Part shown: positions 1 to 64,000 of the stretch, piece after piece
Numbering within the stretch: position 1 is the first letter of the stretch
How the letters are laid out: each line of letters begins with the position of its first letter
Source: an uncultured Planctomycetia bacterium
GTDB taxonomy: Bacteria; Omnitrophota; Gorgyraeia; 1-14-0-20-64-10
Reading direction: 5' to 3'
DNA length: 64,000 bases
NCBI GenBank assembly: GCA_964373715.1
Contig: CAYJVR010000002.1
Span: forward strand, 118,521-182,520
Translations under genes and position numbers: made by a program
Notes under the pieces: model-generated
Database searches by the model: none
What the model was told of the DNA's origin: nothing
Seen by the model: only the letters and a program-made list of their open reading frames with translations

Positions 1-38
1 AAACGGAACCCGCACCCGAAGCCAAAAATTGCCATCCG

Positions 39-2168
39 TTGTTTTGCCCTAGGTCCGTCGCTGTCATCGGGGCGTCCAGCGAGGGAGGGACGGTCGGCCA
101 TGCCATTTTAAGGAATATCGTCGCGGGCCGGTTCACCGGGCCCGTTTATCCGGTCAACCCGAAGAGAGAAGAGATCGGCGGCCTGCGCTGTTATCCGTCC
201 GTCGCAGCCGTCCCCGGCGACGTGGATTTAGCCGTTGTCATCGTCAAAGCCTCCTTTGTCACTGATGTTGTGGAGCAATGCGGCCGGAAGGGGGTCAAGG
301 GGGTGATCGTTATTTCGGCCGGCTTCAAGGAAGTCGGGAAAGAAGGGGCCGCTTTGGAGGAGAAGGTTAAAGAAGCCGCCGCCCGCCACCGTATGGTCCT
401 CGTCGGCCCTAACTGCCTGGGGTTGATCAATACCGACCCGGCGGTTCGGCTGAACGCCACCTTCGGCAGGGAGATGCCGGCCGGCGGGAATATAGCGTTC
501 GTTTCCCAGAGCGGCGCTTTGTGCACGGCAGTTCTCGAGTACGCCAAAACCGAGGGGGTCGGTTTTTCCAAGATGGTCAGTATGGGCAACAAGGCCGGAG
601 TGACCGAGGTGGATCTTCTGCTGGTTTTAAAGGATGATCCCCAGACAAAGGTTATCCTGCTCTACGCGGAGGATTTATCGGAAGGCAGACGTTTCATTGA
701 TGTGGCGCGGGACATCACGGGAGAGGGGGACAGCCGCAAACCGATCATCGCCATTAAGTCGGGCCGGACGCCGCAGGGAGCTCGGGCCGCTTCGTCGCAT
801 ACCGGGTCATTGGCAGGCAGTGATGAGGTTTACGACGCGATCTTCGCGCAAGCCGGTGTCCTGCGGGTGGATTCGGTGGATGAGCTTTTTGATTATGCCC
901 GGGCCTTCGCGGACCAGCCGCTGCCGAAAGGGAACAGAGTGGCAATTATCACAAACGCGGGCGGACCCGGCATTATGGCGACCGACGCTTGCGTCCGCTA
1001 TGGGTTGGAATTAGCGAAACTCAGGGAGGAGACAATCGCCGCCATGCGGCCGCATCTGCCGCCGACCGCTTCCCTGTCGAACCCTATTGATTTGATCGGA
1101 GACGCCCGGGAGGACCGTTACGAGGTGGTGCTGAAGGCGGTGGTGAAAGACCCGAACGTGGACTGCGTCATAACGTTGGCCACCCCGCAGGCGATGACCG
1201 ATCTGGATAAAATTGCTCAAGTGGTAGGCCGCGCGGCCAAAGGGCTGGAGAAACCGATGCTGGCCTGCTTCATGGGGGTCATGGATCTTTCCTCTGGGGT
1301 GAATGCCTTGAAGGCCGAAAAGGTTCCTCATTACCGGTTCCCGGAAACGGCGGTCCGGGCCATGGCTCAGATGAGCCGGTATTCGCAGTGGATCGCCCGG
1401 CCGCGCACGCAGGTGAAACGGTTTCCGGTCGATAAAAAACAAGCCGAAGAGATCATTGCCCGGGCATATGGCCAGGGGCGGCAGACGCTCAATCAGGCGG
1501 AGTCTCTCGATATCCTTAAGCTTTACGGTTTCCCGGCCCCTGCTTTTTTGACCGCGCATACCTCCGCTGAAGCGGCGGCCGGTTCCCAGAAAGTCGGTTT
1601 TCCTCTGGCGATGAAGATACTTTCCGCCGACATTCTGCATAAGGTGGATGTCGGCGGCGTGCGGCTTGATCTGAAGAGTTCCGCTGAAGCCGGGATCGCT
1701 TTCGACGAGATGACCTGTAACGTCAAGAGATTAAGGCCTGACGCCAGGCTGGAGGGGGTTTTGCTCCAGGAGATGGTCCCGAAGGGCATTGAAATGATCT
1801 TAGGGATCAAGCGGGACCCGCGTTTCGGGCCTCTGCTCATGTTTGGTTTGGGCGGGATCTACGTTGAGGTTTTCCGGGACATCACGTTCCGGCTTGCGCC
1901 GATCAGAGAACTTGGGGCCCGCCGCATGATTGAGTCCATACGGGCGCGCAAAATTCCGGAAGAGTTCCGTGGTCAGCCGCCGGCCGACACAGAGAAACTG
2001 GCGGAATGCATAGAGAGGCTCTCCCAACTGGCGCTGGATTTGGAAGGGGTGGAAGAGCTGGATATCAACCCGCTGATCGTTTATCCGAAGGGGCAGGGGG
2101 TTCGTGTCGCGGACGCCAGAATTTTGCTCGCCTCCCCGCGCCTTGCGCCGGGAACAAACCGTTTGTAG
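39..2168 (+). CDS. Acetyl-CoA synthetase (ADP-forming), fused alpha/beta subunits (CoA-binding domain + succinyl-CoA-synthetase-like domain + ATP-grasp). Possibly 5'-partial: no in-frame stop between position 3 and the TTG at 39.
   Basis: N-terminal CoA-binding motif SVAVIGAS..G, PNCLG, FVSQSG, and a C-terminal ATP-grasp region (ESLDILKLYGFP...). Domain order is typical of ACD/AcdAB fusions. Confidence 0.8.
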   Translation: MFCPRSVAVIGASSEGGTVGHAILRNIVAGRFTGPVYPVNPKREEIGGLRCYPSVAAVPGDVDLAVVIVKASFVTDVVEQCGRKGVKGVIVISAGFKEVGKEGAALEEKVKEAAARHRMVLVGPNCLGLINTDPAVRLNATFGREMPAGGNIAFVSQSGALCTAVLEYAKTEGVGFSKMVSMGNKAGVTEVDLLLVLKDDPQTKVILLYAEDLSEGRRFIDVARDITGEGDSRKPIIAIKSGRTPQGARAASSHTGSLAGSDEVYDAIFAQAGVLRVDSVDELFDYARAFADQPLPKGNRVAIITNAGGPGIMATDACVRYGLELAKLREETIAAMRPHLPPTASLSNPIDLIGDAREDRYEVVLKAVVKDPNVDCVITLATPQAMTDLDKIAQVVGRAAKGLEKPMLACFMGVMDLSSGVNALKAEKVPHYRFPETAVRAMAQMSRYSQWIARPRTQVKRFPVDKKQAEEIIARAYGQGRQTLNQAESLDILKLYGFPAPAFLTAHTSAEAAAGSQKVGFPLAMKILSADILHKVDVGGVRLDLKSSAEAGIAFDEMTCNVKRLRPDARLEGVLLQEMVPKGIEMILGIKRDPRFGPLLMFGLGGIYVEVFRDITFRLAPIRELGARRMIESIRARKIPEEFRGQPPADTEKLAECIERLSQLALDLEGVEELDINPLIVYPKGQGVRVADARILLASPRLAPGTNRL

Positions 2169-2177
2169 AATACAGCC

Positions 2178-3206
2178 ATGGCAATTTCGAAACCAAAGAT
2201 CGCTTTCTTTGAGACCGAGCCCTGGGAAAGAGCGGTCATCCGGAGCGGCCCTTTAAAATCAGAGGCACGCTTGGTTTTTTATTCCAAGCCCATTCATGAA
2301 ATTCCGCAGAAGGAAATCGCCGGGATGGATGCCGTCTCCGTCTTCATCTATTCCCGTCTGGATGCCCGGATCCTTAAAAAGATGCCCCGGTTGAAGCTTG
2401 TGGCCACCCGTTCCACAGGTTACGACCACATAGATTTGAAAACTGCGCGCCGGAAAGGGATCGTCGTGGCGAATGTCCCTTCCTACGGCGAGAACACGGT
2501 GGCGGAGCACACCTTCGCGCTGATCTTGTCCCTCTCCAGGAACGTCCATAAGGCCTATATGAGGACCTCAAGAGGGGATTTCTCGCTCGATGGGCTTCAG
2601 GGGTTCGATCTCAAGGGGAAAATCTTAGGAGTCGTCGGAGCCGGCCACATCGGCCTTCACGTGATCAAGATGGCCAAAGGTTTTGGCATGGAGGTGGTGG
2701 CGTTCGATGTCCGGCGCCAGTTGTTTTTGTCGGAGGTGCTTGATTTCCGGTATGCCGCGTTTGAAGAACTGCTCAAAGTTTCTGATATCGTCACGCTCCA
2801 CACCCCGTACAGCCTCGCCACCCACCATCTGATCAACCGCCGGACGATCCAGCAGATGAAGAGGTGGGCTCTGCTAATCAACACCGCACGAGGCGCTCTC
2901 GTGGAAACGGACGCCCTCGTCTGGGCCCTGGATGAGGGGATTATCGCCGGCGCCGCCCTCGATGTGCTCGAGGGGGAGGATCTGATCAAAGAGGAGCGGC
3001 AGCTTTTGGCCGCCGATTTCTCAAAGGAGAAACTGATTACCGCTCTCAAAAACCATATTCTCCTTCATAGGGAAAACGTGGTCATTACCCCGCACGTCGC
3101 CTTTAATTCGAAAGAGGTCCTCCGCCGGATTGTTGACACGACGGTTATTAACATCCGGCAGTTTTTCCGGGGAACTCCTGCCAACGTTGTAAATCCCGCC
3201 CCTTAG
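2178..3206 (+). CDS. D-isomer-specific 2-hydroxyacid dehydrogenase (D-lactate / phosphoglycerate dehydrogenase family)
   Basis: NAD-binding GVVGAGHIG motif, a catalytic-loop-like region (NTARGALVET), and a His-containing ITPHVAF motif. Confidence 0.8.
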   Translation: MAISKPKIAFFETEPWERAVIRSGPLKSEARLVFYSKPIHEIPQKEIAGMDAVSVFIYSRLDARILKKMPRLKLVATRSTGYDHIDLKTARRKGIVVANVPSYGENTVAEHTFALILSLSRNVHKAYMRTSRGDFSLDGLQGFDLKGKILGVVGAGHIGLHVIKMAKGFGMEVVAFDVRRQLFLSEVLDFRYAAFEELLKVSDIVTLHTPYSLATHHLINRRTIQQMKRWALLINTARGALVETDALVWALDEGIIAGAALDVLEGEDLIKEERQLLAADFSKEKLITALKNHILLHRENVVITPHVAFNSKEVLRRIVDTTVINIRQFFRGTPANVVNPAP

Positions 3207-3302
3207 GGGTTCCAGAAATTCACAGTCTCTATGATCCCGGTCATACACCGGGCCCACCCTATTTCTGTAAACTTCTATCCAGAGAAAGAAAGGGCCACTA
3301 TT

Positions 3303-3908
3303 ATGGTTCGGTGGGATGAAGGGATCGAGAGGGATCATGATATTTTGACGCATCAAGTCGATGCGCTGGAAGCGGCCCTGGCGGTGGATGTCACGGACGA
3401 GGACCGGAGAGTTGTGCTGGCATGGATTGTTCAGACCCTGTGGCCGGCTTTAGAGCTGCACCTGAGAAAAGAGGAGGAGGTCCTTTTCCCGGCGGTCCAT
3501 CGCCTGATCGGCGAGAATGCCGGGGCGGTTACCTTGATGCAGGAGGAACACAAAGAATTAAGAGATGCGCACCGGCGCTTGGCGGAACTGCTTCAGGTCT
3601 ATGAACACACAAATTGGGACGGGATCCGGCTGGCCGCCGAGTCGCTGATGGAAAGGTTGGAAGACCACAGGAAAAAAGAAAAGCGCCTCGTCCTGGATGT
3701 TCTGGAATACAGTTTAAAATCCAAAGAGCTGAAAGATCTTGTCAAGGAACTGGAAGAGGTAGCCCGCCGCGCCCACGAAGAGGAGGGGTGGCCCGCCACT
3801 ATTTTGTACAACAAAAGGGCCGTCAGTCCTCCCGGGCGCGGTTTAAATGTTCCGGATGAAATAGGGTATGGAAGCGTTTCCCATGAAATAACAGCGGAGA
3901 AGCCATGA
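3303..3908 (+). CDS. Hemerythrin-like (HHE cation-binding domain) protein. The ORF track starts it at 3231; I prefer the internal ATG at 3303.
   Basis: LELHLRKEEEVLFP motif and H/E-rich helices. Its stop overlaps the nirK start (ATGA at 3905-3908). Confidence 0.65.
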   Translation: MVRWDEGIERDHDILTHQVDALEAALAVDVTDEDRRVVLAWIVQTLWPALELHLRKEEEVLFPAVHRLIGENAGAVTLMQEEHKELRDAHRRLAELLQVYEHTNWDGIRLAAESLMERLEDHRKKEKRLVLDVLEYSLKSKELKDLVKELEEVARRAHEEEGWPATILYNKRAVSPPGRGLNVPDEIGYGSVSHEITAEKP

Positions 3909-4957
3909 AAGAAAAAAGGTTCTGGTTCGGGATAGCCGTAATGGCGATGAGTGCGGCGGGTATTGTTGGCTTAAGTTGTTCGGAGGTTTCGGCGGAGGTC
4001 TGGAAGCGTGAAAAGGCCCAGTTGACCTACGCCCCGGAAGTTCCCCCTCCGATCACCCGAAAGAGCCCAGCGATCGTGGAGGTCTACTTGGATTCCAGCG
4101 TCAATGTTGCCGAAATAGGTCCAAACGCTCAATATCAGTTTTGGGGGTTTAACGGCCATGTCCCCGGTCCGTTCATCCGGACGAGAGTGGGGGACATGCT
4201 CGAGGTGCATGTCAGCAACACCGACGTTAGCGGGATGCCTCACAATGTGGATTTCCACGCGGTGACGGGGCCCGGAGGTGGGGCGAAAGTCACCACGGTT
4301 GTCGAGGGGGAGAAGCGGACGGTCTGGTTCAAGATGCTCCATCCAGGGCTGTATGTTTATCACTGCGCCGCCCCTCCTGTGATGGACCATATCGCCAACG
4401 GGATGTACGGCCTGATTCTGGTGGAGCCCAAAGGAGGGCTTCCGAAGGTGGACAAGGAATTTTACGTCCTGCAGAGCGAGTTTTACACCAAAGACCCGGC
4501 GGAAGGCCAGGAGCTTCTCGAATTTTCGCATGACAACGGCGTTTTGGAGCATCCCCGATTTGTCGTGTTCAACGGCCGGGAAGGGTCTTTGACGAACGAA
4601 GGAACACTTAAGGCAAAAACAGGGGATAAGGTCAGGATCTATTTCGGCAACGCGGGCCCGAACCTCATCTCCTCGTTCCATGTGATTGGTGAGATTTTCG
4701 ACAATGTCTACCGAGAAGGGGATCTCGTCAGCCAGCCAGCCCACAGTGTACAGACGACGCTCGTGCCGGCGGGAGGGGCCACGGTGGTGGACTTCGGACT
4801 GGAGGTTCCTGGAACATACACTTTGGTGGACCACGCTATCTTCCGGATAGGCAAAGGGGCGGTCGGTTTCTTGGAAGCGGAGGGAAAACCCCGGCATGAC
4901 ATCTATGCGACCGAAGATGATCCGGAGCCGTGCGAAGGGTGTCTTGTCCATCCTTAA
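3905..4957 (+). CDS. nirK: Copper-containing nitrite reductase NirK (two-domain multicopper oxidase)
   Basis: Signal peptide; type-1/type-2 Cu ligand motifs HNVDFHA and YVYHCAAPPVMDHIANGMYG. Length of about 350 aa. Confidence 0.9.
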   Translation: MKEKRFWFGIAVMAMSAAGIVGLSCSEVSAEVWKREKAQLTYAPEVPPPITRKSPAIVEVYLDSSVNVAEIGPNAQYQFWGFNGHVPGPFIRTRVGDMLEVHVSNTDVSGMPHNVDFHAVTGPGGGAKVTTVVEGEKRTVWFKMLHPGLYVYHCAAPPVMDHIANGMYGLILVEPKGGLPKVDKEFYVLQSEFYTKDPAEGQELLEFSHDNGVLEHPRFVVFNGREGSLTNEGTLKAKTGDKVRIYFGNAGPNLISSFHVIGEIFDNVYREGDLVSQPAHSVQTTLVPAGGATVVDFGLEVPGTYTLVDHAIFRIGKGAVGFLEAEGKPRHDIYATEDDPEPCEGCLVHP

Positions 4958-4978
4958 ATGGAGGGGTAGGAGGACCGC

Positions 4979-5476
4979 ATGATTGAGTGGGACAGCCAGC
5001 TGAGGCAGGAACATGACGACCTGGACGCGCAGGTCAAACTGCTGGAGCAGGCGTTGGCAGGCAAGAATGGCCCTCAATCCCGATGGGGGGCTCTCTCCCA
5101 CCTGGTAATCCGGAGTCTTGGGCCGCATCTCGAACTCCATCTGAGGAAAGAGGAGCAGGTGCTGTTTCCTGCTCTTGAAAAGATCGCGGGAGGAGAGATC
5201 GAGGAGGTCCGGAAGCTGATTGAACAGCACCAGCAGTTGAGGGCCACTTTGAGGGAATTGGCGGACCAGCTGTCCGAGCCGCGCCGGGAGAATATCAATT
5301 GGCGGCAGGTAAGTGAATCCGGTGAAAAATTCATGCGGGCTCTCGGAGAACACGAACGCCAGGAAGAGCATATGCTCAAAGATGTTCTCGAAGCCAGCTT
5401 GAAACCGAGAGAGCTCATGAAGCTCGCGGAGGGGTTTCACCAGGTAACGTGGAAAGCTTTTCAGGAGGAGTTGTAG
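4979..5476 (+). CDS. Hemerythrin-like (HHE domain) protein, paralog of 3303-3908
   Basis: LELHLRKEEQVLFP, shared with the upstream hemerythrin-like ORF; directly follows nirK. Confidence 0.7.
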   Translation: MIEWDSQLRQEHDDLDAQVKLLEQALAGKNGPQSRWGALSHLVIRSLGPHLELHLRKEEQVLFPALEKIAGGEIEEVRKLIEQHQQLRATLRELADQLSEPRRENINWRQVSESGEKFMRALGEHERQEEHMLKDVLEASLKPRELMKLAEGFHQVTWKAFQEEL

Positions 5477-5480
5477 CGCC

Positions 5481-5753
5481 ATGCGTATCGTTGTAGCGAT
5501 TGCCGGGCCCGGGGGTTTTGCTCCCAAGACGGCAAGCCGTTTGAAGCAGAAATTAGTTCAGCGCGGATTAGGGGTTCAGCTTCTCAAAAGGAAAGAGGAG
5601 AAGGTTTCTCCGGAGACGGACGTGGTTTTGCTTTCCTGCTCGAATGAAGATGTCAACGGTTTGGCTCAGTGGATCGAGAGCGAATGGAACGAGCAATGGA
5701 ACGGATGGTTTGCTTTGAATAGGAAAAAACAGAAAGGAGTAGAACAGGCTTAA
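5481..5753 (+). CDS. Hypothetical small protein (90 aa)
   Basis: ORF 5 nt downstream of the second hemerythrin gene; no recognisable motif. Confidence 0.3.
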   Translation: MRIVVAIAGPGGFAPKTASRLKQKLVQRGLGVQLLKRKEEKVSPETDVVLLSCSNEDVNGLAQWIESEWNEQWNGWFALNRKKQKGVEQA

Positions 5754-6619
5754 GCTTTTATGCCAATGTTTTTAAAGACGGCTTCCACAGACCGGGAGCG
5801 GTTGAGAACGTAGAAATGCAAACCTGGGACCCCCGCCTTTAAAAGCCCTTCGCAAAGTTTCGTCGCCAGCTCGATTCCGTACCGCACCGCCCCCTCGTCG
5901 TCGTTCTCGTATTTCTTCAGGTCTTTATCCACCGCGGGCGGGATTGTCGAACCACAGAGCGAGGCGAAGCGCCTGACCTGTTGGGAAGAAAGGATCGGCA
6001 GGATGCCGGGCACGATCGGCGCGGTGATGCCCGCCCTGCGCGCGTGCTCCAGAAAATCGAAGAAATAAGCGTTGTCGAAGAAAAGCTGCGTGATGACGAC
6101 GCAGCCGCCCGCCGCAAGCTTCTTTTTAAGATAGGTGATATCGGCTGCCCGGTCTTTTGCCTCCGGATGGACCTCGGGGAACCCGGTCACCGCGATGGAG
6201 AACCAGGGGTCTTTTCGGATCTCTTGGATCAGTTCGACGGATGATGTGAATCCGTCCGGATGGGGCTTGAAGTCAGGCTGGTCTTTCGGAGGGTCCCCCC
6301 GCAGTGCCAGGATGTTGCAAACCCCCATCTCTTTGAGCCTCGTTAAATTCGCTCGGATGCTTCCTCTCGATTCCCCGACGATATTCAAATGGCACATCGT
6401 TTCGACGCGGGACCTGTTCTTCAGGCGGTCGCAGAGTTCGAGCGTAAGGTCCCGCGTCGAGCCGGCCGCGCCGTAGGTCATCGAGAAAAAGGCAGGTTTG
6501 AACCGCTTGAGTTCTTCGACCGTGTCGAACAGTTTCTCTGACGCGTCCGGGGTTTTCGGCGGAAACAGTTCGAATGAAATCTCCGGTTTTCCTGAGAGGT
6601 AGAGTTGATCGAGGCGCAT
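5750..6619 (-). CDS. metF: 5,10-methylenetetrahydrofolate reductase
   Basis: N-terminal SFELFPPKT, MTYGAAGSTR and ALRGDPP motifs characteristic of MetF. Confidence 0.85.
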   Translation of the reverse strand: MRLDQLYLSGKPEISFELFPPKTPDASEKLFDTVEELKRFKPAFFSMTYGAAGSTRDLTLELCDRLKNRSRVETMCHLNIVGESRGSIRANLTRLKEMGVCNILALRGDPPKDQPDFKPHPDGFTSSVELIQEIRKDPWFSIAVTGFPEVHPEAKDRAADITYLKKKLAAGGCVVITQLFFDNAYFFDFLEHARRAGITAPIVPGILPILSSQQVRRFASLCGSTIPPAVDKDLKKYENDDEGAVRYGIELATKLCEGLLKAGVPGLHFYVLNRSRSVEAVFKNIGIKA

Positions 6620-6627
6620 GAGGGGGA

Positions 6628-7077
6628 TTATTTCGGATCTTGGGCGGAACAGGTTTTCTTCATCCGCCGGACGGAACGGACGATGGAGAAGGTGATGCCG
6701 CCGAAAAGAATGTAAGGGGTGCTCAGCAGAAGACCTAAGGAAAGCCCGAATCCGTTTCTCAAGCTGGCGGCGGCGGACGGGTCAGTTTGTCCGGCGGCCA
6801 CCTCTGTGCACATCGGGCACGCGATCGCCGCCCCCGCCATAAGAATAACCAGGGCAAAAACAGATAAAACAAGGCGGGTAACGCCCGCCAGAAATCTGCC
6901 TGCGGGGATGTCTCCGAGGGACGTAGGTCGCCGCGAACGGGCATGGATTCCCGAAGGGAAGAGTGAGCGAGACCTTCGAGCGCAGTCCGGAGCGCAGGGC
7001 CGGACAAGCGACCTGAGGAGATATTCCCGCAGGCAGATTTCAGTGACCGTTGTTTTTTCCCGAGGATGTTTCATTGC
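6628..7077 (-). CDS. Hypothetical small membrane protein with a CPMC motif at the distal end of the cox operon; start uncertain
   Basis: C-terminal hydrophobic segments (LVLSVFALVILMAGAAIACPMC, LSLGLLLSTPYILFGG). The N-terminal part of the ORF overlaps DUF420 and may not be real. Confidence 0.25.
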   Translation of the reverse strand, partial: AMKHPREKTTVTEICLREYLLRSLVRPCAPDCARRSRSLFPSGIHARSRRPTSLGDIPAGRFLAGVTRLVLSVFALVILMAGAAIACPMCTEVAAGQTDPSAAASLRNGFGLSLGLLLSTPYILFGGITFSIVRSVRRMKKTCSAQDPK

Positions 7078-7493
7078 CATTTCACCTGGTACAGCATCCA
7101 GTATACGACAACTCCGGTCACAGAGACATAAAGCCACAGCGGAAAAGTCCAGCGGGCGATTTTCTTATGGTCCGCGAACCGGTTACGGAGGGCCAGGTAG
7201 AGGGTTCGCAGGATCAGAGGGACGATTAAAGCGGCAAGGATTGTGTGCGTGATCAGGATGAAAAAATAGACCAGCCGGATGACTCCGGTCCCCTGAAAGC
7301 GGGTTGCCCCGTGAATGAAATGGTACGTCAGGTATGAGATGAGGAACAGCACCGAGACCAGGAATGCCGAACCCATCAGGTATCGGTGGAGCTGGATCCG
7401 GCCGCCGCGGATGGAGAGGTATCCTGCCGCCAGCAGCAGCGCGCAGGAGCCGTTGAGTAAAGCGTTGAGATGAGGAAGATGAGCCAGGCTCAA
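7071..7493 (-). CDS. DUF420-family membrane protein (typically associated with cytochrome oxidase)
   Basis: Four predicted TM helices and a His-rich HFIHG motif; sits in the cox operon. The family assignment is from memory. Confidence 0.7.
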   Translation of the reverse strand: MSLAHLPHLNALLNGSCALLLAAGYLSIRGGRIQLHRYLMGSAFLVSVLFLISYLTYHFIHGATRFQGTGVIRLVYFFILITHTILAALIVPLILRTLYLALRNRFADHKKIARWTFPLWLYVSVTGVVVYWMLYQVKWQ

Positions 7494-7738
7494 CGAAGGA
7501 TCTCGTTTGCCTCAAGGATAAGCGCTTGCACAGAGGCCGGATCGGAAGAGTCATAGGCGCCGACAATTTTTTCTTCCTGATCAACAAGGACGAACCGGAT
7601 GTTGTGCATAAGAGGGTCCTTCCTTTCCGGCATCTCGGAGACAGCCGCGGTTGCCGTCCGAGGAGAAAAACCGGCGCATAACGCGAAGGAGAACAGTCCT
7701 GCGAGCACCGCGATCGCCGGCAAATGATGCTTCCGCAT
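7490..7738 (-). CDS. Small secreted protein resembling only the C-terminal part of SCO1/SenC
   Basis: Signal peptide, then HNIRFVLVDQEEKIVGAY, which resembles the SCO C-terminal His + 'YLIDP.G.I' motif. It has no CxxxC and no room for a thioredoxin fold. Confidence 0.45.
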   Translation of the reverse strand: MRKHHLPAIAVLAGLFSFALCAGFSPRTATAAVSEMPERKDPLMHNIRFVLVDQEEKIVGAYDSSDPASVQALILEANEILR

Positions 7739-8035
7739 TTAGATATGGATCAGTGTCAGCCCCAGAAAAATCAGGAGGCCGGCCAGCCCGAGAAGGAAAA
7801 ACGGGAAGACCGCAACGGCCCATATCGGTATGAATTTCTCGAACTTCATATGCATGAAATAAAGGCCGACCAGGGCCGTCTTTACCAGCGAGATTCCGAG
7901 GATGATGAGGGCGATCCCTGTCCTGGAGATCGGCAGATAGGAGACAAACGTTCCTGCCGCCAGCAGTGCGATAAGAAAAGCCCAGATGACGAGGTACTTT
8001 CCGTAGTTTGGAACCGCGTGTGTTTCAGTGCTCAT
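7739..8035 (-). CDS. Cytochrome c oxidase subunit IV (prokaryotic CoxD/CtaF-like small subunit)
   Basis: 98 aa, three TM helices, position right after coxC, with an ATGA overlap. Confidence 0.7.
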   Translation of the reverse strand: MSTETHAVPNYGKYLVIWAFLIALLAAGTFVSYLPISRTGIALIILGISLVKTALVGLYFMHMKFEKFIPIWAVAVFPFFLLGLAGLLIFLGLTLIHI

Positions 8036-8619
8036 ATGAGGTACACCATGGGGAATAGAAAGATCCAGACGACATCCACGAAGTGCCAGTACAGCCCCGA
8101 GAGCTCAACGAGGTGGCCTTTCCTTTCGAAAAAATCCCTTTTCAGCGTCAGCGACAAAACCCACAGGTTTGCCAGAGCGCCGATCAGGACGTGCAGGCCG
8201 TGGATGCCGGTCAGCGTGAAGTAAACATCCCAGAACAGCCCCGTTCCAGGTAGGTGGCCGTGGTGGAACTTGACCGAATACTCGTAGCCCTTTACCCCGA
8301 GGAAGGCGCAGCCGAGCAGGATTGTCGCCAACAGAAACATCCGGAGTCTCCCGGTATCTCTGCGGTGCACCGCGGCCACAGACAGAGCCATGGTCATCGA
8401 GCTCGAAAGCAGGATAAAGGTGTTCACTGCCGCCGCCGGGACGTTCAATTCGTCGGCTGGATGGGGCCAGTGTGTGCCGGCGCGCAGCACGATATAGGCT
8501 CCCAAAAGACCGGCAAAGAACATGACCTCGGAGGCAAGGAACACCCACATCCCCAGCTTGGCGGTAGGAATGCCGGTTTGAGTTGTTTCCATCGAGTTTA
8601 CGGCTATGGTTGAACTCAT
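8032..8619 (-). CDS. ctaE: Cytochrome c oxidase subunit III
   Basis: GMWVFLASEVMFF, FTLTGIHGLHV and YWHFVDVVWIFLF motifs. Confidence 0.9.
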   Translation of the reverse strand: MSSTIAVNSMETTQTGIPTAKLGMWVFLASEVMFFAGLLGAYIVLRAGTHWPHPADELNVPAAAVNTFILLSSSMTMALSVAAVHRRDTGRLRMFLLATILLGCAFLGVKGYEYSVKFHHGHLPGTGLFWDVYFTLTGIHGLHVLIGALANLWVLSLTLKRDFFERKGHLVELSGLYWHFVDVVWIFLFPMVYLI

Positions 8620-8620
8620 T

Positions 8621-10414
8621 TTAGATCACCTTATCGAGTGTCATCGTTATTAGGATAACAGGCAGATACATGATTGAAGCAAGAAAAAGCCTCCGGGCCG
8701 ACACGTTGGATCGGGTCCAGGCGATTGCCAATCCAAAACCGAGGAAGGTCAGCCCACTGATCAGAGCGGTGAGAAAGTAAAGCCAGCCGGCTAGCCCGAA
8801 TGCCGCCGGCATGAGGCTGACCGGGATCAGTGCGAGCAGGTAAAGAACGATTTGCCGGCTTGTCAGATCTCCATCCGGATCCACGATCGGAAGCATCTTG
8901 AAATCGGCTTTCGCGTAATCTTCCCGGTAGGCCCAAGCGATCGCGAGAAAATGGGGAAGCTGCCAGAGGAAGAGGATCGAAAAAAGTATCCAGGCTTCTA
9001 TGCCGAAGGAGTTTCTTACCGCCGCCCAGCCGATCAGTGGAGGGATGGCGCCGGGAACCGCTCCCGCCAAAGTGCAGAGGGGGGATACCGATTTCATCGG
9101 CGTGTAAATGAACAAGTAGGACCCCGCTGTCAGCGCGGCCAGCCCGCCGGCAAGGGGGTTTGCCCCGAGAGAAAGGATCAAAAAGCCGGCAATCGAAAGC
9201 CCTATGCCGAAAACCAGCGCCGACCGGGGACTGAGGAGCCCCGAGGGCAGAGGGCGATGTTTCGTCCGATCCATCCGGCCATCTGCTTCCCGTTCCATCC
9301 ATTGGTTGAGGGCTCCGGAGCCTCCGCCGACCAAAGCCGTTCCGAAAAAAACGGCCAGCAGGAGGTGGGCGTTAAAAGAGGCCAACGGTGCGGCGAAGAA
9401 AAATCCAAGCAGGCTCGTCAGGACGGCCAAAAAGGTCAGCCTTGGTTTGGTCAGTTCGAGATAAGCGCGCAGAGGCCTGCCCGTCATGAGTGTGGGCTGA
9501 AGCGGCCGGACGATAAAACGGTAGACGGAGGTGGCTAATACGGCGCAGGCGGCCAGAAGGAGGGCCCCTACCGCCACATGTGCGGTGGCTGCTCCGACTG
9601 CGGCCCCCTGAGCAAAGGTGGTTATTCCTAAGATAATCTGAGCCATCAGAAGCCAGGGAAGCAGGCGGGCCGTTCCCTGAAGAAGCCTGTTTCGGCGGTA
9701 CTGCCGCAGGGTTGTCCCGGCAGTCCAGAGGATGCAGGCGGCCGCCGCGAAAGCCCCAGCGGCGTGGGCGCCGATAAGATCCGGCAGCCAGCCGACATGC
9801 CGGAGCGCAGCGCCCAGAATAAGTTGGAGGTAGACCGCCGCTGTGGTGAGAACAGCCATTTTTGCCAACTTCCGGCCTTCTTTTGAAGGCTGCAGGACCA
9901 TCCTTTCAGACAGCCAGGCAGGGGACAGTGCTGTCGCCAGTATAACGAGCGTCGCGAAGAATGCTTGTCCCAGGCAGGCATGCGCTATCGAAATTTCATG
10001 AGGCAGCTGCAGAAGAACGGTCAATCCGCCCAGGATCCCCTGGAAGACCACCAGGGCGAAAGAAACCAGCGCCAGCCAGCGGATAGTGCGGCGCCGTTCA
10101 AGAAAGAGAATACAGAGGGTTTGGGTCAGCGTCAGCAGGCCTACCGTGGCGGCGATCACCCGGTGGCTGTGCTCGAAACGGATTCCTCCCACCATCGGAG
10201 GGAAGAGGCTCCCGTAAGAAAGGGGCCAATCCGGGACGGCCAATCCGGAGTCGGTGGAGGTCACAAGCCCTCCCGCCATGACCAGGATGAACCCGGCTGC
10301 CGCTGTTAACAGGGAGAACCGGTACAGAAAAAAGGAACCGCTTCTGCGCGGCTGAGAAACGGATGTCCGGCTGGAATCTTTCGTGAGTTCTGTTGTTGCC
10401 CGCGTGCTGCTCAC
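8621..10414 (-). CDS. Fused heme A synthase (CtaA/COX15) and protoheme IX farnesyltransferase (CtaB/CyoE). The true start is probably the GTG at 10414 that overlaps the coxA stop; the 815-aa ORF in the track is an artefactual 5' extension.
   Basis: N-terminal half: GGLVTSTDSGLAVPDWPL plus multiple His-containing TM helices (CtaA). C-terminal half: YLELTKPRLTFL, GGGSGALNQWMEREADGRMDRTKHRPL, PPLIGWAAV (UbiA/CtaB). GTGA overlap with the coxA stop. Confidence 0.85.
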   Translation of the reverse strand: MSSTRATTELTKDSSRTSVSQPRRSGSFFLYRFSLLTAAAGFILVMAGGLVTSTDSGLAVPDWPLSYGSLFPPMVGGIRFEHSHRVIAATVGLLTLTQTLCILFLERRRTIRWLALVSFALVVFQGILGGLTVLLQLPHEISIAHACLGQAFFATLVILATALSPAWLSERMVLQPSKEGRKLAKMAVLTTAAVYLQLILGAALRHVGWLPDLIGAHAAGAFAAAACILWTAGTTLRQYRRNRLLQGTARLLPWLLMAQIILGITTFAQGAAVGAATAHVAVGALLLAACAVLATSVYRFIVRPLQPTLMTGRPLRAYLELTKPRLTFLAVLTSLLGFFFAAPLASFNAHLLLAVFFGTALVGGGSGALNQWMEREADGRMDRTKHRPLPSGLLSPRSALVFGIGLSIAGFLILSLGANPLAGGLAALTAGSYLFIYTPMKSVSPLCTLAGAVPGAIPPLIGWAAVRNSFGIEAWILFSILFLWQLPHFLAIAWAYREDYAKADFKMLPIVDPDGDLTSRQIVLYLLALIPVSLMPAAFGLAGWLYFLTALISGLTFLGFGLAIAWTRSNVSARRLFLASIMYLPVILITMTLDKVI

Positions 10415-12156
10415 CGAGGAGGGTTCCCCGAGGGTTTTTCCGTCTGGAGCTGCCAGTCCTTCTTCATTCCGGGCACGGAATATTCGTACGGCCCGCAATA
10501 AACGGTGACCGGCCCCGTGAAGTTGCCGTGAGGCGGGGGGGAAGGGGTGATCCATTCCAAAGTTGTGGCTTCCCAAGGGTTTTCCCCGGCCTTCTCCCCG
10601 CGGATCAGGCTCCAGAAGAAGTTCACCATGAAGATAAGCTGGGATGCCATCAGGCAGAAGGCGCCGATGCTCATGAGCTGGTTTAAATCTTTGAAATGGA
10701 CGAGGCCGGTGTACTGGGTATAGTCGTAAATCCGGCGCGGCATGCCGCCCATCCCTAAGACGAACATCGGGAACATCACCATATTGAAGAAGATGAAGGT
10801 CGGCCAGAAATGGATTTTCCCGAGCAGGTCGTTCATTTTCCGGCCGAACATCTTCGGATACCAGAAGGTAATGCCGGCAAAGGCGCCGAAAAGAGAACCG
10901 CCGAACAGGACGTAATGGAGATGTCCCACCACGAAATAGGTGTCGTGCAGGTACATATCCACCGGCGCGGAGCCCAAGAAAATGCCGGTTAATCCGCCGA
11001 TAACAAACATGGAGATGAATCCCAGCGCATGCAGCATCGGCGTAGTTATCCGGATGGAACCTCTCCAAAGCGTTGCCAGCCAGCTGAATACCTTGATGCC
11101 GGTCGGTACCGCAATCAGCATTGTCGAAATCATGAAGGTTGTGCCCAGCGCGGGATTCATTCCTGTCTGGAACATATGATGCGCCCAGACGAGGAACCCG
11201 ACGGCACCGATGCCCACTGCCGAGTAGGCGATCGCTTTGTATCCGAAGATCGGCTTTCGCGCGAAAGTCGGAAGGATGTCGGATATGAATCCCATCGCCG
11301 GAAGGATCATGATGTAAACAGCCGGGTGGGAGTAGAACCAGAAAAGGTGCTGCCAGAGAATAGGCTGTCCGCCCGCGTGGGCCGTCAGAGGATCGCCGTT
11401 AATGATCATGCCGGCGGGGAGGAAAAAGCTGGTCCCGAGCGTCCGGTCCAGCAGCAGCAGGATCATGGCCGAAGCGAGCACCGGCGTCGCCAGCACGGTC
11501 AGGATCGCCGTGGTGAACAAGGCCCAGATGGAGATCGGCATCCTGTGGAAGCTCATTCCGGGAGCCCTGTGGTTGATGATTGTGGCGATATAGTTGACGC
11601 CGCCGAAGATCGAAGAGAAACCGAGCAGGATTACGCCGGACACCCAGCAGGTTTGCCCCATTCCAGATGTCTCTTTCAAACCGCTTAAGGGCGGATAAGC
11701 GGTCCATCCGGTCGCTGCTGCCCCCCCTTCCACGAAAAAGCCGAACAGGACGATAGCCGCCGCGGGAACAAACATCCAGAAGGAAAGCATGTTCAGCCTC
11801 GGGAAGGCCATATCCGCGGCGCCGATCTTCAGCGGGATCAGGTAGTTGCCGAAGGCTCCCACCAAAAGGGGAATAATCCCGAAAAAGATCATGATCGAGC
11901 CGTGCATCGTAAAGAGCATGTTGTAGTATTCAGGCACCATCACTCCGCCCGGCATTCCTTCTGGGGCGATCTTTTCCATAAAACCCAACGGGGCGCCCGG
12001 CCAGCCCAGCTGCCAGCGCATCAGCATCGCCAGCAGGCCTCCCACCACCATGAACAGGAGGGAACTGATGAGGAACTGGATACCGATGACCTTGTGGTCG
12101 GTGGAGAAGATGTACTTCCGGATAAAACCGGGTTTCTGATGAGATGCGCTACTCAT
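10411..12156 (-). CDS. ctaD: Cytochrome c oxidase subunit I (heme-copper oxidase catalytic subunit)
   Basis: HGSIMIFF, WAHHMF, GGLTGI and HDTYFVVGHLHYVL motifs; 12 or more TM helices. Confidence 0.95.
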   Translation of the reverse strand: MSSASHQKPGFIRKYIFSTDHKVIGIQFLISSLLFMVVGGLLAMLMRWQLGWPGAPLGFMEKIAPEGMPGGVMVPEYYNMLFTMHGSIMIFFGIIPLLVGAFGNYLIPLKIGAADMAFPRLNMLSFWMFVPAAAIVLFGFFVEGGAAATGWTAYPPLSGLKETSGMGQTCWVSGVILLGFSSIFGGVNYIATIINHRAPGMSFHRMPISIWALFTTAILTVLATPVLASAMILLLLDRTLGTSFFLPAGMIINGDPLTAHAGGQPILWQHLFWFYSHPAVYIMILPAMGFISDILPTFARKPIFGYKAIAYSAVGIGAVGFLVWAHHMFQTGMNPALGTTFMISTMLIAVPTGIKVFSWLATLWRGSIRITTPMLHALGFISMFVIGGLTGIFLGSAPVDMYLHDTYFVVGHLHYVLFGGSLFGAFAGITFWYPKMFGRKMNDLLGKIHFWPTFIFFNMVMFPMFVLGMGGMPRRIYDYTQYTGLVHFKDLNQLMSIGAFCLMASQLIFMVNFFWSLIRGEKAGENPWEATTLEWITPSPPPHGNFTGPVTVYCGPYEYSVPGMKKDWQLQTEKPSGNPPR

Positions 12157-12811
12157 TTGCCTTGGTCTCCCTCAGCCAAGCTTCAAAATCGATCAAAGGT
12201 TCCGTCTTCACAAATCCCTTCATGCGGTAGTGGCCCAGGCCGCATAATTCGGCGCACCGGATTTCGAATTCCCCAGCCTGCGTCGCTTCAATCCAGACCT
12301 CATTGTTCATGCCCGGCACGGCGTCCTGTTTGATCCTCAGCTCGGGTACGAAAAAGCTGTGGATGACGTCTTTCGATTTCACGTGGACCAGGACAGGCAC
12401 GCCGACAGGCAGGTGGAGCTGGTTGATCGTCGCGATGTCATCCTCCGTGTTGAACTGGCTGTCGGGACCGGGGTACCGGACGTTCCAGACGAATTGCTCG
12501 CCCAGGAGCTCTATTTGCAGAGAGGTTGCCGGCGCGAATCTCGGGTACCGGATTTCGGCCCATACCTTCTGGCTGGCGACGGTCAGCAGCAGCAGAATGA
12601 CGGCCGGTATCGCTGTCCAGACCACCTCAATCAGCGTGTTTCCGTGGAGGTACTGGGCTTTTTTCCCCGGTTTGGCCCGGTAGATCAGGACAAAGGCGAG
12701 CAAGACTCCCTGAACCAGGAAGAAAAAGAAGCCGGTAATCCAGACGATGACCCAGAAAAGCTGGTCAACCTGGTGGCCGTAGCTGGAAACATTCGGAGGA
12801 AGCCAATTCAT
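12149..12811 (-). CDS. ctaC: Cytochrome c oxidase subunit II (CuA; no fused cytochrome c domain)
   Basis: Two N-terminal TM helices and a CuA site (HSFFVPELRIKQDAVPG...CAELCGLGHYRM). Confidence 0.9.
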   Translation of the reverse strand: MNWLPPNVSSYGHQVDQLFWVIVWITGFFFFLVQGVLLAFVLIYRAKPGKKAQYLHGNTLIEVVWTAIPAVILLLLTVASQKVWAEIRYPRFAPATSLQIELLGEQFVWNVRYPGPDSQFNTEDDIATINQLHLPVGVPVLVHVKSKDVIHSFFVPELRIKQDAVPGMNNEVWIEATQAGEFEIRCAELCGLGHYRMKGFVKTEPLIDFEAWLRETKANE

Positions 12812-12838
12812 GGAGGCGGTATCGGTCCTTGTATTGGC

Positions 12839-13594
12839 TTACTGGGCGGCCTTGAAGGCAAACGATACCTGCTTCGTTTCTCCGTCCGCCACCGTGACCG
12901 ACTGGGTCTGCGCGCCGAGCTTCTCGTGCCATGCCGAGACCGTGTAGGTGCCGGCCGGAAGGTTTGCCAAGCTGAACGATCCGTTCGCGTCCGAAACGGC
13001 GAAAAACGGGTTGGTTGTCACCACCGCGTGAGCGTTCATCCAGGGGTGAACGTTGCACTTGAAGGAGATACCCTCCGGCTGATCGAAACTTTTGGAGATC
13101 TTCATTCCCTTTGTCGGTTGGGCGATGTTGAATTTTTTGTTGAGCTTCGGCTGGCAGTTAACGTTATGGAGGGTCGGGTCGTTGTTCACAATCTCCAGCG
13201 GTTGGCCGGCCTGGATCGCAAAAACGTGCGGTTGGTAAACACAGCCGGTTTGGTTCAGCACGACCGGGGTCTTCGGGGCGGGGTAGGTCCCAGGAGCGAT
13301 CCCTTCCTTAATGTAGATGACGACGTTCTGGAGCTTTCCGCCATTGGCCAGCATCGATTCCTCCAAAACTGGGTCCTTGTGCTGCTGCTGGCAAGCCGGG
13401 TCGGCGTTCATCTTGATCTTCTGCATCGCGGGAGCGGTTCCATCAAAGGTGACTGTTCCGTTGAGGGATGAGGTTCCCGTCGCGGCGCGGGCTTCGGTCG
13501 CGGAACCGGCAGCCAATGCGGTCCCGGCGGCCAGTGCCAGCGCAAAAACAGTAAACCCGAACATGCTGAAACCGGACTTCGAAAGATTTCCCAT
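12839..13594 (-). CDS. Secreted cupredoxin (type-1 blue copper) protein with a C-terminal Ig-like / carboxypeptidase-regulatory-like domain
   Basis: Signal peptide; upstream His (LHNVN) plus a C-x2-H-x2-M motif (CNVHPWM); C-terminal SDANGSFSLANLPAGTYTVSAW beta-sandwich signature. Confidence 0.65.
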   Translation of the reverse strand: MGNLSKSGFSMFGFTVFALALAAGTALAAGSATEARAATGTSSLNGTVTFDGTAPAMQKIKMNADPACQQQHKDPVLEESMLANGGKLQNVVIYIKEGIAPGTYPAPKTPVVLNQTGCVYQPHVFAIQAGQPLEIVNNDPTLHNVNCQPKLNKKFNIAQPTKGMKISKSFDQPEGISFKCNVHPWMNAHAVVTTNPFFAVSDANGSFSLANLPAGTYTVSAWHEKLGAQTQSVTVADGETKQVSFAFKAAQ

Positions 13595-13652
13595 GTGAAT
13601 ATCTCCTTAAGTTTTTAGACAGTTATAAGCGCGTGCTCAAGAGGGTAAAACG

Positions 13653-15089
13653 TTACTTCAAGATGAAATTGACCCAGTTCGAGTTGGAGCGGCGGCGTCC
13701 CTGTTCCTGGTTTCCGCCGTCCCAGACCGTCAAGCCGATCAGCGTTGCTTCGCGGGAATCCAGAGCGACCCTGTCTTTTAATGAGGATTGCAATGGACGC
13801 TTCAAGAGCAGCGTCCACTGCCCGTCCGCGTAAGAGGCCTCCGCCGTAAGGGTTTCTCCCTGGGTTTTACCCGTTTCCAAGTCTGCTGTTCCCTGAACGA
13901 CAGCTTCCGATGCCCCGTTTTTACCGGCGGACCAGTAGCTGACATCGAGAGAAGGGGCGTCCTGGGAAGCTGGCCAGCTGCGCAGGGATCCGACGGTCCA
14001 TTTCATCGCCCGATTCGGCATAAGAATAATGCCGAGCGCGTCCGGGGGCGTCTGGCGGCTTTCGTCCGGATCATCCCACTGAAGACGAAAGATAACCGCC
14101 TCCTCATTGTACATCGCCTGGACGGAAACCGCATTCACGCGGACAGGCTCGATCTGCCCTTCCTTGTAGAGCTGGTTGCTCATCTGCAGGTCGGTGCGGG
14201 AAACCTGGCTCCACACCGGGTCTTGCGCTGTTTCCGGCAGACGCTGGCTCCGTTTCGCCTCTATCGTGCGGTTCCAGAGAGGGGCCTTCTGCAGGGAATT
14301 TACGTAATAGGCCAAAGCCCAGGCATCCTCTTTCGAGGAGATCGCGTCGGCGTAGGAGGGCATCGGGGTTCCGTCAATGCCGGTCATGATTCTCGTGACA
14401 ATCTCTTTCGGGCTTGATCCCCCCCTGTAGTTCCAGCCCTGCGTCAGGTTGGCGGGACGGATCGAGTTGCCCCAGTTATCCACCAGGGTCGCGGCGGACG
14501 GCCCGTCGCCGCGGCCGGCATTGCCGTGGCAGGAGGCGCATCCCAGCTGGGTGTACGACTCCTTCCCTTTGGCGATGCCGGCTTTTTCGGGACCGGGATC
14601 ATTCCCAAAGTTGACGACTTCCGGTTTAGAGTTCTCTTCCAGGAAGACGGGGGCCAGGCTTTTAACGAAATACACAAGCTGCCAGCGGGTTTCTTCCGGA
14701 AGCCTTTGGAATTCCGGCATCCGGCTGCCCGGCAGGCCGTTGGTGATCGTGTTAAAGAGGTCCTGGTCGGTCGGGACCGTGCCGCTGGCGGTGGTCCGGA
14801 ACTTGAAAACCCCTTCCGCGATATTTCTCGGTTTTGGGTCCATTTGCGCGGCGTCGGGGCCGTTCCCGGTGCCGGTTTCTCCGTGACAGCGGGTGCAGTT
14901 GGCGGCAAACGCCTCTTTGCCGGCCGCCAGATCGGGCGCCGGTTTGACGGGTGCCGTATCGGCGTAAGAGGGAATACTGCCGCTTGTCAGGATAAGCCAC
15001 GCGCACAGGCCGGCGAAGGCCACCGCGGCCAAGCAGGAAGGCTTTCGCGCCATTCCCCGATTCGATTTTAGGAAAATTGCAGGATTCAT
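13653..15089 (-). CDS. Dihaem cytochrome c fused to an EB_dh-like (ethylbenzene-dehydrogenase-type haem-binding / DOMON-like) domain; first gene of the oxidase operon
   Basis: Signal peptide/TM; two CxxCH sites (CTRCH, CASCH); C-terminal about 200 aa with YWSAG...TVWDGGNQEQG resembling the EB_dh fold. Confidence 0.7.
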   Translation of the reverse strand: MNPAIFLKSNRGMARKPSCLAAVAFAGLCAWLILTSGSIPSYADTAPVKPAPDLAAGKEAFAANCTRCHGETGTGNGPDAAQMDPKPRNIAEGVFKFRTTASGTVPTDQDLFNTITNGLPGSRMPEFQRLPEETRWQLVYFVKSLAPVFLEENSKPEVVNFGNDPGPEKAGIAKGKESYTQLGCASCHGNAGRGDGPSAATLVDNWGNSIRPANLTQGWNYRGGSSPKEIVTRIMTGIDGTPMPSYADAISSKEDAWALAYYVNSLQKAPLWNRTIEAKRSQRLPETAQDPVWSQVSRTDLQMSNQLYKEGQIEPVRVNAVSVQAMYNEEAVIFRLQWDDPDESRQTPPDALGIILMPNRAMKWTVGSLRSWPASQDAPSLDVSYWSAGKNGASEAVVQGTADLETGKTQGETLTAEASYADGQWTLLLKRPLQSSLKDRVALDSREATLIGLTVWDGGNQEQGRRRSNSNWVNFILK

Positions 15090-15209
15090 GGAAAGAGCCC
15101 CATTCTAACCGATTGAAAAGCCCCTTTCAAGCTCAAGACAGGGAAGTTTCTCACAAATCTTTTTTCTGGAAGGTAGAATACGTTTTGACCGGAACAAAAG
15201 GGGAGACCT

Positions 15210-16910
15210 ATGCGTTACGGAAAGCGAATTGCCGTCGTGCTGCTGATCCTTATCGGTTTAGGGATCTACCACAATAGCCTCCGCAATCCTCTTTTTTGGG
15301 ATGACGAAGAGACGATCACCAAGAACGTTTTTGTCCAATCGGCGCGCTACATCCCTGAGATCTTCCGAAATTCTTACCACGCCGGTTCCGGTATCACGGT
15401 AGCCTTTTACCGCCCCCTGACCTCGCTGACTTTTTTGCTGGATTATCACCTCTGGAAACTCAAACCGTTCGGCTACCATTTGAGCAATATTCTGCTGCAT
15501 ACCGGGAATGCCATCCTGATTTTCCTCCTTTTCGGGATGATTTTCCGAAAAAAGAGGGTCGCCTTCCTTTCGGCGCTGCTTTTCCTGGTCCATCCTCTGA
15601 ACAGCGAAGCGGTGAATTACGTTTCCAACAGGACCGACCTGCTGATGCTCTTTTTCTTCCTCCTTTCCTTTTGGAGTTATGTGGCCTACCGCCGGGAAGG
15701 TAAGATCCCTCTGCTGGCGCTTTGTTTCGCGGGTTACATCTGTTCGGTCCTTTCGAAGGAGATGGGTCTGGTTCTGCCGCTGTTTCTTTTGGCTTACGAA
15801 AGGATTGTCCATAAGCCTCTGGAGGTTTCCGCGCTTGCCGTGCGGACGGGCGGGACCACCGGGCGGGGAAAGATGAAGAAAATACGCCGTCTGGAGGCGA
15901 AAAAAAAGAGGTCGCTGTGGCCGATATTCCTGGTTTTCGCCGTGCTCGTTATCGGCTATGCCGTGCTGCGGCTGACCGTTCTCAACTTCACGAATGCCAA
16001 CCTGATTACCGGCGGGCCCGGCAAAATACCGTTCCATAAAGATCCGGTTGTTCGGTTTCTCACCGTATCAAAAGGGTTTGCCATCTATCTGAGGCTGTTC
16101 TTTCTGCCTATAAACCTCCACATGGAGTATGACCGTCCCGTCATCCTTTCCAGATGGGATCTCTCCGGATGGCTGGCCGTAGCGATTTTCTGCGCCGCCG
16201 CGGCTTTGCTGTTTTGGTGGGGCAGGAAGGCAAGGGATCCGAAAGTGCTCTTCGGTGCGTCCTGGTTTTGTATCGGGCTCCTGCCTGTTTCAGGAATCAT
16301 CGTTCCGATGAACAACACGGTCAGCGAACATTACGTTTACCTGTCGTCAGCCGGGTTCTTTCTCTGCGTCTCTGTCGCGGCGGTTAATCTCTATGAGCAG
16401 CTCCGCCTTCGATGGGCCCGTGCCGTGACGATTTCGGCGGGCATTCTCCTGGTTGTTTTGTTGGGCGCGATGACATTCCGGCAAAACCGGATTTGGTCCG
16501 ACCCCCGAGAGTTTTTTCTCCATATCACAAGAGTAACGACAGGTTCTTTCCGCGCGAACAATAACGCCGGCATGGAATATTGGAAACGGGGCGACATGAA
16601 AAAAGCGGAGGAATACTTCAGGCGTTCGATGGAGATAAATCCCAATTACGCCGTTGCCGTTAATAACGTCGGCTACATTGAGGACACGCATGGGAACCTG
16701 GAAAAAGCGGAACAGCTGTACGTGAGAGCGGTTTGGCTGGATCCCACGTATTTATTGGCGAAAAGAAACCTCGCCAATCTTTACATCCGGATGAAAAAGT
16801 ACAAGCAAGCGACAGAACAGATTCAGGATATCCTCAGGCGGTATCCTTACGACCAGCAGGCACGGGATCTGCTGAAGTACATCCCGTCCAAGCCGCCTTC
16901 AAGCGGCTGA
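15210..16910 (+). CDS. Polytopic membrane protein with C-terminal TPR repeats (TMTC/PMT-like; DUF1736-type)
   Basis: About 10 TM helices in the N-terminal 400 aa. TPR-like repeats in the last 120 aa (AEEYFRRSMEINPNYAVAVNNVGYI..., AEQLYVRAVWLDPTYLLAKRNLANLY). Confidence 0.7.
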   Translation: MRYGKRIAVVLLILIGLGIYHNSLRNPLFWDDEETITKNVFVQSARYIPEIFRNSYHAGSGITVAFYRPLTSLTFLLDYHLWKLKPFGYHLSNILLHTGNAILIFLLFGMIFRKKRVAFLSALLFLVHPLNSEAVNYVSNRTDLLMLFFFLLSFWSYVAYRREGKIPLLALCFAGYICSVLSKEMGLVLPLFLLAYERIVHKPLEVSALAVRTGGTTGRGKMKKIRRLEAKKKRSLWPIFLVFAVLVIGYAVLRLTVLNFTNANLITGGPGKIPFHKDPVVRFLTVSKGFAIYLRLFFLPINLHMEYDRPVILSRWDLSGWLAVAIFCAAAALLFWWGRKARDPKVLFGASWFCIGLLPVSGIIVPMNNTVSEHYVYLSSAGFFLCVSVAAVNLYEQLRLRWARAVTISAGILLVVLLGAMTFRQNRIWSDPREFFLHITRVTTGSFRANNNAGMEYWKRGDMKKAEEYFRRSMEINPNYAVAVNNVGYIEDTHGNLEKAEQLYVRAVWLDPTYLLAKRNLANLYIRMKKYKQATEQIQDILRRYPYDQQARDLLKYIPSKPPSSG

Positions 16911-16915
16911 AAACC

Positions 16916-18160
16916 TCAGCTGCCAATCAGTTTTGCCAGAGACGCGGTCAGCACGCCCAGATAAGTTCCAACGCAATTTCCAAGGATTGCCATTAACAGG
17001 GCGGCCGTCGCCAGCTTGGGATGATACGTTGCCCCGACGATCGGGCCGGAGATGACTCCTCCAATGCTTGCTTGGGAGGCGGAAGCGATCAGTCCGAGCG
17101 GCGCCCGAAGAAAATAGCCGCCGATCAGCAGAAACATCCCATGGATTCCGATCCAAACCAATCCCAACGACAGGAAGACCGGCGTTTCGAAGATAGCCCT
17201 GAGGTTGCCCCGAGCCCCGATCGAGGTGAGCAGAAGGAAAAGGAGGAACGTTCCCGTCCGGGAGAGAAGCGGTGTTTTAAGGGATGCGATCGGCAACAAA
17301 GAAATGAAAATTCCAGCCGAGGTAATCAGCAGGATTGTCCATGTGGAAGAGGTGATCACCTGGCCGACCGTTGGCAACCAACCCGCCACGCTCTGCGCTC
17401 CTAATGACACCCCTACGCTTAACAAAATAACAACTGTGATTTGAGAGATTAGGGCAAAGGGCGGCCCCATCCGAGCATCGTCAGGAGGCGGCGCGGGCAA
17501 GGTGTCCCGCCCTAAGGCGGGACGAGCGCTGCCGGATGTCGAAGTGAGGACCGCCTCGCTGGGGCGGTCCGAATGGTGATCGGACGGGGCGCCCGATGAC
17601 CTCGACATCCAGCGGTCCCAGCGGTTTTGCTGGCTTGATCCCCAAATCAGCAGCGCCATCCAGCTATACGTTATCAGCGCGTCCACCACGATCACCGGGC
17701 CCATGAGAGAATCGGAAGTACCGAGGGCTTCCTTTACTGCTACCAGATTTGCCGATCCTCCGATCCAGGTGGCCGAAAGGGCTCCAATGGCGGCCCACGA
17801 GCCGGACGGAAGGATCCCTTTATGGAACTGGAAGCTGATAAGTCCGCCGACGATTGTCCCGGCAGCCCCCAAGCCCATAAGCAAAAACGATAATCGGCCC
17901 AGACGGACGATTCCTTTTAGGTCGGCAGGGATGAGCAGCAGAAGCAGGCAGACCGGCAGCAGGTGGCGCGAGAAAAAAGGGTAAAGCGGGTTCGACAACG
18001 GCAGCCAACCGGCCGTTGCGGCGGCCATCGGGATCATATAGCACCAAAACGGTAAAGGAAGAAAGCCGAAGAGCCGGGCTGTAAAGGGATGTTTTTCCAG
18101 TTGGTAAAGAACCGCCACCAGTCCGGTCAGGATGGCCAAGAGAGCGAAAGGGGAGGTCAT
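16916..18160 (-). CDS. DUF819-family integral membrane protein
   Basis: More than 10 TM helices with a central Pro/Ser-rich loop; last gene of the peptide-recycling operon. Family recalled from similar YjcL/DUF819 architectures. Confidence 0.6.
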   Translation of the reverse strand: MTSPFALLAILTGLVAVLYQLEKHPFTARLFGFLPLPFWCYMIPMAAATAGWLPLSNPLYPFFSRHLLPVCLLLLLIPADLKGIVRLGRLSFLLMGLGAAGTIVGGLISFQFHKGILPSGSWAAIGALSATWIGGSANLVAVKEALGTSDSLMGPVIVVDALITYSWMALLIWGSSQQNRWDRWMSRSSGAPSDHHSDRPSEAVLTSTSGSARPALGRDTLPAPPPDDARMGPPFALISQITVVILLSVGVSLGAQSVAGWLPTVGQVITSSTWTILLITSAGIFISLLPIASLKTPLLSRTGTFLLFLLLTSIGARGNLRAIFETPVFLSLGLVWIGIHGMFLLIGGYFLRAPLGLIASASQASIGGVISGPIVGATYHPKLATAALLMAILGNCVGTYLGVLTASLAKLIGS

Positions 18161-19269
18161 TTCGGTTGGCGGCTCAAAAAGGAACCGGCTCCGGCCGCGT
18201 CGCTGCGGACGGTTAAGACAGGGCCTTTTGCGGTGAAGCCGGGCGAGCAGGCGGGAGAGCGGACGAGAAATGCCGAATCGAGGTCGATGAACCGGAACGA
18301 ATTCGTTCCGCAGGCCAGATGGACGGAAGGAGAAAGCCCCAGCGCTGATTCGGCCATGCAGCCGATCATGAGACCGGTTGCTCCCCTTTTTGCCGCCCGG
18401 ATGATCTCCAGGGCGCCCAGAAGTCCTGATTTTGCCAGTTTAACGTTTACGACAGCCACCGTTTTTTTCCGGATCAGCTGTTTGGCTTCAGCGACACTGC
18501 GCGCTGACTCATCGGCCGCCACCGGTATGCCTGTTTTCCTCTGGACCTCGGCGAGCCCTTCCCTGTTTGAGCGGTGGACCGGCTGCTCAAACAGCCGTAT
18601 GGGGACTCGTTCCTTTCGCAGGGAGAGGCAAAGATTTTCCGCCTCCCGGACGCTGAACCCCTGGTTTCCGTCCATCAGGAGGTCGGCTTTTGGAAGAGCC
18701 CGGTGGACGGCGATCACCCGGCGGAGATCCTCTTCCGGATCTCTGCCGGCAACTTTAATTTTGAAATGCCGGAATCCCATCTGGTACGCTCTTTGCGCAA
18801 ACCGTACCGCTTCGGAAGATTTCCAGGCCGATACGGTCAGGCAGGTCCGGACGCAGGAGATTTTTTTGTGCCTGGGTTCTCCGGATTTAGCGGCAAGCCA
18901 GCGCCACAAAGGGATCCGCCGGTGCCGCGTCCAGGCATCCAGCAGTGCGCATTCGAGCGCCCCGGCCGCAGCCGGGTGATCAGCGGAGATTTCCCATGCC
19001 CGTGTGATTAATTGCTCGATCGCGGAAATTGGCCTGCCGGCGAACTCTTTTTTAGTCCGCAGCAAGACCGCCGTCATTGCGGACGGGGTTTCCAAAGGCC
19101 AGGCCAGCGATGAGGAAGCTTCTCCGTAGCCGGTTGAGCCGTCCTTAAGGCGGACTGTGATGAGAAGGTTCCGGCTGATGTTTTTTTCTCCCAGCGAGGT
19201 GATGAACGGCCGGCGCATAGGCACGTTCAGCGGTGTCAGGTTAATCTGTGAAATGAGGGAAGAGGTCAT
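18157..19269 (-). CDS. L-Ala-D/L-Glu epimerase (enolase superfamily, MR/MLE family dipeptide epimerase)
   Basis: KIKVAG...DGNQGF...DES (metal ligands) and VNVKLAKSGL motifs of MLE-type epimerases. Confidence 0.8.
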   Translation of the reverse strand: MTSSLISQINLTPLNVPMRRPFITSLGEKNISRNLLITVRLKDGSTGYGEASSSLAWPLETPSAMTAVLLRTKKEFAGRPISAIEQLITRAWEISADHPAAAGALECALLDAWTRHRRIPLWRWLAAKSGEPRHKKISCVRTCLTVSAWKSSEAVRFAQRAYQMGFRHFKIKVAGRDPEEDLRRVIAVHRALPKADLLMDGNQGFSVREAENLCLSLRKERVPIRLFEQPVHRSNREGLAEVQRKTGIPVAADESARSVAEAKQLIRKKTVAVVNVKLAKSGLLGALEIIRAAKRGATGLMIGCMAESALGLSPSVHLACGTNSFRFIDLDSAFLVRSPACSPGFTAKGPVLTVRSDAAGAGSFLSRQPK

Positions 19270-20317
19270 CGCTTACCGGGCTCGTCTGGGTTTCCCCCAG
19301 GGGTTCATCGGGGTTCTGGGCCGGCGGTTCATCAAGGTAAGTCCCATAGGAGATTTTCCGGACGCGAGTTTCTTTTTGAAGGCGCTCTGAAAGAAGGATT
19401 CGACGCACTCGCTGGCCGGTGCCCGGCCCCTCGATCACCTGGCCGTCTCCGATATAGAGCATCACATGAGTTACCTTTTGCGGGTCTGCCGGATCGTGCA
19501 AAAAGACGAGATCTCCCGGGGAAAGTTTTTCCGGCGGGATCGCGCGCGCCTGCATCCATTGTTCATGGGCATCCCGCGGGATTTCCAGGGCGTTTGCCTG
19601 ATAGACGAGACCGATGAGCCCCGAACAGTCTACCGTTCTTTGGGGGGGAGCCGAGACCTGCGGGTTATGGGCGGACCGGCCGCCCCAGTAGTAGGGGTCG
19701 TTTAAAAAAAGGCGCGCTGTTTTAACGAGTCTGCCGCGGAACGTTTCAATATCCTGCTGGGTTTCCGTCAATTTATTTAGAAGGGTGATTTCTTCCCGGC
19801 GGATCCAGCCTTCAGAATCATCCAGAAGGCGCAGTTTCCACCAGCCTCGTTTTTCTTCGTTGATTCCAACGAGATAGGTGCCCAGGGACAGAATGAAACA
19901 GATCTCGGCGTTGTCCGCAGGGTTTTTCCGGACCGTTCCTGATTTGGCGGTCACAACGATGTTTGGGAGCCATCTGTCGTCCGGATCGTCGGGTATAATG
20001 GCGGGAAGCCTGACCCATCCGGGGTATCCTTGCCAGCGTTCATGGTGGGTCCATTCCGCCTGGCCCTCCGCCTCGACGCGTCCCCAGCCGGATTTTCTCT
20101 CCAGCAGAAGGACCCTGTCTCCGTAAAGAAGCTGGCTTTCTTCGAGCGGATCATGATCGAGAGTCAGTCCGGGCGGGCCCGGCTCCTTCCGCAGATCGGC
20201 GACCGGGACGTTTACCCGGGACCATTCCTGTTCTATCTCCGGTGCTGCGTGGACGAGACAGATCGCGAGAAGGATAAAAATTAAACCGAAGATCGGGGCG
20301 GAACGCATATCTTCCAT
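19241..20317 (-). CDS. NlpC/P60 (C40) cell-wall peptidase with N-terminal SH3b-like domains (YkfC-like gamma-D-Glu-L-diamino acid endopeptidase)
   Basis: Signal peptide; C-terminal DCSGLIGLVY...H...HVMLYIG catalytic Cys/His signature. Confidence 0.8.
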   Translation of the reverse strand: MEDMRSAPIFGLIFILLAICLVHAAPEIEQEWSRVNVPVADLRKEPGPPGLTLDHDPLEESQLLYGDRVLLLERKSGWGRVEAEGQAEWTHHERWQGYPGWVRLPAIIPDDPDDRWLPNIVVTAKSGTVRKNPADNAEICFILSLGTYLVGINEEKRGWWKLRLLDDSEGWIRREEITLLNKLTETQQDIETFRGRLVKTARLFLNDPYYWGGRSAHNPQVSAPPQRTVDCSGLIGLVYQANALEIPRDAHEQWMQARAIPPEKLSPGDLVFLHDPADPQKVTHVMLYIGDGQVIEGPGTGQRVRRILLSERLQKETRVRKISYGTYLDEPPAQNPDEPLGETQTSPVSDDLFPHFTD

Positions 20318-20329
20318 TATAATAGGAGC

Positions 20330-21154
20330 GTGCGATTACGAGTCTTTTTCTGTTGCATGGCGGCGGCCTTAAGCCTCACCGCGGCCGTTACAACCTCTGC
20401 GGCGTTCCTGACGGTATCGTCCGCCGTTGCGGAAGCCGCCTCTATCGAGCAGTTTTCCAATGAGGAAGTGATCCTTCTTCACTCCATTCTGGGGCTGCTC
20501 AAACCCTTGGTTGAGGAGCGAAAAAAAGCCGGCACGGCCCCTCTGCTGACCTTCAAAGAGCTCTACGCCCCCTTGAAACCCGAGCAGCGCGTTTTTCTCG
20601 ACCAAATCCGGGCTTTGGAACCCAAGAACCTGGGCGGCGCCAGCCGCAAATTACCACTGCCGTCATCGGAGGACCGGTTCATTCGGCTCGATAACCAAAT
20701 GGTTTTGCGTGACGGTACAGCGACAGCGATAGACACGCAGTATCTTCCGGATATGGTTTACCGGGATTATCAGCGGATGATGGTTGCCATGGAACAGGAA
20801 CTCGGCAAGCGGCTCCTGGTGGAGTCCGGCTACAGATCCCCCGCCTATCAACTCTACCTTTTCCTCTTTTATATACCGAAGCACGATTACTCGATCCGGG
20901 AAACCAACCGGCACGTCGCTCTTCCCGGCTGCAGCGAGCATGGGAGCCCGAGTTGCCAGGCGATCGATTTCATCACGCCGAACGGAATTAATGGGGAAGA
21001 GCGGATCGAAGAATTTGAAGAGATTCAGGAGTACACCTGGCTTCTCAACAGGGGCAAAGAGTTCGGTTTCCACCTGTCTTATCCTCGGGGCGGTCCGTCG
21101 GCCTACGAACCGTGGCACTGGAGTTGGTCCGGCACCGAGGCAAAATCTCCGTGA
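20330..21154 (+). CDS. Peptidase M15 (VanY-like D-Ala-D-Ala / LD-carboxypeptidase)
   Basis: SGYRSPAYQ and SEHGSPSCQAIDF zinc-binding motifs (H-x6-D ... H). Confidence 0.75.
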   Translation: MRLRVFFCCMAAALSLTAAVTTSAAFLTVSSAVAEAASIEQFSNEEVILLHSILGLLKPLVEERKKAGTAPLLTFKELYAPLKPEQRVFLDQIRALEPKNLGGASRKLPLPSSEDRFIRLDNQMVLRDGTATAIDTQYLPDMVYRDYQRMMVAMEQELGKRLLVESGYRSPAYQLYLFLFYIPKHDYSIRETNRHVALPGCSEHGSPSCQAIDFITPNGINGEERIEEFEEIQEYTWLLNRGKEFGFHLSYPRGGPSAYEPWHWSWSGTEAKSP

Positions 21155-22548
21155 CCGGCGGCAACGGGAAAGGTCCTTTAGTCGAAGACGCGATCGCCGC
21201 GACGCAATCCCGCAAGGGGTCCTTGCGCCGGTCTCTGGGGCTTCTGGACGCGACCGCCTTGGTGGTTGGATGCACCATCGGCGTGGGAGTTTTCAGGGCC
21301 GCGGCGTCGGTGGCGAAACATCTCCATTCCAGCGGTCTTATCTTTCTGGTTTGGGTGGCGGGGGGCTTGATCTGCTTCTGCGGAGCCCTCTGTTACGCTG
21401 AACTCGGAGCCGCTTATCCGAAAGCGGGCGGGGATTATGTTTATTTGACGAAAGCGTACGGCAGGATCGCCGGTTTCCTTTTTGGCTGGACGAAGCTGTT
21501 TATTGAACGGATCGGCACGATTGCGATACTCGGGTTTGTCTTCGCCGAATATCTGGGGTTTCTTTTCCATTTCAGCCAGCAGGAGACGAAGGTGATGGCG
21601 ACCGCCGCGATCATCTTCCTCACAGCCGCCAACGCCATAGGTGTTCATGTCGGCAAGAGGATACAGAATTTTCTTACCGTCTTAAAGGTGCTTGCCCTGA
21701 CGGCCATTATTGTGGTCGGTTTGGCCGCAGGGAAAGGGAGCGTCGACCTTCTCCAGCCGGTTTGGCCGTCCCAGCCGGAGAGGGGACTGCTCGCCTCTTT
21801 CGGTGTGGCGCTGGTTTTTGTTCTCTGGACTTACGGCGGTTGGGCCGACTCGACTTATCTGGCGGAGGAGATCAAGCAGCCGGAAAAGAACATTCCCCTT
21901 TCAATGCTGTGGGGATTGGCGCTGATTACCGGGCTCTATCTGATTGTGAACATGGTCTACATGCTCTATATCCCTTTGGCTGAAATGCCCCAAAGGCCTT
22001 TGGTAGCCGCGGAGGTGATGCAGGCGGCCCTTGGCCCGATAGGGGGGAAGGTTACCTCTCTTATGGTGGCCTGTTCGGCTTTCGGGGCGCTCAACGGGAT
22101 GATCATTACCAGCAGCCGGATACTTCTGGCGGTTGGAAGGGACCATCCTCTTTTCGGGCAGCTGGCCCATATCCATCCGCAGTTTGCCACGCCCATCTGG
22201 GCGCTGACGTTTAACACGGTTGTGGCCTCTCTTCTGGTTTGGTTGGGCACATTCGAGCAGATCGTGACCTATTCTACCGTCGTCATCTCCGTTTTTTTCG
22301 CGATGGGCGCTTTTGCTGTTATTCTGCTGCGCTTGAAAGAGCCGAAAACACCGAGACCTTACCGGGTGTGGGGATATCCGGTCACGCCGCTTATTTTCGT
22401 GGCGGCGACCGCTGTTTTTATCGTGGACGTGGCGGTGATGGAGCCGAAAGCGGCGGTTTTCGGTTTTGGGCTGCTGGTTTTGGGTTTTCCTCTGTATGTC
22501 TGGTCGCAGGCGTTAAGAGGGGCAGGGGGCGGGAGTTGGGGGGCATAA
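21112..22548 (+). CDS. APC-family amino acid permease
   Basis: LLDATALVVGCTIGVGVF N-terminal signature and 12 TM helices. Confidence 0.8.
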   Translation: MALELVRHRGKISVTGGNGKGPLVEDAIAATQSRKGSLRRSLGLLDATALVVGCTIGVGVFRAAASVAKHLHSSGLIFLVWVAGGLICFCGALCYAELGAAYPKAGGDYVYLTKAYGRIAGFLFGWTKLFIERIGTIAILGFVFAEYLGFLFHFSQQETKVMATAAIIFLTAANAIGVHVGKRIQNFLTVLKVLALTAIIVVGLAAGKGSVDLLQPVWPSQPERGLLASFGVALVFVLWTYGGWADSTYLAEEIKQPEKNIPLSMLWGLALITGLYLIVNMVYMLYIPLAEMPQRPLVAAEVMQAALGPIGGKVTSLMVACSAFGALNGMIITSSRILLAVGRDHPLFGQLAHIHPQFATPIWALTFNTVVASLLVWLGTFEQIVTYSTVVISVFFAMGAFAVILLRLKEPKTPRPYRVWGYPVTPLIFVAATAVFIVDVAVMEPKAAVFGFGLLVLGFPLYVWSQALRGAGGGSWGA

Positions 22549-23327
22549 TGAGGCGGCGGGCGAGGGTCAGTGGCCGGATTTCAGGGATGGCCCTCCTTCA
22601 AATCCTTCTGATGTTTTTCCCGTGCCCCGTGTCTCTTGCCCCGGATTTTACTGCCTCGGCCTACGCGGCCATCATCTCTGCGCAGGAGTTTGCCCGTCTG
22701 CGTGAGCAGATGGTCAAAACGCAGATCGAGAAACGCGGTGTTCGGGATTCCCGCGTCTTAAGCGCGATAAGGAAAGTGCCGCGGCATCTTTTTGTGCCCG
22801 AGACGTTCCGCAGCGTTGCTTACATGGACCAACCTCTGCCTATCGGCGAGGAGCAGACGATTTCCCAGCCGTATATTGTCGCGCTGATGACTGAGCTGGC
22901 CGAGATCACAGAGGGGGAAAAGGTCCTCGAAGTCGGGACGGGGTCCGGTTATCAGGCCGCTGTTTTACTGGAGATGACCAAAAGGGTCTATTCGATCGAG
23001 ATCAACCCGAAACTGGCCGAATTCGCGAGGAAGAATCTCAGGAAGGCCGGCTACAGCCGGGTCAGAACTATTGTGGGGGACGGTTATCAGGGTTGGCCGG
23101 AGGCGGAGCCTTTCGACGCGATCCTTGTCACAGCCGCGCCGGACCATATTCCGCAGCCGCTTTTGGACCAGCTTGCGGAGGGAGGGGTGCTGGTGATCCC
23201 GGTCGGCCGCAGTCGGAGCGTCCAGACGCTGACGAAGATCCGAAAAAAAGAAGGGGAGATCATCACCGAAAGGTCTCAGCTCGTTTCTTTCGTTCCTTTG
23301 ATCCGCAAGAGAGGCAGGTTGCAATAG
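22548..23327 (+). CDS. pcm: Protein-L-isoaspartate O-methyltransferase with an N-terminal signal peptide
   Basis: ISQPYIVALM and LEVGTGSGYQAA (SAM motif I) plus GGVLVIPVG. The N-terminus MALLQILLMFFPCPVSLAPDFTASAYA looks like a cleavable signal. The ATG overlaps the permease stop by 1 nt. Confidence 0.85.
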   Translation: MRRRARVSGRISGMALLQILLMFFPCPVSLAPDFTASAYAAIISAQEFARLREQMVKTQIEKRGVRDSRVLSAIRKVPRHLFVPETFRSVAYMDQPLPIGEEQTISQPYIVALMTELAEITEGEKVLEVGTGSGYQAAVLLEMTKRVYSIEINPKLAEFARKNLRKAGYSRVRTIVGDGYQGWPEAEPFDAILVTAAPDHIPQPLLDQLAEGGVLVIPVGRSRSVQTLTKIRKKEGEIITERSQLVSFVPLIRKRGRLQ

Positions 23328-23370
23328 GCCTCGCTGTTTTTTGCCGTTTGAAACGCAGGAGGATACCGTG

Positions 23371-24363
23371 ATGAACCGCCGCGTTCTCTTTAGTGCCGTT
23401 CTTTTTTCGCCTCTCTTTCTTGGGGGGTCTGCGCCTGGTGTTGGAACTCCGTTTGAAAGGGCCTTTGAACTGACCTATGAAGTCCACGTGGATTCGATAC
23501 CTTCTTCCGCCAAGGAACTCAGGGTCTGGATTCCTCTGGCCGCGTCGGATGATCGGCAGAAGATCAGCAAACGGGTCATTAAGACCTCCGTTCCGTACAG
23601 GGTGACGAGAGAAAAAGAAAACGGCAACGACGTTCTTTATCTGGATATACGCAACCCGCTGCCGGCCTCGCTGGATTTGACGGTCGAGTATGAGGTGGAT
23701 GTGCGGGGTCAACGGGTTCTCTTGAAAGCCGCGCGGTCGGGGTCCTCATCGCTGAATCGCCGGATGGGTTTCTACCTGAAGCCGACCCGTTTTATGGTGA
23801 TTGACGACCGGATCAAATCCCTCGCGCAGTCGGTGACGAACGGCGCTGTTACTCCGGCCCAGAAGGCTGAGCGGATATACAACTACGTGATTGAACGGAT
23901 GAGTTACGACAAGGAGATTCCGGGTTGGGGAAAGGGAGACACGTTGAGGGCCTGCGAGGTCGGGGCGGGCAACTGCACCGATTTCCACTCCCTCTTTATC
24001 TCATTAGCCCGCGCTTCCGGCATCCCCGCCCAGTTTCAGATCGGGCTGCCTTTGCCGGATAAACAGGAAGGGGAGATTCCGGGTTATCACTGCTGGGCCC
24101 TGTTTTATCTGGAGGGGGTTGGTTGGGTGCCTGTGGACGCGTCGGAAGCGTGGAAGCATCGCGAAAAAGCAGGATATTTTTTCGGGACCTATGATCCTAA
24201 TAGGCTGGCGGTCAGTACCGGGCGGGACATTCAGCTGAGGCCATCGCCCGCCAATGGGCCGCTGAATATCTTTTTCTTCCCGCACGTCGAGCTCGATGGA
24301 AAACAGGTGGAAAAGGAAAAAATAAAAACGAAGTTCAAGTTCAAGAACATCGTAAAAAGCTGA
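23371..24363 (+). CDS. Secreted transglutaminase-like cysteine protease superfamily protein
   Basis: AGGAGG RBS 8 nt upstream of the ATG at 23371; signal peptide; GNCTDFHSLFISLARASGIPA core with downstream His/Asp. Confidence 0.75.
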   Translation: MNRRVLFSAVLFSPLFLGGSAPGVGTPFERAFELTYEVHVDSIPSSAKELRVWIPLAASDDRQKISKRVIKTSVPYRVTREKENGNDVLYLDIRNPLPASLDLTVEYEVDVRGQRVLLKAARSGSSSLNRRMGFYLKPTRFMVIDDRIKSLAQSVTNGAVTPAQKAERIYNYVIERMSYDKEIPGWGKGDTLRACEVGAGNCTDFHSLFISLARASGIPAQFQIGLPLPDKQEGEIPGYHCWALFYLEGVGWVPVDASEAWKHREKAGYFFGTYDPNRLAVSTGRDIQLRPSPANGPLNIFFFPHVELDGKQVEKEKIKTKFKFKNIVKS

Positions 24364-24379
24364 ACAAAAGGAGATCAGA

Positions 24380-24556
24380 ATGAGTAACCGGACCCTGTTG
24401 GCCGCGCTTCTTGGAATAAGCGCAGTGACCGTGTTAGCCTCCGGCTGTCATACGATGGAAGCGCACAAGAAAGACGACGCCTGCTGCGCGCCGACCCAAA
24501 CGCAACAGCCAGTATCTGGGCATGAGCATGGCGGTAAAGAGCATGGCGGCAATTAA
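24380..24556 (+). CDS. Small (58 aa) Cys/His-rich putative lipoprotein; below the 60-aa cutoff, so absent from the supplied ORF track
   Basis: AAAGGAG RBS at 24366-24372, ATG at 24380, signal peptide + LASGC lipobox-like site, then DACCAP...GHEHGGKEHGGN. Confidence 0.4.
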   Translation: MSNRTLLAALLGISAVTVLASGCHTMEAHKKDDACCAPTQTQQPVSGHEHGGKEHGGN

Positions 24557-24584
24557 CTGTATGATAAAAAAGGAGGCACTATTG

Positions 24585-24998
24585 ATGAACCGGTTTGTCA
24601 TTCTTTTGTTCGTGGTTCTGGGCTTGACTGTAATTCCCGCAGGGCTTTCTTTCTGCGCCGAACCCTCCGCCGAGCAGCTCAGGGAGACGATCCGGCAGTA
24701 CATCCAGAAGCAGGAGCAGGCCACCGGCGGTTTTACCGTCTCTGACCCAAAGGAGAAAGGCATGCTCAGAACGCTGTCGCTCATCCAGGTGCATGAGAGG
24801 GTCGGCAAAACGGGGGATTACTATTACTCCTGCACAGACATGCAGGATAGTGCCTCCGGGGATAAGCTGGATCTTGATTTTGATATTTCAGACGGAGGAA
24901 AAGAGCTGAAGGTTGTAGCTGTCCGGATCCATAAGGACAACGGCAAACCCCGCTACACCTACGGTGACAACGATCAGCTGATTTCTCTTTCCGAGTAA
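24585..24998 (+). CDS. Small secreted hypothetical protein (137 aa)
   Basis: AAAAAGGAGG RBS, ATG at 24585, signal peptide MNRFVILLFVVLGLTVIPAGLSFCAEP. Confidence 0.5.
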   Translation: MNRFVILLFVVLGLTVIPAGLSFCAEPSAEQLRETIRQYIQKQEQATGGFTVSDPKEKGMLRTLSLIQVHERVGKTGDYYYSCTDMQDSASGDKLDLDFDISDGGKELKVVAVRIHKDNGKPRYTYGDNDQLISLSE

Positions 24999-25012
24999 GA
25001 GGGTCTAGAGGG

Positions 25013-26563
25013 ATGCCCACGGCGACAACAGAAAAAAAGGTCCATATTCCGCCGATGGACCGGCACAACCAGGAGCTTGTTTCCAACGTTCACCCGTCCG
25101 ATTGGGTGAATCCGGAACCTTCCGGGCGCTACCATCTGGTTGTGATCGGAGCCGGCTCCGGAGGGATTGTCACGGCTGCCGGCGCCGCAGGTTTGGGGGC
25201 TAGGGTGGCCCTGATCGAGAAGCAGTTTCTGGGAGGGGACTGCCTGAATGCTGGCTGCGTCCCCTCCAAGTGCGTCATTCGGGCTGGCCGCGCTTTTGCC
25301 GACGTCCGGGATGCCGGCCAGTTCGGCATCCGTGTTCACGGCGTCGCCGAGGCGGATTTCCCGGCAGTGATGGAGCGTATGCGCCGGTTGCGCGCCCAGA
25401 TCAGCCATCACGATTCGGCAAAACACCTGCAAAGCCAGGGGATAGACGTTTACCTGGGAGCCGCGAGGTTCAGCGGCCCGGATACCGTGGAGGTGGGCGG
25501 TAAAACCCTCCGCTTTAAGAAGGGGGTGATCGCCACCGGCGCCCGGGCCGCCGATCCGACGATCCCGGGATTGGCGGAAGCAGGCTATCTGACCAACGAA
25601 ACGGTATTCTCTCTCACCGAACGCCCAGGCCACCTGGCGGTGATCGGCGGCGGGCCGATCGGCTGCGAGCTGGCGCAGGCGTTCCAGCGTTTGGGCTGCC
25701 GGGTGGCGATATTTCATACAGGCAATCACATCTTGAACCGGGAGGATGCCGACGCGGCCGGGATTGTCCAGCAGGTTTTCCTGCGGGAAGGAATACAGAT
25801 GGTTTTAAACGCCAAGATCCTCGGCGTTGATAAGAAAGGTTCGGAGAAAGCGATCCGGTTCGAGTCCGGCGGAAGGCCGGGATCTCTGGTATTTGACGAG
25901 ATTTTGGTCGGTGTCGGCCGGACGCCGAACGTCGAGGGGTTGAATCTGGACGCGGCCGGCGTTAAATGCGATAAGAAGAACGGAGTTGTTGTCAGCGACC
26001 GCTTGCAGACCGCAAACCCAAAAATCTACGCTGTCGGCGACGTTTGCATGGCCTATAAATTCACTCATGCCGCCGATGCCGCCGCCCGGATTGCGATAGA
26101 GAACACGCTGTTTCCGAATCTGGGGTTTATCGGCAATAAGAAACTCTCCGGTCTGGTGATGCCCTGGTGCACCTACACCGACCCGGAGATTGCCCATGTC
26201 GGCATGTACGAGAGGGACGCCCAGGGGAAAGGGATTCCGGTCGCAACCTTCGTTAAGAAATTCAGCGCGGTCGACCGGGCCGTCGTCGACGGAGAGCAGG
26301 ACGGCTTTGTGAAGGTTCACGTCCGCAAGGGGACCGACAAGATCCTCGGGGCCACGGTCGTGGCCAGGCACGCCGGGGAGATGATGAACGAGATTTCCTT
26401 GGCGGTCGTCAAAGGGATCGGCTTGGGGGCTCTTTCAGGAGTGATTCATCCTTATCCGACCCAGGCGGAGGCGATCCGGCAGCTTGGTGATGCTTATAAC
26501 GCGACCTTATTGACCCCTCGGGCGAAAAGCCTGCTGGCCGCATGGCTCAAATTCGCACGGTAA
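25013..26563 (+). CDS. Class I pyridine nucleotide-disulfide oxidoreductase (mercuric-reductase-like / dihydrolipoamide-dehydrogenase-like; no NmerA domain, no C-terminal Cys pair)
   Basis: FAD GxGxxG (VVIGAGSGG), redox-active disulfide GGDCLNAGCVPSK, NAD site VIGGGPIGCE, dimerisation-domain HPYPTQAE. Confidence 0.85.
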   Translation: MPTATTEKKVHIPPMDRHNQELVSNVHPSDWVNPEPSGRYHLVVIGAGSGGIVTAAGAAGLGARVALIEKQFLGGDCLNAGCVPSKCVIRAGRAFADVRDAGQFGIRVHGVAEADFPAVMERMRRLRAQISHHDSAKHLQSQGIDVYLGAARFSGPDTVEVGGKTLRFKKGVIATGARAADPTIPGLAEAGYLTNETVFSLTERPGHLAVIGGGPIGCELAQAFQRLGCRVAIFHTGNHILNREDADAAGIVQQVFLREGIQMVLNAKILGVDKKGSEKAIRFESGGRPGSLVFDEILVGVGRTPNVEGLNLDAAGVKCDKKNGVVVSDRLQTANPKIYAVGDVCMAYKFTHAADAAARIAIENTLFPNLGFIGNKKLSGLVMPWCTYTDPEIAHVGMYERDAQGKGIPVATFVKKFSAVDRAVVDGEQDGFVKVHVRKGTDKILGATVVARHAGEMMNEISLAVVKGIGLGALSGVIHPYPTQAEAIRQLGDAYNATLLTPRAKSLLAAWLKFAR

Positions 26564-26589
26564 GACCATCTCATGGAAGAGGATAAGAA

Positions 26590-27237
26590 ATGCGGTTTTT
26601 AAAGAAGGTACTTCTTATCGGATTGATTGCCGTGGTCGCCTATTTCGGCTGGAAATACCGGGCTAGCATCAGCCCGGAGGCGATCCGGGGCTGGATCTCC
26701 CGATTCGGATTGGCCGCCCCTTTTATTTATGTGGCGCTCTACGCGCTCAACACGGTCACCCTCCTGCCGCCGATAGCGATCCTGTCGTTCACGGCGGGTC
26801 TTGCGTTCGGGAAGGTGGTCGGTTTTGCGGCGCTGATGGCCGGAGCGATGACCGGAAGCACGGTCACCTTCTTCATTTCCCGGAAGCTCGGCCGGAGTTT
26901 CGTGGAAAAGCGCCTTCAGGGGAAGTTCAAATCGCTCGATGAAAAGATGGAGAAAAAAGGGTTCGCCACGGTGCTTTTTTTCCGGGCCGTGCCGATTGTT
27001 CCCTATGAGGTGCTGAACTACGTTCCCGGTCTTTCCCGTATCCGGTTCCGAGATTATTTCCTCGGAACTTTCCTTGGATTGATCCCCGGGGTTGGAATTT
27101 CGGTCTTTTTAGGAGATTCTTTAGCGACGATCAAATCAAACCCGAAAAATTTTATCATCGGTTTGGCGGCGATGGGTGTGATAATTGCCGTTCCCATCCT
27201 CTATCTGAAATTCAGGAAGAAACCGGAATCCCCCTGA
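26590..27237 (+). CDS. TVP38/TMEM64 (DedA-related, SNARE-associated) membrane protein
   Basis: Re-entrant helix pattern (LPPIAILSFTAGLAFG...FFRAVPIVPYEVLNYVPG) typical of the family. Confidence 0.75.
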   Translation: MRFLKKVLLIGLIAVVAYFGWKYRASISPEAIRGWISRFGLAAPFIYVALYALNTVTLLPPIAILSFTAGLAFGKVVGFAALMAGAMTGSTVTFFISRKLGRSFVEKRLQGKFKSLDEKMEKKGFATVLFFRAVPIVPYEVLNYVPGLSRIRFRDYFLGTFLGLIPGVGISVFLGDSLATIKSNPKNFIIGLAAMGVIIAVPILYLKFRKKPESP

Positions 27238-27278
27238 TATAATCAAAGAACCTTGATGGTTCAGCTCCGGAGCAGACA

Positions 27279-28130
27279 ATGAAAATGAAATTTACAGCGT
27301 GGATGTCGGCCGGAATTCTCTGCGGTTTAAGCGCCGTGCTTCCCACGGTGCACGCGGCGCAGTTCAGCCACACGCAGTTGGACGAAGTCCTCAAAACGTA
27401 CGTGAAAGACGGCCGGGTGGATTACAAAGCTTTGAAGATGAGGCAGGTGCGTGCCGACAGCGCGGGGCCGTTGTCCGACTACGTTGATTCTTTGGGCCGC
27501 GTGCCGCAGGCCGACTACGACGCCTGGAGCGAGACCGACAAAATCGCTTTCTGGATCAACGCCTACAACGCGATCACGCTTCAAATAGTTCTGAACCATT
27601 ACCCGATCACAAAGATGCTTATTCCGGCCGGGATCCCGTTCCCGACCAACAGCATCCGGCAGATCCCGGGCCAGTGGGACAAGATCACCCATAACATCAT
27701 GGGCAGGAAGATGACGCTGAACGACATCGAGCATGGGACGCTGCGGAAACTGTTCAAAGAACCGAGGATCCACATGGCCCTCGTCTGTGCGGCGAAAGGA
27801 TGCCCCCCTCTGCGCGGCGAAGCCTATGAAGGGAGCCGGTTGAGCGAACAACTGGATGACCAGGCCCGCGCCTATCTCTCCAGTCCCGCGGGATTCAAGC
27901 TGGACACCGTCCGCAAGAAGGTTTCTCTCTCCGCGATTTTCCAGTGGTTTTCGGAGGATTTCCTGAATGTTTACGGAGACCCGAAAGAGCCGAAATGGCT
28001 GGCCGATAAAAAACGGGTTGTTATCGCTTTTGCGTCCAAATACGTTGGTCCGCAGGAGCGGGAATTCCTGAAAAAAGAGAATTACCAAGTGTCCTTTCTA
28101 TCGTATGATTGGAGCCTGAATGAGCAGTAA
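27279..28130 (+). CDS. Secreted DUF547-domain protein
   Basis: Signal peptide; FWINAYNAITLQ and ALVCAAKGCPPL motifs match what I remember of DUF547. Confidence 0.65.
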   Translation: MKMKFTAWMSAGILCGLSAVLPTVHAAQFSHTQLDEVLKTYVKDGRVDYKALKMRQVRADSAGPLSDYVDSLGRVPQADYDAWSETDKIAFWINAYNAITLQIVLNHYPITKMLIPAGIPFPTNSIRQIPGQWDKITHNIMGRKMTLNDIEHGTLRKLFKEPRIHMALVCAAKGCPPLRGEAYEGSRLSEQLDDQARAYLSSPAGFKLDTVRKKVSLSAIFQWFSEDFLNVYGDPKEPKWLADKKRVVIAFASKYVGPQEREFLKKENYQVSFLSYDWSLNEQ

Positions 28131-28176
28131 AAATTCACAGTCGGCTGGCTTGTGACCTGAAGGAGGCGGTTTTTCG

Positions 28177-30831
28177 ATGGAATTGACCGAGAGGAGCACC
28201 GTTTCCCTGCCCAAAACCGTCGAGTGGCAGAAAGAGGGCGTTCATATTTTTCTTGATCCTGAGACGCCTCACTGGCTAGCGGCTGATTCCAGAGGGGCGC
28301 AGATCATGAGCTGGGCCAGGGGAGAGATGCCGGTCGGCCGGATCATTCAGCGTTATTCGGAGGCGCACGGGCTCGATACGGCGAAGAGCTGGCTTCACGT
28401 GACCGATTTTCTCTCCGCCCTTCTGCGCTCCGGTTTCGCCCGGACTGAACTGGTCGCCCGGGCTCCTTACCTCGGACGAGCCGCCTACGCCCGCCCGACC
28501 GGCTTAAAGGAGCTCTGGTTCCATACCAACAACATCTGCAATCTCTCTTGCTCCCATTGTCTTGTCAGTTCCGCCCCCTGGGTGCAGGACTGGGGCCTGC
28601 CGACAGACCGGTTCCTTTCTCTCGTGGATGAGGCGATCGAGCTGGGGGTGGACAGATTTTACTTCACCGGCGGCGAGCCGTTCATGCGCAAGGATATCTT
28701 TCATCTGATCCGCACCGTTACCGAGACGAAGGGTTGCGAGCTGATCATCCTGACCAACGCTACGCTGTTGAAAGGGGAGAAAGCGGAAGGGGTCAAAACC
28801 CTCAATCGCCAGAAGGTCCGGTTCCAGGTCAGCGTGGACGGCGCCTCCCCTGAAACCAACGATCCGATTCGAGGCAAGGGGTCGTTCCAGTCGGCGGTGG
28901 AGGGGTTAAGATACCTGGCTTCGCTCGGGTTCGAGACTTCCATCACAACGGCGGTGACCGGCACCAACCTGCAGGACCTGTTGGGGATCACCCGGCTTGC
29001 CCGGGAACTCGGCGTCAAAACCCAGCATTTGATGTGGCTCCATAAGCGGGGACGGATAGTGGGCCGGGAGGAGGTGGCTGCACCTGCTGCTGTGGCTGTC
29101 GCCGCCGGCGGGAACGGTTCCAAATCCCCCGGTTGGGCCGATGGCCATCAGAGAAAAATGAAAGCCTTTTCAGGTCAGACCGAGCTTGGATTTCCGGAAT
29201 CGCAGCAGCTCATTGATGCGGTCCGGAAGGTAAAGGTTTTGGCGGATGAGCTGGGTGTCACGGTGGACAACCTCGAGTCGATCAAATTGAGGGTCAACTC
29301 CCGTCCCGGTGTAAAGTACGACTTAGGAAATGCCTGCTGGGATTCTCTCTGCATCTATTCGGACGGGAAGGTGTATCCTTCCGCGGCGATGGCCAATTTC
29401 AAGCCGCTTATGCTGGGCTCGCTGAAAGAAACCCCCTCTTTAAAAGAGATTTGGCAGCGGTCTCCGGTCGCCGAAGCGTTCCGGCAGGCCTCCGTCAACC
29501 GGAAGGCTCACCTGGCCGATGATCCGCTTCGCTACCTCACAGGCGGTGGAGATTCGGAGCACAGTTTCTTTTTTAACTTAAACGGCGATTCGGAATCCGG
29601 GACGATTGCTCCCGAGAAGATCCTCGACATTCTGTCGGGTCCCGACCCGTACTACCCGGTTTATCAGGCGATGATCCAGGATGCGATCTGGGAAATCGTT
29701 CTGCACAAACGGGACGCGGTCAACCGGAAGTCTGGCTACGATGCCCCGCGCGTCCTGCACGCGATGGGGGACGGAGCGATACACTGCGCTACCGACGATT
29801 TGGCGATCACTGGAGAGATCGATGTGAGGACCCTGCACTCTAACTGTGTTCTCGCGTTCGACGTGGACAAGCCGAGAAAGATGGTGCGGGAGTTTTACGG
29901 CAAGGCGGCCGAAACGCCGCAGGCCGAGCTTTGCTGTCCCACGAAGTTCGACGATTCCGCGATCGCCCACATCCCGAAAGATGTGATCGACCGGTTCTAC
30001 GGCTGCGGTTCTCCGGTCACCTCCGGCAATTTGAAAGAGGGAGAGACCTTTTTGGATCTTGGCTCGGGCGCCGGGATAGACTGCTTCATTGCCGCCAAGC
30101 TCGTCGGCCCGAAGGGCAAGGTGCTCGGGATCGATATGACCGATCAGATGCTGAAGGTAGCTGAAGAAAACAAGCCGATCGTCGCAAAGAATCTCGGCTA
30201 TGACGTGGTGGAGTTCCGAAAAGGATTTCTCGAGACGGTTCCGGCTGACTCAAAAAGCGTTGATCTGATTACCTCCAACTGCGTGATCAATCTTTCGCCG
30301 GACAAACCGAAGGTTTTCTCCGAGATCTGGCGGATCTTGAAGGACAACGGACGGACCGTGATCGCCGATATTGTCTCCGACCGGCCGGTGCCGGCCCATC
30401 TGAAGGTCAATCCCCAGTTGTGGGGCGAGTGCACCGTGGGGGCTCTGACCGAAGAGGAATTCCTGGCCCATCTTCAGGAAGCCGGTTTCTACGGCCTCTC
30501 GGTCTTGAAGAAGGTCTACTGGAAATCGATCGACGGCTACGATTTTTACTCGGTCACGGTGGCCGGCTACAAGTTCGAAAAGACGGCCGGCTGCACGTTC
30601 ATCGGGCAGAGGGCGATTTATCTGGGCCCGATGAAATCGGTCATGGACGAGGAAGGGCACCTGTTCCCCCGGGATGTGGAGGTGGAGGTTTGCACCGACA
30701 CCGCGGCGAAGCTCTCGAAGCCGCCGTACGCCGGCTCGTTCACTGTGATCCAACCGGACGCTCAGCGGATCTCTGTGACCGCGAACATGCAGTCTGCCGA
30801 TAGCGGCTGCGGTCCCGCAGGCTGCTGCTGA
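28177..30831 (+). CDS. Four-part fusion: PqqD-like RRE + radical SAM + SPASM/twitch-like Cys cluster + ArsM-type As(III) SAM methyltransferase, with a C-terminal Cys-rich tail (CGPAGCC)
   Basis: Residues 20-85 are PqqD/RRE-like (IFLDPETPHWLAADSRGAQIMSWARGE...DFLSALLRSG). CNLSCSHC (CxxxCxxC) + FTGGEP. NACWDSLCIYSDGKVYPS (SPASM-like). ArsM hallmarks FYGCGSP, LDLGSGAGIDCF, ITSNCVINLSPDKPKVF and WGECTVGAL. The last 12 aa are SADSGCGPAGCC. Its stop overlaps the arsR start (TGATG). Confidence 0.85.
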   Translation: MELTERSTVSLPKTVEWQKEGVHIFLDPETPHWLAADSRGAQIMSWARGEMPVGRIIQRYSEAHGLDTAKSWLHVTDFLSALLRSGFARTELVARAPYLGRAAYARPTGLKELWFHTNNICNLSCSHCLVSSAPWVQDWGLPTDRFLSLVDEAIELGVDRFYFTGGEPFMRKDIFHLIRTVTETKGCELIILTNATLLKGEKAEGVKTLNRQKVRFQVSVDGASPETNDPIRGKGSFQSAVEGLRYLASLGFETSITTAVTGTNLQDLLGITRLARELGVKTQHLMWLHKRGRIVGREEVAAPAAVAVAAGGNGSKSPGWADGHQRKMKAFSGQTELGFPESQQLIDAVRKVKVLADELGVTVDNLESIKLRVNSRPGVKYDLGNACWDSLCIYSDGKVYPSAAMANFKPLMLGSLKETPSLKEIWQRSPVAEAFRQASVNRKAHLADDPLRYLTGGGDSEHSFFFNLNGDSESGTIAPEKILDILSGPDPYYPVYQAMIQDAIWEIVLHKRDAVNRKSGYDAPRVLHAMGDGAIHCATDDLAITGEIDVRTLHSNCVLAFDVDKPRKMVREFYGKAAETPQAELCCPTKFDDSAIAHIPKDVIDRFYGCGSPVTSGNLKEGETFLDLGSGAGIDCFIAAKLVGPKGKVLGIDMTDQMLKVAEENKPIVAKNLGYDVVEFRKGFLETVPADSKSVDLITSNCVINLSPDKPKVFSEIWRILKDNGRTVIADIVSDRPVPAHLKVNPQLWGECTVGALTEEEFLAHLQEAGFYGLSVLKKVYWKSIDGYDFYSVTVAGYKFEKTAGCTFIGQRAIYLGPMKSVMDEEGHLFPRDVEVEVCTDTAAKLSKPPYAGSFTVIQPDAQRISVTANMQSADSGCGPAGCC

Positions 30832-31142
30832 TGAAGAAAAGCCTCACCCAGCATGAGGCGGCGGAGCTGTTCAAGGCGCTGGCGGATGAGACCCGCTTGA
30901 GGATCTTGCGGATCCTGTTCGAGAGGGAGCACTGCGTGACCGACCTGATGACCGAGCTGAAGCTCGCGCAGTCCTATGTGTCGCACCACTTAAAGATACT
31001 GAAAACCGCCGGGTTGATTGACTCCCGGAGGGAAGGGCATAAGATCTACTACGCCCTTTTGCCGCAGGTGAAGCAGGGATTGTCGGACGCGAAACAGGAG
31101 TCGCTCGACTTAGGTTGCTGCGAAGTGACGTTCAAGGAGTAA
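30831..31142 (+). CDS. arsR: ArsR/SmtB-family metalloregulatory repressor
   Basis: HTH (CVTDLMTELKLAQSYVSHHLKILKTAGL) and a C-terminal Cys pair (LDLGCCEV) typical of As(III)-sensing ArsR variants. Translationally coupled to the upstream gene. Confidence 0.85.
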   Translation: MKKSLTQHEAAELFKALADETRLRILRILFEREHCVTDLMTELKLAQSYVSHHLKILKTAGLIDSRREGHKIYYALLPQVKQGLSDAKQESLDLGCCEVTFKE

Positions 31143-31164
31143 TTTTTTTTGGTTTTAATAATCG

Positions 31165-31180
31165 AACCATGTTGATGGTT
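31165..31180. promoter_or_regulatory. Perfect inverted repeat AACCAT-N4-ATGGTT between arsR and the PiT gene (candidate operator)
   Basis: AACCATGTTGATGGTT lies 20 nt upstream of the PiT RBS, in an AT-rich spacer. Confidence 0.3.
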
Positions 31181-31199
31181 TGATTAAAAAGGAGAAGAG

Positions 31200-32312
31200 A
31201 TGACGGCTCTTTTTCTGATTGCGGCGGTTCTTTTCCTTGCCTACACCAACGGGGCGAACGATAACTTCAAGGGGGTTGCCACACTTTTCGGCAGCAAAAC
31301 GGCCGATTACCGTAAAGCGCTTGCTTGGGCGACCGTCACCACTTTTGCCGGCTGTCTTGCCGCGATCTGGGTTTCTCAGGGGTTGATCAAGGCTTTCAGC
31401 GGAAAGGGGATCGTGCCTGCCGCGATGACGACCGATCCGAGATTTTTGTTGGCCGTCGGTTTTGGCGCTGCCCTAACCGTTTTCTTGGCAACGCTGCTCG
31501 GATTCCCGATTTCAACGACCCATGCGCTGACCGGCGCTCTGGTGGGGGCCGGGTGGATGTTGGTTGGGTCCCAGGTGAATGTGGGGAAATTGGGCCAAAG
31601 TTTCTTCCTGCCTCTGGCGTTAAGCCCTGTTGTATCTTTGGCGATTACAACAGTTTTGTATCCCTCCCTCCGGTTTATCCGGCAGACGGTCGGCGTGACG
31701 AAACAGTTGTGTCTTTGCATCGGGCCGGTCCGTGAGCCGGTTCTTGTCCGGACTGACGGGACCATGGTGATGAAAGCGACCGGGTCCGAGCTGTCGGTCG
31801 GGGAACTGAAGAACTGCGTTGAGCAGTACCAAGGGGTCCTTCTCGGCGTTGATTTCCAGCGGGTGATCGATTTTTTTCATTACCTTTCGGCCGGGGCCGT
31901 CGGTTTTGCGCGCGGGTTGAACGACGCGCCCAAGATCGTGGCCATCCTCATCACCGCCCAAGCTCTGCGCATTGGGACGAGGGAAGCCCTTCTGCTTGTC
32001 GCGGTTGCGATGGCCGCTGGCGGCATTCTGAGCGCCAAGAAGGTGGCGCAGACGATGAGCCAGCGGATCACAGCGATGAACCACGGCCAGGGATTCACAG
32101 CGAATTTGGTCACCAGCGTCCTTGTCTCGATGGCTTCCCGCTTTGCGTTGCCGGTTTCAACGACGCATGTTTCCTGCGGCGCCCTTTTCGGTATCGGTTT
32201 GGTCAACCGGAATGCCAACGTCGGTGTCATCCGGAACATCCTGCTTTCCTGGCTGATCACCCTTCCTGTCGCGGCGGGTGTGGCGGCCTCTCTCTATTGG
32301 CTACAGCGGTAG
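31200..32312 (+). CDS. PiT-family inorganic phosphate (and arsenate) transporter
   Basis: Duplicated GANDxxK/N signature (NGANDNFKG; ARGLNDAPKIVA), about 10 TM helices, and a large central loop. Confidence 0.85.
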   Translation: MTALFLIAAVLFLAYTNGANDNFKGVATLFGSKTADYRKALAWATVTTFAGCLAAIWVSQGLIKAFSGKGIVPAAMTTDPRFLLAVGFGAALTVFLATLLGFPISTTHALTGALVGAGWMLVGSQVNVGKLGQSFFLPLALSPVVSLAITTVLYPSLRFIRQTVGVTKQLCLCIGPVREPVLVRTDGTMVMKATGSELSVGELKNCVEQYQGVLLGVDFQRVIDFFHYLSAGAVGFARGLNDAPKIVAILITAQALRIGTREALLLVAVAMAAGGILSAKKVAQTMSQRITAMNHGQGFTANLVTSVLVSMASRFALPVSTTHVSCGALFGIGLVNRNANVGVIRNILLSWLITLPVAAGVAASLYWLQR

Positions 32313-32381
32313 GCGAGTACGAGCGGAGAAATTCCAGCGCCTCTTTTTGCCCTCATTTATGATTTCCGTCATATAAATGGT

Positions 32382-32410
32382 TTGACTTCAATCTTATAAT
32401 TGGTCATTAT
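32382..32410 (+). promoter_or_regulatory. Promoter-like element upstream of the porin gene (TTGACT-N17-CATTAT)
   Basis: AT-rich island in an otherwise GC-rich window; -35 TTGACT at 32382-32387 and a -10-like CATTAT at 32405-32410. Confidence 0.3.
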
Positions 32411-32430
32411 TCAACCTATTGAGGTAAATC

Positions 32431-33723
32431 ATGAAAAATATGCGTGGCCGTATGGCGTTGTGGATGGCTGGGGTCTTCTTTGTATCTTATGCTGTTCCCG
32501 TGCAGGCGTCGGAGATGGACATCCTGCTGAGGAAGTTGGTGGAGAAGAAGGTTTTGACCGAGCAGGAGGCGCAGGAAGTCCGTGGCGAGGTGGAGCAGGA
32601 AGTTGCCCGGTCCGCCAAATTCGAGAAGGAAGACGTCAAGGAAACCGTCAAGAAGATACCCGGAGGGACCTGGCTCGAGAAAACGAAATGGGCCGGCGAC
32701 CTGCGCCTGCGGCACGAGAGCCAACTGCGGGAGCCCGCGGCCGACCGGCATCGGGAACGATTCCGCTTGAGGTTCGGTTTCACGACGAAACCGTGGGACC
32801 AGATGGAGGTGGGTGTCCGGCTGGCTACCGGCGCCAGCGGTGATCCGGTTTCCACCAACCAGAGTTTTACCGGCACTTTCGACAAAAAAGCGGTTTTCAT
32901 TGACCGGGCGTACGCGAAATACACGCCGTGGCCCTGGTTCAATCTTGTTGGCGGCAAGATGGAGATACCGTTCGACACTGCCACGGAGATTTTTTGGGAC
33001 GGGGACCTGACGCCGGAAGGGGTGGCCGTTCAGTTCAAGACGCCGGAACCCCTGCCGTTTTTTAAAGAAACTTTTCCGACCAAACTGTTTGCCAACGTCG
33101 GGGCGTTTCAGATTTCGGAGCTCAGCGACGACGCCGGGGATCCGGCAATGTTTGGTTTCCAGGTTGGGAAAGAGACAGGGTTGCCCCGCGGGTTGGTGTG
33201 GACCTCTTCCATCGGTTATTATGACATCACCGCGGTCAGGGGAAAGAGGACTTCTGACATTACTCAGGTGAGCGCTCCCAGCGGCAACTCGACCGATGGT
33301 CCGGTCGCAGCGCCGGTCTACCGGTACGATTTCAACCCGCTCGATATCCAGGGGAAGCTGCTGATTCCGGATATCCTCGGCCAGCAGGTGGTGCTGATCG
33401 GGGATTTTGTCCATAACCCGGTTGCGGAGGATGATAACGGCGCCTGGCAGGCGGGCATCAAGGTGGGGAAGGTGACCGAGAAGATGGGGAGCTGGGAATC
33501 TTCCTACTACTACAAAAGAGTTGAACCGGACGCGATTTTCGGGGCGATCACCGATTCCGATTTTGGCGCCGGCGGATCGAACCATCACGGGCACCGAGTC
33601 GGCCTGCGGGTCGGTTTGAGCAAATGGACTGAGGCCGGCATCACTTATTACCGCACCGATGAGATCGAAGGGGCCCAGAACAAGGTGGATACTCTGCAGG
33701 TGGACGCTTCTGTAAAATACTGA
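32431..33723 (+). CDS. Putative outer-membrane porin (beta-barrel with an N-terminal coiled-coil segment)
   Basis: Signal peptide, charged coiled-coil N-terminus, alternating hydrophobic beta-strand pattern, C-terminal aromatic (…DASVKY). AT-rich promoter-like region upstream. Confidence 0.6.
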   Translation: MKNMRGRMALWMAGVFFVSYAVPVQASEMDILLRKLVEKKVLTEQEAQEVRGEVEQEVARSAKFEKEDVKETVKKIPGGTWLEKTKWAGDLRLRHESQLREPAADRHRERFRLRFGFTTKPWDQMEVGVRLATGASGDPVSTNQSFTGTFDKKAVFIDRAYAKYTPWPWFNLVGGKMEIPFDTATEIFWDGDLTPEGVAVQFKTPEPLPFFKETFPTKLFANVGAFQISELSDDAGDPAMFGFQVGKETGLPRGLVWTSSIGYYDITAVRGKRTSDITQVSAPSGNSTDGPVAAPVYRYDFNPLDIQGKLLIPDILGQQVVLIGDFVHNPVAEDDNGAWQAGIKVGKVTEKMGSWESSYYYKRVEPDAIFGAITDSDFGAGGSNHHGHRVGLRVGLSKWTEAGITYYRTDEIEGAQNKVDTLQVDASVKY

Positions 33724-33799
33724 GCGGGTCACCCTGTTTTTTTGCGAGCCGGGGAGTGAACAACTCCCCTGTTTTGTTTTGAAGTAGAATAGTGGAATC

Positions 33800-34855
33800 A
33801 TGCTGATGCGCCGCGGATTGTGGATAACAGTTATTGCGCTCGCTGGGTTTATCTCAATCGTGAGCCCCGCCGCCGCTTCTTCGAAGCAGGAAACGGTCAT
33901 TGAAGCGGGCGCGTTCTCGAACGGTTTGCCGGCCGGTTTTCCGGAGGGGTGGGAGCTTGTGCCGGCTAAAACCTCGGGGAAACGAACCCTTTACCAGCTT
34001 GTCCGTGAAGGGGAAATCGTTGTCTTAAAAGCGGTCAGCCAAGCAGCCTCCTCCGGCCTGATGCGGGTGGTCTCTTTAAATCCCCGGGATTACCCGATTA
34101 TCCAGTGGCGCTGGAAAGTGGAGGATCTCCTCCGCAGAAGTGATATTTTCCGTAAAAATGGAGACGATTTTTCTGCCCGGCTCTTTCTTTCTTTTGAAAC
34201 AGATCCCTCCAAGGCGGGATGGAGGGAAAGAATTTACATCCAGGCCGGCCGGCTTCTTTACGGGGATTACCCTCTGGCGGAAGGGCTCAACTATGTCTGG
34301 GCCAGCCGCGAGCCTGAGGGAACTATGACTTCCAGTCCGTACACCGAGAGGCTCAAAACAGTTGTTATCGAGAGCGGCAGCGGCAAGCTGAACACGTGGG
34401 TGGTGGAGGAACGGAATTTTTATGAGGACTACAAAAAGGCTTTCGGGCAGGAGCCGCCCGCTCTTTACAGCGTGGCGGTGATGACGGATACCGATAATAC
34501 CGGCGGGACGGCGGTGGCTTATTACGGGGATATCCTCTTCAGTAAAGAGCCGTTGAAAAGCGTGATGGAGGGGCAGCCGAGATATGGTACGATCACCGAG
34601 AGTTCTTCACTTCCAGGCATTCAGGGGACCGCCATCATCTCAAAAAATATTGACCAGCGAGGCCGCCGCGTTAGAGCGCTGGGGGGGATTGCCCTCCTGG
34701 CGGCGGCCCTCTTGTTGGTGTTGGGAGTCCCTTCCTGGCCGGTATGGAAGATTATCATCGTGATCAGCTTTTCGTGCGGCGGGTTGTTCATGCTTTTCGA
34801 GGCCTTCAGCGGGTGGTGTGTGCTGCGCGCCTGCGGCATAAAAACCCCCGTATAG
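33800..34855 (+). CDS. Secreted DUF3047-like domain protein with a C-terminal YgaP/DUF2892-like two-helix membrane anchor
   Basis: Signal peptide. C-terminal LGGIALLAAALLLVLG...SFSCGGLFMLFEAFSGWCVLRACG matches the Gx-W-C...R-x-CG pattern of DUF2892. The DUF3047 assignment is from memory. Confidence 0.55.
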   Translation: MLMRRGLWITVIALAGFISIVSPAAASSKQETVIEAGAFSNGLPAGFPEGWELVPAKTSGKRTLYQLVREGEIVVLKAVSQAASSGLMRVVSLNPRDYPIIQWRWKVEDLLRRSDIFRKNGDDFSARLFLSFETDPSKAGWRERIYIQAGRLLYGDYPLAEGLNYVWASREPEGTMTSSPYTERLKTVVIESGSGKLNTWVVEERNFYEDYKKAFGQEPPALYSVAVMTDTDNTGGTAVAYYGDILFSKEPLKSVMEGQPRYGTITESSSLPGIQGTAIISKNIDQRGRRVRALGGIALLAAALLLVLGVPSWPVWKIIIVISFSCGGLFMLFEAFSGWCVLRACGIKTPV

Positions 34856-34869
34856 GAAACCTTAGATTA

Positions 34870-36393
34870 GTGAGAGTTGTCATTATCGGCGCGGGCATCG
34901 GCGGGTTGGCTTGCGGGATCCGTCTGGCGTCGCGCGGTTATCAGGTCACGATCCTTGAAAAGAACGAGATAGCCGGCGGGCGATGCAACCGCTATCAGGA
35001 AAAGGGTTTTACGTTCGACACCGGGCCGACCCTTTTCATGATGACCGACACCCTTGAAGAGCTTTTTCGGTATGCCGGCCGAAAGATGTCCGATTACGTG
35101 ACCCTGTGCCGGATTGATCCCGCCTACAGAATCACCTATTCCGATGGCCAAACTCTTGAGTTCACCGATAGGATGAAGATTCTGGAGGAGGAGATCCGGA
35201 AATTCGGCCCCCGTGAGCTTCAGGGATTCTACCGGTACGCGGCCCAGAACGGCGAATCGTACAGGCACCTGCGGGCGAAGTTCATCGACAAACCGCTGGA
35301 GGTTCCCTCCCAGTGGGCTGATTTAGAGTCGCTTGGCCTGCTGGCCCGGCTGAAGCCTTGGAGAGATGTCCTTTCGGTGGCCAAACGGCACTTTGATTCT
35401 CCCCACCTGCGGATGGCGTTCAGCTTTCACACGCTCTATCTGGGGATTTCCCCGCAGGCAGCCCCGTCCATGTACACCATGCTTCCTTATATTGATCTCG
35501 TGCAGGGGGTCCATTACCCTCTCGGTGGGATGTCCCAGATTCCGGCGGCTTTAACGCGCCTCTTCGGCGAGCTCGGAGGAGAGATACGGTATGGCGTCGA
35601 GGTCGAGCAGATCGTCACCAGTTCGGGCCGTGTCAGGGAGGTGCTTCTGCACGATGAGAGAACCGTCCCTGCCGACGTCGTCGTTTCGAACGTTGATATG
35701 CCGGTCACGATGAACCGTTTCCTGAAGCACCAGCCGATGTCCGGCCACAAGCGGCGCGTCCTCAAGATGAAAAGGGGCTGTTCCGCCGCCGTTTTTCTCT
35801 TGGGGCTCGACAAGGCCTATCCGCAGTTGTCCCACCATAACCTCTATTTGCCGATGGTTTTTGAGAGATCTCTTCATGAGTTGTTTGATCTGGGGCAAAT
35901 CCCTCAAGAACCGGCCTTTTATCTGTGTGCGCCTGCAAGAACGGATGCGGCGATGGCACCAAAGGGGTCCGAGAGCGTCATGATTTTAGTACCTTGTCCG
36001 AATGAGGAGGTGCTGCCGGATGTCGGCGCGCAGATGCCCCTGTTACGTGAGAAACTTTTGAACCTTTTGGACCGAACGTTTTTGCCGGATATCCGGCGCC
36101 ATATCATTGTCGATAAAACTCTGCCTCCCTCCTGGTATGGGCGGCGCTACGCGTTGGCCGGTTCGGCCACATTCGGTTTCTTGCCGACATTTTTCCAGTC
36201 AGCGATGTTCCGGCCCCAGAGGCGGTCTCCGGACGTCCGGGGCCTTTACTATGCCGGGGCCAGCACCCATCCGGGCAACGGAATCCCGATCGTTTTAATC
36301 GCCGGCCGATTTGCCGCTGAGGCTATTGTTGAAGATTTTGGTTCGGTGCGCCATGTCCTCCCTTCTGTCCGAAACGTTACGCCAATCGGTTGA
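34870..36393 (+). CDS. Phytoene-desaturase-family (CrtI/CrtN/CrtP-like) FAD-dependent oxidoreductase, copy 1; likely GTG start at 34870
   Basis: VVIIGAGIGGLACGIRLA...ILEKNEIAGGR dinucleotide-binding fold; C-terminal GAGTHPG-like motif (YYAGASTHPGNGIP). Confidence 0.8.
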   Translation: MRVVIIGAGIGGLACGIRLASRGYQVTILEKNEIAGGRCNRYQEKGFTFDTGPTLFMMTDTLEELFRYAGRKMSDYVTLCRIDPAYRITYSDGQTLEFTDRMKILEEEIRKFGPRELQGFYRYAAQNGESYRHLRAKFIDKPLEVPSQWADLESLGLLARLKPWRDVLSVAKRHFDSPHLRMAFSFHTLYLGISPQAAPSMYTMLPYIDLVQGVHYPLGGMSQIPAALTRLFGELGGEIRYGVEVEQIVTSSGRVREVLLHDERTVPADVVVSNVDMPVTMNRFLKHQPMSGHKRRVLKMKRGCSAAVFLLGLDKAYPQLSHHNLYLPMVFERSLHELFDLGQIPQEPAFYLCAPARTDAAMAPKGSESVMILVPCPNEEVLPDVGAQMPLLREKLLNLLDRTFLPDIRRHIIVDKTLPPSWYGRRYALAGSATFGFLPTFFQSAMFRPQRRSPDVRGLYYAGASTHPGNGIPIVLIAGRFAAEAIVEDFGSVRHVLPSVRNVTPIG

Positions 36394-37819
36394 CCTCAAC
36401 GGCGGTTCGGCCGCGCAGGCTGTTTCCGGCGCCCGGGCCGCTTTTGAAAGATGGAGATCCCTGTCTATCCGCCAGCGTGCGGCCTATCTGTTCACACTGC
36501 GCCGCCGGATCGCCGCCCAAGCGGAATCTCTCTCTCAGCTAATTGCCGAAGAGAACGGGAAGCCGGTCCTCGAAGCGTTAGGGGCGGAGGTTTTCGGGTC
36601 TCTGGAAGCTCTCGGCGTCCTTTTGTCGGAGGGGGAGAAATGGCTTGCTCCCGAAAATATCCGGATGACTTTTTTTGACCGGTTCCGTGGAGTGCGCCGA
36701 AGACAGCTCTTTTATGAACCGTTCGGTGTTATCGGGATCATAGGCACCTGGAATTACCCTCTTTTGATCAACATGAGGCAGATTACCAGCGCTTTATTTG
36801 CCGGCAACACCGTTGTCTGGAAACCGTCGGAACTTTCGCTGAATCTCGCCGTTCGTCTGCAGTCTCTTTTCGAGGAAGCCGGTTTCCCCGAGGGGGTCTT
36901 CACCCTCCTTCCCGGGGATAGCCGGGCCGGAGAGGCCCTTATTAAGGCGGGATGCGATAAGGTCATTTTTACCGGCCATGGGAAGACCGGCCGCAGGATT
37001 CTTGCTGCGTTGGCTGAACAGGCGGTGCCCTCGGTTATGGAGCTCTCCGGGGCGGACGCCGCTTTGGTTTGCGAGGATGCCGATCTTCCACTTGCCGTGA
37101 AAGGCCTGGCCTGGGGCGCGATGACCAACGCGGGGCAGTCCTGTGTCGCCAGCCGGCGCATTATCGTTCATCAGACTGTTTACCCTGTTTTCGCGGATGC
37201 CTTTCTCAAGATTGTCCGCGCCTTAAAGATCGGCGACCCGAAGAATCCGGACACGGAGGTTGGGCCGCTGAGGACGCAGGCGCAGGCGGATCTTTTGGAG
37301 GAGTTGATCCGGGATGCCGTCGGTAAAGGGGCCGTTGTATTGGCGGGCGGACGCCGATTGAACAATCCCGGAGGTGTTTTTTTTGAGCCGGCGGTTTTGA
37401 CAGGGGTAAACGATTCCATGACCATTGTCCGGGAAGAATTCTTCGGTCCGGTGGTTCTGTTATTTTCCGCCCGGGATGAGGGGGAGATGGTTGCGTTTGC
37501 CAACAACTCTCCGTACGGATTGGGCGCCAGCGTTTGGACCAGGGATCGCCGCCGCGGCCAGCGCCTCGCTTCCCGGTTGGAGTCGGGGATTGTTTGGGTC
37601 AATGAAGCCCTTTTTTCGGCCGGAGACGGTCGTCTTCCTTTCGGCGGCGTCAAAGGGTCTGGTTTCGGGCGGGTGGGCGGAGCGGAGGGTTTAAGGCAGA
37701 TGGCCCGCGTGAAATGCGTTGAGGAGGCGTCGCCTCAGGGGTTCCGTCCCCACTATTTCCCTTATGGCGCTGAGAAATATAAGCAGCTTTCCAAAATCAT
37801 CCGCTGGAGGCATCGGTGA
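36353..37819 (+). CDS. NAD(P)-dependent aldehyde dehydrogenase
   Basis: GTWNYPL, VVWKPSE, catalytic ELSGADAALV (Glu), GQSCVA (Cys) and EEFFGPV motifs. Confidence 0.85.
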   Translation: MSSLLSETLRQSVDLNGGSAAQAVSGARAAFERWRSLSIRQRAAYLFTLRRRIAAQAESLSQLIAEENGKPVLEALGAEVFGSLEALGVLLSEGEKWLAPENIRMTFFDRFRGVRRRQLFYEPFGVIGIIGTWNYPLLINMRQITSALFAGNTVVWKPSELSLNLAVRLQSLFEEAGFPEGVFTLLPGDSRAGEALIKAGCDKVIFTGHGKTGRRILAALAEQAVPSVMELSGADAALVCEDADLPLAVKGLAWGAMTNAGQSCVASRRIIVHQTVYPVFADAFLKIVRALKIGDPKNPDTEVGPLRTQAQADLLEELIRDAVGKGAVVLAGGRRLNNPGGVFFEPAVLTGVNDSMTIVREEFFGPVVLLFSARDEGEMVAFANNSPYGLGASVWTRDRRRGQRLASRLESGIVWVNEALFSAGDGRLPFGGVKGSGFGRVGGAEGLRQMARVKCVEEASPQGFRPHYFPYGAEKYKQLSKIIRWRHR

Positions 37820-37868
37820 CCCCACCACCTGTTTTCTCGGTGATGGGCAGGTTAAAGGAGGTGGTGGG

Positions 37869-39398
37869 GTGAGCCGTATCGCTGTGGTTGGAGGCGGACT
37901 TGCCGGTTTGGCCGCCGCTATCCGCTGCGCCCACGCGGGGCATGAAGTGACTCTGTTTGAGAAGAACGACCGGGCGGGGGGGAAGATGAACGTGATCGAG
38001 GAACGAGGGTTCCTTTTCGACACCGGCCCCACCATTATGACGATGCCGCAGAATCTGAACCGGTTGTTTGCCTCGGTAGGCCGGCGGCGGGAGGATTACA
38101 TTCCGCTCGTTCCGCTTGATCCCCAGTGGCGGGCTTTTTTCGAGGACGGGAAGGTGATCAACGTTTGGGGGAACCGGGGAAAAATGACCGAAGAGATCCG
38201 CCGGTTTTCGAGCAAAGATGCCGATTCGTACGCCCGGTTCCGGGAATATGCGCAAAGGATGTACGGGTTTGCGGAGAGGTTCTTCTTCTGGCGTTCGGTG
38301 AGCAATCTGAACGACCTGCTGGCGATGAACGGCCTGATGGGTATGGAGAGCATGAAAATCCTGTGGCAGATAGATCCGCTAGCGACCGTTTCAAACGCGA
38401 TTGACCGGCATTTCCAGGAGCCTCATGTGCGGCAGATCTTAGAGCATTTCATGCAGTACGTTGGTTCGGACCCGCACCGGGTCCCGGCGTTCCTGACGGC
38501 CATTCACCATATCCAGATGGAGTTCGGTGTCTGGTACCCGATGGGGGGCATGAATCGGATTGCCGCCGGCCTGACCCGGCTGGCGAATGATCTCGGCGTG
38601 AAGATTGTCCTTAACGCCCAGATCAGCCGGATCGTAACCGAAGGATTCCGTGTCCGAGGTGTGGAACTCCAGGGAGAGATGGTTCCGGCCGATGCGGTCC
38701 TTGCCAATTCGAACTTTGTTCGTTCCCACAAAGAGCTTCTGCCGGCGACCGCCACAAAACGACGCATTGAGAATAACCCTAAAAGGTATGAACCGGCCTG
38801 TTCGGGGATCGTGATCTATTTTGGGGTGGACCGGAAATATGATTCTCTCTGGCACCACGACTTCTTTTTTTCAAAGGATCCGAAACGGGAATTTGAGGAC
38901 ATCTACCGAAGGAAAATCCCGACGCAGGACCCGACGCTGTGCGTCTGCGCCCCTTCCCGGACCGACGCCTCCGTGGCTCCGCCCGGCTGCGAAAACGTTT
39001 ACGTGCTGGTGCATACTCCATACCTGCAGGGAAAAGAAAACTGGGAGACCCTCTACCGGCCGTACAGAGACCTGATCGTCCGGAAGCTGGAGAGGTGCGG
39101 GCTGACCGATTTCCGGAAACACATCGTAGTGGAGAAGTGGATGACGCCGGTGGATTTGGAGCAGCGGTACCGGGTGGACCGAGGGGCAATCTATGGGATC
39201 GCCAGCCACGGCCGGTTCCGGGGAGGGTTTAAACCTTCCAACCGGTCGAAAGATTTTTCGAATCTCTACTTCTGCGGAGGCAGCGTTAATCCCGGCCCCG
39301 GTGTCCCGATGGCGCTCATGTCGGGGCAGATTGCCGCCGACTGCGTTCTTGAGGACATCGGTTCGGTTCGTGCCTTCCGGCAGCCTAGTTTGGTTTAA
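37869..39398 (+). CDS. Phytoene-desaturase-family FAD-dependent oxidoreductase, copy 2; likely GTG start at 37869, preceded by AAAGGAGG
   Basis: IAVVGGGLAGLAAA...LFEKNDRAGGK; C-terminal YFCGGSVNPGPGVP. Confidence 0.8.
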   Translation: MSRIAVVGGGLAGLAAAIRCAHAGHEVTLFEKNDRAGGKMNVIEERGFLFDTGPTIMTMPQNLNRLFASVGRRREDYIPLVPLDPQWRAFFEDGKVINVWGNRGKMTEEIRRFSSKDADSYARFREYAQRMYGFAERFFFWRSVSNLNDLLAMNGLMGMESMKILWQIDPLATVSNAIDRHFQEPHVRQILEHFMQYVGSDPHRVPAFLTAIHHIQMEFGVWYPMGGMNRIAAGLTRLANDLGVKIVLNAQISRIVTEGFRVRGVELQGEMVPADAVLANSNFVRSHKELLPATATKRRIENNPKRYEPACSGIVIYFGVDRKYDSLWHHDFFFSKDPKREFEDIYRRKIPTQDPTLCVCAPSRTDASVAPPGCENVYVLVHTPYLQGKENWETLYRPYRDLIVRKLERCGLTDFRKHIVVEKWMTPVDLEQRYRVDRGAIYGIASHGRFRGGFKPSNRSKDFSNLYFCGGSVNPGPGVPMALMSGQIAADCVLEDIGSVRAFRQPSLV

Positions 39399-39404
39399 AA
39401 AACG

Positions 39405-40508
39405 GTGTCAGCCAACCTTTACACCCATCCTCCGTCGAGGTTGTTGTACGCTCAGGTCAGGGAAGATCCCGATGTGGATCTTCAAGCTCTGCGTATTGTT
39501 CCCGACGACAAGGTGCTGGCCGTCACCTCCGGCGGCTGCACCGCGCTGACCCTGCTGGCGGAAGGGCCGAAGGAGCTCCTCTGCGTCGATTTCAACCCCG
39601 CCCAGAATTACCTGCTCGAGCTTAAACTGGCGGCGATCCGCAGTCTGCCCCTGGTTGAATGCCGATCTTTCCTCGGGGCCCGTAAAGGAGGCGGACGGTT
39701 GGCCGCGTACCGGTCCCTGACCGGAGCGCTTTCACCGCTGACCCGGGTCTTTTGGGACAAGAACCCCCAGAGGATCGAGGAGGGGGTCCTTTACGCGGGC
39801 GCCACCGAAGCGATGGTGAAATGGATGAGGCGCCTTGTCTTTGGGTTTGTCCATTCTCCCGAGACGTTAAGGCCTTTGCTTAAACAGAGAGATACGCAGG
39901 CCCAAACCGATTTTTACAAGAATGTTTGGAACAATAAACGGTGGCAAGGTGTAATGAAACTGGCTTTCCATCCGCTGATGTTCAAAGTTGTTTACGGGCG
40001 CCGGTTTCTTCAACGGCTCGGCGAGGAAGATCTTACCAGTTTGTGGATGCAGAAGATCGAGCATGCCTTCACAGATATCCCGGTCCGAAACAACTATTTT
40101 CTTTCCCAGTTATTTTGGGGAAGGTTCCTTCCCGGAGAAGAAGGGCTGCCGCCCTATCTGCGTGAAGGGGTCTTCGAGCGGGTCCGGGCGAACGCCGGCC
40201 GTTTGAAATGGGTGACGGGCGATCTTATCACTGTTTTAGGAAGCGTTCCTCTGGGGCGTTACACCAGGATGACCCTTTCCAACGCTTTTGAGTGGATTCC
40301 AAAAATGAGGACAAAAGAGGCGTTTGAGTCTCTGTCCTGGGCTCTCGCACCCGGCGGGAAGGCGGTTGTGCGGCACCTGCTGGGCGTGACCCCTCTGCCG
40401 GCCGGCGTTGATTTGCGGGAGCTCAAAGAAGTCAGCGATCGGCTGACAGTCCAGGAAAGGGCATTCCTTTACAGCCGGGTATCGGTTTATGAAAGGACCC
40501 GGCAATGA
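39405..40508 (+). CDS. DUF3419 / BtaA-like protein (family of SAM:diacylglycerol 3-amino-3-carboxypropyl transferase)
   Basis: N-terminal LLYAQVREDPDVDLQAL...VLAVTSGGCTAL matches the YAQVWEDP...SAGCN signature I recall for BtaA/DUF3419. Confidence 0.6.
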   Translation: MSANLYTHPPSRLLYAQVREDPDVDLQALRIVPDDKVLAVTSGGCTALTLLAEGPKELLCVDFNPAQNYLLELKLAAIRSLPLVECRSFLGARKGGGRLAAYRSLTGALSPLTRVFWDKNPQRIEEGVLYAGATEAMVKWMRRLVFGFVHSPETLRPLLKQRDTQAQTDFYKNVWNNKRWQGVMKLAFHPLMFKVVYGRRFLQRLGEEDLTSLWMQKIEHAFTDIPVRNNYFLSQLFWGRFLPGEEGLPPYLREGVFERVRANAGRLKWVTGDLITVLGSVPLGRYTRMTLSNAFEWIPKMRTKEAFESLSWALAPGGKAVVRHLLGVTPLPAGVDLRELKEVSDRLTVQERAFLYSRVSVYERTRQ

Positions 40509-41461
40509 CGGCTGTTGTTTCGCGCAGGTGGTTAGGCCCGCTGTGCAGGTGGCTCTGGTATCTGTCCCTCTCTTATTTATGGCTTGGCCTGATGTTCCTC
40601 CTGTTCATCCATCAGGCGACCTCTTTTTTCTGGTGGGGTTTGCCAGCGGCCGTCATTTTTTGGAGATTGGCGAAAGCTCTGTCGCCGCATTCTTTCGGAA
40701 CCTTCGGCAAATGGACGGTCCATTTTCTCTGCGCGTTTTTGCTTATCGGCGGGCAAGTTCTCCTATGGCGTTACGGCTATTTTTTCCGGGATCCGGAAAG
40801 GGTAATCCCTTCCCGGCCGGCTATCCTGGCTCCGGCGGATGGTTTTATCGTTTATATCCGGCCGGTCAGCGAGGGGATGGTTCCTCTGGCCATCAAGAAC
40901 AAGGTGCCGATCCGGTTGGAGGAGATCCTCAAGATGGAGAGTCCCATCGGGGAAAGCGTGATCGTCGGGATCTTCATGACGCCGATGAGCGTCCACATCA
41001 ACCGGTCCCCGATCAACGGTGTTATCCAGGAGAGGGCCTACTTTACGGGGGAGCCGATGCGCTCGATGCTGCCGATGGGTCTTCGCACGATGTTTCTTCG
41101 AAAACCTTTTGAAGCGGGGTCGGAGCATATTCTCCGGAATGAGAGGGAGACCCTGTTGATCCGAGGAGATTTCCCGGTTTTGCTGACCCGTATTGCCGAC
41201 CCTTTCGTGGATAAGATTGTGACCTGGAAAACCATCGGAGAGACGGTCCGGCAGGGTGAACGGCTGGGGCTCATCAAGATGGGTTCCCAAACGGATCTGG
41301 TGTTTCCTTCCCGGATGAACGGCAAGCCGGTCCGCGTTTATGTCAAAGAGGGACAGTATGTGTATGCCGGCAGCACCATTCTCGCCGATTACGATGGCGC
41401 TGCCCTCGCACACCACCCTCTCCCCCTGCTAGGGGGAGAGGATAAAGGTGAGGGGGTATGA
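40505..41461 (+). CDS. Phosphatidylserine-decarboxylase-like (pyruvoyl-dependent) enzyme with N-terminal TM segments
   Basis: Three N-terminal TM helices; FMTPMSVHINRSP.NG and LIKMGSQTD (the G-S-T/Q self-cleavage region) resemble PSD family motifs. ATGA overlap with the upstream gene. Confidence 0.65.
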   Translation: MTAVVSRRWLGPLCRWLWYLSLSYLWLGLMFLLFIHQATSFFWWGLPAAVIFWRLAKALSPHSFGTFGKWTVHFLCAFLLIGGQVLLWRYGYFFRDPERVIPSRPAILAPADGFIVYIRPVSEGMVPLAIKNKVPIRLEEILKMESPIGESVIVGIFMTPMSVHINRSPINGVIQERAYFTGEPMRSMLPMGLRTMFLRKPFEAGSEHILRNERETLLIRGDFPVLLTRIADPFVDKIVTWKTIGETVRQGERLGLIKMGSQTDLVFPSRMNGKPVRVYVKEGQYVYAGSTILADYDGAALAHHPLPLLGGEDKGEGV

Positions 41462-43395
41462 TCTCCGTCATCATCCCGACGCTGAACGAAGAGGCAACCC
41501 TTCAGGCAACGCTCGATTCAGTTGCGGCCAACCAGGCGGATTATGAAGTAATCGTCGTGGATGCCGGCAGCAGCGACAAAACGGCGGAGATTGCGCACGG
41601 CGCCGGCGCTCGCCTTCTGGTGAGCCCCCGGCGACATCGGGCGGCCCAGATGAATTTTGGGGCGAAGGAGGCGAAAGGGGAGATACTGTTCTTCCTCCAC
41701 GCCGATACCCGGATTCCTACCGCCGCTTTGAAACGGATCGAGCAGGCGCTTGCGCGGGCGGACATGGTTGGCGGCGGGTTCCGTCGTTATTTCGATTCAA
41801 AGTCGCTGTTTTTGAGAGCCAGTTGCTGGGTGGCCGGGATCCGGTGCCGGGTCTCGGGGCTGTTCTTGGGGGACCAGGGGATATTCATCCGGCGCAGTCT
41901 CTTTGAAAAATTGGGCGGTTTCCGGGAGCTGGATTTCTTTGAGGATGTGGATCTCTGCCGTCGGATGAAGGAATTTGGACGGGTGGCGACCCTGGGTCCG
42001 CCGGTTCTTTCATCGGCCCGCCGGTTCGAGCGTTTTGGGCCGGTGGCCACGACCTTCACGGACCTCTCTTTATCGCTGAGGTACATAAAAGGGGAAGATC
42101 CGAACGGTTTAGCCGCAGAATTGAGGGGTGAGTTCACGTCCGGCGAAAAGATATCGGCCATCATCCCGACACTCAATGAAGAAGAGTCATTGCCCCGCCT
42201 GCTTTCCCAGGTTTGCGGAAAAGTTGAGGAGGTGATCGTCGTTGATGGGGGGTCTTCGGACGGCACAGTGGAAGCCGCTCGGCATTTTCCGGTCAAGGTC
42301 ATCCTCTCCGCGAGGGGGAGGGCTTTTCAGATGAATACGGGGGCGTCAGCCGCTTCAGGGGATCTCCTCTGGTTTCTCCACGCTGATACCCAGCTGCCGT
42401 CCAATTGGCGCGGGCAGATGGCCTCTGCTTTGAGAAAGCCATCCGTTATTGGAGGGGGATTCCGAGTGGTGATTGATGCCTCCGGCATCGGGTACCGTTT
42501 TCTCGATTTATGGGGGCGGTTGCGCACCGGCATCCAAGGGTCTTTCTATGGAGACCAGGGGATCTTTGTGCGTCGCGGATTCTTTGAATCGTTAGGAGGG
42601 TTTGACGACCGTCCTGTTTTGGAAGATTTGGATTTCTCAACGAGGATGTCACGGCGGGCCAGGGTAAAAATTCTTGCCGGGCCTATAAAAACGTCGGCCA
42701 GACGCTGGCAATCCCAGGGCTGGTGGTCCACCGTGTTGCAGCACTGCCGGTACGCTGTTTCTTACCTGTTTAGCCCGAAAGCCGGTTCTGCGGCCGTTTT
42801 GATCGTTATGGCAAAAGCCCCTGTTCCCGGTCAGGTGAAGACCCGGCTTATTCCGGCTTTAAACCCGGAACAGGCCGCTCAGATTGCCGAAAGGCTTTTG
42901 AGGGAAACAGCGGTTCTTGTCCATCAGGTGGAGGGGATCCGCCCCGTTATTGCCGTTTCCCCTCCGGAGGGAATGGAGCGGGTGAAAGAGGTCCTTTCTT
43001 TTCCGGCGAGATTGATTCCTCAGCCGGAAGGGGATCTTGGGATCCGTTTGACCCGGTTATTCCAGGAGACTTTTGATTCCGGCGCCCAGGCGGTGCTGGT
43101 GTTGGGGGCCGATCACCCGAATCTTCCGCAAGAGTATCTGGCGCAGGCGGTAGCGGAGTTAAGAAAAAGAGGGGACCGGGTTGTGTTCGGGCCGACCGAG
43201 GATGGCGGATATTATCTGGTCGGGATGAAAAGGCCGCACCCCGAGCTGTTTGCCGGGATAACCTGGAGCACCTCTGAGGTCTTGCGCCAAACCCTGGGAA
43301 AGGCGAAGACCTCTGGAGTTTCTGTAAAGCTATTACCTTCCTGGTACGATTTGGATCGGCCTGAGGATTTGGCCCGGTTAGCCGTTGTGACTTGA
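41458..43395 (+). CDS. Triple fusion: GT2 glycosyltransferase + GT2 glycosyltransferase + DUF2064 (MobA-like nucleotidyltransferase fold)
   Basis: Two copies of the IS(V/A)IIPTLNEE...(L)FLHADT GT-A signature at residues 1-210 and 220-440. C-terminal LIVMAKAPVPGQVKTRLIP...GADHPNL...EDGGYYLVG resembles DUF2064. ATGA overlap with the upstream gene. Confidence 0.8.
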   Translation: MISVIIPTLNEEATLQATLDSVAANQADYEVIVVDAGSSDKTAEIAHGAGARLLVSPRRHRAAQMNFGAKEAKGEILFFLHADTRIPTAALKRIEQALARADMVGGGFRRYFDSKSLFLRASCWVAGIRCRVSGLFLGDQGIFIRRSLFEKLGGFRELDFFEDVDLCRRMKEFGRVATLGPPVLSSARRFERFGPVATTFTDLSLSLRYIKGEDPNGLAAELRGEFTSGEKISAIIPTLNEEESLPRLLSQVCGKVEEVIVVDGGSSDGTVEAARHFPVKVILSARGRAFQMNTGASAASGDLLWFLHADTQLPSNWRGQMASALRKPSVIGGGFRVVIDASGIGYRFLDLWGRLRTGIQGSFYGDQGIFVRRGFFESLGGFDDRPVLEDLDFSTRMSRRARVKILAGPIKTSARRWQSQGWWSTVLQHCRYAVSYLFSPKAGSAAVLIVMAKAPVPGQVKTRLIPALNPEQAAQIAERLLRETAVLVHQVEGIRPVIAVSPPEGMERVKEVLSFPARLIPQPEGDLGIRLTRLFQETFDSGAQAVLVLGADHPNLPQEYLAQAVAELRKRGDRVVFGPTEDGGYYLVGMKRPHPELFAGITWSTSEVLRQTLGKAKTSGVSVKLLPSWYDLDRPEDLARLAVVT

Positions 43396-43454
43396 GACGC
43401 GATTTGCGGTAAAATAACGGATGAAACTGTCAGGAGAGAAGAGATTCGAGAACG

Positions 43455-43781
43455 ATGGGAATGCCGAATAAACCCCCGCGGCTTCGAGATCCGAGAATCG
43501 CGGCGGTCGTCAATCAAAACGGATGCACCGGCTGTGAAGCCTGCCTGACTGTCTGTCCGGTGGATTCTATTGAGTTTGTGCCTGGCGTGGAATACTCCGG
43601 TTTATTAAAAATGGTGGAGATAGATCTGGATCGCTGCATCGGCTGCGGGCTGTGCCCGAAAATTTGCCCGTGGGACACCATATCGATGGTCGACTACAAA
43701 GAGGCGCGTCCGATAGCGGAATCCCTCACGATCCGCAGCATTGTGCCGGGGCAAAAGCCCGGCGTCTCTTCCCCTGTTTAA
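43455..43781 (+). CDS. 2[4Fe-4S] ferredoxin
   Basis: CTGCEACLTVCP and CIGCGLCPKICP cluster-binding motifs. Confidence 0.8.
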   Translation: MGMPNKPPRLRDPRIAAVVNQNGCTGCEACLTVCPVDSIEFVPGVEYSGLLKMVEIDLDRCIGCGLCPKICPWDTISMVDYKEARPIAESLTIRSIVPGQKPGVSSPV

Positions 43782-43793
43782 AAGGAAAATGCA

Positions 43794-44267
43794 ATGGCCG
43801 CGACGTATGTCACAAAAGCGGGTCTTGAAAAACTCCAGCAGCAGTTGAAGGATCTTACTGATCACAAGAGGCGCCTTTCCGCGGAGGTGGGCAAAGCAAG
43901 GGAGTTGGGTGATTTGCGGGAAAACGCCGAGTACCATGCCGCCCGGGAGCGCCTCGGACAAATACTCGATAAGATCGCCGTACTCCAGGAAAAACTCCAG
44001 CATGTGGAAATCGTGGACACCTCCACACTTCAGAAGGGTATCGCGATCATCGGAACCCGCGTGACGGTCAAGGATCTCAGCAGCTCGCAGGAAGAGACTT
44101 ACGAATTGGTGGGGGCTGAAGAGTCGGATCCGGCCGCCGGTAAGATCTCGGTCCTTTCTCCTCTGGGTAAAGCTTTTCTCGGGCATAAGGTCAACGAGAA
44201 GGTGACAGCCGCCCTCCCGGGAGGAGCCTTTTCCTACCAGATCCTTTCCATAGAGCCGGTTGGATAA
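43794..44267 (+). CDS. greA: Transcription elongation factor GreA
   Basis: LTKAGLEKLQQQL coiled-coil N-terminus, RENAEYHAAR motif, and an FKBP-like C-terminal domain. Confidence 0.9.
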   Translation: MAATYVTKAGLEKLQQQLKDLTDHKRRLSAEVGKARELGDLRENAEYHAARERLGQILDKIAVLQEKLQHVEIVDTSTLQKGIAIIGTRVTVKDLSSSQEETYELVGAEESDPAAGKISVLSPLGKAFLGHKVNEKVTAALPGGAFSYQILSIEPVG

Positions 44268-45477
44268 ACAAAAGAGACAAGTCCGTTTTCTCATTTACGG
44301 GGCCGGTTTCCTTCGGGCTGCCGGCGTCGGCCTTCTCGGGGTCCTGTTCGCGCTCTACCTCTCTTTGGGGGGTCTCCATGCGGCCCAGATCGGAATCCTC
44401 GTTGCCGTAGGGATAGCGGGAAATGCCTGCGGCACTTTTTTTGTCAGTTTTTGGGCTGACCGGTTGGGCCGCCGAAACACCCTTATGGTTTTAGCCGGAT
44501 GCGCGTCGGCCGGCGGCATAGGCTTAAGCCTCTTCCCTGGGTTCCTTCCTCTGGCGCTCGTTTGCTTTTTCGGGATGGTCAACGCTTTCGGAAGGGAAAG
44601 GGGAGCTCTTTACACGCTGGAACAGGCGATTTTGCCCGGGATGGTTGACGATCAGCACCGGACGCAGGCGCTTGCTTGGTACAACGTCATTCTTGATGCA
44701 GGTCTTGCAGTCGGTTCTCTGCTTGGGGGGCTCCCTGTTTTTTTGAGGCAAAATGCCGCTTTTTCGGAAATCGTTTCTTACCAGGCGGCTTTTTTTCTCT
44801 ACACGGCGACGGGGTTGATAAGCCTGCTTCTTTATTCGAGGCTGACTTCCTGCGCCGAGATCCATGAGCCGGCCGGATGGCGTAAAATCTCTCCCGAATC
44901 CAAAAAGGTCGTCACCCGGATCAGCCTCCTGTTCGGGCTGGACAGTTTCGGCGGAGGGTTCCTTCCCGGCACACTGCTTGCCTACTGGTTTTTTAAGAGG
45001 TTCGGTCTGCACGAAAAGGATCTGGCGATGCTTTTCTTTCTCGCCCATGTGGCCAACGCTTTCTCTTATCCGGCGGCCGCTTGGTTGTCTCGCCGGATTG
45101 GTTTGGTCAAGACGATGGTGTTTACCCACATCCCCTCGCATTGCTGTCTCTTAGCGCTTCCTTTTGCGCCGACGGCGGCTGCGGCGGTTGCGTTGTTCCT
45201 GGTCCGGGAATGCCTGGTGGAAATGGACCTCCCCACACGCCAGTCGTACGTTATGGCGGTTGTTGATCCCTCCGAAAGGACGGTCGCCTCCGGAGTGACA
45301 AATTTGACCCGCTTGACCGCTTGGGCGATATCCCCCAGCTTGGCCGGTTTCGCCATCGGATCGCTGGGATTAAATTTCCCTCTTTTTTTCGGAGGCGGGA
45401 TTAAGATTATTTATGACCTGGCCCTTTTTAATTCTTTCCGCCACATAAAACCTCCGGAAGAAAAAGAGAGACGGTAG
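44260..45477 (+). CDS. MFS transporter
   Basis: 12 TM helices; DRLGRR motif between TM2 and TM3. Confidence 0.75.
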   Translation: MDKQKRQVRFLIYGAGFLRAAGVGLLGVLFALYLSLGGLHAAQIGILVAVGIAGNACGTFFVSFWADRLGRRNTLMVLAGCASAGGIGLSLFPGFLPLALVCFFGMVNAFGRERGALYTLEQAILPGMVDDQHRTQALAWYNVILDAGLAVGSLLGGLPVFLRQNAAFSEIVSYQAAFFLYTATGLISLLLYSRLTSCAEIHEPAGWRKISPESKKVVTRISLLFGLDSFGGGFLPGTLLAYWFFKRFGLHEKDLAMLFFLAHVANAFSYPAAAWLSRRIGLVKTMVFTHIPSHCCLLALPFAPTAAAAVALFLVRECLVEMDLPTRQSYVMAVVDPSERTVASGVTNLTRLTAWAISPSLAGFAIGSLGLNFPLFFGGGIKIIYDLALFNSFRHIKPPEEKERR

Positions 45478-45482
45478 AGGCG

Positions 45483-45863
45483 ATGCTGACGGTGATCTTG
45501 GACGGCGAGAATGTTTTGAGGGCTTTAGGGTTGGTGCGGGGTTCGGACCTGACCAAGGCGGAGGAGTTCCTCCAGAGGCTCGAGATGGCCGCCTCCTCCA
45601 AGGATTGGGAGGTGACGGTCATCTTTGACGGCCCGCAGAGATATCTTCCCAGGGAATCGGGCCTGATGGTGGTCCGTTACGCCCCCGGCGGGAAGACGGC
45701 CGATTCGGTGATCGAGGCGATGGTTTACCGGATTCCCGACAGGTCCTCCGTTGTTGTTGTGACTCGCGACCGGGCTGAAGAGAATCTGGTCCTCGGGCTC
45801 GGCGCCCGGGTTTGGCCGCCCGGTCGGCTTGCCGAGGAATTAGAAAGGCCCGAGAACTGGTGA
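45483..45863 (+). CDS. NYN/YacP-like (DUF188-type) small nuclease-fold protein
   Basis: ILDGENVL...VIFDG...ADSVIE...VVVVTRD pattern reminiscent of YacP/NYN domains. Confidence 0.45.
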   Translation: MLTVILDGENVLRALGLVRGSDLTKAEEFLQRLEMAASSKDWEVTVIFDGPQRYLPRESGLMVVRYAPGGKTADSVIEAMVYRIPDRSSVVVVTRDRAEENLVLGLGARVWPPGRLAEELERPENW

Positions 45864-45871
45864 AATTGGTG

Positions 45872-46705
45872 ATGGAACTGACGGTAGTGTTTCGATTTTT
45901 TCTGCTTCTGGCGGGTTTTCTCGGCCTTCTCTACTGGGTGGGGATCCCGTTCCTGGAGAGAAGCAGCATCTACTATCCGACAAAACCGATCGACAATACG
46001 CCCGCCGCGGCGGACATTCCGTTCGATAGCGTCACATTCCCGGCCGAGGACGGGATCCGCCTTTCCGGCTGGTGGATGCCCGCTCCGGAAGGGGTCCTCG
46101 CGCGAGGAACGGTCCTCTTTTTTCATGGGAATGCGGGCAACATCAGCCATCGGCTTGATCACGCGGTACTGATCCACCGGCTCGGGTTTCATCAGCTCTT
46201 TTTTGATTACCGCGGTTACGGGGAAAGCGCCGGTTCCCCTTCGGAAAAAGGCCTGTACCGGGACGCGCTCGGGGCGGTCCGGTACCTGGAGAAACGCACA
46301 GAGGTTGATTCGAAGCGCCTCGTCTATTACGGGGAATCTCTCGGAGCGGCGGTCGCGGTTGACCTGGCAGCGAGGCGTTTGCCGGCCGTCCTCGTGCTGG
46401 AGGCTTCGTTTTCTTCGGTTCCGGAGATGGCAAAGAGGTATTATCCCTGGCTGCCGGTATGGCTCCTGCGGAGCCGTTATGATAACCTGTCTAAGATCAG
46501 GAAAATTACATGCCCAACCCTTATTTTTCACAGCCGGGACGATGAGATTGTCCCTCTGGAGCATTCCAACCGGCTGATCGAGGCGTCGGGGGCCTCCGTC
46601 TCTCGGCGGGAGGTTCTTCGGGGCGGGCACAATGAGGCATTCCTTCTGGAGATGCGCAGGATTTCAGAAGAGCTGGACCGTTTTTTCAGGGACGTTGGAT
46701 TTTAA
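45872..46705 (+). CDS. Alpha/beta hydrolase (S9/BAAT-like) with an N-terminal TM anchor
   Basis: HGNAGN oxyanion region, nucleophile elbow GESLG, downstream Asp (HSRDDEIVP) and His (GGHNEA). Confidence 0.75.
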   Translation: MELTVVFRFFLLLAGFLGLLYWVGIPFLERSSIYYPTKPIDNTPAAADIPFDSVTFPAEDGIRLSGWWMPAPEGVLARGTVLFFHGNAGNISHRLDHAVLIHRLGFHQLFFDYRGYGESAGSPSEKGLYRDALGAVRYLEKRTEVDSKRLVYYGESLGAAVAVDLAARRLPAVLVLEASFSSVPEMAKRYYPWLPVWLLRSRYDNLSKIRKITCPTLIFHSRDDEIVPLEHSNRLIEASGASVSRREVLRGGHNEAFLLEMRRISEELDRFFRDVGF

Positions 46706-46730
46706 GACGATTGGAGAGGAGGGTTTTCGC

Positions 46731-47279
46731 ATGGGATGGGTTCTTCTGGCATTAACGGTTATTGTCGTTCTCTGGGCCATTTCTAGCTACAACGGTTTTG
46801 TGCAGATGAATGTCCGGGCAGACAGTTCGTGGTCCGATATGGATGTTCAGATGAAACGCCGCTATGATCTGATCCCGAATTTGGTGGAAACGGTCAAGGG
46901 GTACGCCTCGCACGAACAGAAGGTTTTCCAGCAGGTGACCGAGGCCCGGTCCAAAGCGATGCAGGCGGGCACCCCTGAAGTGAAAGGCCAGGCCGAGGTC
47001 GGCCTGACTGGAGCGTTAAAGAGCCTCTTTGCCGTGGCGGAGGCCTATCCCCAGTTAAGGGCCAGCGAGAATTTCCAGGGTCTGCAGAGGTCTCTTGCCG
47101 AGATTGAGGAGGCAATCCAGAACTCGAGGCGGTATTACAACGCCGTTGTCCGGGATTTCAACACGAAACTCGGCGTGATTCCCGACAGCGTCATCGGCTC
47201 TCTTGCCGGCTTCAAGAAGAGGGAATTTTTTCAGCTGGATAGCTCCGAGGAACGCAAGAACGTCAAGGTGTCCTTTTAA
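46731..47279 (+). CDS. lemA: LemA-family membrane protein
   Basis: GGAGG RBS, N-terminal TM helix, DVQMKRRYDLIPNLVETVKGYASHE and AVAEAYPQLRASENFQ signatures. Confidence 0.8.
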   Translation: MGWVLLALTVIVVLWAISSYNGFVQMNVRADSSWSDMDVQMKRRYDLIPNLVETVKGYASHEQKVFQQVTEARSKAMQAGTPEVKGQAEVGLTGALKSLFAVAEAYPQLRASENFQGLQRSLAEIEEAIQNSRRYYNAVVRDFNTKLGVIPDSVIGSLAGFKKREFFQLDSSEERKNVKVSF

Positions 47280-47295
47280 TAACGGAGTGTGAGTT

Positions 47296-47931
47296 ATGGC
47301 AACGAATAGAACGTTAAATCGGATTGAAGAGCGCATGGCCGGTTTAGAACCTGGAACAATCCGGTATGAGGCGCTCGAAGCAGCGAAGCGGTTTAAAAAT
47401 TCCTGGATCGATTTGGGCCGTTTGCTGTGGACCGTCTACCGGGAGAAGAAATTCAAGGAATGGGGGTATTTAAGTTTTGACGCCTACTGCGCGAAAGAGG
47501 TGGGGATACGGTCGGCGACGGCGAAGAAACTCCTCCAATCCTATTATTTCCTGGAGAAGGAGGAACCCTCCGTTTTGAGGAAGCTTCAGGAGGAGCCTCC
47601 GGCCAAGTTGCCGCAGGCCGATTCGGTTAACATGCTGCGGCTTTTGAAAAACAGGCAGAATGTTCCGGCCGACGATTACCAGCAGGTACGCAGCTACGTT
47701 TTGGAAAAGGGTGGAGAGGCGCAGGAGGTGCGCAGGGAGATCCGCTCTCTCCTCGAGGAATTACAGCCCGATCCTCAGGCCGCCCGCGCGGCGCGCCGGA
47801 CCAGTTCGATCCGCAGGGCGATCGGCACGCTGAGGTCGCTGAAGGTTGAATTCGAAGAGTCGAAACTTCTGCCGGTCAAACTCCTGGCGGAAATCGATGC
47901 GTTGGCCAAGAAACTGGAAGAGGTTCTTTGA
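47296..47931 (+). CDS. Hypothetical protein (211 aa, helical, charged)
   Basis: Clean ORF with coding-like composition directly after lemA; no recognisable motif. Confidence 0.45.
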   Translation: MATNRTLNRIEERMAGLEPGTIRYEALEAAKRFKNSWIDLGRLLWTVYREKKFKEWGYLSFDAYCAKEVGIRSATAKKLLQSYYFLEKEEPSVLRKLQEEPPAKLPQADSVNMLRLLKNRQNVPADDYQQVRSYVLEKGGEAQEVRREIRSLLEELQPDPQAARAARRTSSIRRAIGTLRSLKVEFEESKLLPVKLLAEIDALAKKLEEVL

Positions 47932-48036
47932 GAAGGATCAGCTGTAGCCGGGATTTCCTTTAACGGGTATTTTCCCGGAGGATTTTATTGATTTCGTTGT
48001 ATTCTGATGCAAACGGGGGGTGCTGAAGGGACTGCT

Positions 48037-49290
48037 ATGAAACCGATCGGACTCAAACGCGGTTACAGGACTCCTTTTGTCAAGATGGGCCGGGAGTACT
48101 CCCGGTCCAACGCGGTGGATCTGTCGGTGGTTTTGATCAACGGGATGATCGAAAAAAAGGATTTTCCCGTCGAGAAGATCCAGCATGTGATCTGGGGGAT
48201 GGTTGTTGCCGACCCGAACATCTACTCGGTCGCGCGGGAAGCGGTGCTCGGTTCCCGCCTCGATAACCGGGTGGAAGCCTACAGCGTTTCCAGAGCCTGC
48301 GCCACCTCTCTCCAAGCGGCGGTCAACGCCGTTTCCTTTTACAACACTTTCCCCGATGAACCCTCCGTCACATTGGTCGGCGGAGTCGAATCTTTTTCCG
48401 CCGCCCGGCCGGTTTTGACGGACAAGGCGTCATTCTTCTTCAAGACGTGGGCCGGCAAAGAGCCAATCTCGAGCAAGCTGCCGGTTCTTTTCAGCACACC
48501 GCCGTGGGAGCTCCTGCCTGTTCCTCCGTCGGCGAAGGAGTATTCCACGGGGCTGACGATGGGGGAACACTGCGAGTTGATGGTCAAGCAGTTCAAGATT
48601 TCCAGGCACCGGCAGGACCAGCTTGCTTTTCAGTCCCATAGGAATGCCGCCGCCGCGTGCGATTATATCCGCCCTCAGTTGATTTTTGTCGGAAAGGCGA
48701 ACCGGGACACGATCATCCGGGACGACACCTCGGTGGAGGCTCTCGCGCAGCTGCAGCCCTCTTTTGACCGCAGCTCGAGCGGCACGATTACGGCCGGCAA
48801 CGCAAGCCCCTTTACCGATGGTGCCGCGGCTCTCTGCGTCGTGTCTCCCTCGCTGGAAAGTCAAATTCCGCCGGATGCCTACATGGCCGATTTTGAGTTC
48901 GTCGGTGTGGAGCCGAAGGAGGGCCTGCTCATGGGTCCGGGCAAGGCGATGTTGCGCCTTCTTCAAAGAAACCGTTTGCGGTGGAATGACTTGGACTACA
49001 TTGAGGTGCACGAGGCTTTCGCCGGCCAGGTTTTGTGCAACGTGGATGCCGTCAACAGCCCAATTTACAGGCAGAAAGTTTATGAGGTCGACTACGATGC
49101 CGGTACCCTCGATGAAGGAAAGCTCAACCCCTGGGGATCTTCGATCTCTTATGGGCATCCTTTCGGGGCGACTGGCGCCAGGATGCTGAACCAGGCTGTT
49201 ACCTATCTCAAAGAGAAAAAAAGAGAGAGGGCGCTGTTGGGCGTTTGTACTGCCGGCGGGCTGGCGGGCGCGGCGTTGGTCATCCGTTAA
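48037..49290 (+). CDS. Thiolase-family acetyl-CoA C-acyltransferase
   Basis: Active-site Cys in SRACATSLQA; C-terminal GHPFGATGARM and GLCTAGGLAGAALV motifs. Confidence 0.8.
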   Translation: MKPIGLKRGYRTPFVKMGREYSRSNAVDLSVVLINGMIEKKDFPVEKIQHVIWGMVVADPNIYSVAREAVLGSRLDNRVEAYSVSRACATSLQAAVNAVSFYNTFPDEPSVTLVGGVESFSAARPVLTDKASFFFKTWAGKEPISSKLPVLFSTPPWELLPVPPSAKEYSTGLTMGEHCELMVKQFKISRHRQDQLAFQSHRNAAAACDYIRPQLIFVGKANRDTIIRDDTSVEALAQLQPSFDRSSSGTITAGNASPFTDGAAALCVVSPSLESQIPPDAYMADFEFVGVEPKEGLLMGPGKAMLRLLQRNRLRWNDLDYIEVHEAFAGQVLCNVDAVNSPIYRQKVYEVDYDAGTLDEGKLNPWGSSISYGHPFGATGARMLNQAVTYLKEKKRERALLGVCTAGGLAGAALVIR

Positions 49291-49303
49291 CCACCCGCTT
49301 CCG

Positions 49304-49687
49304 ATGACTCTTCTGGAAAAGGTTTCCCTCTGGGGACCGGTTTTTCTTTACGTTTGTTTTATCTTCTGGCTCTCCTCCGCTCCTCGTGTGATCCCCGGGA
49401 TGGCCCGTTTCCCGTGGATGGACAAACCTCTGCATGCGGTGGAATATCTCCCTTTGGGGTTCCTCACGATCCGGGCTGCCGGCCTAACCTGGCCTCGCTG
49501 GCCGCTCGGCAGAATAGCCCTGTTGGGGTTTTTCTTTGCCTGTTTCATCGGAATGGCGGATGAATTTTACCAAAGGTTCACGCCGATGAGGTTTTCCTCC
49601 TCCCTCGATACCGCGGCTGATCTGGTCGGAGCCTCTCTCGGCCAGTTGGCCGGCTGGGCCCTTCTTTTCAGGAAAAATCGAGAGTAG
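49304..49687 (+). CDS. VanZ-like small membrane protein
   Basis: Four TM helices with DKPLHAVEY and MADEFYQRF motifs typical of the VanZ family. Confidence 0.6.
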   Translation: MTLLEKVSLWGPVFLYVCFIFWLSSAPRVIPGMARFPWMDKPLHAVEYLPLGFLTIRAAGLTWPRWPLGRIALLGFFFACFIGMADEFYQRFTPMRFSSSLDTAADLVGASLGQLAGWALLFRKNRE

Positions 49688-50387
49688 CCAACACCCCGTA
49701 ATGGTCGGAAGGATAAAAACCCGTAATGTCGGGCTGCTGGCAGACAATGTCACACCGGGAAGGGATACACCAACGGGCGGTTTCTTTGTGGAGAAAAAGA
49801 AAATCAATCCTTCTGTTAGGAAACCGGACGGAGTGCGATTGGATGAAAGGGTTCTGGTTGTCCCATGTGATTCCCGGATCTTCCGGATGAAGGCGGTAAA
49901 AGAGGTCCACGAACCGGTTTTCTCCCATCAACCGGATCGGTTCCTGATCCGGAGTCGCGTTGAAGTCGCCGCCCAAAAGGATCCGGTCTTCCCAGGGGGC
50001 GGCGGTCTTCAGCAGCTCCGTTACTTGGCCGAGGCGGGAGGCCTCGGCCTCCTCTTTCCACGACAGGTGCGTTGTTCCCACCCACAGATCCGCCGATCCG
50101 ACCTGCAGTCTTGCCAGCAGAACCCCTCTGAAGCCCTCTTCGAGCGGAGAGACGGTCCGGTAGGGGATGTGACGGTACTCCACGACCGGGAACCGGCTCA
50201 AGATTGCCAAGCCAGTCTCCGGCTCCTGCAGGCAGGTCGGATAATCGAGACTCTCGAGGAGCCCCGGGATTGTTGCTTCCTGGAGGCAGAGGATATCGGC
50301 CTTCAGGCGCCGGATCGCTTGCGCGAGGACAACCAGCCGTCCCTGGGGGCCGTATGTTCCCCAGCAGTTCAGAGTCAGAACATTCAT
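49668..50387 (-). CDS. Endonuclease/exonuclease/phosphatase (EEP) family protein
   Basis: LNCWG...LCLQE N-terminal motif, GGDFNATP and SDHYGV C-terminal motifs. Confidence 0.75.
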   Translation of the reverse strand: MNVLTLNCWGTYGPQGRLVVLAQAIRRLKADILCLQEATIPGLLESLDYPTCLQEPETGLAILSRFPVVEYRHIPYRTVSPLEEGFRGVLLARLQVGSADLWVGTTHLSWKEEAEASRLGQVTELLKTAAPWEDRILLGGDFNATPDQEPIRLMGENRFVDLFYRLHPEDPGITWDNQNPFIQSHSVRFPNRRIDFLFLHKETARWCIPSRCDIVCQQPDITGFYPSDHYGVLATLDFS

Positions 50388-50404
50388 TTCGGTGCGATAA
50401 TACC

Positions 50405-51562
50405 ATGTTTTCCCGACGAGCATTCTGGGATCTAACCCAAAACAAGCTGGCTCAAAAAAAGGAAGCCCTCCTCAAAGAGCCGGATCTCATTGATTTAACG
50501 GAGAGTAACCCAACCCGGTGCGGTCTTCTTCCACCGGTCGCCTTTTTGAAGGAATTGGCGGTTGCGGAGGCTCTTTCTTATGATCCGGATCCCAAAGGGG
50601 GTCTTGCCGCCAGGGAAGCGGTGGTTTCTATTTATGCCGCTAAGGGGGTCCGGATAGGCCTTCAACAGGTTCTTTTGACCTCCGGCACGAGCGAGGCGTA
50701 CGCCTATTTGTTGAAACTCTTGTGCGATCCGGCAGACGAGATTCTGGTCCCGTCGCCGAGCTACCCGCTGTTTGATTATTTAGCGGGTTTAAACGATGTT
50801 ACGCCGGTGAGCTATCCGCTGTGTTACGACGGCAGATGGAGGACCCGGGCGGTTGAAATAGAAAAGAGGATTACCGACCGGACGAAAGCGGTCGTTGCCG
50901 TTCATCCGAATAATCCCACAGGTTCCTGCCTCCGCCGCCAAGAAGCGGACGAGATCGCGTCGCTCTGCCGCCAGCGGCGGCTTCCGCTGATCGCGGATGA
51001 AGTTTTCGCCGAGTATCTCTATGAACCCTTGCCGGATCTGCCGCTCACGCTTGGCGGCGGAGAAGGGGCGCTTATTTTTTGCCTGGGAGGGTTATCCAAG
51101 TTCCTTGGGCTGCCCCAGATGAAGCTCGGCTGGATCGCGGCGACCGGTCCTGAGCCCCTCGTATCTGAAGCGCTGGCGAGGCTTGAGATGATCGCCGACA
51201 CCTACTTATCGGTGAACACGCCGGTGCAGATTGCTTCCACGAAGTGGCTGAGCAGTGCCGCGATTTTCCAGGAGCCGATCAGGAAGAGGATCTTTTCGAA
51301 CAGAAGGTGTTTGTCGGACCGGTTGTCTCGCGCTGGCGCCTGTTTGCTGGCTGCCGACGGGGGATGGAGCGCTGTTATGGAGATTCCGGGCTGTTTGGAG
51401 GATGAAGGACTTGTCTTAAGATGGCTTCAGGAGCGGCATCTGGTTGTTTATCCCGGCTATTTCTTTGATTTTGACCGCCCTGGTTTCTTTGTGCTGAGCC
51501 TGCTTCTTCCGGAGGCCTCTTTCGAGGAGGGGGTCCGCCGCCTCATTCAAGGTCTTCCTTGA
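50405..51562 (+). CDS. PLP-dependent aminotransferase (class I/II fold)
   Basis: DLTESNPT N-terminal region, NPTGS motif, and LSKFLGLPQMKLGW (Schiff-base Lys region). Confidence 0.8.
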   Translation: MFSRRAFWDLTQNKLAQKKEALLKEPDLIDLTESNPTRCGLLPPVAFLKELAVAEALSYDPDPKGGLAAREAVVSIYAAKGVRIGLQQVLLTSGTSEAYAYLLKLLCDPADEILVPSPSYPLFDYLAGLNDVTPVSYPLCYDGRWRTRAVEIEKRITDRTKAVVAVHPNNPTGSCLRRQEADEIASLCRQRRLPLIADEVFAEYLYEPLPDLPLTLGGGEGALIFCLGGLSKFLGLPQMKLGWIAATGPEPLVSEALARLEMIADTYLSVNTPVQIASTKWLSSAAIFQEPIRKRIFSNRRCLSDRLSRAGACLLAADGGWSAVMEIPGCLEDEGLVLRWLQERHLVVYPGYFFDFDRPGFFVLSLLLPEASFEEGVRRLIQGLP

Positions 51563-51599
51563 AGGGGGTGGCCGGCTGTTCTACAATAGAAAGAACGTT

Positions 51600-52571
51600 A
51601 TGCGGATCTATTCCCGAGGTTATAAGGATGGTTTTATCCGGTTTGCGCTGATTCAAGGCCTGCTTGCCGTCTCTGTTCTTGCGGCGGGGTTTTTTTTTGT
51701 CGTCAGCAGGCCTGCTCATCCACCGGTTTTAGAACAACCGCCAGCTGCGGCTGTTCCGGCGGTTCTCGAAAAAGGGGCTATTCCCGGGAATGTCCCGTGG
51801 CCTTTTATGCATGAACGGGGTTCTTATCAGGCCAAGATAGCCGAAACCGGTAAAGCTATTTGGGGCGCCGATTGGGAAACCACCGTTTCCACTCAAGAAG
51901 GCCAAACACGGATTGAGATTCTTGAGCAGGGGCAGGGCCAGCCGGTCCGCTACTCGGAGCCGATCCGGTGGGAGAAGAGGATGGTTTTATCCGCGAAGCC
52001 GGATTTTGCCGAACCCCCCGCCCTCTCCCCGGTTCTTTTTCAGTCCATTGAGGGGACCCGGTGGACCAGTCAGGGGCAGGTCTTAAGCCGGATGGATGTC
52101 CGCGTGGATCCCAGCCGGCAGAAGATCTCGTACATGGATGAGGAGACGGGTAAATCCAGGGTGACCAAGACCTTCGGCTGGACCCCGGAGTCTTTCCCGG
52201 ACGAGTTCCTGTTTCATTGGGCCCGCACTCTGCCGTTCGACCAGATTAAAAAAGGCTCTTCGGCCGGCGGGGATACGGTTCTTCCTCAGGGGCAGTGCAA
52301 CCTGATCCTTTCGCCCACCCGCCAGTTCAGGATCAATGCCAAACTGACTGGCCTGGAGGAGGTCAAAACCCCCGCGGGCACCTTCTCTTGCTATCGCGTG
52401 GAGCTGATTCCCCAGCTTTTCGGCCCGCTCAAGAAATTCGTTCCTAAGATGGCGCTTTGGTGCGTCGCTGATTGGCCCCATTACTGGGTTCGATACCAAG
52501 GGCCCGCCGGAGGGCCGGGATCTCCCCAGGCCATTATCGAGCTGGTCAAATTCGAGAGTTCTTCCGAATAA
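51600..52571 (+). CDS. Hypothetical exported/membrane-anchored protein (DUF3108-like)
   Basis: N-terminal TM helix; TPAGTFSCYRVELIP beta-rich C-terminal region. The family call is tentative. Confidence 0.45.
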   Translation: MRIYSRGYKDGFIRFALIQGLLAVSVLAAGFFFVVSRPAHPPVLEQPPAAAVPAVLEKGAIPGNVPWPFMHERGSYQAKIAETGKAIWGADWETTVSTQEGQTRIEILEQGQGQPVRYSEPIRWEKRMVLSAKPDFAEPPALSPVLFQSIEGTRWTSQGQVLSRMDVRVDPSRQKISYMDEETGKSRVTKTFGWTPESFPDEFLFHWARTLPFDQIKKGSSAGGDTVLPQGQCNLILSPTRQFRINAKLTGLEEVKTPAGTFSCYRVELIPQLFGPLKKFVPKMALWCVADWPHYWVRYQGPAGGPGSPQAIIELVKFESSSE

Positions 52572-52581
52572 CCCGCCTTAC

Positions 52582-52610
52582 CTTGACAAACTTCTTGGGA
52601 TATGGAATAC
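52582..52610 (+). promoter_or_regulatory. Sigma-70-like promoter (TTGACA-N17-AATACT) upstream of a long cspA 5' leader of about 150 nt
   Basis: TTGACA at 52582-52587 and AATACT at 52605-52610, with a 17-nt spacer. Confidence 0.4.
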
Positions 52611-52765
52611 TTTTAAAGTAGGAAGCAGTATGTGTAACCCGAGGTGCTTGAAACAATTGAAAGTGTCTAAAGATGGCCGTCGGTTTGTCTGCTGACGGTC
52701 GTTGTTGTTTACAGGGCCACGGGGACTCATCTCAACAAAGTTAAAGAAGGAGTCTCTACTCTAAG

Positions 52766-52972
52766 ATGCCAAAAGGAACAGTGAAGTGGTTCAGTGATCA
52801 AAAAGGTTACGGGTTTATCACTCCGGAGAATGGCAAGGACGTTTTTGTCCATTACAGCGCCATCAGCGGAGATGGATTCAAGACCCTTCGCGAAGGCGAA
52901 TCGGTCGAGTTCGAGATTACCCGTGGTCCCAAGGGGGAACAAGCTACAAACGTCAAGCGGTTGAGCGCGTAA
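52766..52972 (+). CDS. cspA: Cold-shock protein (CspA family)
   Basis: [15 protein letters not shown] and [11 protein letters not shown] motifs; 68 aa. Confidence 0.95.
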
Positions 52973-52994
52973 CTCCTGAATCACTCGCATCAAT

Positions 52995-53034
52995 AAAAGC
53001 GGGCCTTGGGGTTTCCTCAAGGCCCGCTTTACTT
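52995..53034 (+). terminator. Rho-independent terminator after cspA
   Basis: 13-bp stem AAAGCGGGCCTTG / CAAGGCCCGCTTT with a 9-nt loop, followed by ACTTTCGG. Confidence 0.55.
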
Positions 53035-53283
53035 TCGGCATTGCAGGGGGCTGGACAAATCCTCGATAGAGAGGTATGATGTGGTTCTGTTTGGATGGTG
53101 TGAGAAACCAATGAATCGTATAAACACGGTAAAAAAGATTTTTTATCGCCCTACCATTATGGCGGTTGCCATGTGGCGGAAGACGGACACGGTCCGTCTA
53201 GACCACGCATGCCGCCGATCATGGGTTTTTGAGGAGGTATTACCGGCCAGTTAGCGTTTCATTTAAACACGGCTCATCTCAAA

Positions 53284-53317
53284 GCCCATGATCGAGGTTC
53301 GATCGTGGGCTTTTTTG
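53284..53317 (+). terminator. Strong rho-independent terminator with no convincing upstream ORF
   Basis: 11-bp stem GCCCATGATCG / CGATCGTGGGC (one G-U), a 5-nt loop, then TTTTTTGTTG. Confidence 0.6.
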
Positions 53318-53353
53318 TTGTCCGGTTGGTTTTTCTAAAAAGGAGAAGAAACA

Positions 53354-53566
53354 ATGCAAACGATACGGGAAAGACCCAGGGCTCCGACCCTGTTGAAGGT
53401 GAAGAAAGATCCCGTAAAGCTGACGGCGCTTTTGTACCTGAAGGAGGCTGTTTTAGCCCAACGGTATGAGCAGTGCCCGGACTTTATCCGGATAGCTCAG
53501 GAGTTCGGCGCCCAGGAAATGGAAATCAATGAACTGCTGGAAGATCCCAGAAGAACACCGCGCTGA
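53354..53566 (+). CDS. Hypothetical small protein (70 aa)
   Basis: GGAG RBS upstream; no recognisable motif. Confidence 0.35.
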   Translation: MQTIRERPRAPTLLKVKKDPVKLTALLYLKEAVLAQRYEQCPDFIRIAQEFGAQEMEINELLEDPRRTPR

Positions 53567-53612
53567 CAGTGTCGGCGGTTTTTCTGAGGGAGGAGACTGC
53601 CTGCTGAAAAGG

Positions 53613-54479
53613 CTAGGCGGCGACGGCTTCTTCTGCCGGCGTCCGGTTCAGCCGGTTTTGCTGCTCGGCGGAGGGAAGCTGGATATCTCGGGCGAGCCGG
53701 AATGCCGCCAGCGTACGTATTGTCCAGTAAGTGATGTCGAACTCCCACCATTTCAGGCCGTGGGCGGCGGACCGGAGGAAGGCGTGGTGGTTATTGTGCC
53801 AACCCTCGCCGTAGGTCAAGAAAGCCACCCACCAGTTGTTGGTGGACTGATCTTCCGTGGCCCATGTCCGGTAACCCCATGTGTGGGCCGCCGAATTGAC
53901 AAGCCAGGTGCAGTGCCACATGAAGACGGTTCTCAGGAAGATGCCCCAGAGCACCATGGGCCAGCCTCCCCAGAGGTAAAGGACTATGCCCAGAATCGGC
54001 TGATAGATGCCGTGCGTGTCGTTCAGGAACCGGTAAACCCGGTCATTTGCCAAGTCGGGGGCGTAGTGCCGGTACTTTTCAAAGATATCGAGCCTCTCAT
54101 CGAAGGTGAAAAGCCATCCCATGTGGGCCCACCAGAAGCTTTTGGTCGGGCTGTGGGGATCGGTCGATTTATCCGAATCGGCGTGGTGAAGGCGGTGGAT
54201 TGCCACCCATTTGATCGGGCCGTTTTGGTACGCGAGACAGCCGAACAGGGCGAGAAGATACTCCAGGGGCTTCCACAAGCGGAAAGACCGGTGCGTCAAG
54301 AGGCGATGGTAGCATAGGCAAATGCCGAGGCCGCCGGTCAGCCACTGAAGCACGAAGAAGGCCCAAAATCCCTTCCACGTGAAGTTAAAAAGTGCCGTCG
54401 CTGCAATCACGTGAATAGCAATAAAGGCTATAATGCTGTCCCACTTGATTTTCAGGCGGTTTAGGTCTAGAGGCTGCAT
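53613..54479 (-). CDS. Acyl-CoA / acyl-lipid Δ9 fatty-acid desaturase
   Basis: Three His boxes (HRLLTHRSF, HRLHHADSDKSTDPH, HNNHHAF) and 4 TM helices. Confidence 0.85.
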   Translation of the reverse strand: MQPLDLNRLKIKWDSIIAFIAIHVIAATALFNFTWKGFWAFFVLQWLTGGLGICLCYHRLLTHRSFRLWKPLEYLLALFGCLAYQNGPIKWVAIHRLHHADSDKSTDPHSPTKSFWWAHMGWLFTFDERLDIFEKYRHYAPDLANDRVYRFLNDTHGIYQPILGIVLYLWGGWPMVLWGIFLRTVFMWHCTWLVNSAAHTWGYRTWATEDQSTNNWWVAFLTYGEGWHNNHHAFLRSAAHGLKWWEFDITYWTIRTLAAFRLARDIQLPSAEQQNRLNRTPAEEAVAA

Positions 54480-54530
54480 AACTATATGAGTGTACCATAT
54501 ATTCTCGTCGAGGGCAAAGGGTAAAACGGT

Positions 54531-54595
54531 TTGGTAATGGCCTCGTTTAACAGTTCCCCGAGGCGGAGCAAACTAGGCCATTACCAACGGTTTTT
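54531..54595 (+). other. Long hairpin (12-bp perfect stem, about 33-nt loop) followed by CGGTTTTT. Terminator or attenuator-like element with no plus-strand gene upstream.
   Basis: TTGGTAATGGCC at 54531-54542 pairs with GGCCATTACCAA at 54576-54587; a T-tract follows at 54590-54595. Confidence 0.35.
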
Positions 54596-54730
54596 GCCCG
54601 AATAATTTGGCTGGAAGCAAGGGGAGCGAAGGTGTAGATTAAGCCTCGTAAGGGGTGATTTGCGGCAGCCGGAGATATCCCGTCCTCTCCGGGATGGACA
54701 CCACGGTTTTTAACATAAGGAGAATGCAGG

Positions 54731-54952
54731 ATGGCTGCAGGATTCCCGATCTGTGCGCGCATAGTTCTCGGATGGGTTCTTCTTGCGGGTCAGTCTGTTA
54801 TTCCCACACCGAACCAGGCTCAGGTAGCCGCGACCCTCTCACAGTTGCCCGGTATCAGCCGGCTCTGCGATGAGGAGTTGTTTTCGGCGAGCCTGACGAT
54901 GAAAACAATAGAGGAGATCAAAGCGTCTCTCGCTGTCCTCCAATCAGCCTGA
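54731..54952 (+). CDS. Hypothetical small exported protein (73 aa)
   Basis: AAGGAG RBS 8 nt upstream of the ATG; signal-peptide-like N-terminus. Confidence 0.3.
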   Translation: MAAGFPICARIVLGWVLLAGQSVIPTPNQAQVAATLSQLPGISRLCDEELFSASLTMKTIEEIKASLAVLQSA

Positions 54953-54989
54953 TGATTTCCCATAATCCCGCTTCCTTGAATGAAACTTT

Positions 54990-56126
54990 ATGCGTGATTC
55001 CTTCCGGCTTACAGGATTAAGGTGGCGGGATGTACTCGTCATTGCCCTGACAGTGGCTTTAGCCTGGGGTTTAAGAGGTCAGCATGGGCATGAGAAGGGC
55101 TCCGCCTTGGTGGGAGCGATGGCCGGTTTGTGTTTTGCCGCAATTACCGGGGGGCCGCGCTGGGTTGGCTCGGCCGTGATCGGTTCTTTAAGTTTCGCAC
55201 TGGGTGGTTCCTTAAGCTACGGAAAGTTCATCCAGTTGGCTTACCAGGGGTCACGGGAAGCGATCCTGTCACTCTTTCTTATCGGGGTAGTCTGGGGAGG
55301 GTTGGGAGCCTTGGGTTTAGGGCTTGGCCTGGCATTGTCCCGGTATAAACTTTGGGAGCGCGGGATCATTGCCGGGGGCCTTCTTCTCGTTTGGTTTGTT
55401 GTGGACCGTCTGTTTTGGTTTCGTATGAGTGGCCCTAACGATTTGACGACCAGAGAGTTAATGGCTGGGGTTTTTCTCGGGGCGTGGCTTTTCTTGTGCG
55501 CTTATGTCGGGGTTTGGAGACAGGACAGGACCTCATTAAAACTCGCGGTGGCGGGTGCCATTGGATTTGGTTTTGGGTTTCCTTTGGCGGCCTGGGTCCA
55601 AGGGGTTTGTTCAACAATCGGTATTCCTGTGGATTGGTGGAAGGTGGCCGAACATTTGATCGGCCTGATTGGGGGAGCGAGCTTAGGGATCGCGGCCATG
55701 AGGATGCAGCCGACATGGACGCTTCCTTTGGCGGTTCGGCCTGCGGAAAGATGGTTGGCGGTGGCTTGGCTTTTGTGGGTTCTTCCAAGCTGGTTAATGG
55801 CCAATAACCTCGATTATTGGATTGATGAAAAGGGATGGCTTTCGCCGGCTATGGGGAGCTTCATTTGGATTCTGCTTTTTTCCGCTTTGGTTGTTTTTGC
55901 TTTATGGGGATGGCGGGAAATCCGGATGGGCCGAACGTTTGTCACTTCTTGGCCGCCGCGCCATCTGAAGATCCTGTTCCTCTCTTTTGTCTGGGTCACG
56001 ACTTTGATTGCGTGCGGAAAGACCGCCTTGATGGAAGGGGTGTTCCACTCTACGCCGATAGGTTTTATTCTTCTGGCCCTGTTGATCACCTATTTCATGC
56101 AGCCGGAACGATCGGTCCCCTCTTAA
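54990..56126 (+). CDS. Polytopic integral membrane protein of unknown function
   Basis: About 10 TM helices rich in Gly/Trp; no motif recognised. Confidence 0.55.
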   Translation: MRDSFRLTGLRWRDVLVIALTVALAWGLRGQHGHEKGSALVGAMAGLCFAAITGGPRWVGSAVIGSLSFALGGSLSYGKFIQLAYQGSREAILSLFLIGVVWGGLGALGLGLGLALSRYKLWERGIIAGGLLLVWFVVDRLFWFRMSGPNDLTTRELMAGVFLGAWLFLCAYVGVWRQDRTSLKLAVAGAIGFGFGFPLAAWVQGVCSTIGIPVDWWKVAEHLIGLIGGASLGIAAMRMQPTWTLPLAVRPAERWLAVAWLLWVLPSWLMANNLDYWIDEKGWLSPAMGSFIWILLFSALVVFALWGWREIRMGRTFVTSWPPRHLKILFLSFVWVTTLIACGKTALMEGVFHSTPIGFILLALLITYFMQPERSVPS

Positions 56127-56402
56127 CTTGGCAGACCGCTTCTCATGCTGATGGTGGTTTTAGCCCTCGGTATGATCATCCTTCTGGTTTTTCAGCCAAG
56201 AGCGTTGTTTGTTCTGCTTCTTTTGGCTCTTCTATTATGGGTGGGTCTTTTTTCATTCCGGATGTAAAATCTAACTTTAGATACGCCACTAACTTATTAC
56301 ACTATCTTGTTTTCTGGGCTTATGTCGGCTATGCTTAAAAGTGATGAAGGTTATTTAAAATTGATCTGTTATTAAGAAGATTAGATAAGGATTAATAAAT
56401 TA

Positions 56403-57020
56403 ATGGGAACCGAAGTCCTTACCGTTGAGGAAGTGGCGAAACTTCTGCACCTCCATACGATGACCGTTTACCGGTTGGCGAAGGAGGGGAAGCTTCCCGG
56501 GTTTAAAGTGGGAGGACGGTGGAGGTTCCAAAGGGGTGTTTTGGAGCAATGGATGGTGGATCGAGCCCAAGTGAGCCGCATGGAGGCTGAGGACCGACGC
56601 CTTAACATCAAGACAAGGGCGACTGTGAATAGCAAGGCCAAAATCCTTTTAGTGGATGATGAACCGGATATCGTTCAGATGGTGGGAACCCGCCTCAGGG
56701 CTGCCGGCTATCAGGTTGCCGTGGCGTATGACGGCCAGCAGGCGCTGGATGAAGTTAACCGGCAGCGACCGGATATGATCATTCTCGATGTCATGCTGCC
56801 GAAACTGGATGGATACAAAGCATGTCGACTGCTTAAATTTGACGAACGTTACAAGCAGATACCGATTCTCATCTTTACCGAGCGGGCGAATACGGAGGAT
56901 GTCAAATTAGCGACGGAGTGCGGGGCCAATGCTCATCTGGATAAACCGTTTGAACTGGACATTCTTCTTGGCATGTTGGAAAAGCTGATTTCGACATCCG
57001 GAAAAGTCGAACCGAGTTAA
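56403..57020 (+). CDS. Response regulator with an N-terminal excisionase/MerR-type HTH and a C-terminal receiver domain (reversed domain order)
   Basis: LTVEEVAKLLHLHTMTVYRLAKEGKLPGFKVGGRWRF HTH, then KILLVDDEPD...DMIILDVMLPKLDG...K receiver motifs. Confidence 0.8.
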   Translation: MGTEVLTVEEVAKLLHLHTMTVYRLAKEGKLPGFKVGGRWRFQRGVLEQWMVDRAQVSRMEAEDRRLNIKTRATVNSKAKILLVDDEPDIVQMVGTRLRAAGYQVAVAYDGQQALDEVNRQRPDMIILDVMLPKLDGYKACRLLKFDERYKQIPILIFTERANTEDVKLATECGANAHLDKPFELDILLGMLEKLISTSGKVEPS

Positions 57021-57039
57021 AAATCCGGCAGGAGATCCT

Positions 57040-58668
57040 ATGCGTGTCCATCGGGAAACCGGTTTGGGTTACTGGTTGAAGCGGCTTGAAGGCCAGCTGG
57101 ACGTTGAGGAGCTTATTATCGAATGCTGCCGAGCTTTGATAGAGCTTAGCTCGGCCGACAGGTGCTCGATCATGGTGCTGGATTCGCGCACCGAGGAGCT
57201 GGTTGTCCGCTGGGCTCAGGGGATTCGGGTGAAGCCCTATGGAACAACCCGTTTCCGCGTCGGAGAGGGACTGTGCGGGTGGGTGGCCCGTTCTCAGAAA
57301 CCTCTGTTCAGTTTTGACGCGTTGAAGGAGAAGCGTTTCATGCCGTTTCCGCCCGCTTCTCGGAAGTTCAAGCAGGTCAAATCTATCCACTGCATTCCTT
57401 TGGTTTACGAGAAGAGGACCATCGGTGTGATAAATCTCTCCAGTTTTTCCGCCAGCCCAAAGTTCCAGAAAGCCAAGGGACGGCTCTCCGAGCAGTTCTT
57501 GAACAGGCTTGCGCAAGTCATTGCCCAGGTAACCCTCCTTCGCGAGGTGGAAGCGAATTCTGACCGGTGGCGAAATATCGTTAAAACGGCGTCAGACGCC
57601 GTTTCCCAAGTGAGCCACGAGGTCCGAACTCCTTTGACGCTGGTGATGGAAGGGGCCCAGCAACTCCTGGATGGGTTCGGGGGGAATTTGACCGATGAAC
57701 AGCGGGAGCTCGTTGGGTTGCTTAAGATCCAGTCGGAGAGAATGCTCAAGCTTGTCACGGAACTTTTGGATCTTTCTAAAATTGAGGCGGGCCGGATGGC
57801 TATTCACCGCAAGCCGATCCATTTAACTGAAATCATTCAGGATGTCCGAAGACGCTACGAACCGCTCGTTGTGCCGCGCCGGATGGACCTCCGCCTTGGC
57901 AGGGTGCCCGCGGTTTACGGCGACAAGCTCCGGATCGGCCAGATCATCGAAAACTTGCTGATCAATGCCGTGAAATTCACCCCACCGGAAGGCTTGATCA
58001 CGGTTTCGCTTGAGGCGAAGGGGCGTTCGGCGGAAATAACCGTCGCCGATACCGGTGTTGGGATACCCAAAAAAGAGCAGAGACGGCTTTTTGAAAGGTT
58101 CTTCCAGCCTAAAACGCCGGACAACTTGAAGATGCGCGGAACTGGTTTGGGATTGGCGATCGTCAAGGAGATTGTGCAGATGCACGGAGGGACTGTCCGG
58201 GTGGATTCCCATCCCGGTAAGGGAACAAGCTTCATCGTTAGCCTACCTCTTTACACACCGGCGTTCGCGCTCACGGAGGAGTTCAGGCTGATGCGCGAGC
58301 AGGCTTCCCGCGAGGGTTCCGTGTTGGCCTGTCAGTTGTTCCAGGCGGATCTCCATACGATGGCGATGTGGCAGGAGACGAAGGAATTTTTGCAAAAGTA
58401 TGTTCCCAAGGAGGACAGGGTACTGATCAACCCGGATGGCGGACTTGTGGTGTTCTCCGTTATGGTGGACCCTAACGGTCTGCAGGCGATGCGGCGCCGT
58501 CTGGAGCAGGTTTCCAGCGATCATCCGGAATTTTTCCCGCCGGCCTTCGTCCGATGGGGATGGGCGCGGGTGCCTGAAGAGGGAACGGAGCTGCCGATGA
58601 TCCTGCAGTTGGCGAAAAGCAGGGCGGAAGAGAACCTGTTTATTCAGAAAACATCACTGAAGGTTTAG
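57040..58668 (+). CDS. Cytoplasmic GAF-domain sensor histidine kinase with a C-terminal extension of unknown function (about 130 aa)
   Basis: GAF-like N-terminus; H-box SHEVRTPLT; N/G boxes (NLLINAVKFT, DTGVGIP, GTGLGLAIVK). Confidence 0.85.
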   Translation: MRVHRETGLGYWLKRLEGQLDVEELIIECCRALIELSSADRCSIMVLDSRTEELVVRWAQGIRVKPYGTTRFRVGEGLCGWVARSQKPLFSFDALKEKRFMPFPPASRKFKQVKSIHCIPLVYEKRTIGVINLSSFSASPKFQKAKGRLSEQFLNRLAQVIAQVTLLREVEANSDRWRNIVKTASDAVSQVSHEVRTPLTLVMEGAQQLLDGFGGNLTDEQRELVGLLKIQSERMLKLVTELLDLSKIEAGRMAIHRKPIHLTEIIQDVRRRYEPLVVPRRMDLRLGRVPAVYGDKLRIGQIIENLLINAVKFTPPEGLITVSLEAKGRSAEITVADTGVGIPKKEQRRLFERFFQPKTPDNLKMRGTGLGLAIVKEIVQMHGGTVRVDSHPGKGTSFIVSLPLYTPAFALTEEFRLMREQASREGSVLACQLFQADLHTMAMWQETKEFLQKYVPKEDRVLINPDGGLVVFSVMVDPNGLQAMRRRLEQVSSDHPEFFPPAFVRWGWARVPEEGTELPMILQLAKSRAEENLFIQKTSLKV

Positions 58669-58681
58669 TCAATAAGAAAGG

Positions 58682-59110
58682 ATGGACACAGTGAAAAGGG
58701 TTAAGGTTTTGGTCATTGATGATGAAGAGGATGCTCGAAAGCTGTTGTGCAGACGCCTGCTTGCCAACCAAATTGATGCGATCGACGCCGCCGATGGGAT
58801 TACCGGTTTAGAGCTGGTCAAAAAGGAGAAGCCGGACCTTATTTTGCTTGACATCATGATGCCGAAAATGGACGGCCTGCAGTTTTATCAAGCGTTGAGG
58901 GAAGATCCGGAGACAAAAGATGTTCCGGGTATCTTTCTCACGGCTCTTTGCCAGGGGGAGACCATGGACCGCCACAGCTTGGAGCTTATCGCTCAGGCAA
59001 AACACGGGGTTGAGCTGGACGACAACTATCTTATTGTCGGCAAGCCCTATGAGCCTGAGGTTTTGATCGCGGCAATTCATAGCCTTGTTAATAAGAAAAG
59101 CAATCCTTAG
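58682..59110 (+). CDS. Single-domain (CheY-like) response regulator
   Basis: VLVIDDEED...LILLDIMMPKMDG...K receiver signature. Confidence 0.8.
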   Translation: MDTVKRVKVLVIDDEEDARKLLCRRLLANQIDAIDAADGITGLELVKKEKPDLILLDIMMPKMDGLQFYQALREDPETKDVPGIFLTALCQGETMDRHSLELIAQAKHGVELDDNYLIVGKPYEPEVLIAAIHSLVNKKSNP

Positions 59111-59123
59111 GGAGAACGTAAAA

Positions 59124-59519
59124 ATGGCCAAAAAAAGAATACTCCTGGTAGATGACGAACCGGATTTTGTCTGGATGACTAAATCCAGGCTGGAGGCAAA
59201 CAATTACGATGTCCATACCGCGTGTAACGGCAAAGAGGCTATTGAAAAGATTAAAGCGGAGAAACCCGAAGTCGTCCTGCTCGACATCTTTATCCCGGGG
59301 ACGGATGGTTTGGCGGTATTAAGAATGATTCGCAGGCACGACAAGAGGGTGCCCATCTATATAATCACCGCCTCTTCCAACCAGCAGAAATTTCTCGATG
59401 CGAAAAGATTTGGGGCATCCGGTTTCATCGTTAAAACCAGCAACTTCCAGAAGGAGATAGACAATATAACCAACATTCTGCGCCTTTCAGGAAAGTTCCA
59501 CGGTTCTTCCGATGCCTGA
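59124..59519 (+). CDS. Single-domain (CheY-like) response regulator
   Basis: ILLVDDEPD...VVLLDIFIPGTDG...K receiver signature; the ATG at 59124 is preferred over the track's 59085. Confidence 0.8.
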   Translation: MAKKRILLVDDEPDFVWMTKSRLEANNYDVHTACNGKEAIEKIKAEKPEVVLLDIFIPGTDGLAVLRMIRRHDKRVPIYIITASSNQQKFLDAKRFGASGFIVKTSNFQKEIDNITNILRLSGKFHGSSDA

Positions 59520-61992
59520 TAGAACCTTGCCCGACGGACGGTTTACCTTCCGGCTGATAGTCGGCATGTTTTTGGTGAGCTGTCTGGTTTTCGGCGGGTT
59601 GATTTGGCACGTTTTCCATTCCTACCGAGTGACGCGTCAAATAATCCGGCAGGAGATGCGGCTCAAAGAATTCGCCTGGGAGATCGTTTATCTGGATGAA
59701 GCCCTTACGATGTCTGCCCGGATTGCCGTTCTTACTCTGGAACCGGAGTGGATGGAGCGTTACTACCGCTTTGAGCAACAGTTTGACGAGGTAATTGAGG
59801 AAGCCCAAAAACTTGTCCCAGAGGTGAGGCACAACCAAGCTGTTTTACAAGCGGCGGGGACAAACGACAAACTTGTCGCCATGGAGCACAAAGCGATTAA
59901 AGAAGTTGAAGAGGGCCGTTTTGAGGAGGCGCAGGAAATATTATTTGGTGGCGCCTACGGCATTCAAAAAGAGATTTATGCCGACGCCGTCAAACGGTTT
60001 TCCGATCAGCTGAGGATCCGCGCTGAGGAGATACTTTCCGGCGAACACGACCGAGCCGTCTTCTCGATCGCCGTAATATCGGTACTTATTCCTCTGCTGT
60101 TTTTCGCGTGGACGGCCGTTCTTTTTGTGCTTCGCCGGTGGCAATTGGCTGTCCAGGAAAACAGCCGGCTGGCCGAACGCCGTCTCATGGAAAAGGAGGC
60201 GGCGAAAGAGGCCTTGGAAATGGATATCTCCGAACGCAAGAAGGCGGAAGAAGCCCTTCGGGAAAGCCAAACGCGTCTCCAACTGGTGGCGCATGCCACG
60301 AATGACGCGGTATGGGATTGGGATTTTCGGACAAACCAGGTGTGGTGGAACGACGGCATCTGCGCAATCTTCGGCTACCAGCCCAGCGAGGTGATTTCTG
60401 ATTCGGCGTGGTGGAAGGACCATATCCATTCGGGTGACCGGGATCAGGTGACCTCGGGCGTTCACGCCGCCATAGAAGGCCGGGGGGAATTCTGGTCGGC
60501 GGAATACCGTTTCCGCAGGGCAGACAACACCTACGCCTATGTCTATAACCGGGGGTATGTTGTGCGTGAAAGCTCCGGTAAAGCGATCCGGATGATCGGC
60601 GCTATTGTGGACATCAGCGATCGCAAACAGGTGGAAGAGCAGCTTCTTCATGACGCCTTCCATGATTTGGTCACAGGTTTGCCCAACCGGGCTCTGTTTA
60701 TAGACCGCCTCGGGCGTTCGATTGGCCGGGCTAAACGGAGAAGCGATTATCTGTTCGCGGTCCTTTTTATTGATGTGGACCGTTTTAAGGTGATCAACGA
60801 TAGTCTCGGCCACGCAGTGGGAGACCAGCTCTTGAAGACTATAACGGAGCGGCTGCTCTCCTCCCTGCGCCCGAGTGATACCCTGGCCCGTTTCGGCGGG
60901 GACAAATTCACCGTCCTCTTGGAAGATATCGGCGATGTGAACGACGCCACCCGTGTCGCCGACAGGATCCAGAAGGAACTGACGGTCCCGTTTAATCTAG
61001 GTAAGCAGGAAGTTTTCATCACGGTCAGTATTGGGATATCCCAAAGCGCCACCGGCTACGATCAGCCGGAGGATTTCTTAAGAGACGCCGAGACGGCGAT
61101 GTATCGGGCGAAAACCCTGGGCAGGGCTCGTTATCAGGTTTTCGATACAGAGATGCACGCCCGCGCTGTTTCTCTGCTGCAGATGGAGACCGATTTAAGG
61201 CGGGCGATAGAACGGAATGAATTTGAGGTTTATTACCAACCGATCATTTCTTTGAAAACAGGCCTCCTCAGCGGGTTTGAGTCGCTGGTCCGGTGGAGGC
61301 ATCCCCAGAGGGGAATCCTTCTGCCGTACGATTTCCTGCCGATCCTTCAGGAAATGGGCCTAATCATTCAGCTTGACCATCACGTTTTGATGGAATCCTG
61401 CCGCCAGATGAAAGAGTGGCAGAAAAAATTCCCCGCGTGCTCTTCGGTCAACATGAACGTTAATCTGTCCGCCAAACATTTCGCTCACCCGGGTTTCTCT
61501 GATTTTGTGGACCAAGTTCTCCAGGAAACCGGTTTGAACCCGAAAACGTTGAAATTGGAAATTCCGGAAAGCGGGATTATGGAGCACGCCGAATTTGTCG
61601 AGGTTGCCTTAGTCCAGCTGAAAGCGAAGAAGGTCAGTCTTTCGATCGATGATTTCGGAACGGGCAATTCCTCCCTGTCCGCGATTCACCGCTTCCCGAT
61701 CGAGACGCTTAAAATAGACCGTTCGTTTGTCTCCATGATGGACCAGAAGCAGGAAAACCTTGAGATCGTGCGTGCGATCATCGTCCTCGCGCATAACCTC
61801 AGCATGGATGTCGTGGCGGAAGGAATCGAGACTGAGCCGCAACTGGTCCTCTTAAGAGATTTGGGATGCGAGTACGGGCAGGGGTTCCTGTTCTCCAAAC
61901 CGGTCCCGTCAAAAACAGCGGAGGGTTTTCTCAGCCCTTCTCCGAAGCAGTTCATCGCTAAGACCAAGGCAAGTAACAGCCGTATCGCTTAA
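59512..61992 (+). CDS. Membrane-anchored sensor protein: periplasmic helical domain + PAS + degenerate GGDEF (GGDKF) + EAL (ESL variant). Likely a c-di-GMP phosphodiesterase.
   Basis: Two TM helices flank a 170-aa sensor region, followed by PAS; GGDEF region with RFGGDKFTVLL; EAL motifs ESLVRW, DDFGTGNSS, LKIDRSFV and EGIETEPQ. Confidence 0.85.
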   Translation: MPDRTLPDGRFTFRLIVGMFLVSCLVFGGLIWHVFHSYRVTRQIIRQEMRLKEFAWEIVYLDEALTMSARIAVLTLEPEWMERYYRFEQQFDEVIEEAQKLVPEVRHNQAVLQAAGTNDKLVAMEHKAIKEVEEGRFEEAQEILFGGAYGIQKEIYADAVKRFSDQLRIRAEEILSGEHDRAVFSIAVISVLIPLLFFAWTAVLFVLRRWQLAVQENSRLAERRLMEKEAAKEALEMDISERKKAEEALRESQTRLQLVAHATNDAVWDWDFRTNQVWWNDGICAIFGYQPSEVISDSAWWKDHIHSGDRDQVTSGVHAAIEGRGEFWSAEYRFRRADNTYAYVYNRGYVVRESSGKAIRMIGAIVDISDRKQVEEQLLHDAFHDLVTGLPNRALFIDRLGRSIGRAKRRSDYLFAVLFIDVDRFKVINDSLGHAVGDQLLKTITERLLSSLRPSDTLARFGGDKFTVLLEDIGDVNDATRVADRIQKELTVPFNLGKQEVFITVSIGISQSATGYDQPEDFLRDAETAMYRAKTLGRARYQVFDTEMHARAVSLLQMETDLRRAIERNEFEVYYQPIISLKTGLLSGFESLVRWRHPQRGILLPYDFLPILQEMGLIIQLDHHVLMESCRQMKEWQKKFPACSSVNMNVNLSAKHFAHPGFSDFVDQVLQETGLNPKTLKLEIPESGIMEHAEFVEVALVQLKAKKVSLSIDDFGTGNSSLSAIHRFPIETLKIDRSFVSMMDQKQENLEIVRAIIVLAHNLSMDVVAEGIETEPQLVLLRDLGCEYGQGFLFSKPVPSKTAEGFLSPSPKQFIAKTKASNSRIA

Positions 61993-62036
61993 GCCCTTTC
62001 TTTGCAGATTCGCCAGTTGATGGTGTCCCGCCGTTT

Positions 62037-62642
62037 TTACTCCTGAATGCTGATGGAGAGCATCTTAATCTCTTCCCGGGGCCGGTCATTCTGGTCTCGC
62101 GGCACCGAAACGATTGCTTCCACCACCTCCTGCCCCTGAACCACTTTGCCAAAAATCGCATGCTTGCCGTCCAGCCACGGCGTTGGAGCCAGCGTGATGA
62201 AGAACTGACTGCCGTTGGTGTTCGGGCCGGAGTTGGCCATGGAAAGTATCCCAGGGCTGTCGTGCTTGAGGCCCGAGCCGAATTCGTCGGCGAATGTATA
62301 GCCGGGCCCGCTGCGGCCGGTGCCGGTCGGGTCGCCCGTCTGAATCATGAAGCCCGGGATTATCCGGTGGAAGATGATGTTGTTATAGAAGCCCTGTTTG
62401 GCGAGTTTCACGAAATTAGCGACGGTCTGAGGAGCTTTATCGTTGTAGAGCTCAATGACAATCTTGCCTTTGGGTGTTTCGATAGTAGACACGGGATTTC
62501 TCACCTCAGTTTTAATCGGAGCAGCTATTTCTTCTTTCACAGGAGTTGCAACCGTAGTCGAAGCTGGAGATTTAGCCGGAGATGTAGCACATCCCAGACA
62601 GGCCAGCAGGCCGATAACGAACAGAGCAGTCCATCTGACCAT
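62037..62642 (-). CDS. Peptidyl-prolyl cis-trans isomerase (cyclophilin type), lipoprotein
   Basis: LLACLGCAT lipobox; [15 protein letters not shown] and GSQFFIT cyclophilin motifs. Confidence 0.85.
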
Positions 62643-62756
62643 TTTTCTTTAAGACTCCTTTTTTCAAACGGTACAGGTTAACCCCCCTCAAACGGGCCGT
62701 CCCTCCCGGCAGTCGATCACCGGAAGGGACGGTGGGAAACAGGAACCAACCCCAGC

Positions 62757-64000
62757 CTATGAGCAGCCTGAGGTTGCTCCGCAATTGAAACATTTGTAGC
62801 AACTGCCGGAACGGACCATCATGGAACCGCAGTCCGGGCAGGGCGGGGCGTCCACTTGGCCCTGGAACGCCTGCCGGCTCGGTTCCAGTTTAGAGGTGGT
62901 CCCCGCTGTTTGGCCCGGCGAGGTGATGTCCGCTTGTTTTGCCGCCAAATCGGTGACTGTGCTTGGCGGCTGCGGCTGTTTGTCGGCCGGCAGGAACCTA
63001 AGCGCCAACCAGCGGAAGATGTAGTCTAGGATAGACTGCGCGAACCGGATCTTCGGGTTTGAGGTGATCCCGGCCGGTTCGAACCGCATGTGGCTGAATT
63101 TCTTCACCAGGTCTTCTAATGGAACGCCGTATTGGAGCGCCAGCGAGATCGAGGTGGCGAAGGCGTCCAGCAAGCCGGAGATGACGGTTCCTTCTTTTGA
63201 CATCACGATGAAGATCTCGCCCGGTTTCCCGTCTTCGTACAGGCCGACCGTCACGTAGCCGTCGTGGCCGGCGATCGAAAACTTGTGCGTGATCGCGACC
63301 CGCTCGTCCGGGAGGTAGCGGCGTTTGGTTTTTAAGGCCCCGTTTGTCTGGGCCGCCGGATCCTTGGCCGCCTCTTTCATCAGCCCGTCATCCTTTTTGC
63401 CGGTCGAGAGGGGCTGGACTTTCTTGGATCCGTCCCGGTAGATCGCGATCGCTTTGACCCCATCCTTCCAGGCCTCGATGTAGGCCTGCATGATGTCATC
63501 CACAGTGGCTTCCGACGGGACGTTAACGGTCTTGGAGATTGCGCCGCTGATGAAGGGCTGAGTGGCCCCCATCATCCGGACGTGGCCCAAGTAGTGGATC
63601 GACCGGGTCCCTTTCATCGCTTTGAAGGCACAGTCAAAAACCGGCAGATGCTCCGGTTTGATCCCGGGGGCCCCTTCGATAGTCTCTTCCTTGTTGAGGT
63701 ATTCCACGATCGCCTGTGTTTGGGCGTCGGAATATCCGAGTTTTTTGAGGGCGCGCGGCACGGTGTTGTTGACGATCTTGATGAGTCCGCCTCCCACCAG
63801 TTTCTTGTATTTGATCAGCGCGATGTCCGGCTCGACGCCTGTGGTGTCGCAGTCCATCATGAAACCGATCGTGCCGGTGGGGGCCAGAACGGTTACCTGG
63901 GAATTGCGGACGCCGTACTCGGTCCCGAGCCGGAAAGCCTCTTCCCACGCGTGCGCTGCCGAGGCGAACATCTCTTCCGACACCATCCGGTCATCCACTT
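62757..64000 (-). CDS. nrdJ: Adenosylcobalamin-dependent (class II) ribonucleotide reductase, C-terminal part; the N-terminus lies beyond the window edge
   Basis: C-terminal zinc ribbon CPDCGSMMVRSGSCYKCFNCGATSG plus upstream RNR-like VLAPTGTIGFMMDCDTTGVEP. Confidence 0.75.
   Translation of the reverse strand, partial: VDDRMVSEEMFASAAHAWEEAFRLGTEYGVRNSQVTVLAPTGTIGFMMDCDTTGVEPDIALIKYKKLVGGGLIKIVNNTVPRALKKLGYSDAQTQAIVEYLNKEETIEGAPGIKPEHLPVFDCAFKAMKGTRSIHYLGHVRMMGATQPFISGAISKTVNVPSEATVDDIMQAYIEAWKDGVKAIAIYRDGSKKVQPLSTGKKDDGLMKEAAKDPAAQTNGALKTKRRYLPDERVAITHKFSIAGHDGYVTVGLYEDGKPGEIFIVMSKEGTVISGLLDAFATSISLALQYGVPLEDLVKKFSHMRFEPAGITSNPKIRFAQSILDYIFRWLALRFLPADKQPQPPSTVTDLAAKQADITSPGQTAGTTSKLEPSRQAFQGQVDAPPCPDCGSMMVRSGSCYKCFNCGATSGCS

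Follow-up and report, generated by a model that had tools for sequence, protein, structure and literature searches.

A class II nirK gene flanked by two hemerythrin-like genes behind a putative Crp/Fnr-type promoter

Genes and promoter of the nirK unit

The 64,000-nt stretch of DNA analysed here (the window) contains four tightly packed genes on the forward strand, namely HHE1 (3303–3908, ATG to TGA), nirK (3905–4957), HHE2 (4979–5476), and orf90 (5481–5753). HHE1 and HHE2 encode single-domain hemerythrin-like proteins of 201 and 165 aa, respectively. The HHE1 stop and the nirK start share the tetranucleotide ATGA (3905–3908), exactly 21 nt separate the nirK stop from the HHE2 start, and an AGGAGG Shine-Dalgarno sequence is located 5 nt ahead of the HHE2 ATG. 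Both the overlap and the downstream paralogue had been noted in a first-pass annotation of this DNA and were confirmed. The packing of HHE1, nirK, and HHE2 is also consistent with the translational coupling proposed there, and we infer that the four genes are co-transcribed. An alternative HHE1 start (ATG at 3231) was rejected as unlikely because HHE1 homologues begin with M-x-R-W and none has the extension, the protein is 201 aa long in public gene calls, and this codon overlaps the promoter box at 3230–3245. The last gene of the unit, orf90, begins 4 nt past the HHE2 stop and encodes 90 aa; together with the promoter box and the gene fusions described below, it goes beyond the first-pass annotation. 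It is retained as a called 90-aa gene in L001 and L002, the closest relative included, is missing from the more distant L175, L179, and L003, and had no match in profile searches of Pfam or NCBIfam. Rfam and intrinsic-terminator scans returned nothing informative for the unit, and no rRNA or tRNA genes were found in the window. Just past the unit, the opposite strand carries an aa3-type cox cluster, both in the window and in L002.

The assignment of the second gene as nirK was upheld, with NirK scoring 317.6 bits against the NCBIfam model TIGR02376 (equivalog cut-off 296.3) and finding its best PDB match in AniA (1kbv, E 1.5e-103). Aligned with AniA, the protein contains the motifs HNVDFH, YHCAAPPVMDHIANGMYG (YHCA..H..M), SFHVIGEIFD, and LVDHAIFR, and the ligands of the type 1 (His, Cys, His, Met) and type 2 (three His) copper sites are complete, as are the catalytic Asp/His motifs. 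All of these copper-ligand and catalytic residues are invariant across 44 clade members. A hydrophobic segment at residues 6–28, followed by VSA/EV, forms an N-terminal signal peptide, in which no twin-arginine motif was found. NirK is a two-domain copper nitrite reductase of class II (AniA-type), predicted to reduce nitrite to NO. Its named relatives are from Elusimicrobia and Omnitrophota MAGs.

The hemerythrin-like nature of the two flanking proteins was borne out by Pfam, where HHE1 and HHE2 reach 45.3 and 71.2 bits, respectively, against PF01814 (gathering threshold 25.3). With 38% identity (E 1.5e-29) they are paralogues in a small subfamily, and both have the LELHLRKEE(E/Q)VLFP core described previously (LELHLRKEEEVLFP in HHE1 and LELHLRKEEQVLFP in HHE2). 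On alignment, the di-iron ligand set of four His and two Glu is complete in HHE1 (H12, H53/E57, H84, H122/E126) and in HHE2 (H12, H54/E58, H84, H125/E129). The HHE2 ligands are invariant across seven homologues. Within the HHE1 family, H84 and E126 vary, and some orthologues lack one or two ligands (H84 replaced by N or L; E126 by V, T, or I), including one protein that is fused to NirK. Based on the published YtfE ligand set (PMC9052748), YtfE alignments cover H129/E133 with both HHE proteins, H160 with HHE1, and H204/E208 with HHE2, and the HxxxEE..LFP segment of the HHE proteins is alignable. AF2 models of HHE1 (pLDDT 85.6, the tail being disordered beyond about residue 165) and HHE2 (pLDDT 80.8) are helical bundles, and their best Foldseek matches (hemerythrin-like 6q09, 3cax, and 2p0n as well as FBXL5 for HHE1; 3cax and the FBXL5 hemerythrin domain for HHE2) reach E-values of only about 4e-3 and TM-scores of about 0.56–0.6. 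The motif EEEGWP is conserved in HHE1, in which a sequence scan found no hydrophobic segment. Both proteins lack an export signal and are predicted to be cytoplasmic.

The first-pass annotation had further named YtfE/ScdA/DnrN as examples of hemerythrin-like di-iron proteins linked to NO, and here a qualification is needed. Membership of HHE1 and HHE2 in this RIC family was ruled out by score and domain content: the two proteins reach 21–32 bits against the NCBIfam models TIGR03652, NF008221, and NF041614, with cut-offs of 204.7–300. They begin directly at bundle helix 1, a Pfam search did not find the ScdA_N domain (PF04405), and the Cys pair is likewise absent; ScdA_N and the Cys pair belong to the proposed YtfE channel and mechanism. 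No match to the NCBIfam family of O2-carrier hemerythrins was obtained at E up to 0.01 either, and the matches within this limit were restricted to RIC-type models and unrelated weak ones.

A palindromic Crp/Fnr-type box, TATGATCCCGGTCATA, is located on the forward strand at 3230–3245, and the -10-like hexamer TAAACT (3268–3273, forward strand) follows 22 nt past it, in the geometry of class II activators. The box belongs to the 16-mer class TATGAY-N4-RTCATA (in several lineages TATGAT-N4-RTCATA ahead of HHE1-type genes), which is also found 55–75 nt ahead of the HHE1-type genes of L002, L007, L010, L012, and L175, at the head of the HHE-containing clusters of L177 and L015, and, in L001 and L010, also between a Crp gene and a PAS-GGDEF gene. 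The spacing is likewise kept, with a TAnnCT hexamer 21–22 nt past the box in the window, L002, L007, L010, and L012. There are two copies of the full 16-mer in the window, each preceding a gene, against a chance expectation that we estimate at about 0.02 copies per 64 kb; the second (32358–32373) is followed by TATAAT after 21 nt. The Crp/Fnr genes near HHE1-type genes (with a group A member at 2403–3050 of L001) encode a TVETxIR recognition helix, and the closest named families of these regulators are FixK, FtrB, and Fnr, with no named NCBIfam model passing its cut-off. A TGAT-N4-ATCA core, a -10 element at about 21 nt, and a nearby regulator gene, all three present here, are the features of an FNR/FixK-type class II activated promoter, and we infer that the HHE1 unit is regulated by the nearby Crp/Fnr protein through this putative site.

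Conservation in relatives and nirK neighbourhoods across phyla

The HHE1-nirK-HHE2 bracket was found in three further lineages (L002, L179, and L175, the last with nirK and HHE2 separated by a Crp gene), at identities of 57–63% for HHE1 and 75–78% for NirK and with differing flanks. The comparison of neighbourhoods thus revealed an arrangement that is conserved in relatives. Partial versions also occur: L003 encodes nirK-HHE2 (43% HHE2 identity), HHE1 is two genes away from nirK in L010, and L181 has both paralogues in tandem without nirK. HHE1-type genes without nirK, adjoining only a Crp gene, are present in L007 and L012, and several close NirK relatives (L176, L016–L018, and L095) have no HHE neighbour. 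Nitroreductase-family genes recur in the clusters of L175, L177, and L012. For conserved cluster neighbours in relatives (proteins of 97, 102, 122, 197–200, and 527–581 aa), no NCBIfam names were found.

In three relatives, HHE1 and NirK are encoded by a single ORF (P0037, P0050, which is the 58-kDa L015 protein, and P0052), each with one hydrophobic helix between the domains. It is unlikely that these fusions are plain frameshift artefacts of the ATGA overlap, as their linkers, taken from three different assemblies, are unlike one another in both length and sequence. Just ahead of the hydrophobic segment, P0050 and P0052 contain an internal Met from which NirK could possibly be translated separately. 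The HHE1 profile was also searched against 1.84 billion representatives, and no protein of fusion length was among the best 150 matches, which indicates that such fusions are either rare or concealed within other clusters.

To place the unit among other nirK loci, we surveyed 80 species-representative class II nirK loci. The gene directly downstream of nirK is nirV (FGE-sulfatase) in 54 of 79 loci, and it is missing in the window unit; a hemerythrin gene occupies this position in none of the 79. Upstream, however, hemerythrin is the commonest Pfam family (6 of 74 loci, across phyla), and hemerythrin-like ORFs occur within about 6 kb of nirK in 21 of the 80 genome loci. The earlier description of this context as unusual is therefore correct for the downstream gene, whereas the upstream hemerythrin is not unique to this lineage. 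Canonical RIC genes (ScdA_N plus hemerythrin domain) adjoin nirK in Bacteroidota and Nitrospinales, and the order RIC-HHE-nirK occurs in Bacteroidota. Three loci have the latter order (L055, L064, and L174) and one has RIC-nirK (L022), with ScdA_N present in the nirK-adjacent RIC genes of all four. No description of the bracket was found in the literature on nirK or copper nitrite reductase with hemerythrin, on nirK-nirV neighbourhoods, or on nirK of Omnitrophota.

Possible functions of the hemerythrin-like proteins

NO produced by NirK is a toxic, membrane-permeant gas. The reading we favour, to which we give an even chance on the evidence of the genes, is that of an operon under Crp/Fnr control, with a pair of di-iron proteins that, in the cytoplasm, handle the NO or nitrite coming from NirK. 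HHE1, nirK, HHE2, and orf90 would form a single operon whose class II promoter requires a regulator of the Crp/Fnr family. NirK would be exported via its Sec-type signal peptide and reduce nitrite to NO outside the cytoplasmic membrane, while HHE1 and HHE2 would remain in the cytoplasm; because of the gene overlap and the short spacers, the HHE proteins are probably produced together with NirK. Their di-iron centres, presumably iron-loaded, would most likely bind or turn over NO (or nitrite/HNO2) diffusing in from NirK, a chemistry that would protect Fe-S and other metal centres in the way that NorA, DnrN, and YtfE do elsewhere. NorA contributes to the protection of Fe-S proteins during denitrification (PMC9045102), dnrN-type di-iron genes are at the core of NO-responsive regulons, and hemerythrin-like genes are found in predicted regulons of HcpR, a Crp/Fnr protein (PMC1274295). 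In addition, the HHE proteins may set the NO level perceived by the Crp/Fnr regulator. In the relatives with fusions, HHE1 appears to be joined to NirK via the former signal peptide, which would place the di-iron domain on the cytoplasmic face of the membrane, directly beneath the periplasmic enzyme. Several observations count against NO handling: the HHE proteins are not members of the RIC family, some HHE1 orthologues have lost metal ligands, HHE1-type genes occur without nirK, and several close NirK relatives have no HHE neighbour. The first-pass annotation had proposed an NO-buffering or O2/NO-sensing pair. The canonical RIC genes next to nirK in Bacteroidota and Nitrospinales indirectly support its NO-related part, whereas buffering, sensing, and catalysis are inseparable by sequence alone.

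The main rival to NO handling is a role in sensing NO or O2, which we regard as possible and clearly less probable, with the redox or ligand state of the di-iron site being relayed to a histidine kinase, PAS-GGDEF cyclases, or Crp/Fnr regulators and tuning nirK expression or a lifestyle switch controlled by c-di-GMP, similar to the pairing of H-NOX and NosP proteins with kinases and cyclases. In L010/L011, the HHE1 gene shares 4 nt with an overlapping PAS-HisKA-HATPase gene, PAS-GGDEF genes are located directly upstream of the L015 fusion and the L178 HHE cluster and share the box in L001 and L010, and Crp genes lie directly upstream of the HHE2-type genes of L006 and L175 (group B) and of the lone HHE1 of L007 (group A). 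The structural neighbours of the HHE proteins furthermore include the iron/O2-sensing hemerythrin domain of FBXL5, and the ligand loss in some HHE1 orthologues speaks against catalysis, so that a scaffold or sensor fits better than a catalyst. In the window, however, no kinase or cyclase gene adjoins the unit, which is separated by about 5 kb from the PAS-GGDEF gene upstream. Coupling and fusion to NirK would also suit a stoichiometric partner better than a low-copy sensor, and in other phyla the same position is held by canonical RIC proteins, which are non-signalling. The degenerate orthologues weigh against an unlikely enzymatic role, in which cytoplasmic HHE proteins would either reduce nitrite to NO as an inducing signal, similar to YtfE, or convert NO to N2O in place of a nitric oxide reductase. 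Reduction of nitrite to NO is known for both di-ferrous YtfE and classical hemerythrin (PMC9052748), the HxxxEE..LFP segment is shared with YtfE, nitroreductase-family genes recur in the clusters of relatives, and the window ORFs that were scanned include no nor or nos gene. Still, HHE1 and HHE2 lack ScdA_N and the Cys pair, the operon encodes no reductase partner, and the absence of nor applies to 64 kb of the genome, with a nor gene elsewhere being possible.

Quite unlikely as well, in our assessment, is a trans-membrane NirK complex in which HHE1, partnered by HHE2, would serve as a dedicated physical subunit; the fusions in relatives would be the ancestral or extreme form of this complex. 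The cytoplasmic di-iron module beneath the copper enzyme would then either reduce NO crossing the membrane, and so take the place of a nitric oxide reductase, or control NirK by gating it in response to cytoplasmic NO/O2. O2-carrying hemerythrins are known from methanotrophs, and with the aa3-type cox cluster next to the unit in the window and L002, the HHE proteins could be O2-binding bacteriohemerythrins that serve this oxidase or keep O2 from nitrite respiration. We consider this highly improbable: their named NCBIfam matches are RIC-type only, and the cox linkage is absent in L175, L179, L003, and L010, whereas the linkage to nirK and Crp genes is conserved. As this synteny is not conserved, a functional tie to the oxidase cluster was ruled out. 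An adjacency of HHE genes and nirK without functional meaning would explain the close NirK relatives that lack HHE neighbours and is barely credible. It is already contradicted by the conserved synteny in differing contexts and by in-frame fusions, together with the start/stop codon overlap and the common promoter box; recurring in divergent relatives and as gene fusions, the arrangement is not a chance one.

Handling of NO by such proteins would be relevant for nirK-only cells, which are often uncultured and without an obvious nor gene. The conserved operon would tie NirK stoichiometrically to two cytoplasmic di-iron proteins. Together with the natural HHE::NirK fusions and the RIC-HHE-nirK loci of Bacteroidota, it points to a widespread, undescribed class of nirK accessory genes. 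In the lineage of the window, the neighbourhoods point to the HHE genes filling the place of nirV. The finding offers concrete proteins and a concrete promoter element for study, and it provides an annotation rule for metagenomic nirK neighbourhoods. If the fusion is truly a two-compartment protein (HHE cytoplasmic, NirK periplasmic), it would represent a new domain architecture beside the known three-domain NirKs. If real, a trans-membrane NirK complex would likewise be an architecture new for NirK, with hemerythrin-like domains in a novel role in denitrification by uncultured groundwater phyla.

Comparison with known systems

Class II promoters of the FNR/FixK/DNR type have a TTGAT-N4-ATCAA site centred near -41.5. 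The HHE1 box shares with them the TGAT-N4-ATCA core and a -10-like hexamer at 21–22 nt, but its flanks are TA...TA instead of TT...AA. The usual nirK contexts comprise nirV downstream, nnrS, NsrR/Rrf2 upstream, and ncgABC in nitrifiers. As in the window, these are small accessory genes co-oriented with nirK and probably co-regulated by N-oxide or O2 signals; the window unit differs in lacking nirV, NnrS, and Rrf2. In three-domain NirKs, an extra cupredoxin or cytochrome c domain is fused to the core enzyme. Relatives of the window NirK also bear an extra fused domain, but it is hemerythrin-like and not an electron-donor domain and, with a hydrophobic helix between it and the enzyme, is predicted to lie on the opposite side of the membrane. 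In the window itself, HHE1 and NirK are separate genes.

A further close parallel is found in the RIC proteins, including E. coli YtfE, S. aureus ScdA, DnrN of Neisseria and Pseudomonas, and NorA of Cupriavidus/Ralstonia. Like HHE1 and HHE2, they have a hemerythrin-like bundle with four His and two Glu and an H-x3-E-E-x-x-LFP segment, their genes are linked to denitrification and NO-stress genes by genome position and, for HHE1 and HHE2 putatively, by regulation, and canonical RIC genes of other phyla are located directly upstream of class II nirK. Unlike RIC, HHE1 and HHE2 are two single-domain paralogous copies that flank nirK, HHE1, with its conserved EEEGWP motif and disordered tail, forms a fusion protein with NirK in some relatives, and the unit is predicted to be under a Crp/Fnr-type box, not under NsrR or NorR. 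The HHE-nirK pairing is a variant of a known theme, with two flanking paralogues that do not belong to the RIC family.

A nirK gene flanked by hemerythrin-like genes

The copper nitrite reductase gene nirK (3905-4957) is the second in a compact run of four ORFs that all read on the + strand, preceded by the hemerythrin-like gene HHE1 (3303-3908) and followed by HHE2 (4979-5476) and a 90-aa ORF (orf90, 5481-5753). As claimed in the first-pass annotation, the nirK ATG overlaps the HHE1 TGA as ATGA (3905-3908), a second HHE paralogue (38% identity to HHE1, E 1.5e-29) begins 21 nt past nirK, and both share the core LELHLRKEE(E/Q)VLFP. The spacer ahead of HHE2 contains AGGAGG, orf90 follows after another 4 nt, and the next gene, encoding MTHFR, is convergent. 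Public gene calls on the MAG GCA_947085675.1, which contains the window, give the identical four genes. An antisense ORF of 518 aa (3971-5527, - strand) opposite nirK and HHE2 is in all likelihood a shadow ORF, given the strong family matches of the genes on the sense strand.

Elsewhere in the window, an aa3-type cytochrome oxidase cluster (7739-15089, - strand; COX2, COX1, fused CtaA-CtaB (COX15 + UbiA), COX3, COX4, DUF420) suggests an aerobe or microaerophile carrying nirK. Ahead of it lie genes for a cupredoxin/CarboxypepD_reg-like protein and a di-haem cytochrome c fused to an EB_dh domain. An 884-aa ORF (28177-30831, + strand) unrelated to the nirK unit shows an unusual fusion of radical SAM, SPASM, and C-terminal SAM-methyltransferase domains.

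NirK passes the NCBIfam equivalog cut-off (317.6 vs. 296.3) and is a class II, AniA-type, two-domain enzyme, with gonococcal AniA (1kbv) as its best solved relative (E 1.5e-103). Compared to AniA, it retains every type 1 and type 2 copper-ligand motif as well as the catalytic Asp/His motifs, and its N terminus bears a hydrophobic signal sequence that has no twin-arginine motif. The AniA alignment stops at NirK residue 334, short of the C-terminal tail of this clade (...DDPEPCEGCLVHP; residues 335-350, window 4910-4957), in which C343, G345, C346, H349, and P350 are invariant across 44 homologues; the tail may be a motif for handling copper in a lineage without nirV. The named relatives of NirK are Elusimicrobia and Omnitrophota MAGs of groundwater origin.

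Both HHE proteins pass the PF01814 gathering score of 25.3 bits (HHE1, 45.3; HHE2, 71.2), have no hydrophobic segment, and are modeled by AlphaFold as helical bundles (pLDDT 85.6 and 80.8, respectively), with a disordered tail of ~40 residues in HHE1. The nearest solved folds, an Rv2633c homologue (6q09), PF0695 (3cax), NMB1532 (2p0n), and the FBXL5 hemerythrin domain, are all hemerythrin-like, with modest E-values and TM-scores of ~0.56-0.6. Among solved proteins, sequence similarity is highest to the Escherichia coli YtfE di-iron domain (E ~1e-3 for HHE1, ~0.03-0.06 for HHE2). Using the published YtfE ligands (PMC9052748), HHE1 H53/E57 and HHE2 H54/E58 align with YtfE H129/E133, HHE1 H84 with H160, and HHE2 H125/E129 with H204/E208. 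The two proteins do not belong to the YtfE/ScdA/DnrN families (RIC, combining ScdA_N and hemerythrin domains), which the first-pass annotation had named as examples of hemerythrin-like di-iron proteins: neither has an ScdA_N domain, and their scores of 21-32 bits fall far below the cut-offs of 205-300.

The metal-ligating His/Glu residues are intact in the window, where HHE1 has the complete set and HHE2 likewise keeps all six. In the HHE2 family, six of six ligands are invariant in seven sequences with identities down to 43%. H12, H53, E57, and H122 are invariant in the HHE1 family; several members have N or L in place of H84, and many have V, T, or I in place of E126. H84N occurs together with E126V in P0014, P0022, P0024, P0037, and the HHE1-type protein of L175 (4444-5004), as if one iron site had been lost through coupled changes in some members of the family. 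Most HHE2-type proteins (P0004-P0007; L175 6799-7296; L179 4334-4849) contain a Cys-rich loop between helices 3 and 4 (CECGC, CQCGCEHH, CDCGCEPEAC, or CECDC), which is missing from the window HHE2 (residues ~98-106, SEPRRENIN) and its two closest relatives. The subfamily is small, with 22 representatives at E <= 1e-30 and 55 at E <= 1e-10 among 1.84 billion cluster representatives.

Conservation of the arrangement and HHE1::NirK fusions

The bracket is conserved in three relatives. The closest, L002, has the same four genes; the groundwater contig L179 encodes a P-type ATPase, CBS, HHE1 (63% identity), NirK (75%), an HHE2-type protein, and a 527-aa unknown; and L175 (GCA_964603095.1) encodes ADP-forming acetyl-CoA synthetase, HHE1 (4-nt overlap), NirK (78%), a Crp/Fnr protein, an HHE2-type protein, and a nitroreductase. 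Partial versions occur in L003/L005 (95-aa secreted protein, nirK, HHE2 with 43% identity, membrane protein) and L010/L011 (an HHE1 gene that overlaps one for a PAS histidine kinase, followed by a 97-aa ORF and nirK). Without nirK, L181 has both HHE types in tandem, and L007 and L012 have HHE1; close NirK relatives in L176, L016-L018, and most JGI metagenome loci have no HHE neighbour. Conserved proteins without Pfam or NCBIfam matches (~100, 122, 143-200, and 521-581 aa) recur in the relatives' nirK/HHE clusters (L010 7295-10288; L012 5164-7710; L003 2029-2631; L179 4867-6450; L177 1992-4945), at least one being a membrane protein (L003), as do nitroreductase-family and YceI genes.

Three NirK homologues (P0037, P0050 from the Elusimicrobia MAG locus L015, and P0052; 525-531 aa, 75%-78% identity) are single ORFs in which an HHE1-type domain is joined to NirK through a variable linker and then one hydrophobic helix. 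The helix is the counterpart of the NirK signal peptide, and the fusions are therefore predicted to have the di-iron domain on the cytoplasmic side and NirK on the outside. In two of them, a Met just ahead of the helix would make independent translation of NirK possible.

In 80 species-representative genomes with class II NirK, we searched the ORFs flanking nirK on the same strand, both upstream and downstream, for Pfam families. The first-pass annotation had considered the nirK context of the window unusual, which stands for the downstream side, where FGE-sulfatase (nirV), absent here, occurs at 54 of 79 loci, SCO1/SenC at four, and hemerythrin at none. On the upstream side, hemerythrin is the most frequent single family (6/74, two with ScdA_N), followed by Rrf2 (5), cytochrome c (4), and NnrS (2). 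The six with hemerythrin are MAGs labelled Nitrospinales, Kofleriaceae, Bacteroidetes/Bacteroidales (two), Ignavibacteriales, and Bacillota, and the fused Elusimicrobia gene comes on top of them. With an iterated profile, hemerythrin-like ORFs were found within ~6 kb of nirK at 21 of 80 genome and 11 of 80 metagenome loci, and all ten ORFs checked belong to PF01814. A canonical RIC gene, a single-domain HHE gene, and nirK follow each other in L055, L064, and L174, and L151 has an RIC-HHE pair downstream of nirK. Thus, paired di-iron genes beside class II nirK recur across phyla; particular to the window's lineage are the flanking arrangement, the two single-domain paralogues, the lack of an adjoining nirV, and the fusions. 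The RIC-HHE tandems (L055 4489-5917; L064 4653-5919; L174 1987-3410; L151 3884-5124) are hosted by Bacteroidota MAGs and metagenome contigs.

Promoter box and nearby Crp/Fnr-family genes

A Crp/Fnr-type palindrome of the 16-nt class TATGAY-N4-RTCATA (TATGATCCCGGTCATA, 3230-3245, + strand) ends 57 nt before the HHE1 ATG. The same class is found upstream of HHE1-type genes in L002, L007, L010, L012, and L175, heads HHE-containing clusters in L177/L178 and L015, and lies between a Crp and a PAS-GGDEF gene in L001 (the window's own genome region) and L010. Wherever it was read, the sequence 21-22 nt past the box contains a -10-like hexamer (TAAACT, TAACCT, or TACACT), as in class II FNR/FixK-type promoters. 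Crp/Fnr-family genes are found near most box/HHE loci and, in the window's genome, ~7 kb upstream on the same strand. They fall into group A, linked to HHE1 and the box, and group B, which immediately precedes HHE2-type genes in L006 and L175. The two groups share a TTVETxIR recognition helix, and their best NCBIfam matches (FixK, FtrB, FnrL, and Fnr) are all sub-threshold.

The only other full 16-mer in the window (TATGATTTCCGTCATA, 32358-32373; TATGAT-N4-RTCATA) is followed after 21 nt by a perfect TATAAT and ends 57 nt ahead of a Porin_5 gene (PF16930; 32431-33723, + strand), with a DUF3047 gene next in line. This locus is likely to be a further member of the same Crp/Fnr-type regulon. Beyond the window start, ~7 kb upstream of nirK and on the same strand, L001 (2403-4796) carries a Crp/Fnr gene, the box, a PAS-GGDEF gene, and a gene for a 225-aa protein with a weak CBM30 match. 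The Crp and PAS-GGDEF pair with the box is found again in L010, and a CBM30-like gene again beside the HHE tandem in L181. The 10-mer AAATCCCGCC lies at or beside the stop codon of the gene preceding HHE1 in the window (3191-3200), L010 (4255-4264), and L012 (4457-4466), three unrelated flanking contexts, and is otherwise rare in the set of 181 loci. It might be the boundary of a mobile cassette made up of promoter and HHE1, or else a second site of regulation.

Possible roles of the HHE proteins

The reading we favor, to which we give roughly even chances, is that the nirK unit forms one operon under Crp/Fnr control, that exported NirK would make NO, and that HHE1 and HHE2, co-produced in the cytoplasm, would bind or convert NO (or nitrite/HNO2) arriving there, protecting metal centres and possibly shaping the signal that reaches the regulator. 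It is preferred because of the conserved linkage and fusions, the intact di-iron ligand sets, the RIC genes in an analogous position, and the literature: dnrN/norA/ytfE-type genes belong to NO-responsive regulons and hemerythrin-like genes to predicted HcpR regulons (PMC1274295), and NorA helps protect Fe-S proteins in denitrification (PMC9045102). The main rival, which we regard as somewhat unlikely, is that the HHE proteins are gas sensors feeding kinases, cyclases, or the Crp protein. In its favor are the kinase gene overlapped by HHE1 in L010, the PAS-GGDEF genes that recur as neighbours, the pairs of Crp and HHE genes where nirK is absent, and the HHE1 orthologues with degenerate ligands. 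Catalysis by the HHE proteins as nitrite or NO reductases appears improbable, a role as O2 carriers for the adjacent oxidase highly so, and chance adjacency of nirK and the HHE genes is less likely still.

Under the favored reading, the nirK unit is functionally akin to known systems in which an enzyme that makes or consumes NO is paired with a di-iron protein of the RIC/NorA type, although HHE1 and HHE2 belong to neither family. In the open-access literature, we found no description of an HHE-nirK-HHE operon, an HHE::NirK fusion, or an RIC-HHE-nirK arrangement. The concept is expected; what is new, and open to direct testing, is the specific module, the architecture of the fusions, and the promoter element.

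Follow-up and report, generated by a model that had tools for sequence, protein, structure and literature searches.

A stretch of 64,000 nucleotides from an uncultured Planctomycetia bacterium (placed in Omnitrophota by GTDB), here called the window, carries a gene whose product had been read in an earlier note as four modules in one polypeptide: a PqqD-like RiPP recognition element (RRE), a radical SAM core, a SPASM/twitch-type cysteine cluster, and an ArsM-type As(III) methyltransferase. From this combination the note proposed a new organoarsenical or As-modified-peptide pathway. Is the fusion real, what is each module related to, and does the protein define a pathway of its own or belong to a known one?

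Architecture and spread of the fusion protein

The fusion ORF begins with ATG, and GGAGG lies ~10 nucleotides upstream. All motifs quoted in the note are present in the 884-residue protein: CNLSCSHC (aa 121-128), FTGGEP (163-168), CWDSLCIYSDGKVYP (387-401), YGCG (608-611), LDLGSGAGIDCF (626-637), SNCVINLSPDK (700-710), WGECTVGAL (749-757), and the Cys-rich C-terminal tail, SADSGCGPAGCC. Pfam recognized Radical_SAM (PF04055) at residues 119-274 (1.9e-25) and Methyltransf_31 at 620-770 (1.9e-31). Together with NCBIfam matches for the radical SAM and ArsM modules, and homolog matches and a fold search for the RRE, this bore out the four-module architecture. The positions of these modules and of the neighboring genes are given in Table 1.

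Homologs at E ≤ 1e-10 numbered 602, and full-length relatives numbered at least 120, which shows that the fusion is not a chance ORF. The architecture was present in the genomes of at least 558 species from many phyla, including Omnitrophota, Acidobacteriota, Gemmatimonadota, anammox Planctomycetota, Elusimicrobiota, and Nitrospirota. The fusion is thus not unique, but the suggestion that it was undescribed held: a literature search returned no paper describing an RRE-radical SAM-ArsM fusion, no NCBIfam model scored above its own cutoff on the protein, and existing annotation of the family is generic only. We conclude that the fusion represents a real, widespread, and previously undescribed enzyme family. 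The radical SAM genes in the ladderane/FASII clusters of anammox bacteria (PMC2649909) were also considered and are unrelated to it.

Table 1. Modules of the fusion protein and surrounding genes, in window coordinates
Feature	Position	Strand	Details
MerA/Lpd-like FAD disulfide oxidoreductase	25013..26563	+	NF004991, 814 bits; 39% identical to FAD half of arsS-cluster VTT/FAD protein
VTT/DedA (TVP38/TMEM64) membrane protein	26590..27237	+	
DUF547 protein	27279..28130	+	30% identical to arsS-cluster DUF547
RRE/radical SAM/twitch-like/ArsM fusion gene	28177..30831	+	884 aa
Predicted PqqD-like RRE domain	28177..28461	+	aa 1-95; βββ-ααα winged helix
Radical SAM core	28504..29061	+	aa 110-295; CX3CX2C at aa 121-128 (nt 28537-28560); GGE at aa 165-167
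Lineage-specific low-complexity insert	29071..29181	+	aa 299-335; predicted disordered; absent from most homologs
Degenerate SPASM/twitch-like region	29194..29871	+	aa 340-565; candidate ligands C392, C537, C557, C387 (C413 in other members)
Predicted ArsM/AS3MT-type As(III) SAM methyltransferase domain with ArsM C-terminal domain	29872..30756	+	aa 566-860; C586/C587, C610, C702, C752, C806, C839
Disordered C-terminal tail	30772..30828	+	ends C878-GPAG-C883-C884
ArsR/SmtB regulator	30831..31142	+	start overlaps fusion stop codon; C-terminal GCC pair
PiT/PHO4-family transporter	31200..32312	+	43% identical to arsS-cluster PiT; adjoins fusion in 41/84 loci
Porin_5 outer-membrane porin	32431..33723	+	window lineage only
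DUF3047 protein	33806..34855	+	recurrent partner of both fusion types (window type, DUF5714 type)
Lineage-specific block	34813..41461	+	CrtI-like oxidase, aldehyde dehydrogenase, second CrtI-like oxidase, DUF3419, PS-decarboxylase-like
Two TIGR04283 copies fused with one TIGR04282	41458..43395	+	"arsenosugar biosynthesis glycosyltransferases"
2x[4Fe-4S] ferredoxin	43455..43781	+	position conserved in locus L088

The radical SAM half and the N-terminal domain

The radical SAM core is canonical, as claimed. C121, C125, C128, and G165-G166-E167 were invariant in 82 sequences, and the CX3CX2C motif, GGE, and ~60 other residues of the radical SAM half were invariant across phyla. The fold matched those of SkfB, SuiB, CteB, and anSME.

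For the region that follows the core, the SPASM/twitch assignment held in part. The region is twitch-like, but the canonical SPASM cysteine set is missing: the Pfam SPASM match at residues 387-438 was marginal (24.3 bits versus a cutoff of 21.5), the CX2CX5CX3C motif was absent from the region, and the seven-Cys set is broken, with at least 90% of members having Ser402 in place of the second Cys. Other cysteines are strongly conserved (C392 in 100%, C537 in 98%, and C557 in 100%), and 76 of 82 members have exactly one Cys at either 387 or 413, while no member has both. The three conserved cysteines and this migrating fourth Cys therefore indicate that the region is a degenerate SPASM domain with one predicted twitch-like auxiliary cluster, and the complementary 387/413 pattern argues for selection to maintain that cluster. 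These data bear on whether the radical SAM half functions at all. If the protein served plain detoxification, only the ArsM module would be functional, and the radical SAM half would be a relic or a regulatory or redox appendage. The degenerate SPASM motif would fit such a role, but the residues that are invariant across phyla, the selection for the auxiliary cluster, and the retention of the whole architecture in all of those species make it very improbable.

The N-terminal domain, taken in the note to be a PqqD-type RRE, did not match PF05402 in its own sequence, even at E ≤ 10. The assignment nonetheless stood through its relatives and its fold. PF05402 matched 17 of 26 homolog N-termini (best E 9.3e-7), and an AF2 model of aa 1-108 (pLDDT 91) had βββ-ααα topology. 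In a Foldseek search, this model matched TbiB1 (7.7e-5) and PqqD (8e-3), as well as the RREs of lasso B1, ThcOx, CteB, TigE, and PbtF. P31, W33, W72, and R84 were invariant among fusion homologs. As judged from the modeled fold, with further support from the homolog HMM matches, the domain is a predicted PqqD-like RRE.

An RRE could guide peptide or protein chemistry, in which it would bring in a partner protein, a peptide, or the Cys tail of the fusion itself for modification by the radical SAM module, yielding an As-bearing or cross-linked peptide or a protein-tethered arsenical intermediate. The confident RRE fold and its invariant core residues are consistent with this, as are the existence of stand-alone PqqD-radical SAM-SPASM relatives and the similarity of the radical SAM half to the RiPP maturases SkfB, SuiB, CteB, and TigE, which have the same layout of RRE, radical SAM, and Fe-S domains and are the best structural matches of aa 1-565. 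Unlike these maturases, however, the fusion has lost the canonical SPASM cysteines, is joined to ArsM, has no precursor peptide gene that we could find, and is embedded in a small-molecule arsenical cluster whose enzymes are common to arsS clusters. The window has no intergenic space beside the fusion gene. In 84 loci, no conserved small ORF lay within 3.5 kb of the fusion; we recovered only low-complexity artifacts and a ThiS-like gene (three loci). Moreover, the Cys tail is disordered, not docked, in the predicted structure. The claim that the RRE implies a peptide substrate thus found no support in the neighborhoods, and we regard RRE-guided chemistry as unlikely.

Comparison with ArsS revealed similarity within the radical SAM core only. 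ArsS aligned at 28% identity over 41% of its length, hhalign covered 143 columns (ArsS residues 21-164 only), and the ArsS model TIGR04167, whose cutoff is 300 bits, gave 59.7-61.2 bits, again over the core only. The fusion has an N-terminal RRE and, in place of the ArsS C-terminal domain, a SPASM-derived domain. We conclude that the radical SAM module was recruited from an RRE-bearing SPASM (RiPP-maturase-like) lineage and is not an ArsS ortholog.

The ArsM domain and its gene cluster

The best NCBIfam matches of the fusion were the arsenite methyltransferase model PRK11873 and ArsM models, and all scores were below cutoff (PRK11873, 227.7 versus 263; NF038099, 156 versus 400; NF040538, 214 versus 500). 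The methyltransferase of an annotated arsS cluster scored 177.1 bits, lower than the 227.7 bits of the fusion. With phmmer, the domain matched CrArsM (5.6e-41) and CmArsM (7e-40), and Foldseek gave 31-35% identity over ~300 aligned columns to CrArsM (5evj), CmArsM (4fs8), and human AS3MT (8xt7), with which it shares SAM motif I and the C-terminal domain; aa 691-869 matched NF040538 profile positions 168-346, the ArsM C-terminal domain. In alignments to the solved ArsMs, the equivalents of Cys72, Cys174, and Cys224 are C610, C702, and C752, and C586/587 corresponds to CmArsM Cys44. All four positions were 100% conserved in 82 sequences. Thus, the As(III)-binding cysteines reported in the note were confirmed, and the domain is not a generic UbiE-type methyltransferase lacking the Cys triad. 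By sequence, it is a complete ArsM/AS3MT-type methyltransferase and is predicted to methylate As(III). It differs from the solved enzymes in forming the C-terminal third of an 884-residue protein, in having CC at the first position, in its terminal C...CC, and in its sub-cutoff scores. Of 120 homologs, 114 end in C-x(1-12)-CC. In the arsS cluster, the separate ArsM-like methyltransferase also ends in ...GDCC and has an N-terminal CC pair, so that on sequence grounds the Cys tail is not an invention of the fusion.

We compared the window with the PGAP-annotated cluster on Acinetobacter portensis plasmid NZ_CP096121.1, in which the order is arsS, VTT/FAD oxidoreductase, DUF547, TIGR04283, TIGR04282, methyltransferase, and PiT. 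The window genes were 30-43% identical, gene by gene, to those of the plasmid (E 9e-24 to 6e-89), and two TIGR04283 domains and one TIGR04282 domain exceeded their cutoffs (444.8 bits versus 182; 200.9 versus 134). The "arsenosugar" names of these two families presumably rest on gene association rather than on experiment. As judged from these alignments, the window cluster is orthologous to the annotated arsS cluster; arsS is absent, with the radical SAM module putatively standing in. Because of this gene-by-gene orthology, the fusion belongs to a variant of a known system, the ArsS-type "arsenosugar" cluster, and the proposal of a new organoarsenical or As-modified-peptide pathway was not supported.

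Using tblastn counts and called genes, we found that several of these partners recur with the fusion across phyla: PiT in 41 of 84 loci, DUF2064 in 25, the FAD oxidoreductase in 19, VTT in 18, and GT2 in 16. The same partners recur with a DUF5714-type fusion that is ~33% identical to the N-terminal half of the window protein. In one protein (P0172), radical SAM, ArsM, and a TIGR04283-type GT2 are joined, a Rosetta stone for the association. A motif scan near the fusion detected no second radical SAM enzyme or ArsS. Classical ars resistance genes were not recurrent neighbors in the fusion loci, and ArsR neighbors the fusion in only 4 of 85 loci, a weak link outside the window lineage.

These neighborhoods also bear on whether the substrate is arsenic. 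Were it Sb, Se, Te, or a thiol metabolite instead, the "arsenosugar" labels would be misleading. The sub-cutoff ArsM scores, the related NCBIfam models for selenoprotein variants of unknown function, the mercury or thiol-redox genes that adjoin the fusion in some loci, and the rarity of adjacent ars resistance genes are all compatible with such a substrate. However, conservation extends to all four ArsM cysteines and to the ArsM C-terminal domain, at the above identity to enzymes crystallized with As(III); the gene that overlaps the fusion encodes an ArsR whose C-terminus carries a Cys pair; and the orthologous cluster contains ArsS, for which arsenic chemistry has been demonstrated. We therefore consider a non-arsenic substrate improbable.

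If the substrate is arsenic, the chemistry could resemble that of ArsL, another radical SAM enzyme, which works with an ArsM and forms its C-As bond while three C-terminal cysteines hold the trivalent arsenic. Another carbon radical, such as 3-amino-3-carboxypropyl, would then be added to arsenic before or after methylation, giving an arsinothricin-like or new organoarsenical. The arsinothricin ArsM model outscored the arsenosugar ArsM model (214 versus 156 bits), although both scores were below cutoff, and the C-terminal Cys triad resembles the RCCLKC motif with which ArsL binds As(III) by three cysteines (PMC13598754). The MTA phosphorylase gene mtnP adjoins both arsS clusters examined, and we found it in only one fusion-type locus and not in the window. 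Its rarity implies that the product may be something other than an adenosyl-arsenical, or that its processing may differ. The window cluster also contains a DUF3419 gene, a family that we take to be the BtaA family of aminocarboxypropyl transferases; however, this gene was absent from 84 other loci. In addition, ArsL is a separate protein that cuts SAM at C-gamma, and it is encoded in an arsQML cluster that lacks TIGR04282/04283, while the fusion shares its partners, both of these families among them, with the arsS cluster. In this comparison, made by profile models alone, no ArsL model was among the 25 listed radical SAM matches of the fusion. Overall, ArsL-like or other non-adenosyl chemistry appears rather unlikely.

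A probable single-polypeptide counterpart of ArsS and ArsM

The reading that we favor, and consider probable, is that the fusion unites in one polypeptide the counterparts of the ArsS and ArsM pair of the arsenosugar-type cluster, its radical SAM module most likely having replaced ArsS without being orthologous to it. The pair likewise consists of a radical SAM enzyme and an ArsM-type methyltransferase with Cys-rich C-termini in the same type of cluster; in Synechocystis, arsS and arsM are co-transcribed neighbors. In the fusion, the two modules are covalently joined.

In the corresponding mechanism, the ArsM module would bind As(III) through C610, C702, and C752, use C586/587 for the disulfide cascade, and methylate As(III) to MAs(III) and DMAs(III). 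The trivalent methylarsenical would be handed straight to the active site of the radical SAM module, a transfer that the flexible tail triad (C878, C883, and C884) may aid, by analogy with the C-terminal As-binding Cys motif of ArsL. There, the [4Fe-4S] cluster would cleave SAM, and a carbon radical would add to arsenic to form the next C-As bond. By analogy with ArsS, which adenosylates DMAs(III) in a redox-neutral reaction (PMC13598754), this radical is most likely 5'-deoxyadenosyl. The auxiliary cluster may relay an electron, the cluster-encoded ferredoxin is a possible electron donor, and the TIGR04282/TIGR04283 transferases would process the product.

This ArsS-ArsM counterpart model assigns no role to the RRE, whose strong conservation counts against it, as do the sub-cutoff ArsM scores, the association-based names of TIGR04282 and TIGR04283, the near absence of mtnP from fusion-type loci, and the scarcity of ArsR and classical ars resistance genes beside the fusion. 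One role for the RRE would be to dock a Cys-bearing peptide, either the protein's own C...CC tail or that of a partner, that carries arsenic from ArsM to the radical SAM module. The C-As bond would then form on a protein-tethered arsenical, or the product would be an As-modified peptide. We know of no organoarsenical pathway that uses such carrier-arm logic, and we hold this idea to be a minor possibility.

To our knowledge, every demonstration of arsenosugar-type biosynthesis involves ArsM and ArsS as separate enzymes, mainly in cyanobacteria. Our data suggest that a fused version, whose radical SAM module arose independently, is encoded by many uncultivated bacteria of soil, groundwater, and sediment. 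If the counterpart model is correct, the family shows that an RRE domain can be retained outside a recognizable RiPP context. If the predicted activity is confirmed, the set of organisms credited with complex organoarsenicals would expand greatly, and the fusion would be a second answer, reached by convergence, to the problem of forming C-As bonds by radical chemistry. In addition, both the methylation of a toxic, oxidation-prone intermediate and its radical alkylation could be studied within one self-contained enzyme.

The fusion protein and its modules

The earlier note described an 884-aa protein joining a PqqD-like RiPP recognition element (RRE), a radical SAM core, a SPASM/twitch-type cluster and an ArsM methyltransferase. 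The reading frame, with GGAGG ~10 nt 5′ of its start codon, encodes every motif quoted there, and Pfam matched Radical_SAM at residues 119-274 (1.9e-25), SPASM at 387-438 (24.3 bits; gathering score 21.5) and Methyltransf_31 at 620-770 (1.9e-31), bearing this out. A full-length model had a pLDDT of 87 and a pTM of 0.87. The insert at residues 299-335 is predicted to be disordered and occurs only in the closest relatives.

Features and their coordinates (window numbering unless a homologous locus, L, is named)
Feature	Position	Strand	Remarks
Fusion ORF	28177-30831	+	ATG start
Ala/Gly-rich low-complexity insert	29071-29181	+	Between radical SAM core and twitch-like domain
Small predicted lipoprotein (58-59 aa)	24380-24556; L087 4820-4999		Lipobox, CC-x-P motifs
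ArsR	30831-31142; L087 12609-12950	+ (window)	Start overlaps fusion stop codon
Partner PiT (~370 aa)	31200-32312	+	Also PiT genes of 41 loci
Lineage-specific block	34813-41461	+	CrtI-like, aldehyde dehydrogenase, CrtI-like, DUF3419, PS-decarboxylase-like
Heme-copper oxidase cluster	8621-15089	-	Apparent Omnitrophota genome
ThiS/MoaD-like protein	L037 6624-6917; L043 6551-6853; L081 5231-5557		Conserved motif ...VPAVAGG
mtnP	L125 12518-13381; L126 8048-8929		Next to annotated arsS clusters

The C-terminal third best matched the NCBIfam arsenite methyltransferase PRK11873 (227.7 bits, cutoff 263) and ArsM models. All its ArsM-type scores fell below NCBIfam cutoffs; the annotated arsS cluster's own methyltransferase scored lower still (177.1 bits). 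The C-terminal 321 aa aligned with the crystallised ArsMs CrArsM (5.6e-41) and CmArsM (7e-40), and this part of the full-length model was most like CrArsM, CmArsM and human AS3MT (31-35% identity). The cysteines of YGCG, SNCV and GEC aligned with CmArsM Cys72, Cys174 and Cys224, and a CC pair aligned with the first conserved ArsM cysteine. Across 82 family members, C586, C587, C610, C702, C752 and C806 were 100% conserved and C839 and tail residues C878, C883 and C884 were 99-100% conserved. The As(III)-binding triad proposed from the sequence is present and invariant. A terminal C-x(1-12)-CC motif occurred in 114 of 120 homologs. Since a stand-alone Acinetobacter methyltransferase already has both the CC pair near its N-terminus and a ...GDCC end, the tail was inherited from this methyltransferase subfamily rather than invented for the fusion.

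Although Pfam found no PqqD match in the window protein's own N-terminus, 17 of 26 homologous N-termini matched PF05402 (best E 9.3e-7), and the top PDB sequence match of a profile built from these N-termini was the lasso-peptide RRE TbiB1. An AF2 model of residues 1-108 (pLDDT 91) contains three strands followed by three helices, and its top structural matches were all RREs: TbiB1 (7.7e-5), PqqD, lasso B1, ThcOx, CteB, TigE and PbtF. Together, these matches confirm the RRE at the level of fold. The peptide substrate it was taken to imply gained no support: no conserved small ORF was found within 3.5 kb of the fusion in 84 loci, leaving the RRE without an assigned role. In three loci, a ThiS/MoaD-like small protein is encoded 1-2.5 kb upstream of the fusion; in one (L081), its gene adjoins xanthine-dehydrogenase-type genes.

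Of the proposed SPASM/twitch-type cluster, conservation favors a twitch-like form. The canonical SPASM cysteines and the CX2CX5CX3C motif are missing, with Ser402 at the second canonical position. Three cysteines in this region are conserved (C392, 100%; C537, 98%; C557, 100%), and positions 387 and 413 are complementary: Gly387 accompanied Cys413 in 43 sequences, Cys387 a non-cysteine at 413 in 33, six had neither and none had both. This migration of a fourth ligand is good evidence for a single predicted four-Cys, twitch-like auxiliary cluster.

Relation to annotated arsS clusters

The fusion lies among tightly spaced genes on one strand. Upstream are a MerA-like FAD oxidoreductase, a VTT/DedA protein and DUF547; after it come ArsR, PiT, a porin, DUF3047, the lineage-specific block, a protein carrying TIGR04283 twice and TIGR04282 once, and a ferredoxin. 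The TIGR04283 domains (444.8 bits, cutoff 182) and the TIGR04282 domain (200.9, cutoff 134) clear their cutoffs by a wide margin, and both families bear the NCBI name "arsenosugar biosynthesis glycosyltransferase".

On a plasmid of Acinetobacter portensis annotated with PGAP, consecutive genes encode ArsS, a VTT/FAD oxidoreductase fusion, DUF547, TIGR04283, TIGR04282, a protein labeled "methyltransferase domain-containing protein" and an inorganic phosphate transporter; this cluster recurs, more loosely arranged, on a plasmid of Burkholderia thailandensis. Identities to the window genes were 39% (FAD half), 30% (DUF547), 41% (TIGR04283), 35% (TIGR04282) and 43% (PiT), and the methyltransferase was 32-33% identical to the ArsM module over 95% of its length. 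ArsS matched the radical SAM core only (28% over 41% of ArsS; 143 hhalign columns), the ArsS model TIGR04167 gave the fusion only 59.7-61.2 bits (cutoff 300), and the radical SAM part instead resembled generic SPASM/twitch families in NCBIfam. No second radical SAM gene was found in the window or near the fusion in any locus examined. Because the partner genes match, ArsS matches only the core and no second radical SAM is nearby, these comparisons indicate an ArsS-type cluster in which ArsS is replaced by a non-orthologous, RiPP-maturase-like module fused to an ArsM-like methyltransferase. Whereas Acinetobacter has ArsS and a separate ArsM-like methyltransferase, the window encodes a radical SAM module and an ArsM-like module in one polypeptide.

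In 41 of 84 loci PiT lies beside the fusion, at a median of 59 bp downstream and, in 39 of them, on its strand. TIGR04282-like DUF2064 (25), FAD oxidoreductase (19), VTT (18), TIGR04283-like GT2 (16) and DUF547 (11) also recur; called genes in individual loci gave the same picture. mtnP (S-methyl-5′-thioadenosine phosphorylase), a candidate for cleaving adenine off an adenosyl-arsenical, adjoins both annotated arsS clusters and was seen in one fusion-type locus only. Two fusion loci (L084 and L088) have a GH1 glycosidase instead.

Several neighbors have features of their own. The short partner PiT, whose scores fall far short of the PitA and CysP cutoffs, has a conserved C-x-C loop motif (QLCLCIG; in L010, HMCLCVD), and the solute it imports may be arsenate instead of phosphate. 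ArsR retains one cysteine of the classical CVC site and a conserved C-terminal pair (DLGCCEV), reminiscent of ArsRs in which C-terminal cysteines detect As(III) or methylarsenite. The lipoprotein's CC-x-P motifs (ACCAP, with a His-rich tail, in the window; GCCPP and SCCAP in the closest relative, L087) echo the CC-containing tails of many fusion-family members, and this protein may bind metal(loid)s in the periplasm. The lineage-specific block, conserved in L087 and absent from 84 other loci, places lipid-type genes between DUF3047 and the arsenosugar transferases, a hint of a possibly lipid-linked end product in this lineage; both CrtI-like proteins are amine oxidases, and DUF3419 is the BtaA family of SAM:diacylglycerol aminocarboxypropyl transferases. 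Elsewhere, the heme-copper oxidase cluster encodes COX1 and two fusion proteins, an 815-aa CtaA-CtaB (COX15/UbiA) protein and one that joins cytochrome c to an EB_dh domain.

Distribution and a proposed mechanism

The fusion is common but unnamed. Searches returned 602 homologs at E≤1e-10, at least 120 of them full length, and relatives are encoded in at least 558 species-level genomes of Omnitrophota, Acidobacteriota, Gemmatimonadota, Planctomycetota (including Scalindua), Elusimicrobiota, Nitrospirota, Nitrospinota and other phyla; source annotations read only "methyltransferase domain-containing protein". When the N-terminal 565 aa were searched exhaustively, a diversified superfamily emerged, with PqqD-radical SAM-SPASM occurring alone or fused to a methyltransferase, methyltransferase plus DUF5714, or methyltransferase plus GT2. 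Variants with DUF5714 or GT2 retain the As-binding triad and lack the CC pair and tail. The divergent DUF5714 fusions (P0187, P0185 and P0148, 1020-1080 aa; loci L089-L113) neighbor GT2, DUF2064, FAD oxidoreductase, VTT, DUF3047 and DUF547, and never PiT; their DUF5714 region is similar to MbdU, a double selenoprotein that binds metal (143 bits). P0172 (948 aa, truncated) unites radical SAM, ArsM-like and TIGR04283-type glycosyltransferase domains and provides a Rosetta-stone link between the fusion and this transferase type. As the earlier note supposed, the literature searched describes no radical SAM-ArsM fusion and no RRE/SPASM-type enzyme in arsenic metabolism; the sole ArsM fusion mentioned is ArsM-SelD of Naegleria gruberi.

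The redox-neutral ArsS reaction adds a 5′-deoxyadenosyl radical to DMAs(III), and three cysteines at the C-terminus of ArsL bind trivalent arsenic (PMC13598754); in Synechocystis, arsS and arsM are neighboring, co-transcribed genes. By analogy with these systems, we infer a mechanism in which the ArsM module would form MAs(III) or DMAs(III) and pass this intermediate on within one polypeptide, possibly via the flexible Cys triad, and the radical SAM module would make the next C-As bond, with TIGR04282/04283 enzymes acting downstream. The ArsM scores below cutoffs, the lack of mtnP from all but one fusion-type locus and the unassigned RRE weaken this proposal.

The earlier interpretation is supported in part: this is an undescribed, arsenic-related enzyme, but it represents a new architectural variant within the known ArsS-type cluster, not a new pathway. 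The family is large, spans a broad range of phyla and lends itself to testing, and its RRE is strongly conserved.

What the first reader, a model, noticed from the sequence alone, without database searches (positions are those of the whole stretch)
28177..43395. Co-directional island of about 15 kb: rSAM-ArsM fusion, arsR, a PiT transporter, a porin, DUF3047, two CrtI-like oxidases, an aldehyde dehydrogenase, a BtaA-like protein, a PSD-like enzyme and a GT2-GT2-DUF2064 fusion
All genes are on the plus strand with short gaps or ATGA/TGATG overlaps (30831, 40505-40508, 41458-41461), which suggests one or two operons. From memory, TIGRFAMs pairs a 'radical SAM/Cys-rich (seleno)domain' family (TIGR04167, later linked to ArsS) with two 'rSAM/selenodomain-associated transferases' (TIGR04282 = DUF2064, TIGR04283 = GT2). 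Both transferase types are present here, fused into one protein at 41458-43395. Between them sit lipid- or headgroup-tailoring enzymes: a BtaA-like SAM aminocarboxypropyl transferase, a pyruvoyl decarboxylase, two FAD desaturase/oxidase homologs and an aldehyde dehydrogenase. Together with the arsR + PiT (arsenate uptake) pair, this looks like a candidate arsenic-containing glycolipid or arsenosugar-like biosynthesis system with a gene content that is not described.
Basis: inference. Interest (0 to 1): 0.85.

Follow-up and report, generated by a model that had tools for sequence, protein, structure and literature searches.

The report
Variant arsenosugar cluster with lipid module
An uncultured, probably Omnitrophota, bacterium carries a variant of the known arsenic-methylation/arsenosugar gene set: the usual radical enzyme ArsS is replaced by a different radical SAM enzyme fused to the arsenic methyltransferase, and a six-gene lipid-type module of unknown product sits inside the cluster.

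Summary
The 645-aa protein is TIGR04283 x2 plus TIGR04282, both above cut-off. The "15-kb island" is not one unit, and its left border is wrong.

Module A is PyrRedox, VTT/DedA, DUF547, rSAM-ArsM, PiT and GT2/DUF2064, starting at 25013. It recurs around the same fusion in five or more phyla. Its accessory genes match those of canonical ArsS/ArsM "arsenosugar" clusters, such as the PGAP-annotated Acinetobacter portensis plasmid. No ArsS is present. The fused radical SAM is an RRE-rSAM-SPASM-like enzyme (TIGR04167 59.7 bits vs 300). This is best read as non-orthologous displacement of ArsS.

Module B is DUF2892, CrtI, ALDH, CrtI, DUF3419 and PSD-like. It is absent from all 25 distant fusion loci. 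In other Omnitrophota PiT and the GT gene are adjacent, so B is an insert here. B lies beside a second, shorter rSAM-ArsM fusion and an ArsC-like gene in Elusimicrobiota-type contigs, and also stands alone elsewhere. Its link to arsenic is plausible but unproven, and its product is unknown.

Verdict: a new variant of a known kind, with moderately high interest.

The parts
24522..24998 (+). Small secreted hypothetical protein (158 aa by the longest ORF). It is a lineage-specific neighbour of the operon.
   Evidence: No Pfam or NCBIfam hit. It has an N-terminal hydrophobic segment. Copies with 62-67% identity lie in Omnitrophota loci: directly upstream of PyrRedox in L002, L003 and L167, and about 4.7 kb upstream of it in L168.
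25013..26563 (+). Module A: FAD-dependent pyridine nucleotide-disulfide oxidoreductase (MerA/glutathione-reductase class).
   Evidence: Pyr_redox_2 and Pyr_redox_dim. NF004991 scores 814.7 bits against a cut-off of 620. It has the GGDCLNAGCVPSK redox motif. Homologues lie next to the fusion in L006, L007, L016, L017, L026, L167 and L168, and next to ArsS in L169, L173 and L174.
26590..27237 (+). Module A: VTT/DedA (TVP38/TMEM64) membrane protein.
   Evidence: VTT_dom 101.7 bits, with 5 hydrophobic segments. It is conserved next to the fusion (L016, L017, L020, L023, L167, L168). In ArsS clusters it is fused to DUF547 (L169) or to the oxidoreductase (L173, L174).
27279..28130 (+). Module A: DUF547 protein with a signal peptide.
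   Evidence: DUF547 98.8 bits. It has a signal-like N-terminus and a CAAKGC motif. It is conserved in L013, L015, L016, L017, L026 and L168, and in the ArsS clusters L169 and L173.
28177..30831 (+). Module A core: an 884-aa fusion protein. Domains: RRE/PqqD-like N-domain (aa 1-~95); radical SAM core (aa ~110-295, CNLSCSHC 121-128); disordered insert (aa 299-335); degenerate SPASM-like region (aa ~340-530); ArsM-type As(III) SAM methyltransferase (aa ~559-860); Cys tail CGPAGCC (aa 878-884).
   Evidence: Pfam and NCBIfam domain hits. All four ArsM cysteine motifs are invariant in 64 homologues: C586/587, C610, C702, C752. AF2 model: pLDDT 86, pTM 0.86. By Foldseek the C-terminal half matches ArsM/AS3MT structures, and the N-terminal half matches CteB, SuiB, SkfB, TigE and anSME. 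Not ArsS: TIGR04167 scores 59.7 against 300.
30831..31142 (+). ArsR/SmtB regulator, translationally coupled to the fusion.
   Evidence: HTH_5 67.9 bits; NF033788 98 bits against a cut-off of 55. Its start shares one base with the fusion's stop codon. Cysteines at C34 and C95-C96. Outside close relatives it is not conserved next to the fusion.
31200..32312 (+). Module A: PiT (PHO4) phosphate/arsenate-type transporter.
   Evidence: PHO4 212.6 bits. It is adjacent to the fusion in 8 of 25 distant loci and in L167, L168 and L172. It is adjacent to ArsM in the ArsS clusters L169 and L173, with 43% identity to the A. portensis copy.
32431..33723 (+). Porin_5 outer-membrane porin, a lineage-specific addition.
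   Evidence: Porin_5 194 bits. It is found only in the close relatives L002 and L003. A terminator-like hairpin lies at 33751-33769 and a promoter-like site at 32382-32410, but overall counts are at chance.
33800..34855 (+). Periplasmic DUF3047 domain fused to a DUF2892/YgaP-like two-helix membrane domain (aa ~282-351). The latter is the first gene of module B elsewhere.
   Evidence: DUF3047 216.6 bits and YgaP-like_TM. DUF3047 is also found beside the fusion in L006 and beside ArsM/ArsS in L032. The C-terminal part matches free-standing 73-74 aa genes that head module B in L084 and L085.
34870..36393 (+). Module B: CrtI/CrtN-family FAD oxidoreductase a.
   Evidence: TIGR02734 463.6 bits, cut-off 238. 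Probable start GTG 34870. Orthologues in L085 and L172 (58-59%) and L087 (72%).
36353..37819 (+). Module B: aldehyde dehydrogenase.
   Evidence: Aldedh 430 bits. The best PDB matches are generic ALDH, betaine-aldehyde and succinate-semialdehyde dehydrogenases. Orthologues in L084, L085, L172 and L087.
37869..39398 (+). Module B: CrtI/CrtN-family FAD oxidoreductase b.
   Evidence: TIGR02734 428.7 bits. It matches carotene desaturases 4rep and 4dgk over the full length (E 4e-84 and 7e-80), whereas amine oxidases match only the FAD motif. Orthologues with 62-72% identity in L084, L085, L172 and L087.
39405..40508 (+). Module B: DUF3419 (BtaA-like) putative SAM 3-amino-3-carboxypropyl transferase.
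   Evidence: DUF3419 205.8 bits. The orthologue group is small, about 16 clusters at 46% identity or more. Identity to rhizobial DUF3419 genes on plasmids is only 24-29%. No PDB relative.
40505..41461 (+). Module B: membrane-anchored PSD-like pyruvoyl decarboxylase.
   Evidence: PS_Dcarbxylase 127 bits, but below all NCBIfam PSD cut-offs. It has 2-3 N-terminal hydrophobic helices. PADG, SVHxNR and MGSQ (G260-S261) are invariant in 6 orthologues. It always follows DUF3419 with an overlap.
41458..43395 (+). Module A: GT2 (aa 2-219) - GT2 (aa ~232-440) - DUF2064 (aa 448-638) fusion. It is translationally coupled to the PSD-like gene.
   Evidence: TIGR04283 444.8 bits (two stretches) and TIGR04282 200.9 bits, both above cut-off. 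Glycos_transf_2 and DUF2064. Homologues lie next to the fusion in 7 distant loci and in L167 and L168, and next to ArsS in L169, L173, L174 and L077.
43455..43781 (+). 2x[4Fe-4S] ferredoxin, a possible electron donor for the radical SAM domain. Membership of the system is uncertain.
   Evidence: Fer4 families. It starts 59 nt after the GT gene. It is conserved only in the close relative L087, together with GreA and MFS, so this may be plain synteny.

Best explanation
The region is a composite of two modules.

Module A comprises 25013-32312, 41458-43395 and probably the DUF3047 domain. It is a homologue of the ArsM/ArsS 'arsenosugar biosynthesis' gene set. The canonical radical SAM enzyme ArsS has been replaced by an unrelated radical SAM of the RRE-rSAM-SPASM (peptide-maturase-like) class, fused to the N-terminus of ArsM.

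Proposed course of events (all steps inferred unless marked):
1. Arsenate or phosphate enters through the porin and PiT.
2. ArsR de-represses the operon when As(III) is present.
3. The ArsM domain methylates As(III). The fold and all four catalytic cysteines are shown here; the activity is inferred.
4. The disulfide oxidoreductase keeps the ArsM and arsenical thiols reduced.
5. The fused radical SAM half makes the second type of C-As bond. The most economical guess is the ArsS reaction, addition of 5'-deoxyadenosyl to dimethylarsenite.
6. The DUF2064 nucleotidyl-transferase-like domain and the two GT2 domains activate the arsenoribose and transfer it to an acceptor.
7. The VTT/DedA protein and the secreted DUF547 and DUF3047 proteins handle a membrane- or periplasm-exposed intermediate.

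Module B (34634-41461: DUF2892, CrtI, ALDH, CrtI, DUF3419, PSD-like) is a separate, mobile six-gene lipid-type tailoring unit. In this lineage it was inserted between PiT and the GT gene. It probably makes or modifies a hydrophobic acceptor or membrane lipid used under the same arsenate/low-phosphate condition. Its substrate is unknown.
For: (1) Same accessory set as ArsS clusters.
- The PGAP-annotated A. portensis plasmid reads arsS, VTT/FAD oxidoreductase, DUF547, TIGR04283, TIGR04282, ArsM-like methyltransferase, PiT, mtnP, sterol desaturase.
- Six of these have homologues in the window at 30-43% identity.
- Phycisphaerales L169 shows the same set.

(2) The partners recur around the fusion in Nitrospirota, Acidobacteriota, Gemmatimonadota, Planctomycetota, Thermoanaerobaculia and Omnitrophota.
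- Of 25 distant loci: PiT in 8, GT in 7, PyrRedox in 6, DUF547 in 5 and VTT in 4; 15 loci have at least one partner.
- L016 has all of them on one strand.
- L167 reads PyrRedox, VTT, fusion, GT2-DUF2064, PiT.

(3) Mutual exclusion. No true ArsS lies in the window or in any fusion locus. ArsS loci lack the SPASM-type fusion.

(4) Rosetta stones.
- rSAM-ArsM-TIGR04283 fusion: 134.8 bits on a truncated protein.
- rSAM-ArsM fused to an MbdU-like metal-binding domain.

(5) The ArsM half is genuine.
- Cysteine motifs are invariant in 64 sequences.
- phmmer against ArsM structures gives E 4e-41.
- Foldseek gives E 1e-22.

(6) B is an insert. It is absent from L167 and L168, where PiT and GT are adjacent, and from all 25 distant loci.

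(7) B is a unit in its own right. It has the same genes in a different order in L084. It lies beside a shorter, divergent rSAM-ArsM fusion and an ArsC-like LMWP in L085 and L172.

(8) In the window B is translationally coupled to the GT gene.
Against: - No biochemical evidence exists for any step here. In the canonical system only ArsM and ArsS have experimental support (as cited in PMC8552651). The names of TIGR04282 and TIGR04283 are context-based.
- Ten of 25 distant fusion loci show none of the partners within 10 kb.
- The window lacks the MTA phosphorylase and the sterol-desaturase-like gene found in canonical clusters. A full arsenosugar route is therefore not encoded locally.
- The fused radical SAM keeps a peptide-binding-type RRE domain but only three conserved Cys in its SPASM region. 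Neither feature is explained by an ArsS-like reaction.
- The ArsM half scores below the NCBIfam cut-offs (227.7 vs 263).
- B occurs without arsenic genes in L084. DUF3419-PSD alone occurs in L086 and L171.
Confidence: 0.6

Rival explanations
1. All genes from 28177 to 43395 form one pathway that builds a single arsenic-containing glycolipid. The BtaA-like, PSD-like, CrtI-like and ALDH enzymes tailor the headgroup or lipid of that same molecule.
For: - The genes are co-directional and tightly packed, with ATGA overlaps linking DUF3419, PSD and GT.
- The same arrangement is kept in L002, L003 and L087.
- Module B again lies next to an rSAM-ArsM fusion, PiT and an ArsC-like gene in L085 and L172.
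- The PSD-like protein is membrane-anchored.
- Lipid-associated genes (patatin, FA_hydroxylase/sterol desaturase) accompany module A elsewhere.
Against: - B is absent from 25 of 25 distant fusion loci and from the Omnitrophota loci L167 and L168.
- B stands alone in L084.
- L002, L003 and L087 are close relatives in which the flanking housekeeping genes are also syntenic, so they count as a single observation.
Confidence: 0.25
2. Module B has nothing to do with arsenic. It is a lipid or C30-carotenoid-acid-type pathway (CrtN-like desaturase, CrtNb/CrtP-like oxidase, aldehyde dehydrogenase) combined with an aminopropylation pair (ACP transfer, then decarboxylation). It merely landed inside the ars-type operon.
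For: - Both CrtI-like proteins are true phytoene-desaturase-family members.
- Clusters of crtN, crtNb and an aldehyde dehydrogenase, with the squalene synthase gene elsewhere, are described in Methylomonas (PMC10745290).
- B occurs without arsenic genes in L084. DUF3419-PSD alone occurs in L086 and L171. Distant pairs occur in L151, L156, L160 and L161.
Against: - No squalene or diapophytoene synthase lies in the 64 kb window or in L084, L085 or L172.
- Of three arrangement types that carry the full B, two place it directly beside rSAM-ArsM genes. These belong to two different subfamilies, with only 33% identity in the rSAM part, and sit with PiT and ArsC-like genes.
- No known carotenoid pathway uses a BtaA-like or PSD-like enzyme (my own knowledge).
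Confidence: 0.35
3. The fusion and its neighbours are only an arsenic detoxification (ars) operon. ArsM volatilises or detoxifies arsenic. The radical SAM half, GTs, VTT and DUF547 serve unrelated envelope functions.
For: - ArsR is coupled to the fusion.
- Ars-type neighbours (ArsC-like LMWP, ArsR, a second ArsM) appear in L071, L085 and L172.
- Stand-alone ArsM genes sit in ordinary ars operons.
Against: - The window has no ArsB/Acr3 efflux gene and no ArsC.
- A covalent fusion kept in at least 120 protein clusters at 52% identity or more over 96% or more of the query, plus a triple fusion with a TIGR04283 domain, argues that the radical SAM, methyltransferase and GT act on one substrate.
Confidence: 0.1
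4. The fusion is a peptide (RiPP-type) maturase that methylates and crosslinks a peptide or protein. The arsenic resemblance is only family-level.
For: - N-terminal RRE/PqqD-like domain (PqqD Pfam hit in relatives P0401 and P0329; beta3-alpha3 pattern in the model).
- The best structural matches of the N-terminal half are CteB, SuiB, SkfB and TigE.
Against: - No conserved small ORF lies beside the fusions.
- Only three conserved Cys remain in the SPASM region.
- All four As(III)-binding cysteines of ArsM are invariant.
- The conserved neighbours are those of ArsS clusters.
- The short fusions of L085 and L172 lack the RRE.
Confidence: 0.05

Closest known systems
ArsM/ArsS arsenosugar gene set. 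Examples: Synechocystis SsArsM + SsArsS; the PGAP-annotated cluster on Acinetobacter portensis plasmid NZ_CP096121.1, 137070-146127; Phycisphaerales L169.
   Same: ArsM-type methyltransferase with four conserved Cys, a radical SAM enzyme, PiT, a VTT/DedA protein, an FAD disulfide oxidoreductase, DUF547, a TIGR04283 GT2 and a TIGR04282 DUF2064. These occur in one co-directional cluster.
   Different: - The radical SAM is not ArsS. It has no DUF3641 domain, and TIGR04167 scores 59.7 vs 300. It is an RRE-rSAM-SPASM-like enzyme fused to ArsM.
- The ArsM half is not in the ArsS-linked ArsM subfamily (NF038099 156 vs 400; 32% identity to the A. portensis copy).
- The window has no mtnP and no sterol-desaturase-like gene.
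- Both GT2 domains and DUF2064 are fused into one protein.
- A porin, DUF3047 and module B have been added.
Arsinothricin cluster arsQML of Burkholderia gladioli (ArsL radical SAM + ArsM).
   Same: A radical SAM enzyme and an ArsM work together to make an organoarsenical with two kinds of C-As bond (PMC8552651). The window's ArsM half matches the arsinothricin ArsM model NF040538 at 214 bits.
   Different: The 214 bits lie far below the cut-off of 500. There is no ArsQ permease. No NCBIfam arsinothricin radical SAM (ArsL) model appears among the 25 best matches shown for the radical SAM half. ArsL is described as a 428-aa single-cluster enzyme that is not fused to ArsM.
RRE-rSAM-SPASM peptide maturases (CteB, SuiB, SkfB, TigE) and the twitch-type enzyme BlsE.
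   Same: The overall architecture of the N-terminal 530 aa is the same. Foldseek E values are 3e-15 to 9e-12, and the CteB alignment spans 528 columns with TMt 0.68. BlsE is the best sequence match in the PDB.
   Different: Only three conserved Cys remain where these enzymes bind one or two auxiliary clusters. No precursor peptide gene was found. The enzyme is fused to ArsM.
C30 carotenoid acid genes crtN, crtNb/crtP and crtNc/aldH (Methylomonas, Staphylococcus, Planococcus).
   Same: Two CrtI-family oxidoreductases and an aldehyde dehydrogenase are clustered, with the C30 backbone synthase encoded elsewhere (PMC10745290). In those pathways a GT2 acts next (my own knowledge of staphyloxanthin CrtQ).
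   Different: Orthology to CrtN or CrtP was not tested. No synthase gene was seen. The trio is interleaved with DUF3419 and PSD-like genes (L084). The GT2 domains belong to TIGR04283.
BtaA/BtaB betaine-lipid synthesis and phosphatidylserine decarboxylase.
   Same: DUF3419 is the BtaA family. The PSD-like protein keeps the Asp-His-Ser autoprocessing residues and a membrane anchor. ACP transfer followed by decarboxylation equals aminopropylation, a logic known from microcin C maturation (my own knowledge).
   Different: There is no BtaB methyltransferase. Identity to rhizobial DUF3419 genes is only 24-29%. The protein scores below every NCBIfam PSD cut-off.

Membership tests
ArsM / AS3MT As(III) SAM methyltransferase | Class I SAM-binding fold with the DxGxGxG motif | tested here: met
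   DLGSGAGID at aa 627-635. Methyltransf_31 scores 109 bits. Foldseek against 6cx6, 5evj, 4fr0 and 8xt7 gives E 1e-22 to 5e-20.
ArsM / AS3MT As(III) SAM methyltransferase | Four conserved cysteines that bind As(III) and form the disulfide cascade (CmArsM C44, C72, C174, C224) | tested here: met
   ELCCP (C586/587), FYGCG (C610), SNCVINL (C702) and WGEC (C752) align to the ArsM structures. They are present in 64 of 64 homologues. The CmArsM residue numbering is from my own knowledge.
ArsM / AS3MT As(III) SAM methyltransferase | Score above the curated family cut-off | tested here: not met
   NF008823 scores 227.7 vs 263, NF040538 214 vs 500 and NF038099 156 vs 400. The domain is therefore a divergent ArsM clade, not one of NCBI's named subfamilies.
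ArsM / AS3MT As(III) SAM methyltransferase | Methylation of arsenite | not testable with these tools
   Needs an enzyme assay or in vivo speciation.
ArsS (TIGR04167) arsenosugar radical SAM | Family HMM above cut-off, with the C-terminal DUF3641 Cys/Sec-rich domain | tested here: not met
   The score is 59.7 bits vs 300, covering only the generic rSAM core (aa 109-255). The control ArsS of L169 scores 400.5 and carries DUF3641.
ArsS (TIGR04167) arsenosugar radical SAM | CxxxCxxC radical SAM cluster motif | tested here: met
   C121, C125 and C128 are invariant. This motif is shared by the whole superfamily, so it does not discriminate.
TIGR04283 / TIGR04282 rSAM-associated ('arsenosugar biosynthesis') transferases | Family HMMs above cut-off | tested here: met
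   TIGR04283 scores 444.8 (two copies) vs 182. TIGR04282 scores 200.9 vs 134.
TIGR04283 / TIGR04282 rSAM-associated ('arsenosugar biosynthesis') transferases | Location beside a radical SAM enzyme and ArsM | tested here: met
   This holds for the window, for L013, L016, L020, L025, L026, L027, L071, L167 and L168 (fusion type), and for L169, L173, L174 and L077 (ArsS type). L170 is an exception.
TIGR04283 / TIGR04282 rSAM-associated ('arsenosugar biosynthesis') transferases | Transfer of an arsenosugar | not testable with these tools
   The held library yielded no report of an assay: no paper holds 'arsenosugar', 'glycosyltransferase' and 'ArsM' together, and the family accessions appear in only five papers. 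The family name is context-derived.
SPASM/twitch radical SAM peptide maturases | RRE (PqqD-like) domain + rSAM + SPASM fold | tested here: met
   Foldseek matches CteB, SuiB, SkfB and TigE. SPASM Pfam scores 24.3 vs 21.5. PqqD Pfam hits occur in relatives but not in the window protein itself.
SPASM/twitch radical SAM peptide maturases | Seven or eight Cys ligating auxiliary [4Fe-4S] clusters | tested here: not met
   Only C392, C537 and C557 are conserved between aa 300 and 560.
SPASM/twitch radical SAM peptide maturases | Adjacent precursor peptide gene | tested here: not met
   ORF clustering found no recurrent small ORF around the fusion loci. The ORF finder had a 70-aa floor, so shorter peptides were not examined.
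BtaA (betaine lipid synthase) | DUF3419 domain | tested here: met
   205.8 bits vs 28.2.
BtaA (betaine lipid synthase) | Partner BtaB N-methyltransferase, and orthology to characterised BtaA | tested here: not met
   No methyltransferase gene lies in module B in any locus. Identity to rhizobial DUF3419 genes is 24-29%. No NCBIfam hit.
Phosphatidylserine decarboxylase | PS_Dcarbxylase domain with Asp-His-Ser autoprocessing residues and a Gly-Ser cleavage site | tested here: met
   Pfam scores 127 bits. D112, H164 and G260-S261 are invariant in 6 orthologues. Assignment of the triad is by motif, from my own knowledge of E. coli PSD.
Phosphatidylserine decarboxylase | Score above the curated PSD equivalog cut-offs | tested here: not met
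   The best score is 119.8 vs 183. There is no PDB sequence match at E <= 0.001.
C30 carotenoid acid pathway (CrtN, CrtNb/CrtP, AldH) | Two CrtI-family enzymes plus an ALDH, clustered | tested here: met
   The arrangement is described in PMC10745290.
C30 carotenoid acid pathway (CrtN, CrtNb/CrtP, AldH) | Squalene or diapophytoene synthase in the genome; orthology to CrtN/CrtP | tested here: inconclusive
   No SQS_PSY gene lies in the 64 kb window or in the B loci. It may lie elsewhere in the genome. Orthology to CrtN/CrtP could not be tested for lack of reference sequences.

The most novel reading that the evidence does not exclude
The RRE-rSAM-SPASM::ArsM fusion is a new class of C-As bond-forming enzyme. 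It either performs the ArsS reaction on a different scaffold or couples a substrate carbon radical to methylated arsenite held by the ArsM cysteines.

In Omnitrophota and Elusimicrobiota it would work with module B (CrtI-type oxidoreductases, ALDH, ACP transferase, pyruvoyl decarboxylase) and the TIGR04283/TIGR04282 transferases. Together they would make a so far undescribed arsenic-containing lipid. This would give the first genetic handle on bacterial arsenolipid biosynthesis beyond ArsM and ArsS.
Probability: 0.25. Interest if true: 0.85.

Novelty: new variant of a known kind. Interest (0 to 1): 0.6.

Why it matters
Beyond ArsM and ArsS, the genes that turn methylated arsenic into arsenosugars and arsenolipids are not established experimentally.

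This locus shows that the ArsS-type gene set exists in a second, widespread form. The search with the N-terminal 560 aa found 134 representative clusters (50% identity level) at E <= 1e-30. That search covers the radical SAM half; the 134 clusters include stand-alone and other fusion architectures. In this second form a different radical SAM is physically fused to ArsM. The fused form is found in Omnitrophota, Nitrospirota, Acidobacteriota, Gemmatimonadota, Planctomycetota and others.

A fusion is a convenient single polypeptide for testing C-As bond formation in vitro. The compact operons, such as L167 with five genes, are small enough for heterologous expression.

If module B proves to be arsenic-linked, it would supply candidate enzymes for the lipid part of arsenolipids. 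If not, it is still an undescribed conserved lipid-type pathway.

Tried and rejected
- **ArsS membership of the fused radical SAM:** rejected.
- **ArsL-like identity:** no model match among the best hits.
- **Horizontally acquired island:** no GC or skew break, and the strand run is far longer than the finding.
- **Operon borders from promoter and terminator scans:** counts are at chance. Only one hairpin after the porin gene is worth noting.
- **Exact look-up of the window's fusion protein:** failed.
- **Metagenome scan anchored on DUF3419:** it returned almost only distant family members (36% identity or less) with none of the island genes. Two informative loci were found.
- **Neighbours of the distant DUF3419-PSD pairs:** a sigma-54 two-component system and unannotated ORFs, with no lipid clue.
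- **L088 (62% DUF3419):** no PSD or arsenic genes nearby.
- **My own idea for module B:** ACP transfer, decarboxylation, amine oxidation and aldehyde oxidation would yield arsenopropionates (the logic of the Spartina DMSP route). It is weakened because the two flavoproteins are full-length CrtI/CrtN-type desaturases, not amine oxidases, and the decarboxylase is membrane-anchored. It is kept only as a low-probability reading.
- **PDB sequence searches:** empty for DUF3419 and for the PSD-like protein.
- **Literature:** the held library has nothing on the fusion, on TIGR04282/TIGR04283 function, or on DUF547/DUF3047 in this context. Xue et al. 2019 (ArsS) is not held.
- **Pfam on the N-terminal 118 aa alone:** no hit. 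The RRE assignment rests on relatives and on the model.

Full report
**1. The observation**

- 28177-30831 encodes an 884-aa protein with Radical_SAM (aa 119-274), a weak SPASM match (aa 387-438) and an ArsM-type methyltransferase (aa ~560-860).
- It is followed by ArsR, PHO4/PiT, Porin_5 and DUF3047, the last with a C-terminal YgaP-like membrane domain.
- Then come a CrtI-family protein, an aldehyde dehydrogenase, a second CrtI-family protein, DUF3419 and a PS_Dcarbxylase protein.
- Last is a 645-aa protein that scores 444.8 bits in two stretches on TIGR04283 (cut-off 182) and 200.9 bits on TIGR04282 (cut-off 134).

The stated overlaps exist: TGATG at 30829-30833, and ATGA at 40505 and at 41458. 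Three longest-ORF starts are too early. The likely starts are 34870, 36353 and 37869.

The 'island' framing does not hold.
- Genes run on the + strand from about 20330 to 52571.
- GC is flat.
- Promoter and terminator matches are at chance.
- The closest relative, a Candidatus Omnitrophica MAG with a 79% identical fusion, is syntenic well beyond the finding on the left. That synteny alone therefore says nothing about function.

**2. The fusion protein**

The C-terminal half is a genuine ArsM-type domain.
- The four cysteine motifs of ArsM/AS3MT (ELCCP, YGCG, SNCVINL, WGEC) align to solved ArsM structures.
- They are invariant in 64 homologues.
- The AF2 model (pLDDT 86, pTM 0.86) matches ArsM and human AS3MT structures at E 1e-22 to 5e-20.
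- It falls below NCBI's curated cut-offs (227.7 vs 263), so it is a divergent clade.

The N-terminal half is not ArsS.
- TIGR04167 gives 59.7 bits against a cut-off of 300, and only over the generic core.
- A real ArsS from locus L169 gives 400.5 bits.
- Structurally it resembles RRE-rSAM-SPASM peptide maturases: CteB over 528 aligned columns, plus SuiB, SkfB and TigE.
- Relatives carry a Pfam PqqD domain at the N-terminus.
- Only three cysteines are conserved in the SPASM region.

A library-wide search with the N-terminal 560 aa finds 134 representative clusters at E <= 1e-30. Their architectures are:
- stand-alone PqqD-rSAM-SPASM;
- rSAM-ArsM;
- ArsM-rSAM in the reverse order;
- rSAM-ArsM fused to an MbdU-like metal-binding domain;
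- rSAM-ArsM fused to a TIGR04283 GT2 domain.

**3. Which neighbours are conserved**

A scan of one genome per species returned 25 full-length fusions in Acidobacteriota, Thermoanaerobaculia, Gemmatimonadota, Nitrospirota and Planctomycetota. I ran tblastn with all window proteins against these loci. The counts of loci with each partner were:

| Partner | Loci (of 25) |
|---|---|
| PiT | 8 |
| TIGR04283/TIGR04282-type GT | 7 |
| Disulfide oxidoreductase | 6 |
| DUF547 | 5 |
| VTT | 4 |
| DUF3047 | 1 |
| CrtI, ALDH, DUF3419 or PSD | 0 |
| No partner within 10 kb | 10 |

Nitrospirae locus L016 carries VTT, PyrRedox, DUF547, GT, the fusion, GT and PiT on one strand.

Other Omnitrophota carry compact versions.
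- L167 reads PyrRedox, VTT, fusion, GT2-DUF2064, PiT.
- L168 adds DUF547, patatin, a further GT2 and an FA_hydroxylase.

In these loci PiT and the GT gene are adjacent. In the window, 9 kb lie between them. The conserved unit (module A) therefore begins at 25013, outside the finding, and the middle of the finding is an insertion.

**4. Relation to the known system**

Loci anchored on the GT protein show canonical ArsS clusters with the same accessory genes.
- Phycisphaerales L169 reads ArsM, PiT, ArsS (Radical_SAM + DUF3641), an AhpC-like gene, a VTT-DUF547 fusion, PyrRedox and so on to GT2-DUF2064-GT2.
- The PGAP-annotated Acinetobacter portensis plasmid reads arsS, a bifunctional TVP38/FAD oxidoreductase, DUF547, TIGR04283, TIGR04282, a methyltransferase, a phosphate transporter, mtnP and a sterol desaturase.
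- A Burkholderia thailandensis plasmid carries a looser version: arsS about 8 kb from, and on the opposite strand to, an mtnP-TIGR04283-TIGR04282-FAD oxidoreductase run, with a bifunctional TVP38/FAD oxidoreductase gene beyond; no DUF547, ArsM-like or PiT gene is annotated in the stretch.
- Six of the A. portensis proteins have window homologues at 30-43% identity.

No true ArsS occurs in the window or in any fusion locus, and no SPASM-type fusion occurs in the ArsS loci.

The simplest reading is non-orthologous displacement of ArsS by a different radical SAM that became fused to ArsM. According to PMC8552651, SsArsS works with SsArsM in the first steps of arsenosugar synthesis. The roles of the transferases are inferred from context. 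The mtnP gene in canonical clusters fits phosphorolysis of a 5'-arseno-adenosine, followed by nucleotidyl activation (DUF2064) and glycosyl transfer (GT2). That chain is my inference. The window itself lacks mtnP.

**5. Module B**

The DUF3419 orthologue group is small, about 16 clusters at 46% identity or more. Its contexts fall into types.
- (i) Omnitrophota (window, L002, L003, L087): embedded in module A.
- (ii) Elusimicrobiota-type contigs L085 and L172: a shorter rSAM-ArsM fusion (654 aa in L172; cut at the contig end in L085). It has no RRE, and its rSAM part is 33% identical to the window's. In L172, PiT lies beyond it. The fusion lies divergent from a small DUF2892 gene (L085; in L172 a 75-aa gene instead lies after PSD), CrtI, ALDH, CrtI, DUF3419 and PSD. 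An LMWP gene follows, homologous to those in ordinary ars operons.
- (iii) L084: the same six genes in another order, with no arsenic gene within 10 kb.
- (iv) L086 and L171: only DUF3419-PSD.
- (v) L088: DUF3419 alone.

Distant DUF3419 genes (26-27% identity) also pair with PSD-like genes.

B is therefore a unit of its own, with DUF3419-PSD as its core. Of three arrangement types carrying the full B, two place it directly against rSAM-ArsM genes of two different subfamilies. In the window its last gene overlaps the GT start. This supports, but does not prove, a link to arsenic.

On its chemistry:
- Both flavoproteins are full-length CrtI/CrtN-type enzymes (E 4e-84 to a carotene desaturase structure).
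- The decarboxylase keeps its Asp-His-Ser/Gly-Ser autoprocessing residues and has N-terminal membrane helices.
- DUF3419 is only 24-29% identical to rhizobial family members, and no BtaB is present.
- The CrtI-ALDH-CrtI trio resembles the crtN, crtNb and aldehyde dehydrogenase clusters for C30 carotenoid acids (PMC10745290).
- No squalene or diapophytoene synthase lies in the window or in the B loci.

I conclude that B tailors a hydrophobic (isoprenoid or acyl) molecule and adds an aminopropyl or homoserine-type group. The substrate remains unknown.

**6. Other members**

- ArsR has Cys34 and vicinal Cys95-Cys96. Vicinal C-terminal cysteines at these positions are the As(III) site of Acidithiobacillus ArsR (my own knowledge). 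This is suggestive only.
- The porin is specific to the close relatives.
- DUF3047 recurs once beside a fusion (L006) and once beside ArsM/ArsS (L032).
- DUF547, DUF3047 and the 158-aa protein carry signal-like N-termini. Part of the chemistry may therefore be extracytoplasmic, which would fit the conserved VTT/DedA protein. NCBIfam's only match for it is a weak hit to the undecaprenyl-phosphate transporter UptA.
- The ferredoxin at 43455 could feed the radical SAM cluster, but it is conserved only in close relatives.

**7. Verdict**

The finding is real and its central prediction, the transferase families, is correct.
- The region is best described as a new variant of the ArsM/ArsS-type organoarsenical cluster, with a fused, non-orthologous radical SAM, plus an inserted accessory lipid-type module.
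- The single-pathway 'arsenic glycolipid' idea is possible for this lineage but not supported as a general rule.
- I found no description of the fusion or of module B in the held literature, and no NCBIfam model names them.
- Interest is moderately high. The fusion is widespread and experimentally tractable, and it may reveal new C-As chemistry. The product and the arsenic link of module B remain to be shown.

Noticed in passing
window 8621-15089 (- strand): A haem-copper oxidase gene set. It includes an 815-aa CtaA (COX15) + CtaB (UbiA) fusion, COX1, a cupredoxin/CarboxypepD_reg protein, and a cytochrome c protein with an EB_dh domain.
   Followed up: no
window 49701-56126: Four ORFs of 244-378 aa have no Pfam hit. 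GC drops to 0.51-0.54 between about 52 and 60 kb, the only compositional change in the window.
   Followed up: no
window 32416-33900 (- strand): An antisense ORF of 494 aa is longer than the Porin_5 gene it overlaps. Pfam supports the + strand gene; the antisense ORF itself was not examined.
   Followed up: no
window 29071-29181 (fusion aa 299-335): An Ala/Gly-rich insert in the radical SAM half is absent from most homologues. It is predicted to be disordered (pLDDT < 50).
   Followed up: partly
proteins P0361, P0323, P0336, P0356, P0384, P0347 (other metagenomes): The same radical SAM family is fused to ArsM in several other ways: rSAM-ArsM-DUF5714 (MbdU-like metal-binding domain, about 1000-1070 aa); ArsM-rSAM/SPASM in the reverse order; and rSAM-ArsM-TIGR04283 GT2 in a Planctomycetota MAG.
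   Followed up: partly
L173 12518-14147; L174 8048-8929: Canonical ArsS clusters on Acinetobacter and Burkholderia plasmids include an MTA phosphorylase (mtnP). The Acinetobacter cluster and L032, L077, L167 and L168 also carry a sterol-desaturase/FA_hydroxylase gene. Neither gene is in the window.
   Followed up: partly
L169 2755-4419 and 8050-8502: The Phycisphaerales ArsS cluster also carries a DUF3179/AhpC-TSA protein and a T4-deiodinase-like protein. Homologues appear beside fusions in L006, L018 and L020.
   Followed up: partly
L001 12502-13413 and 17683-18486: In a 5.99-Mb genome the fusion has none of the module A partners. It is flanked by two metallophosphoesterase genes and a MauG-type di-haem peroxidase.
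   Followed up: no
L151, L156, L160, L161: Distant DUF3419 genes (26-27% identity) have a convergently oriented PSD-like gene nearby. In L151, L156 and L160 (and in L157) a homologous ORF lies directly upstream; the one annotated (L156) is a sigma-54 response regulator, preceded by a histidine kinase. This suggests the DUF3419-PSD pair is an older, regulated unit.
   Followed up: partly
window 39-2168 and 3231-4957: An ADP-forming acyl-CoA synthetase-type protein (CoA_binding, Succ_CoA_lig, ATP-grasp_5), and a hemerythrin followed by a cupredoxin/multicopper-oxidase-like protein.
   Followed up: no
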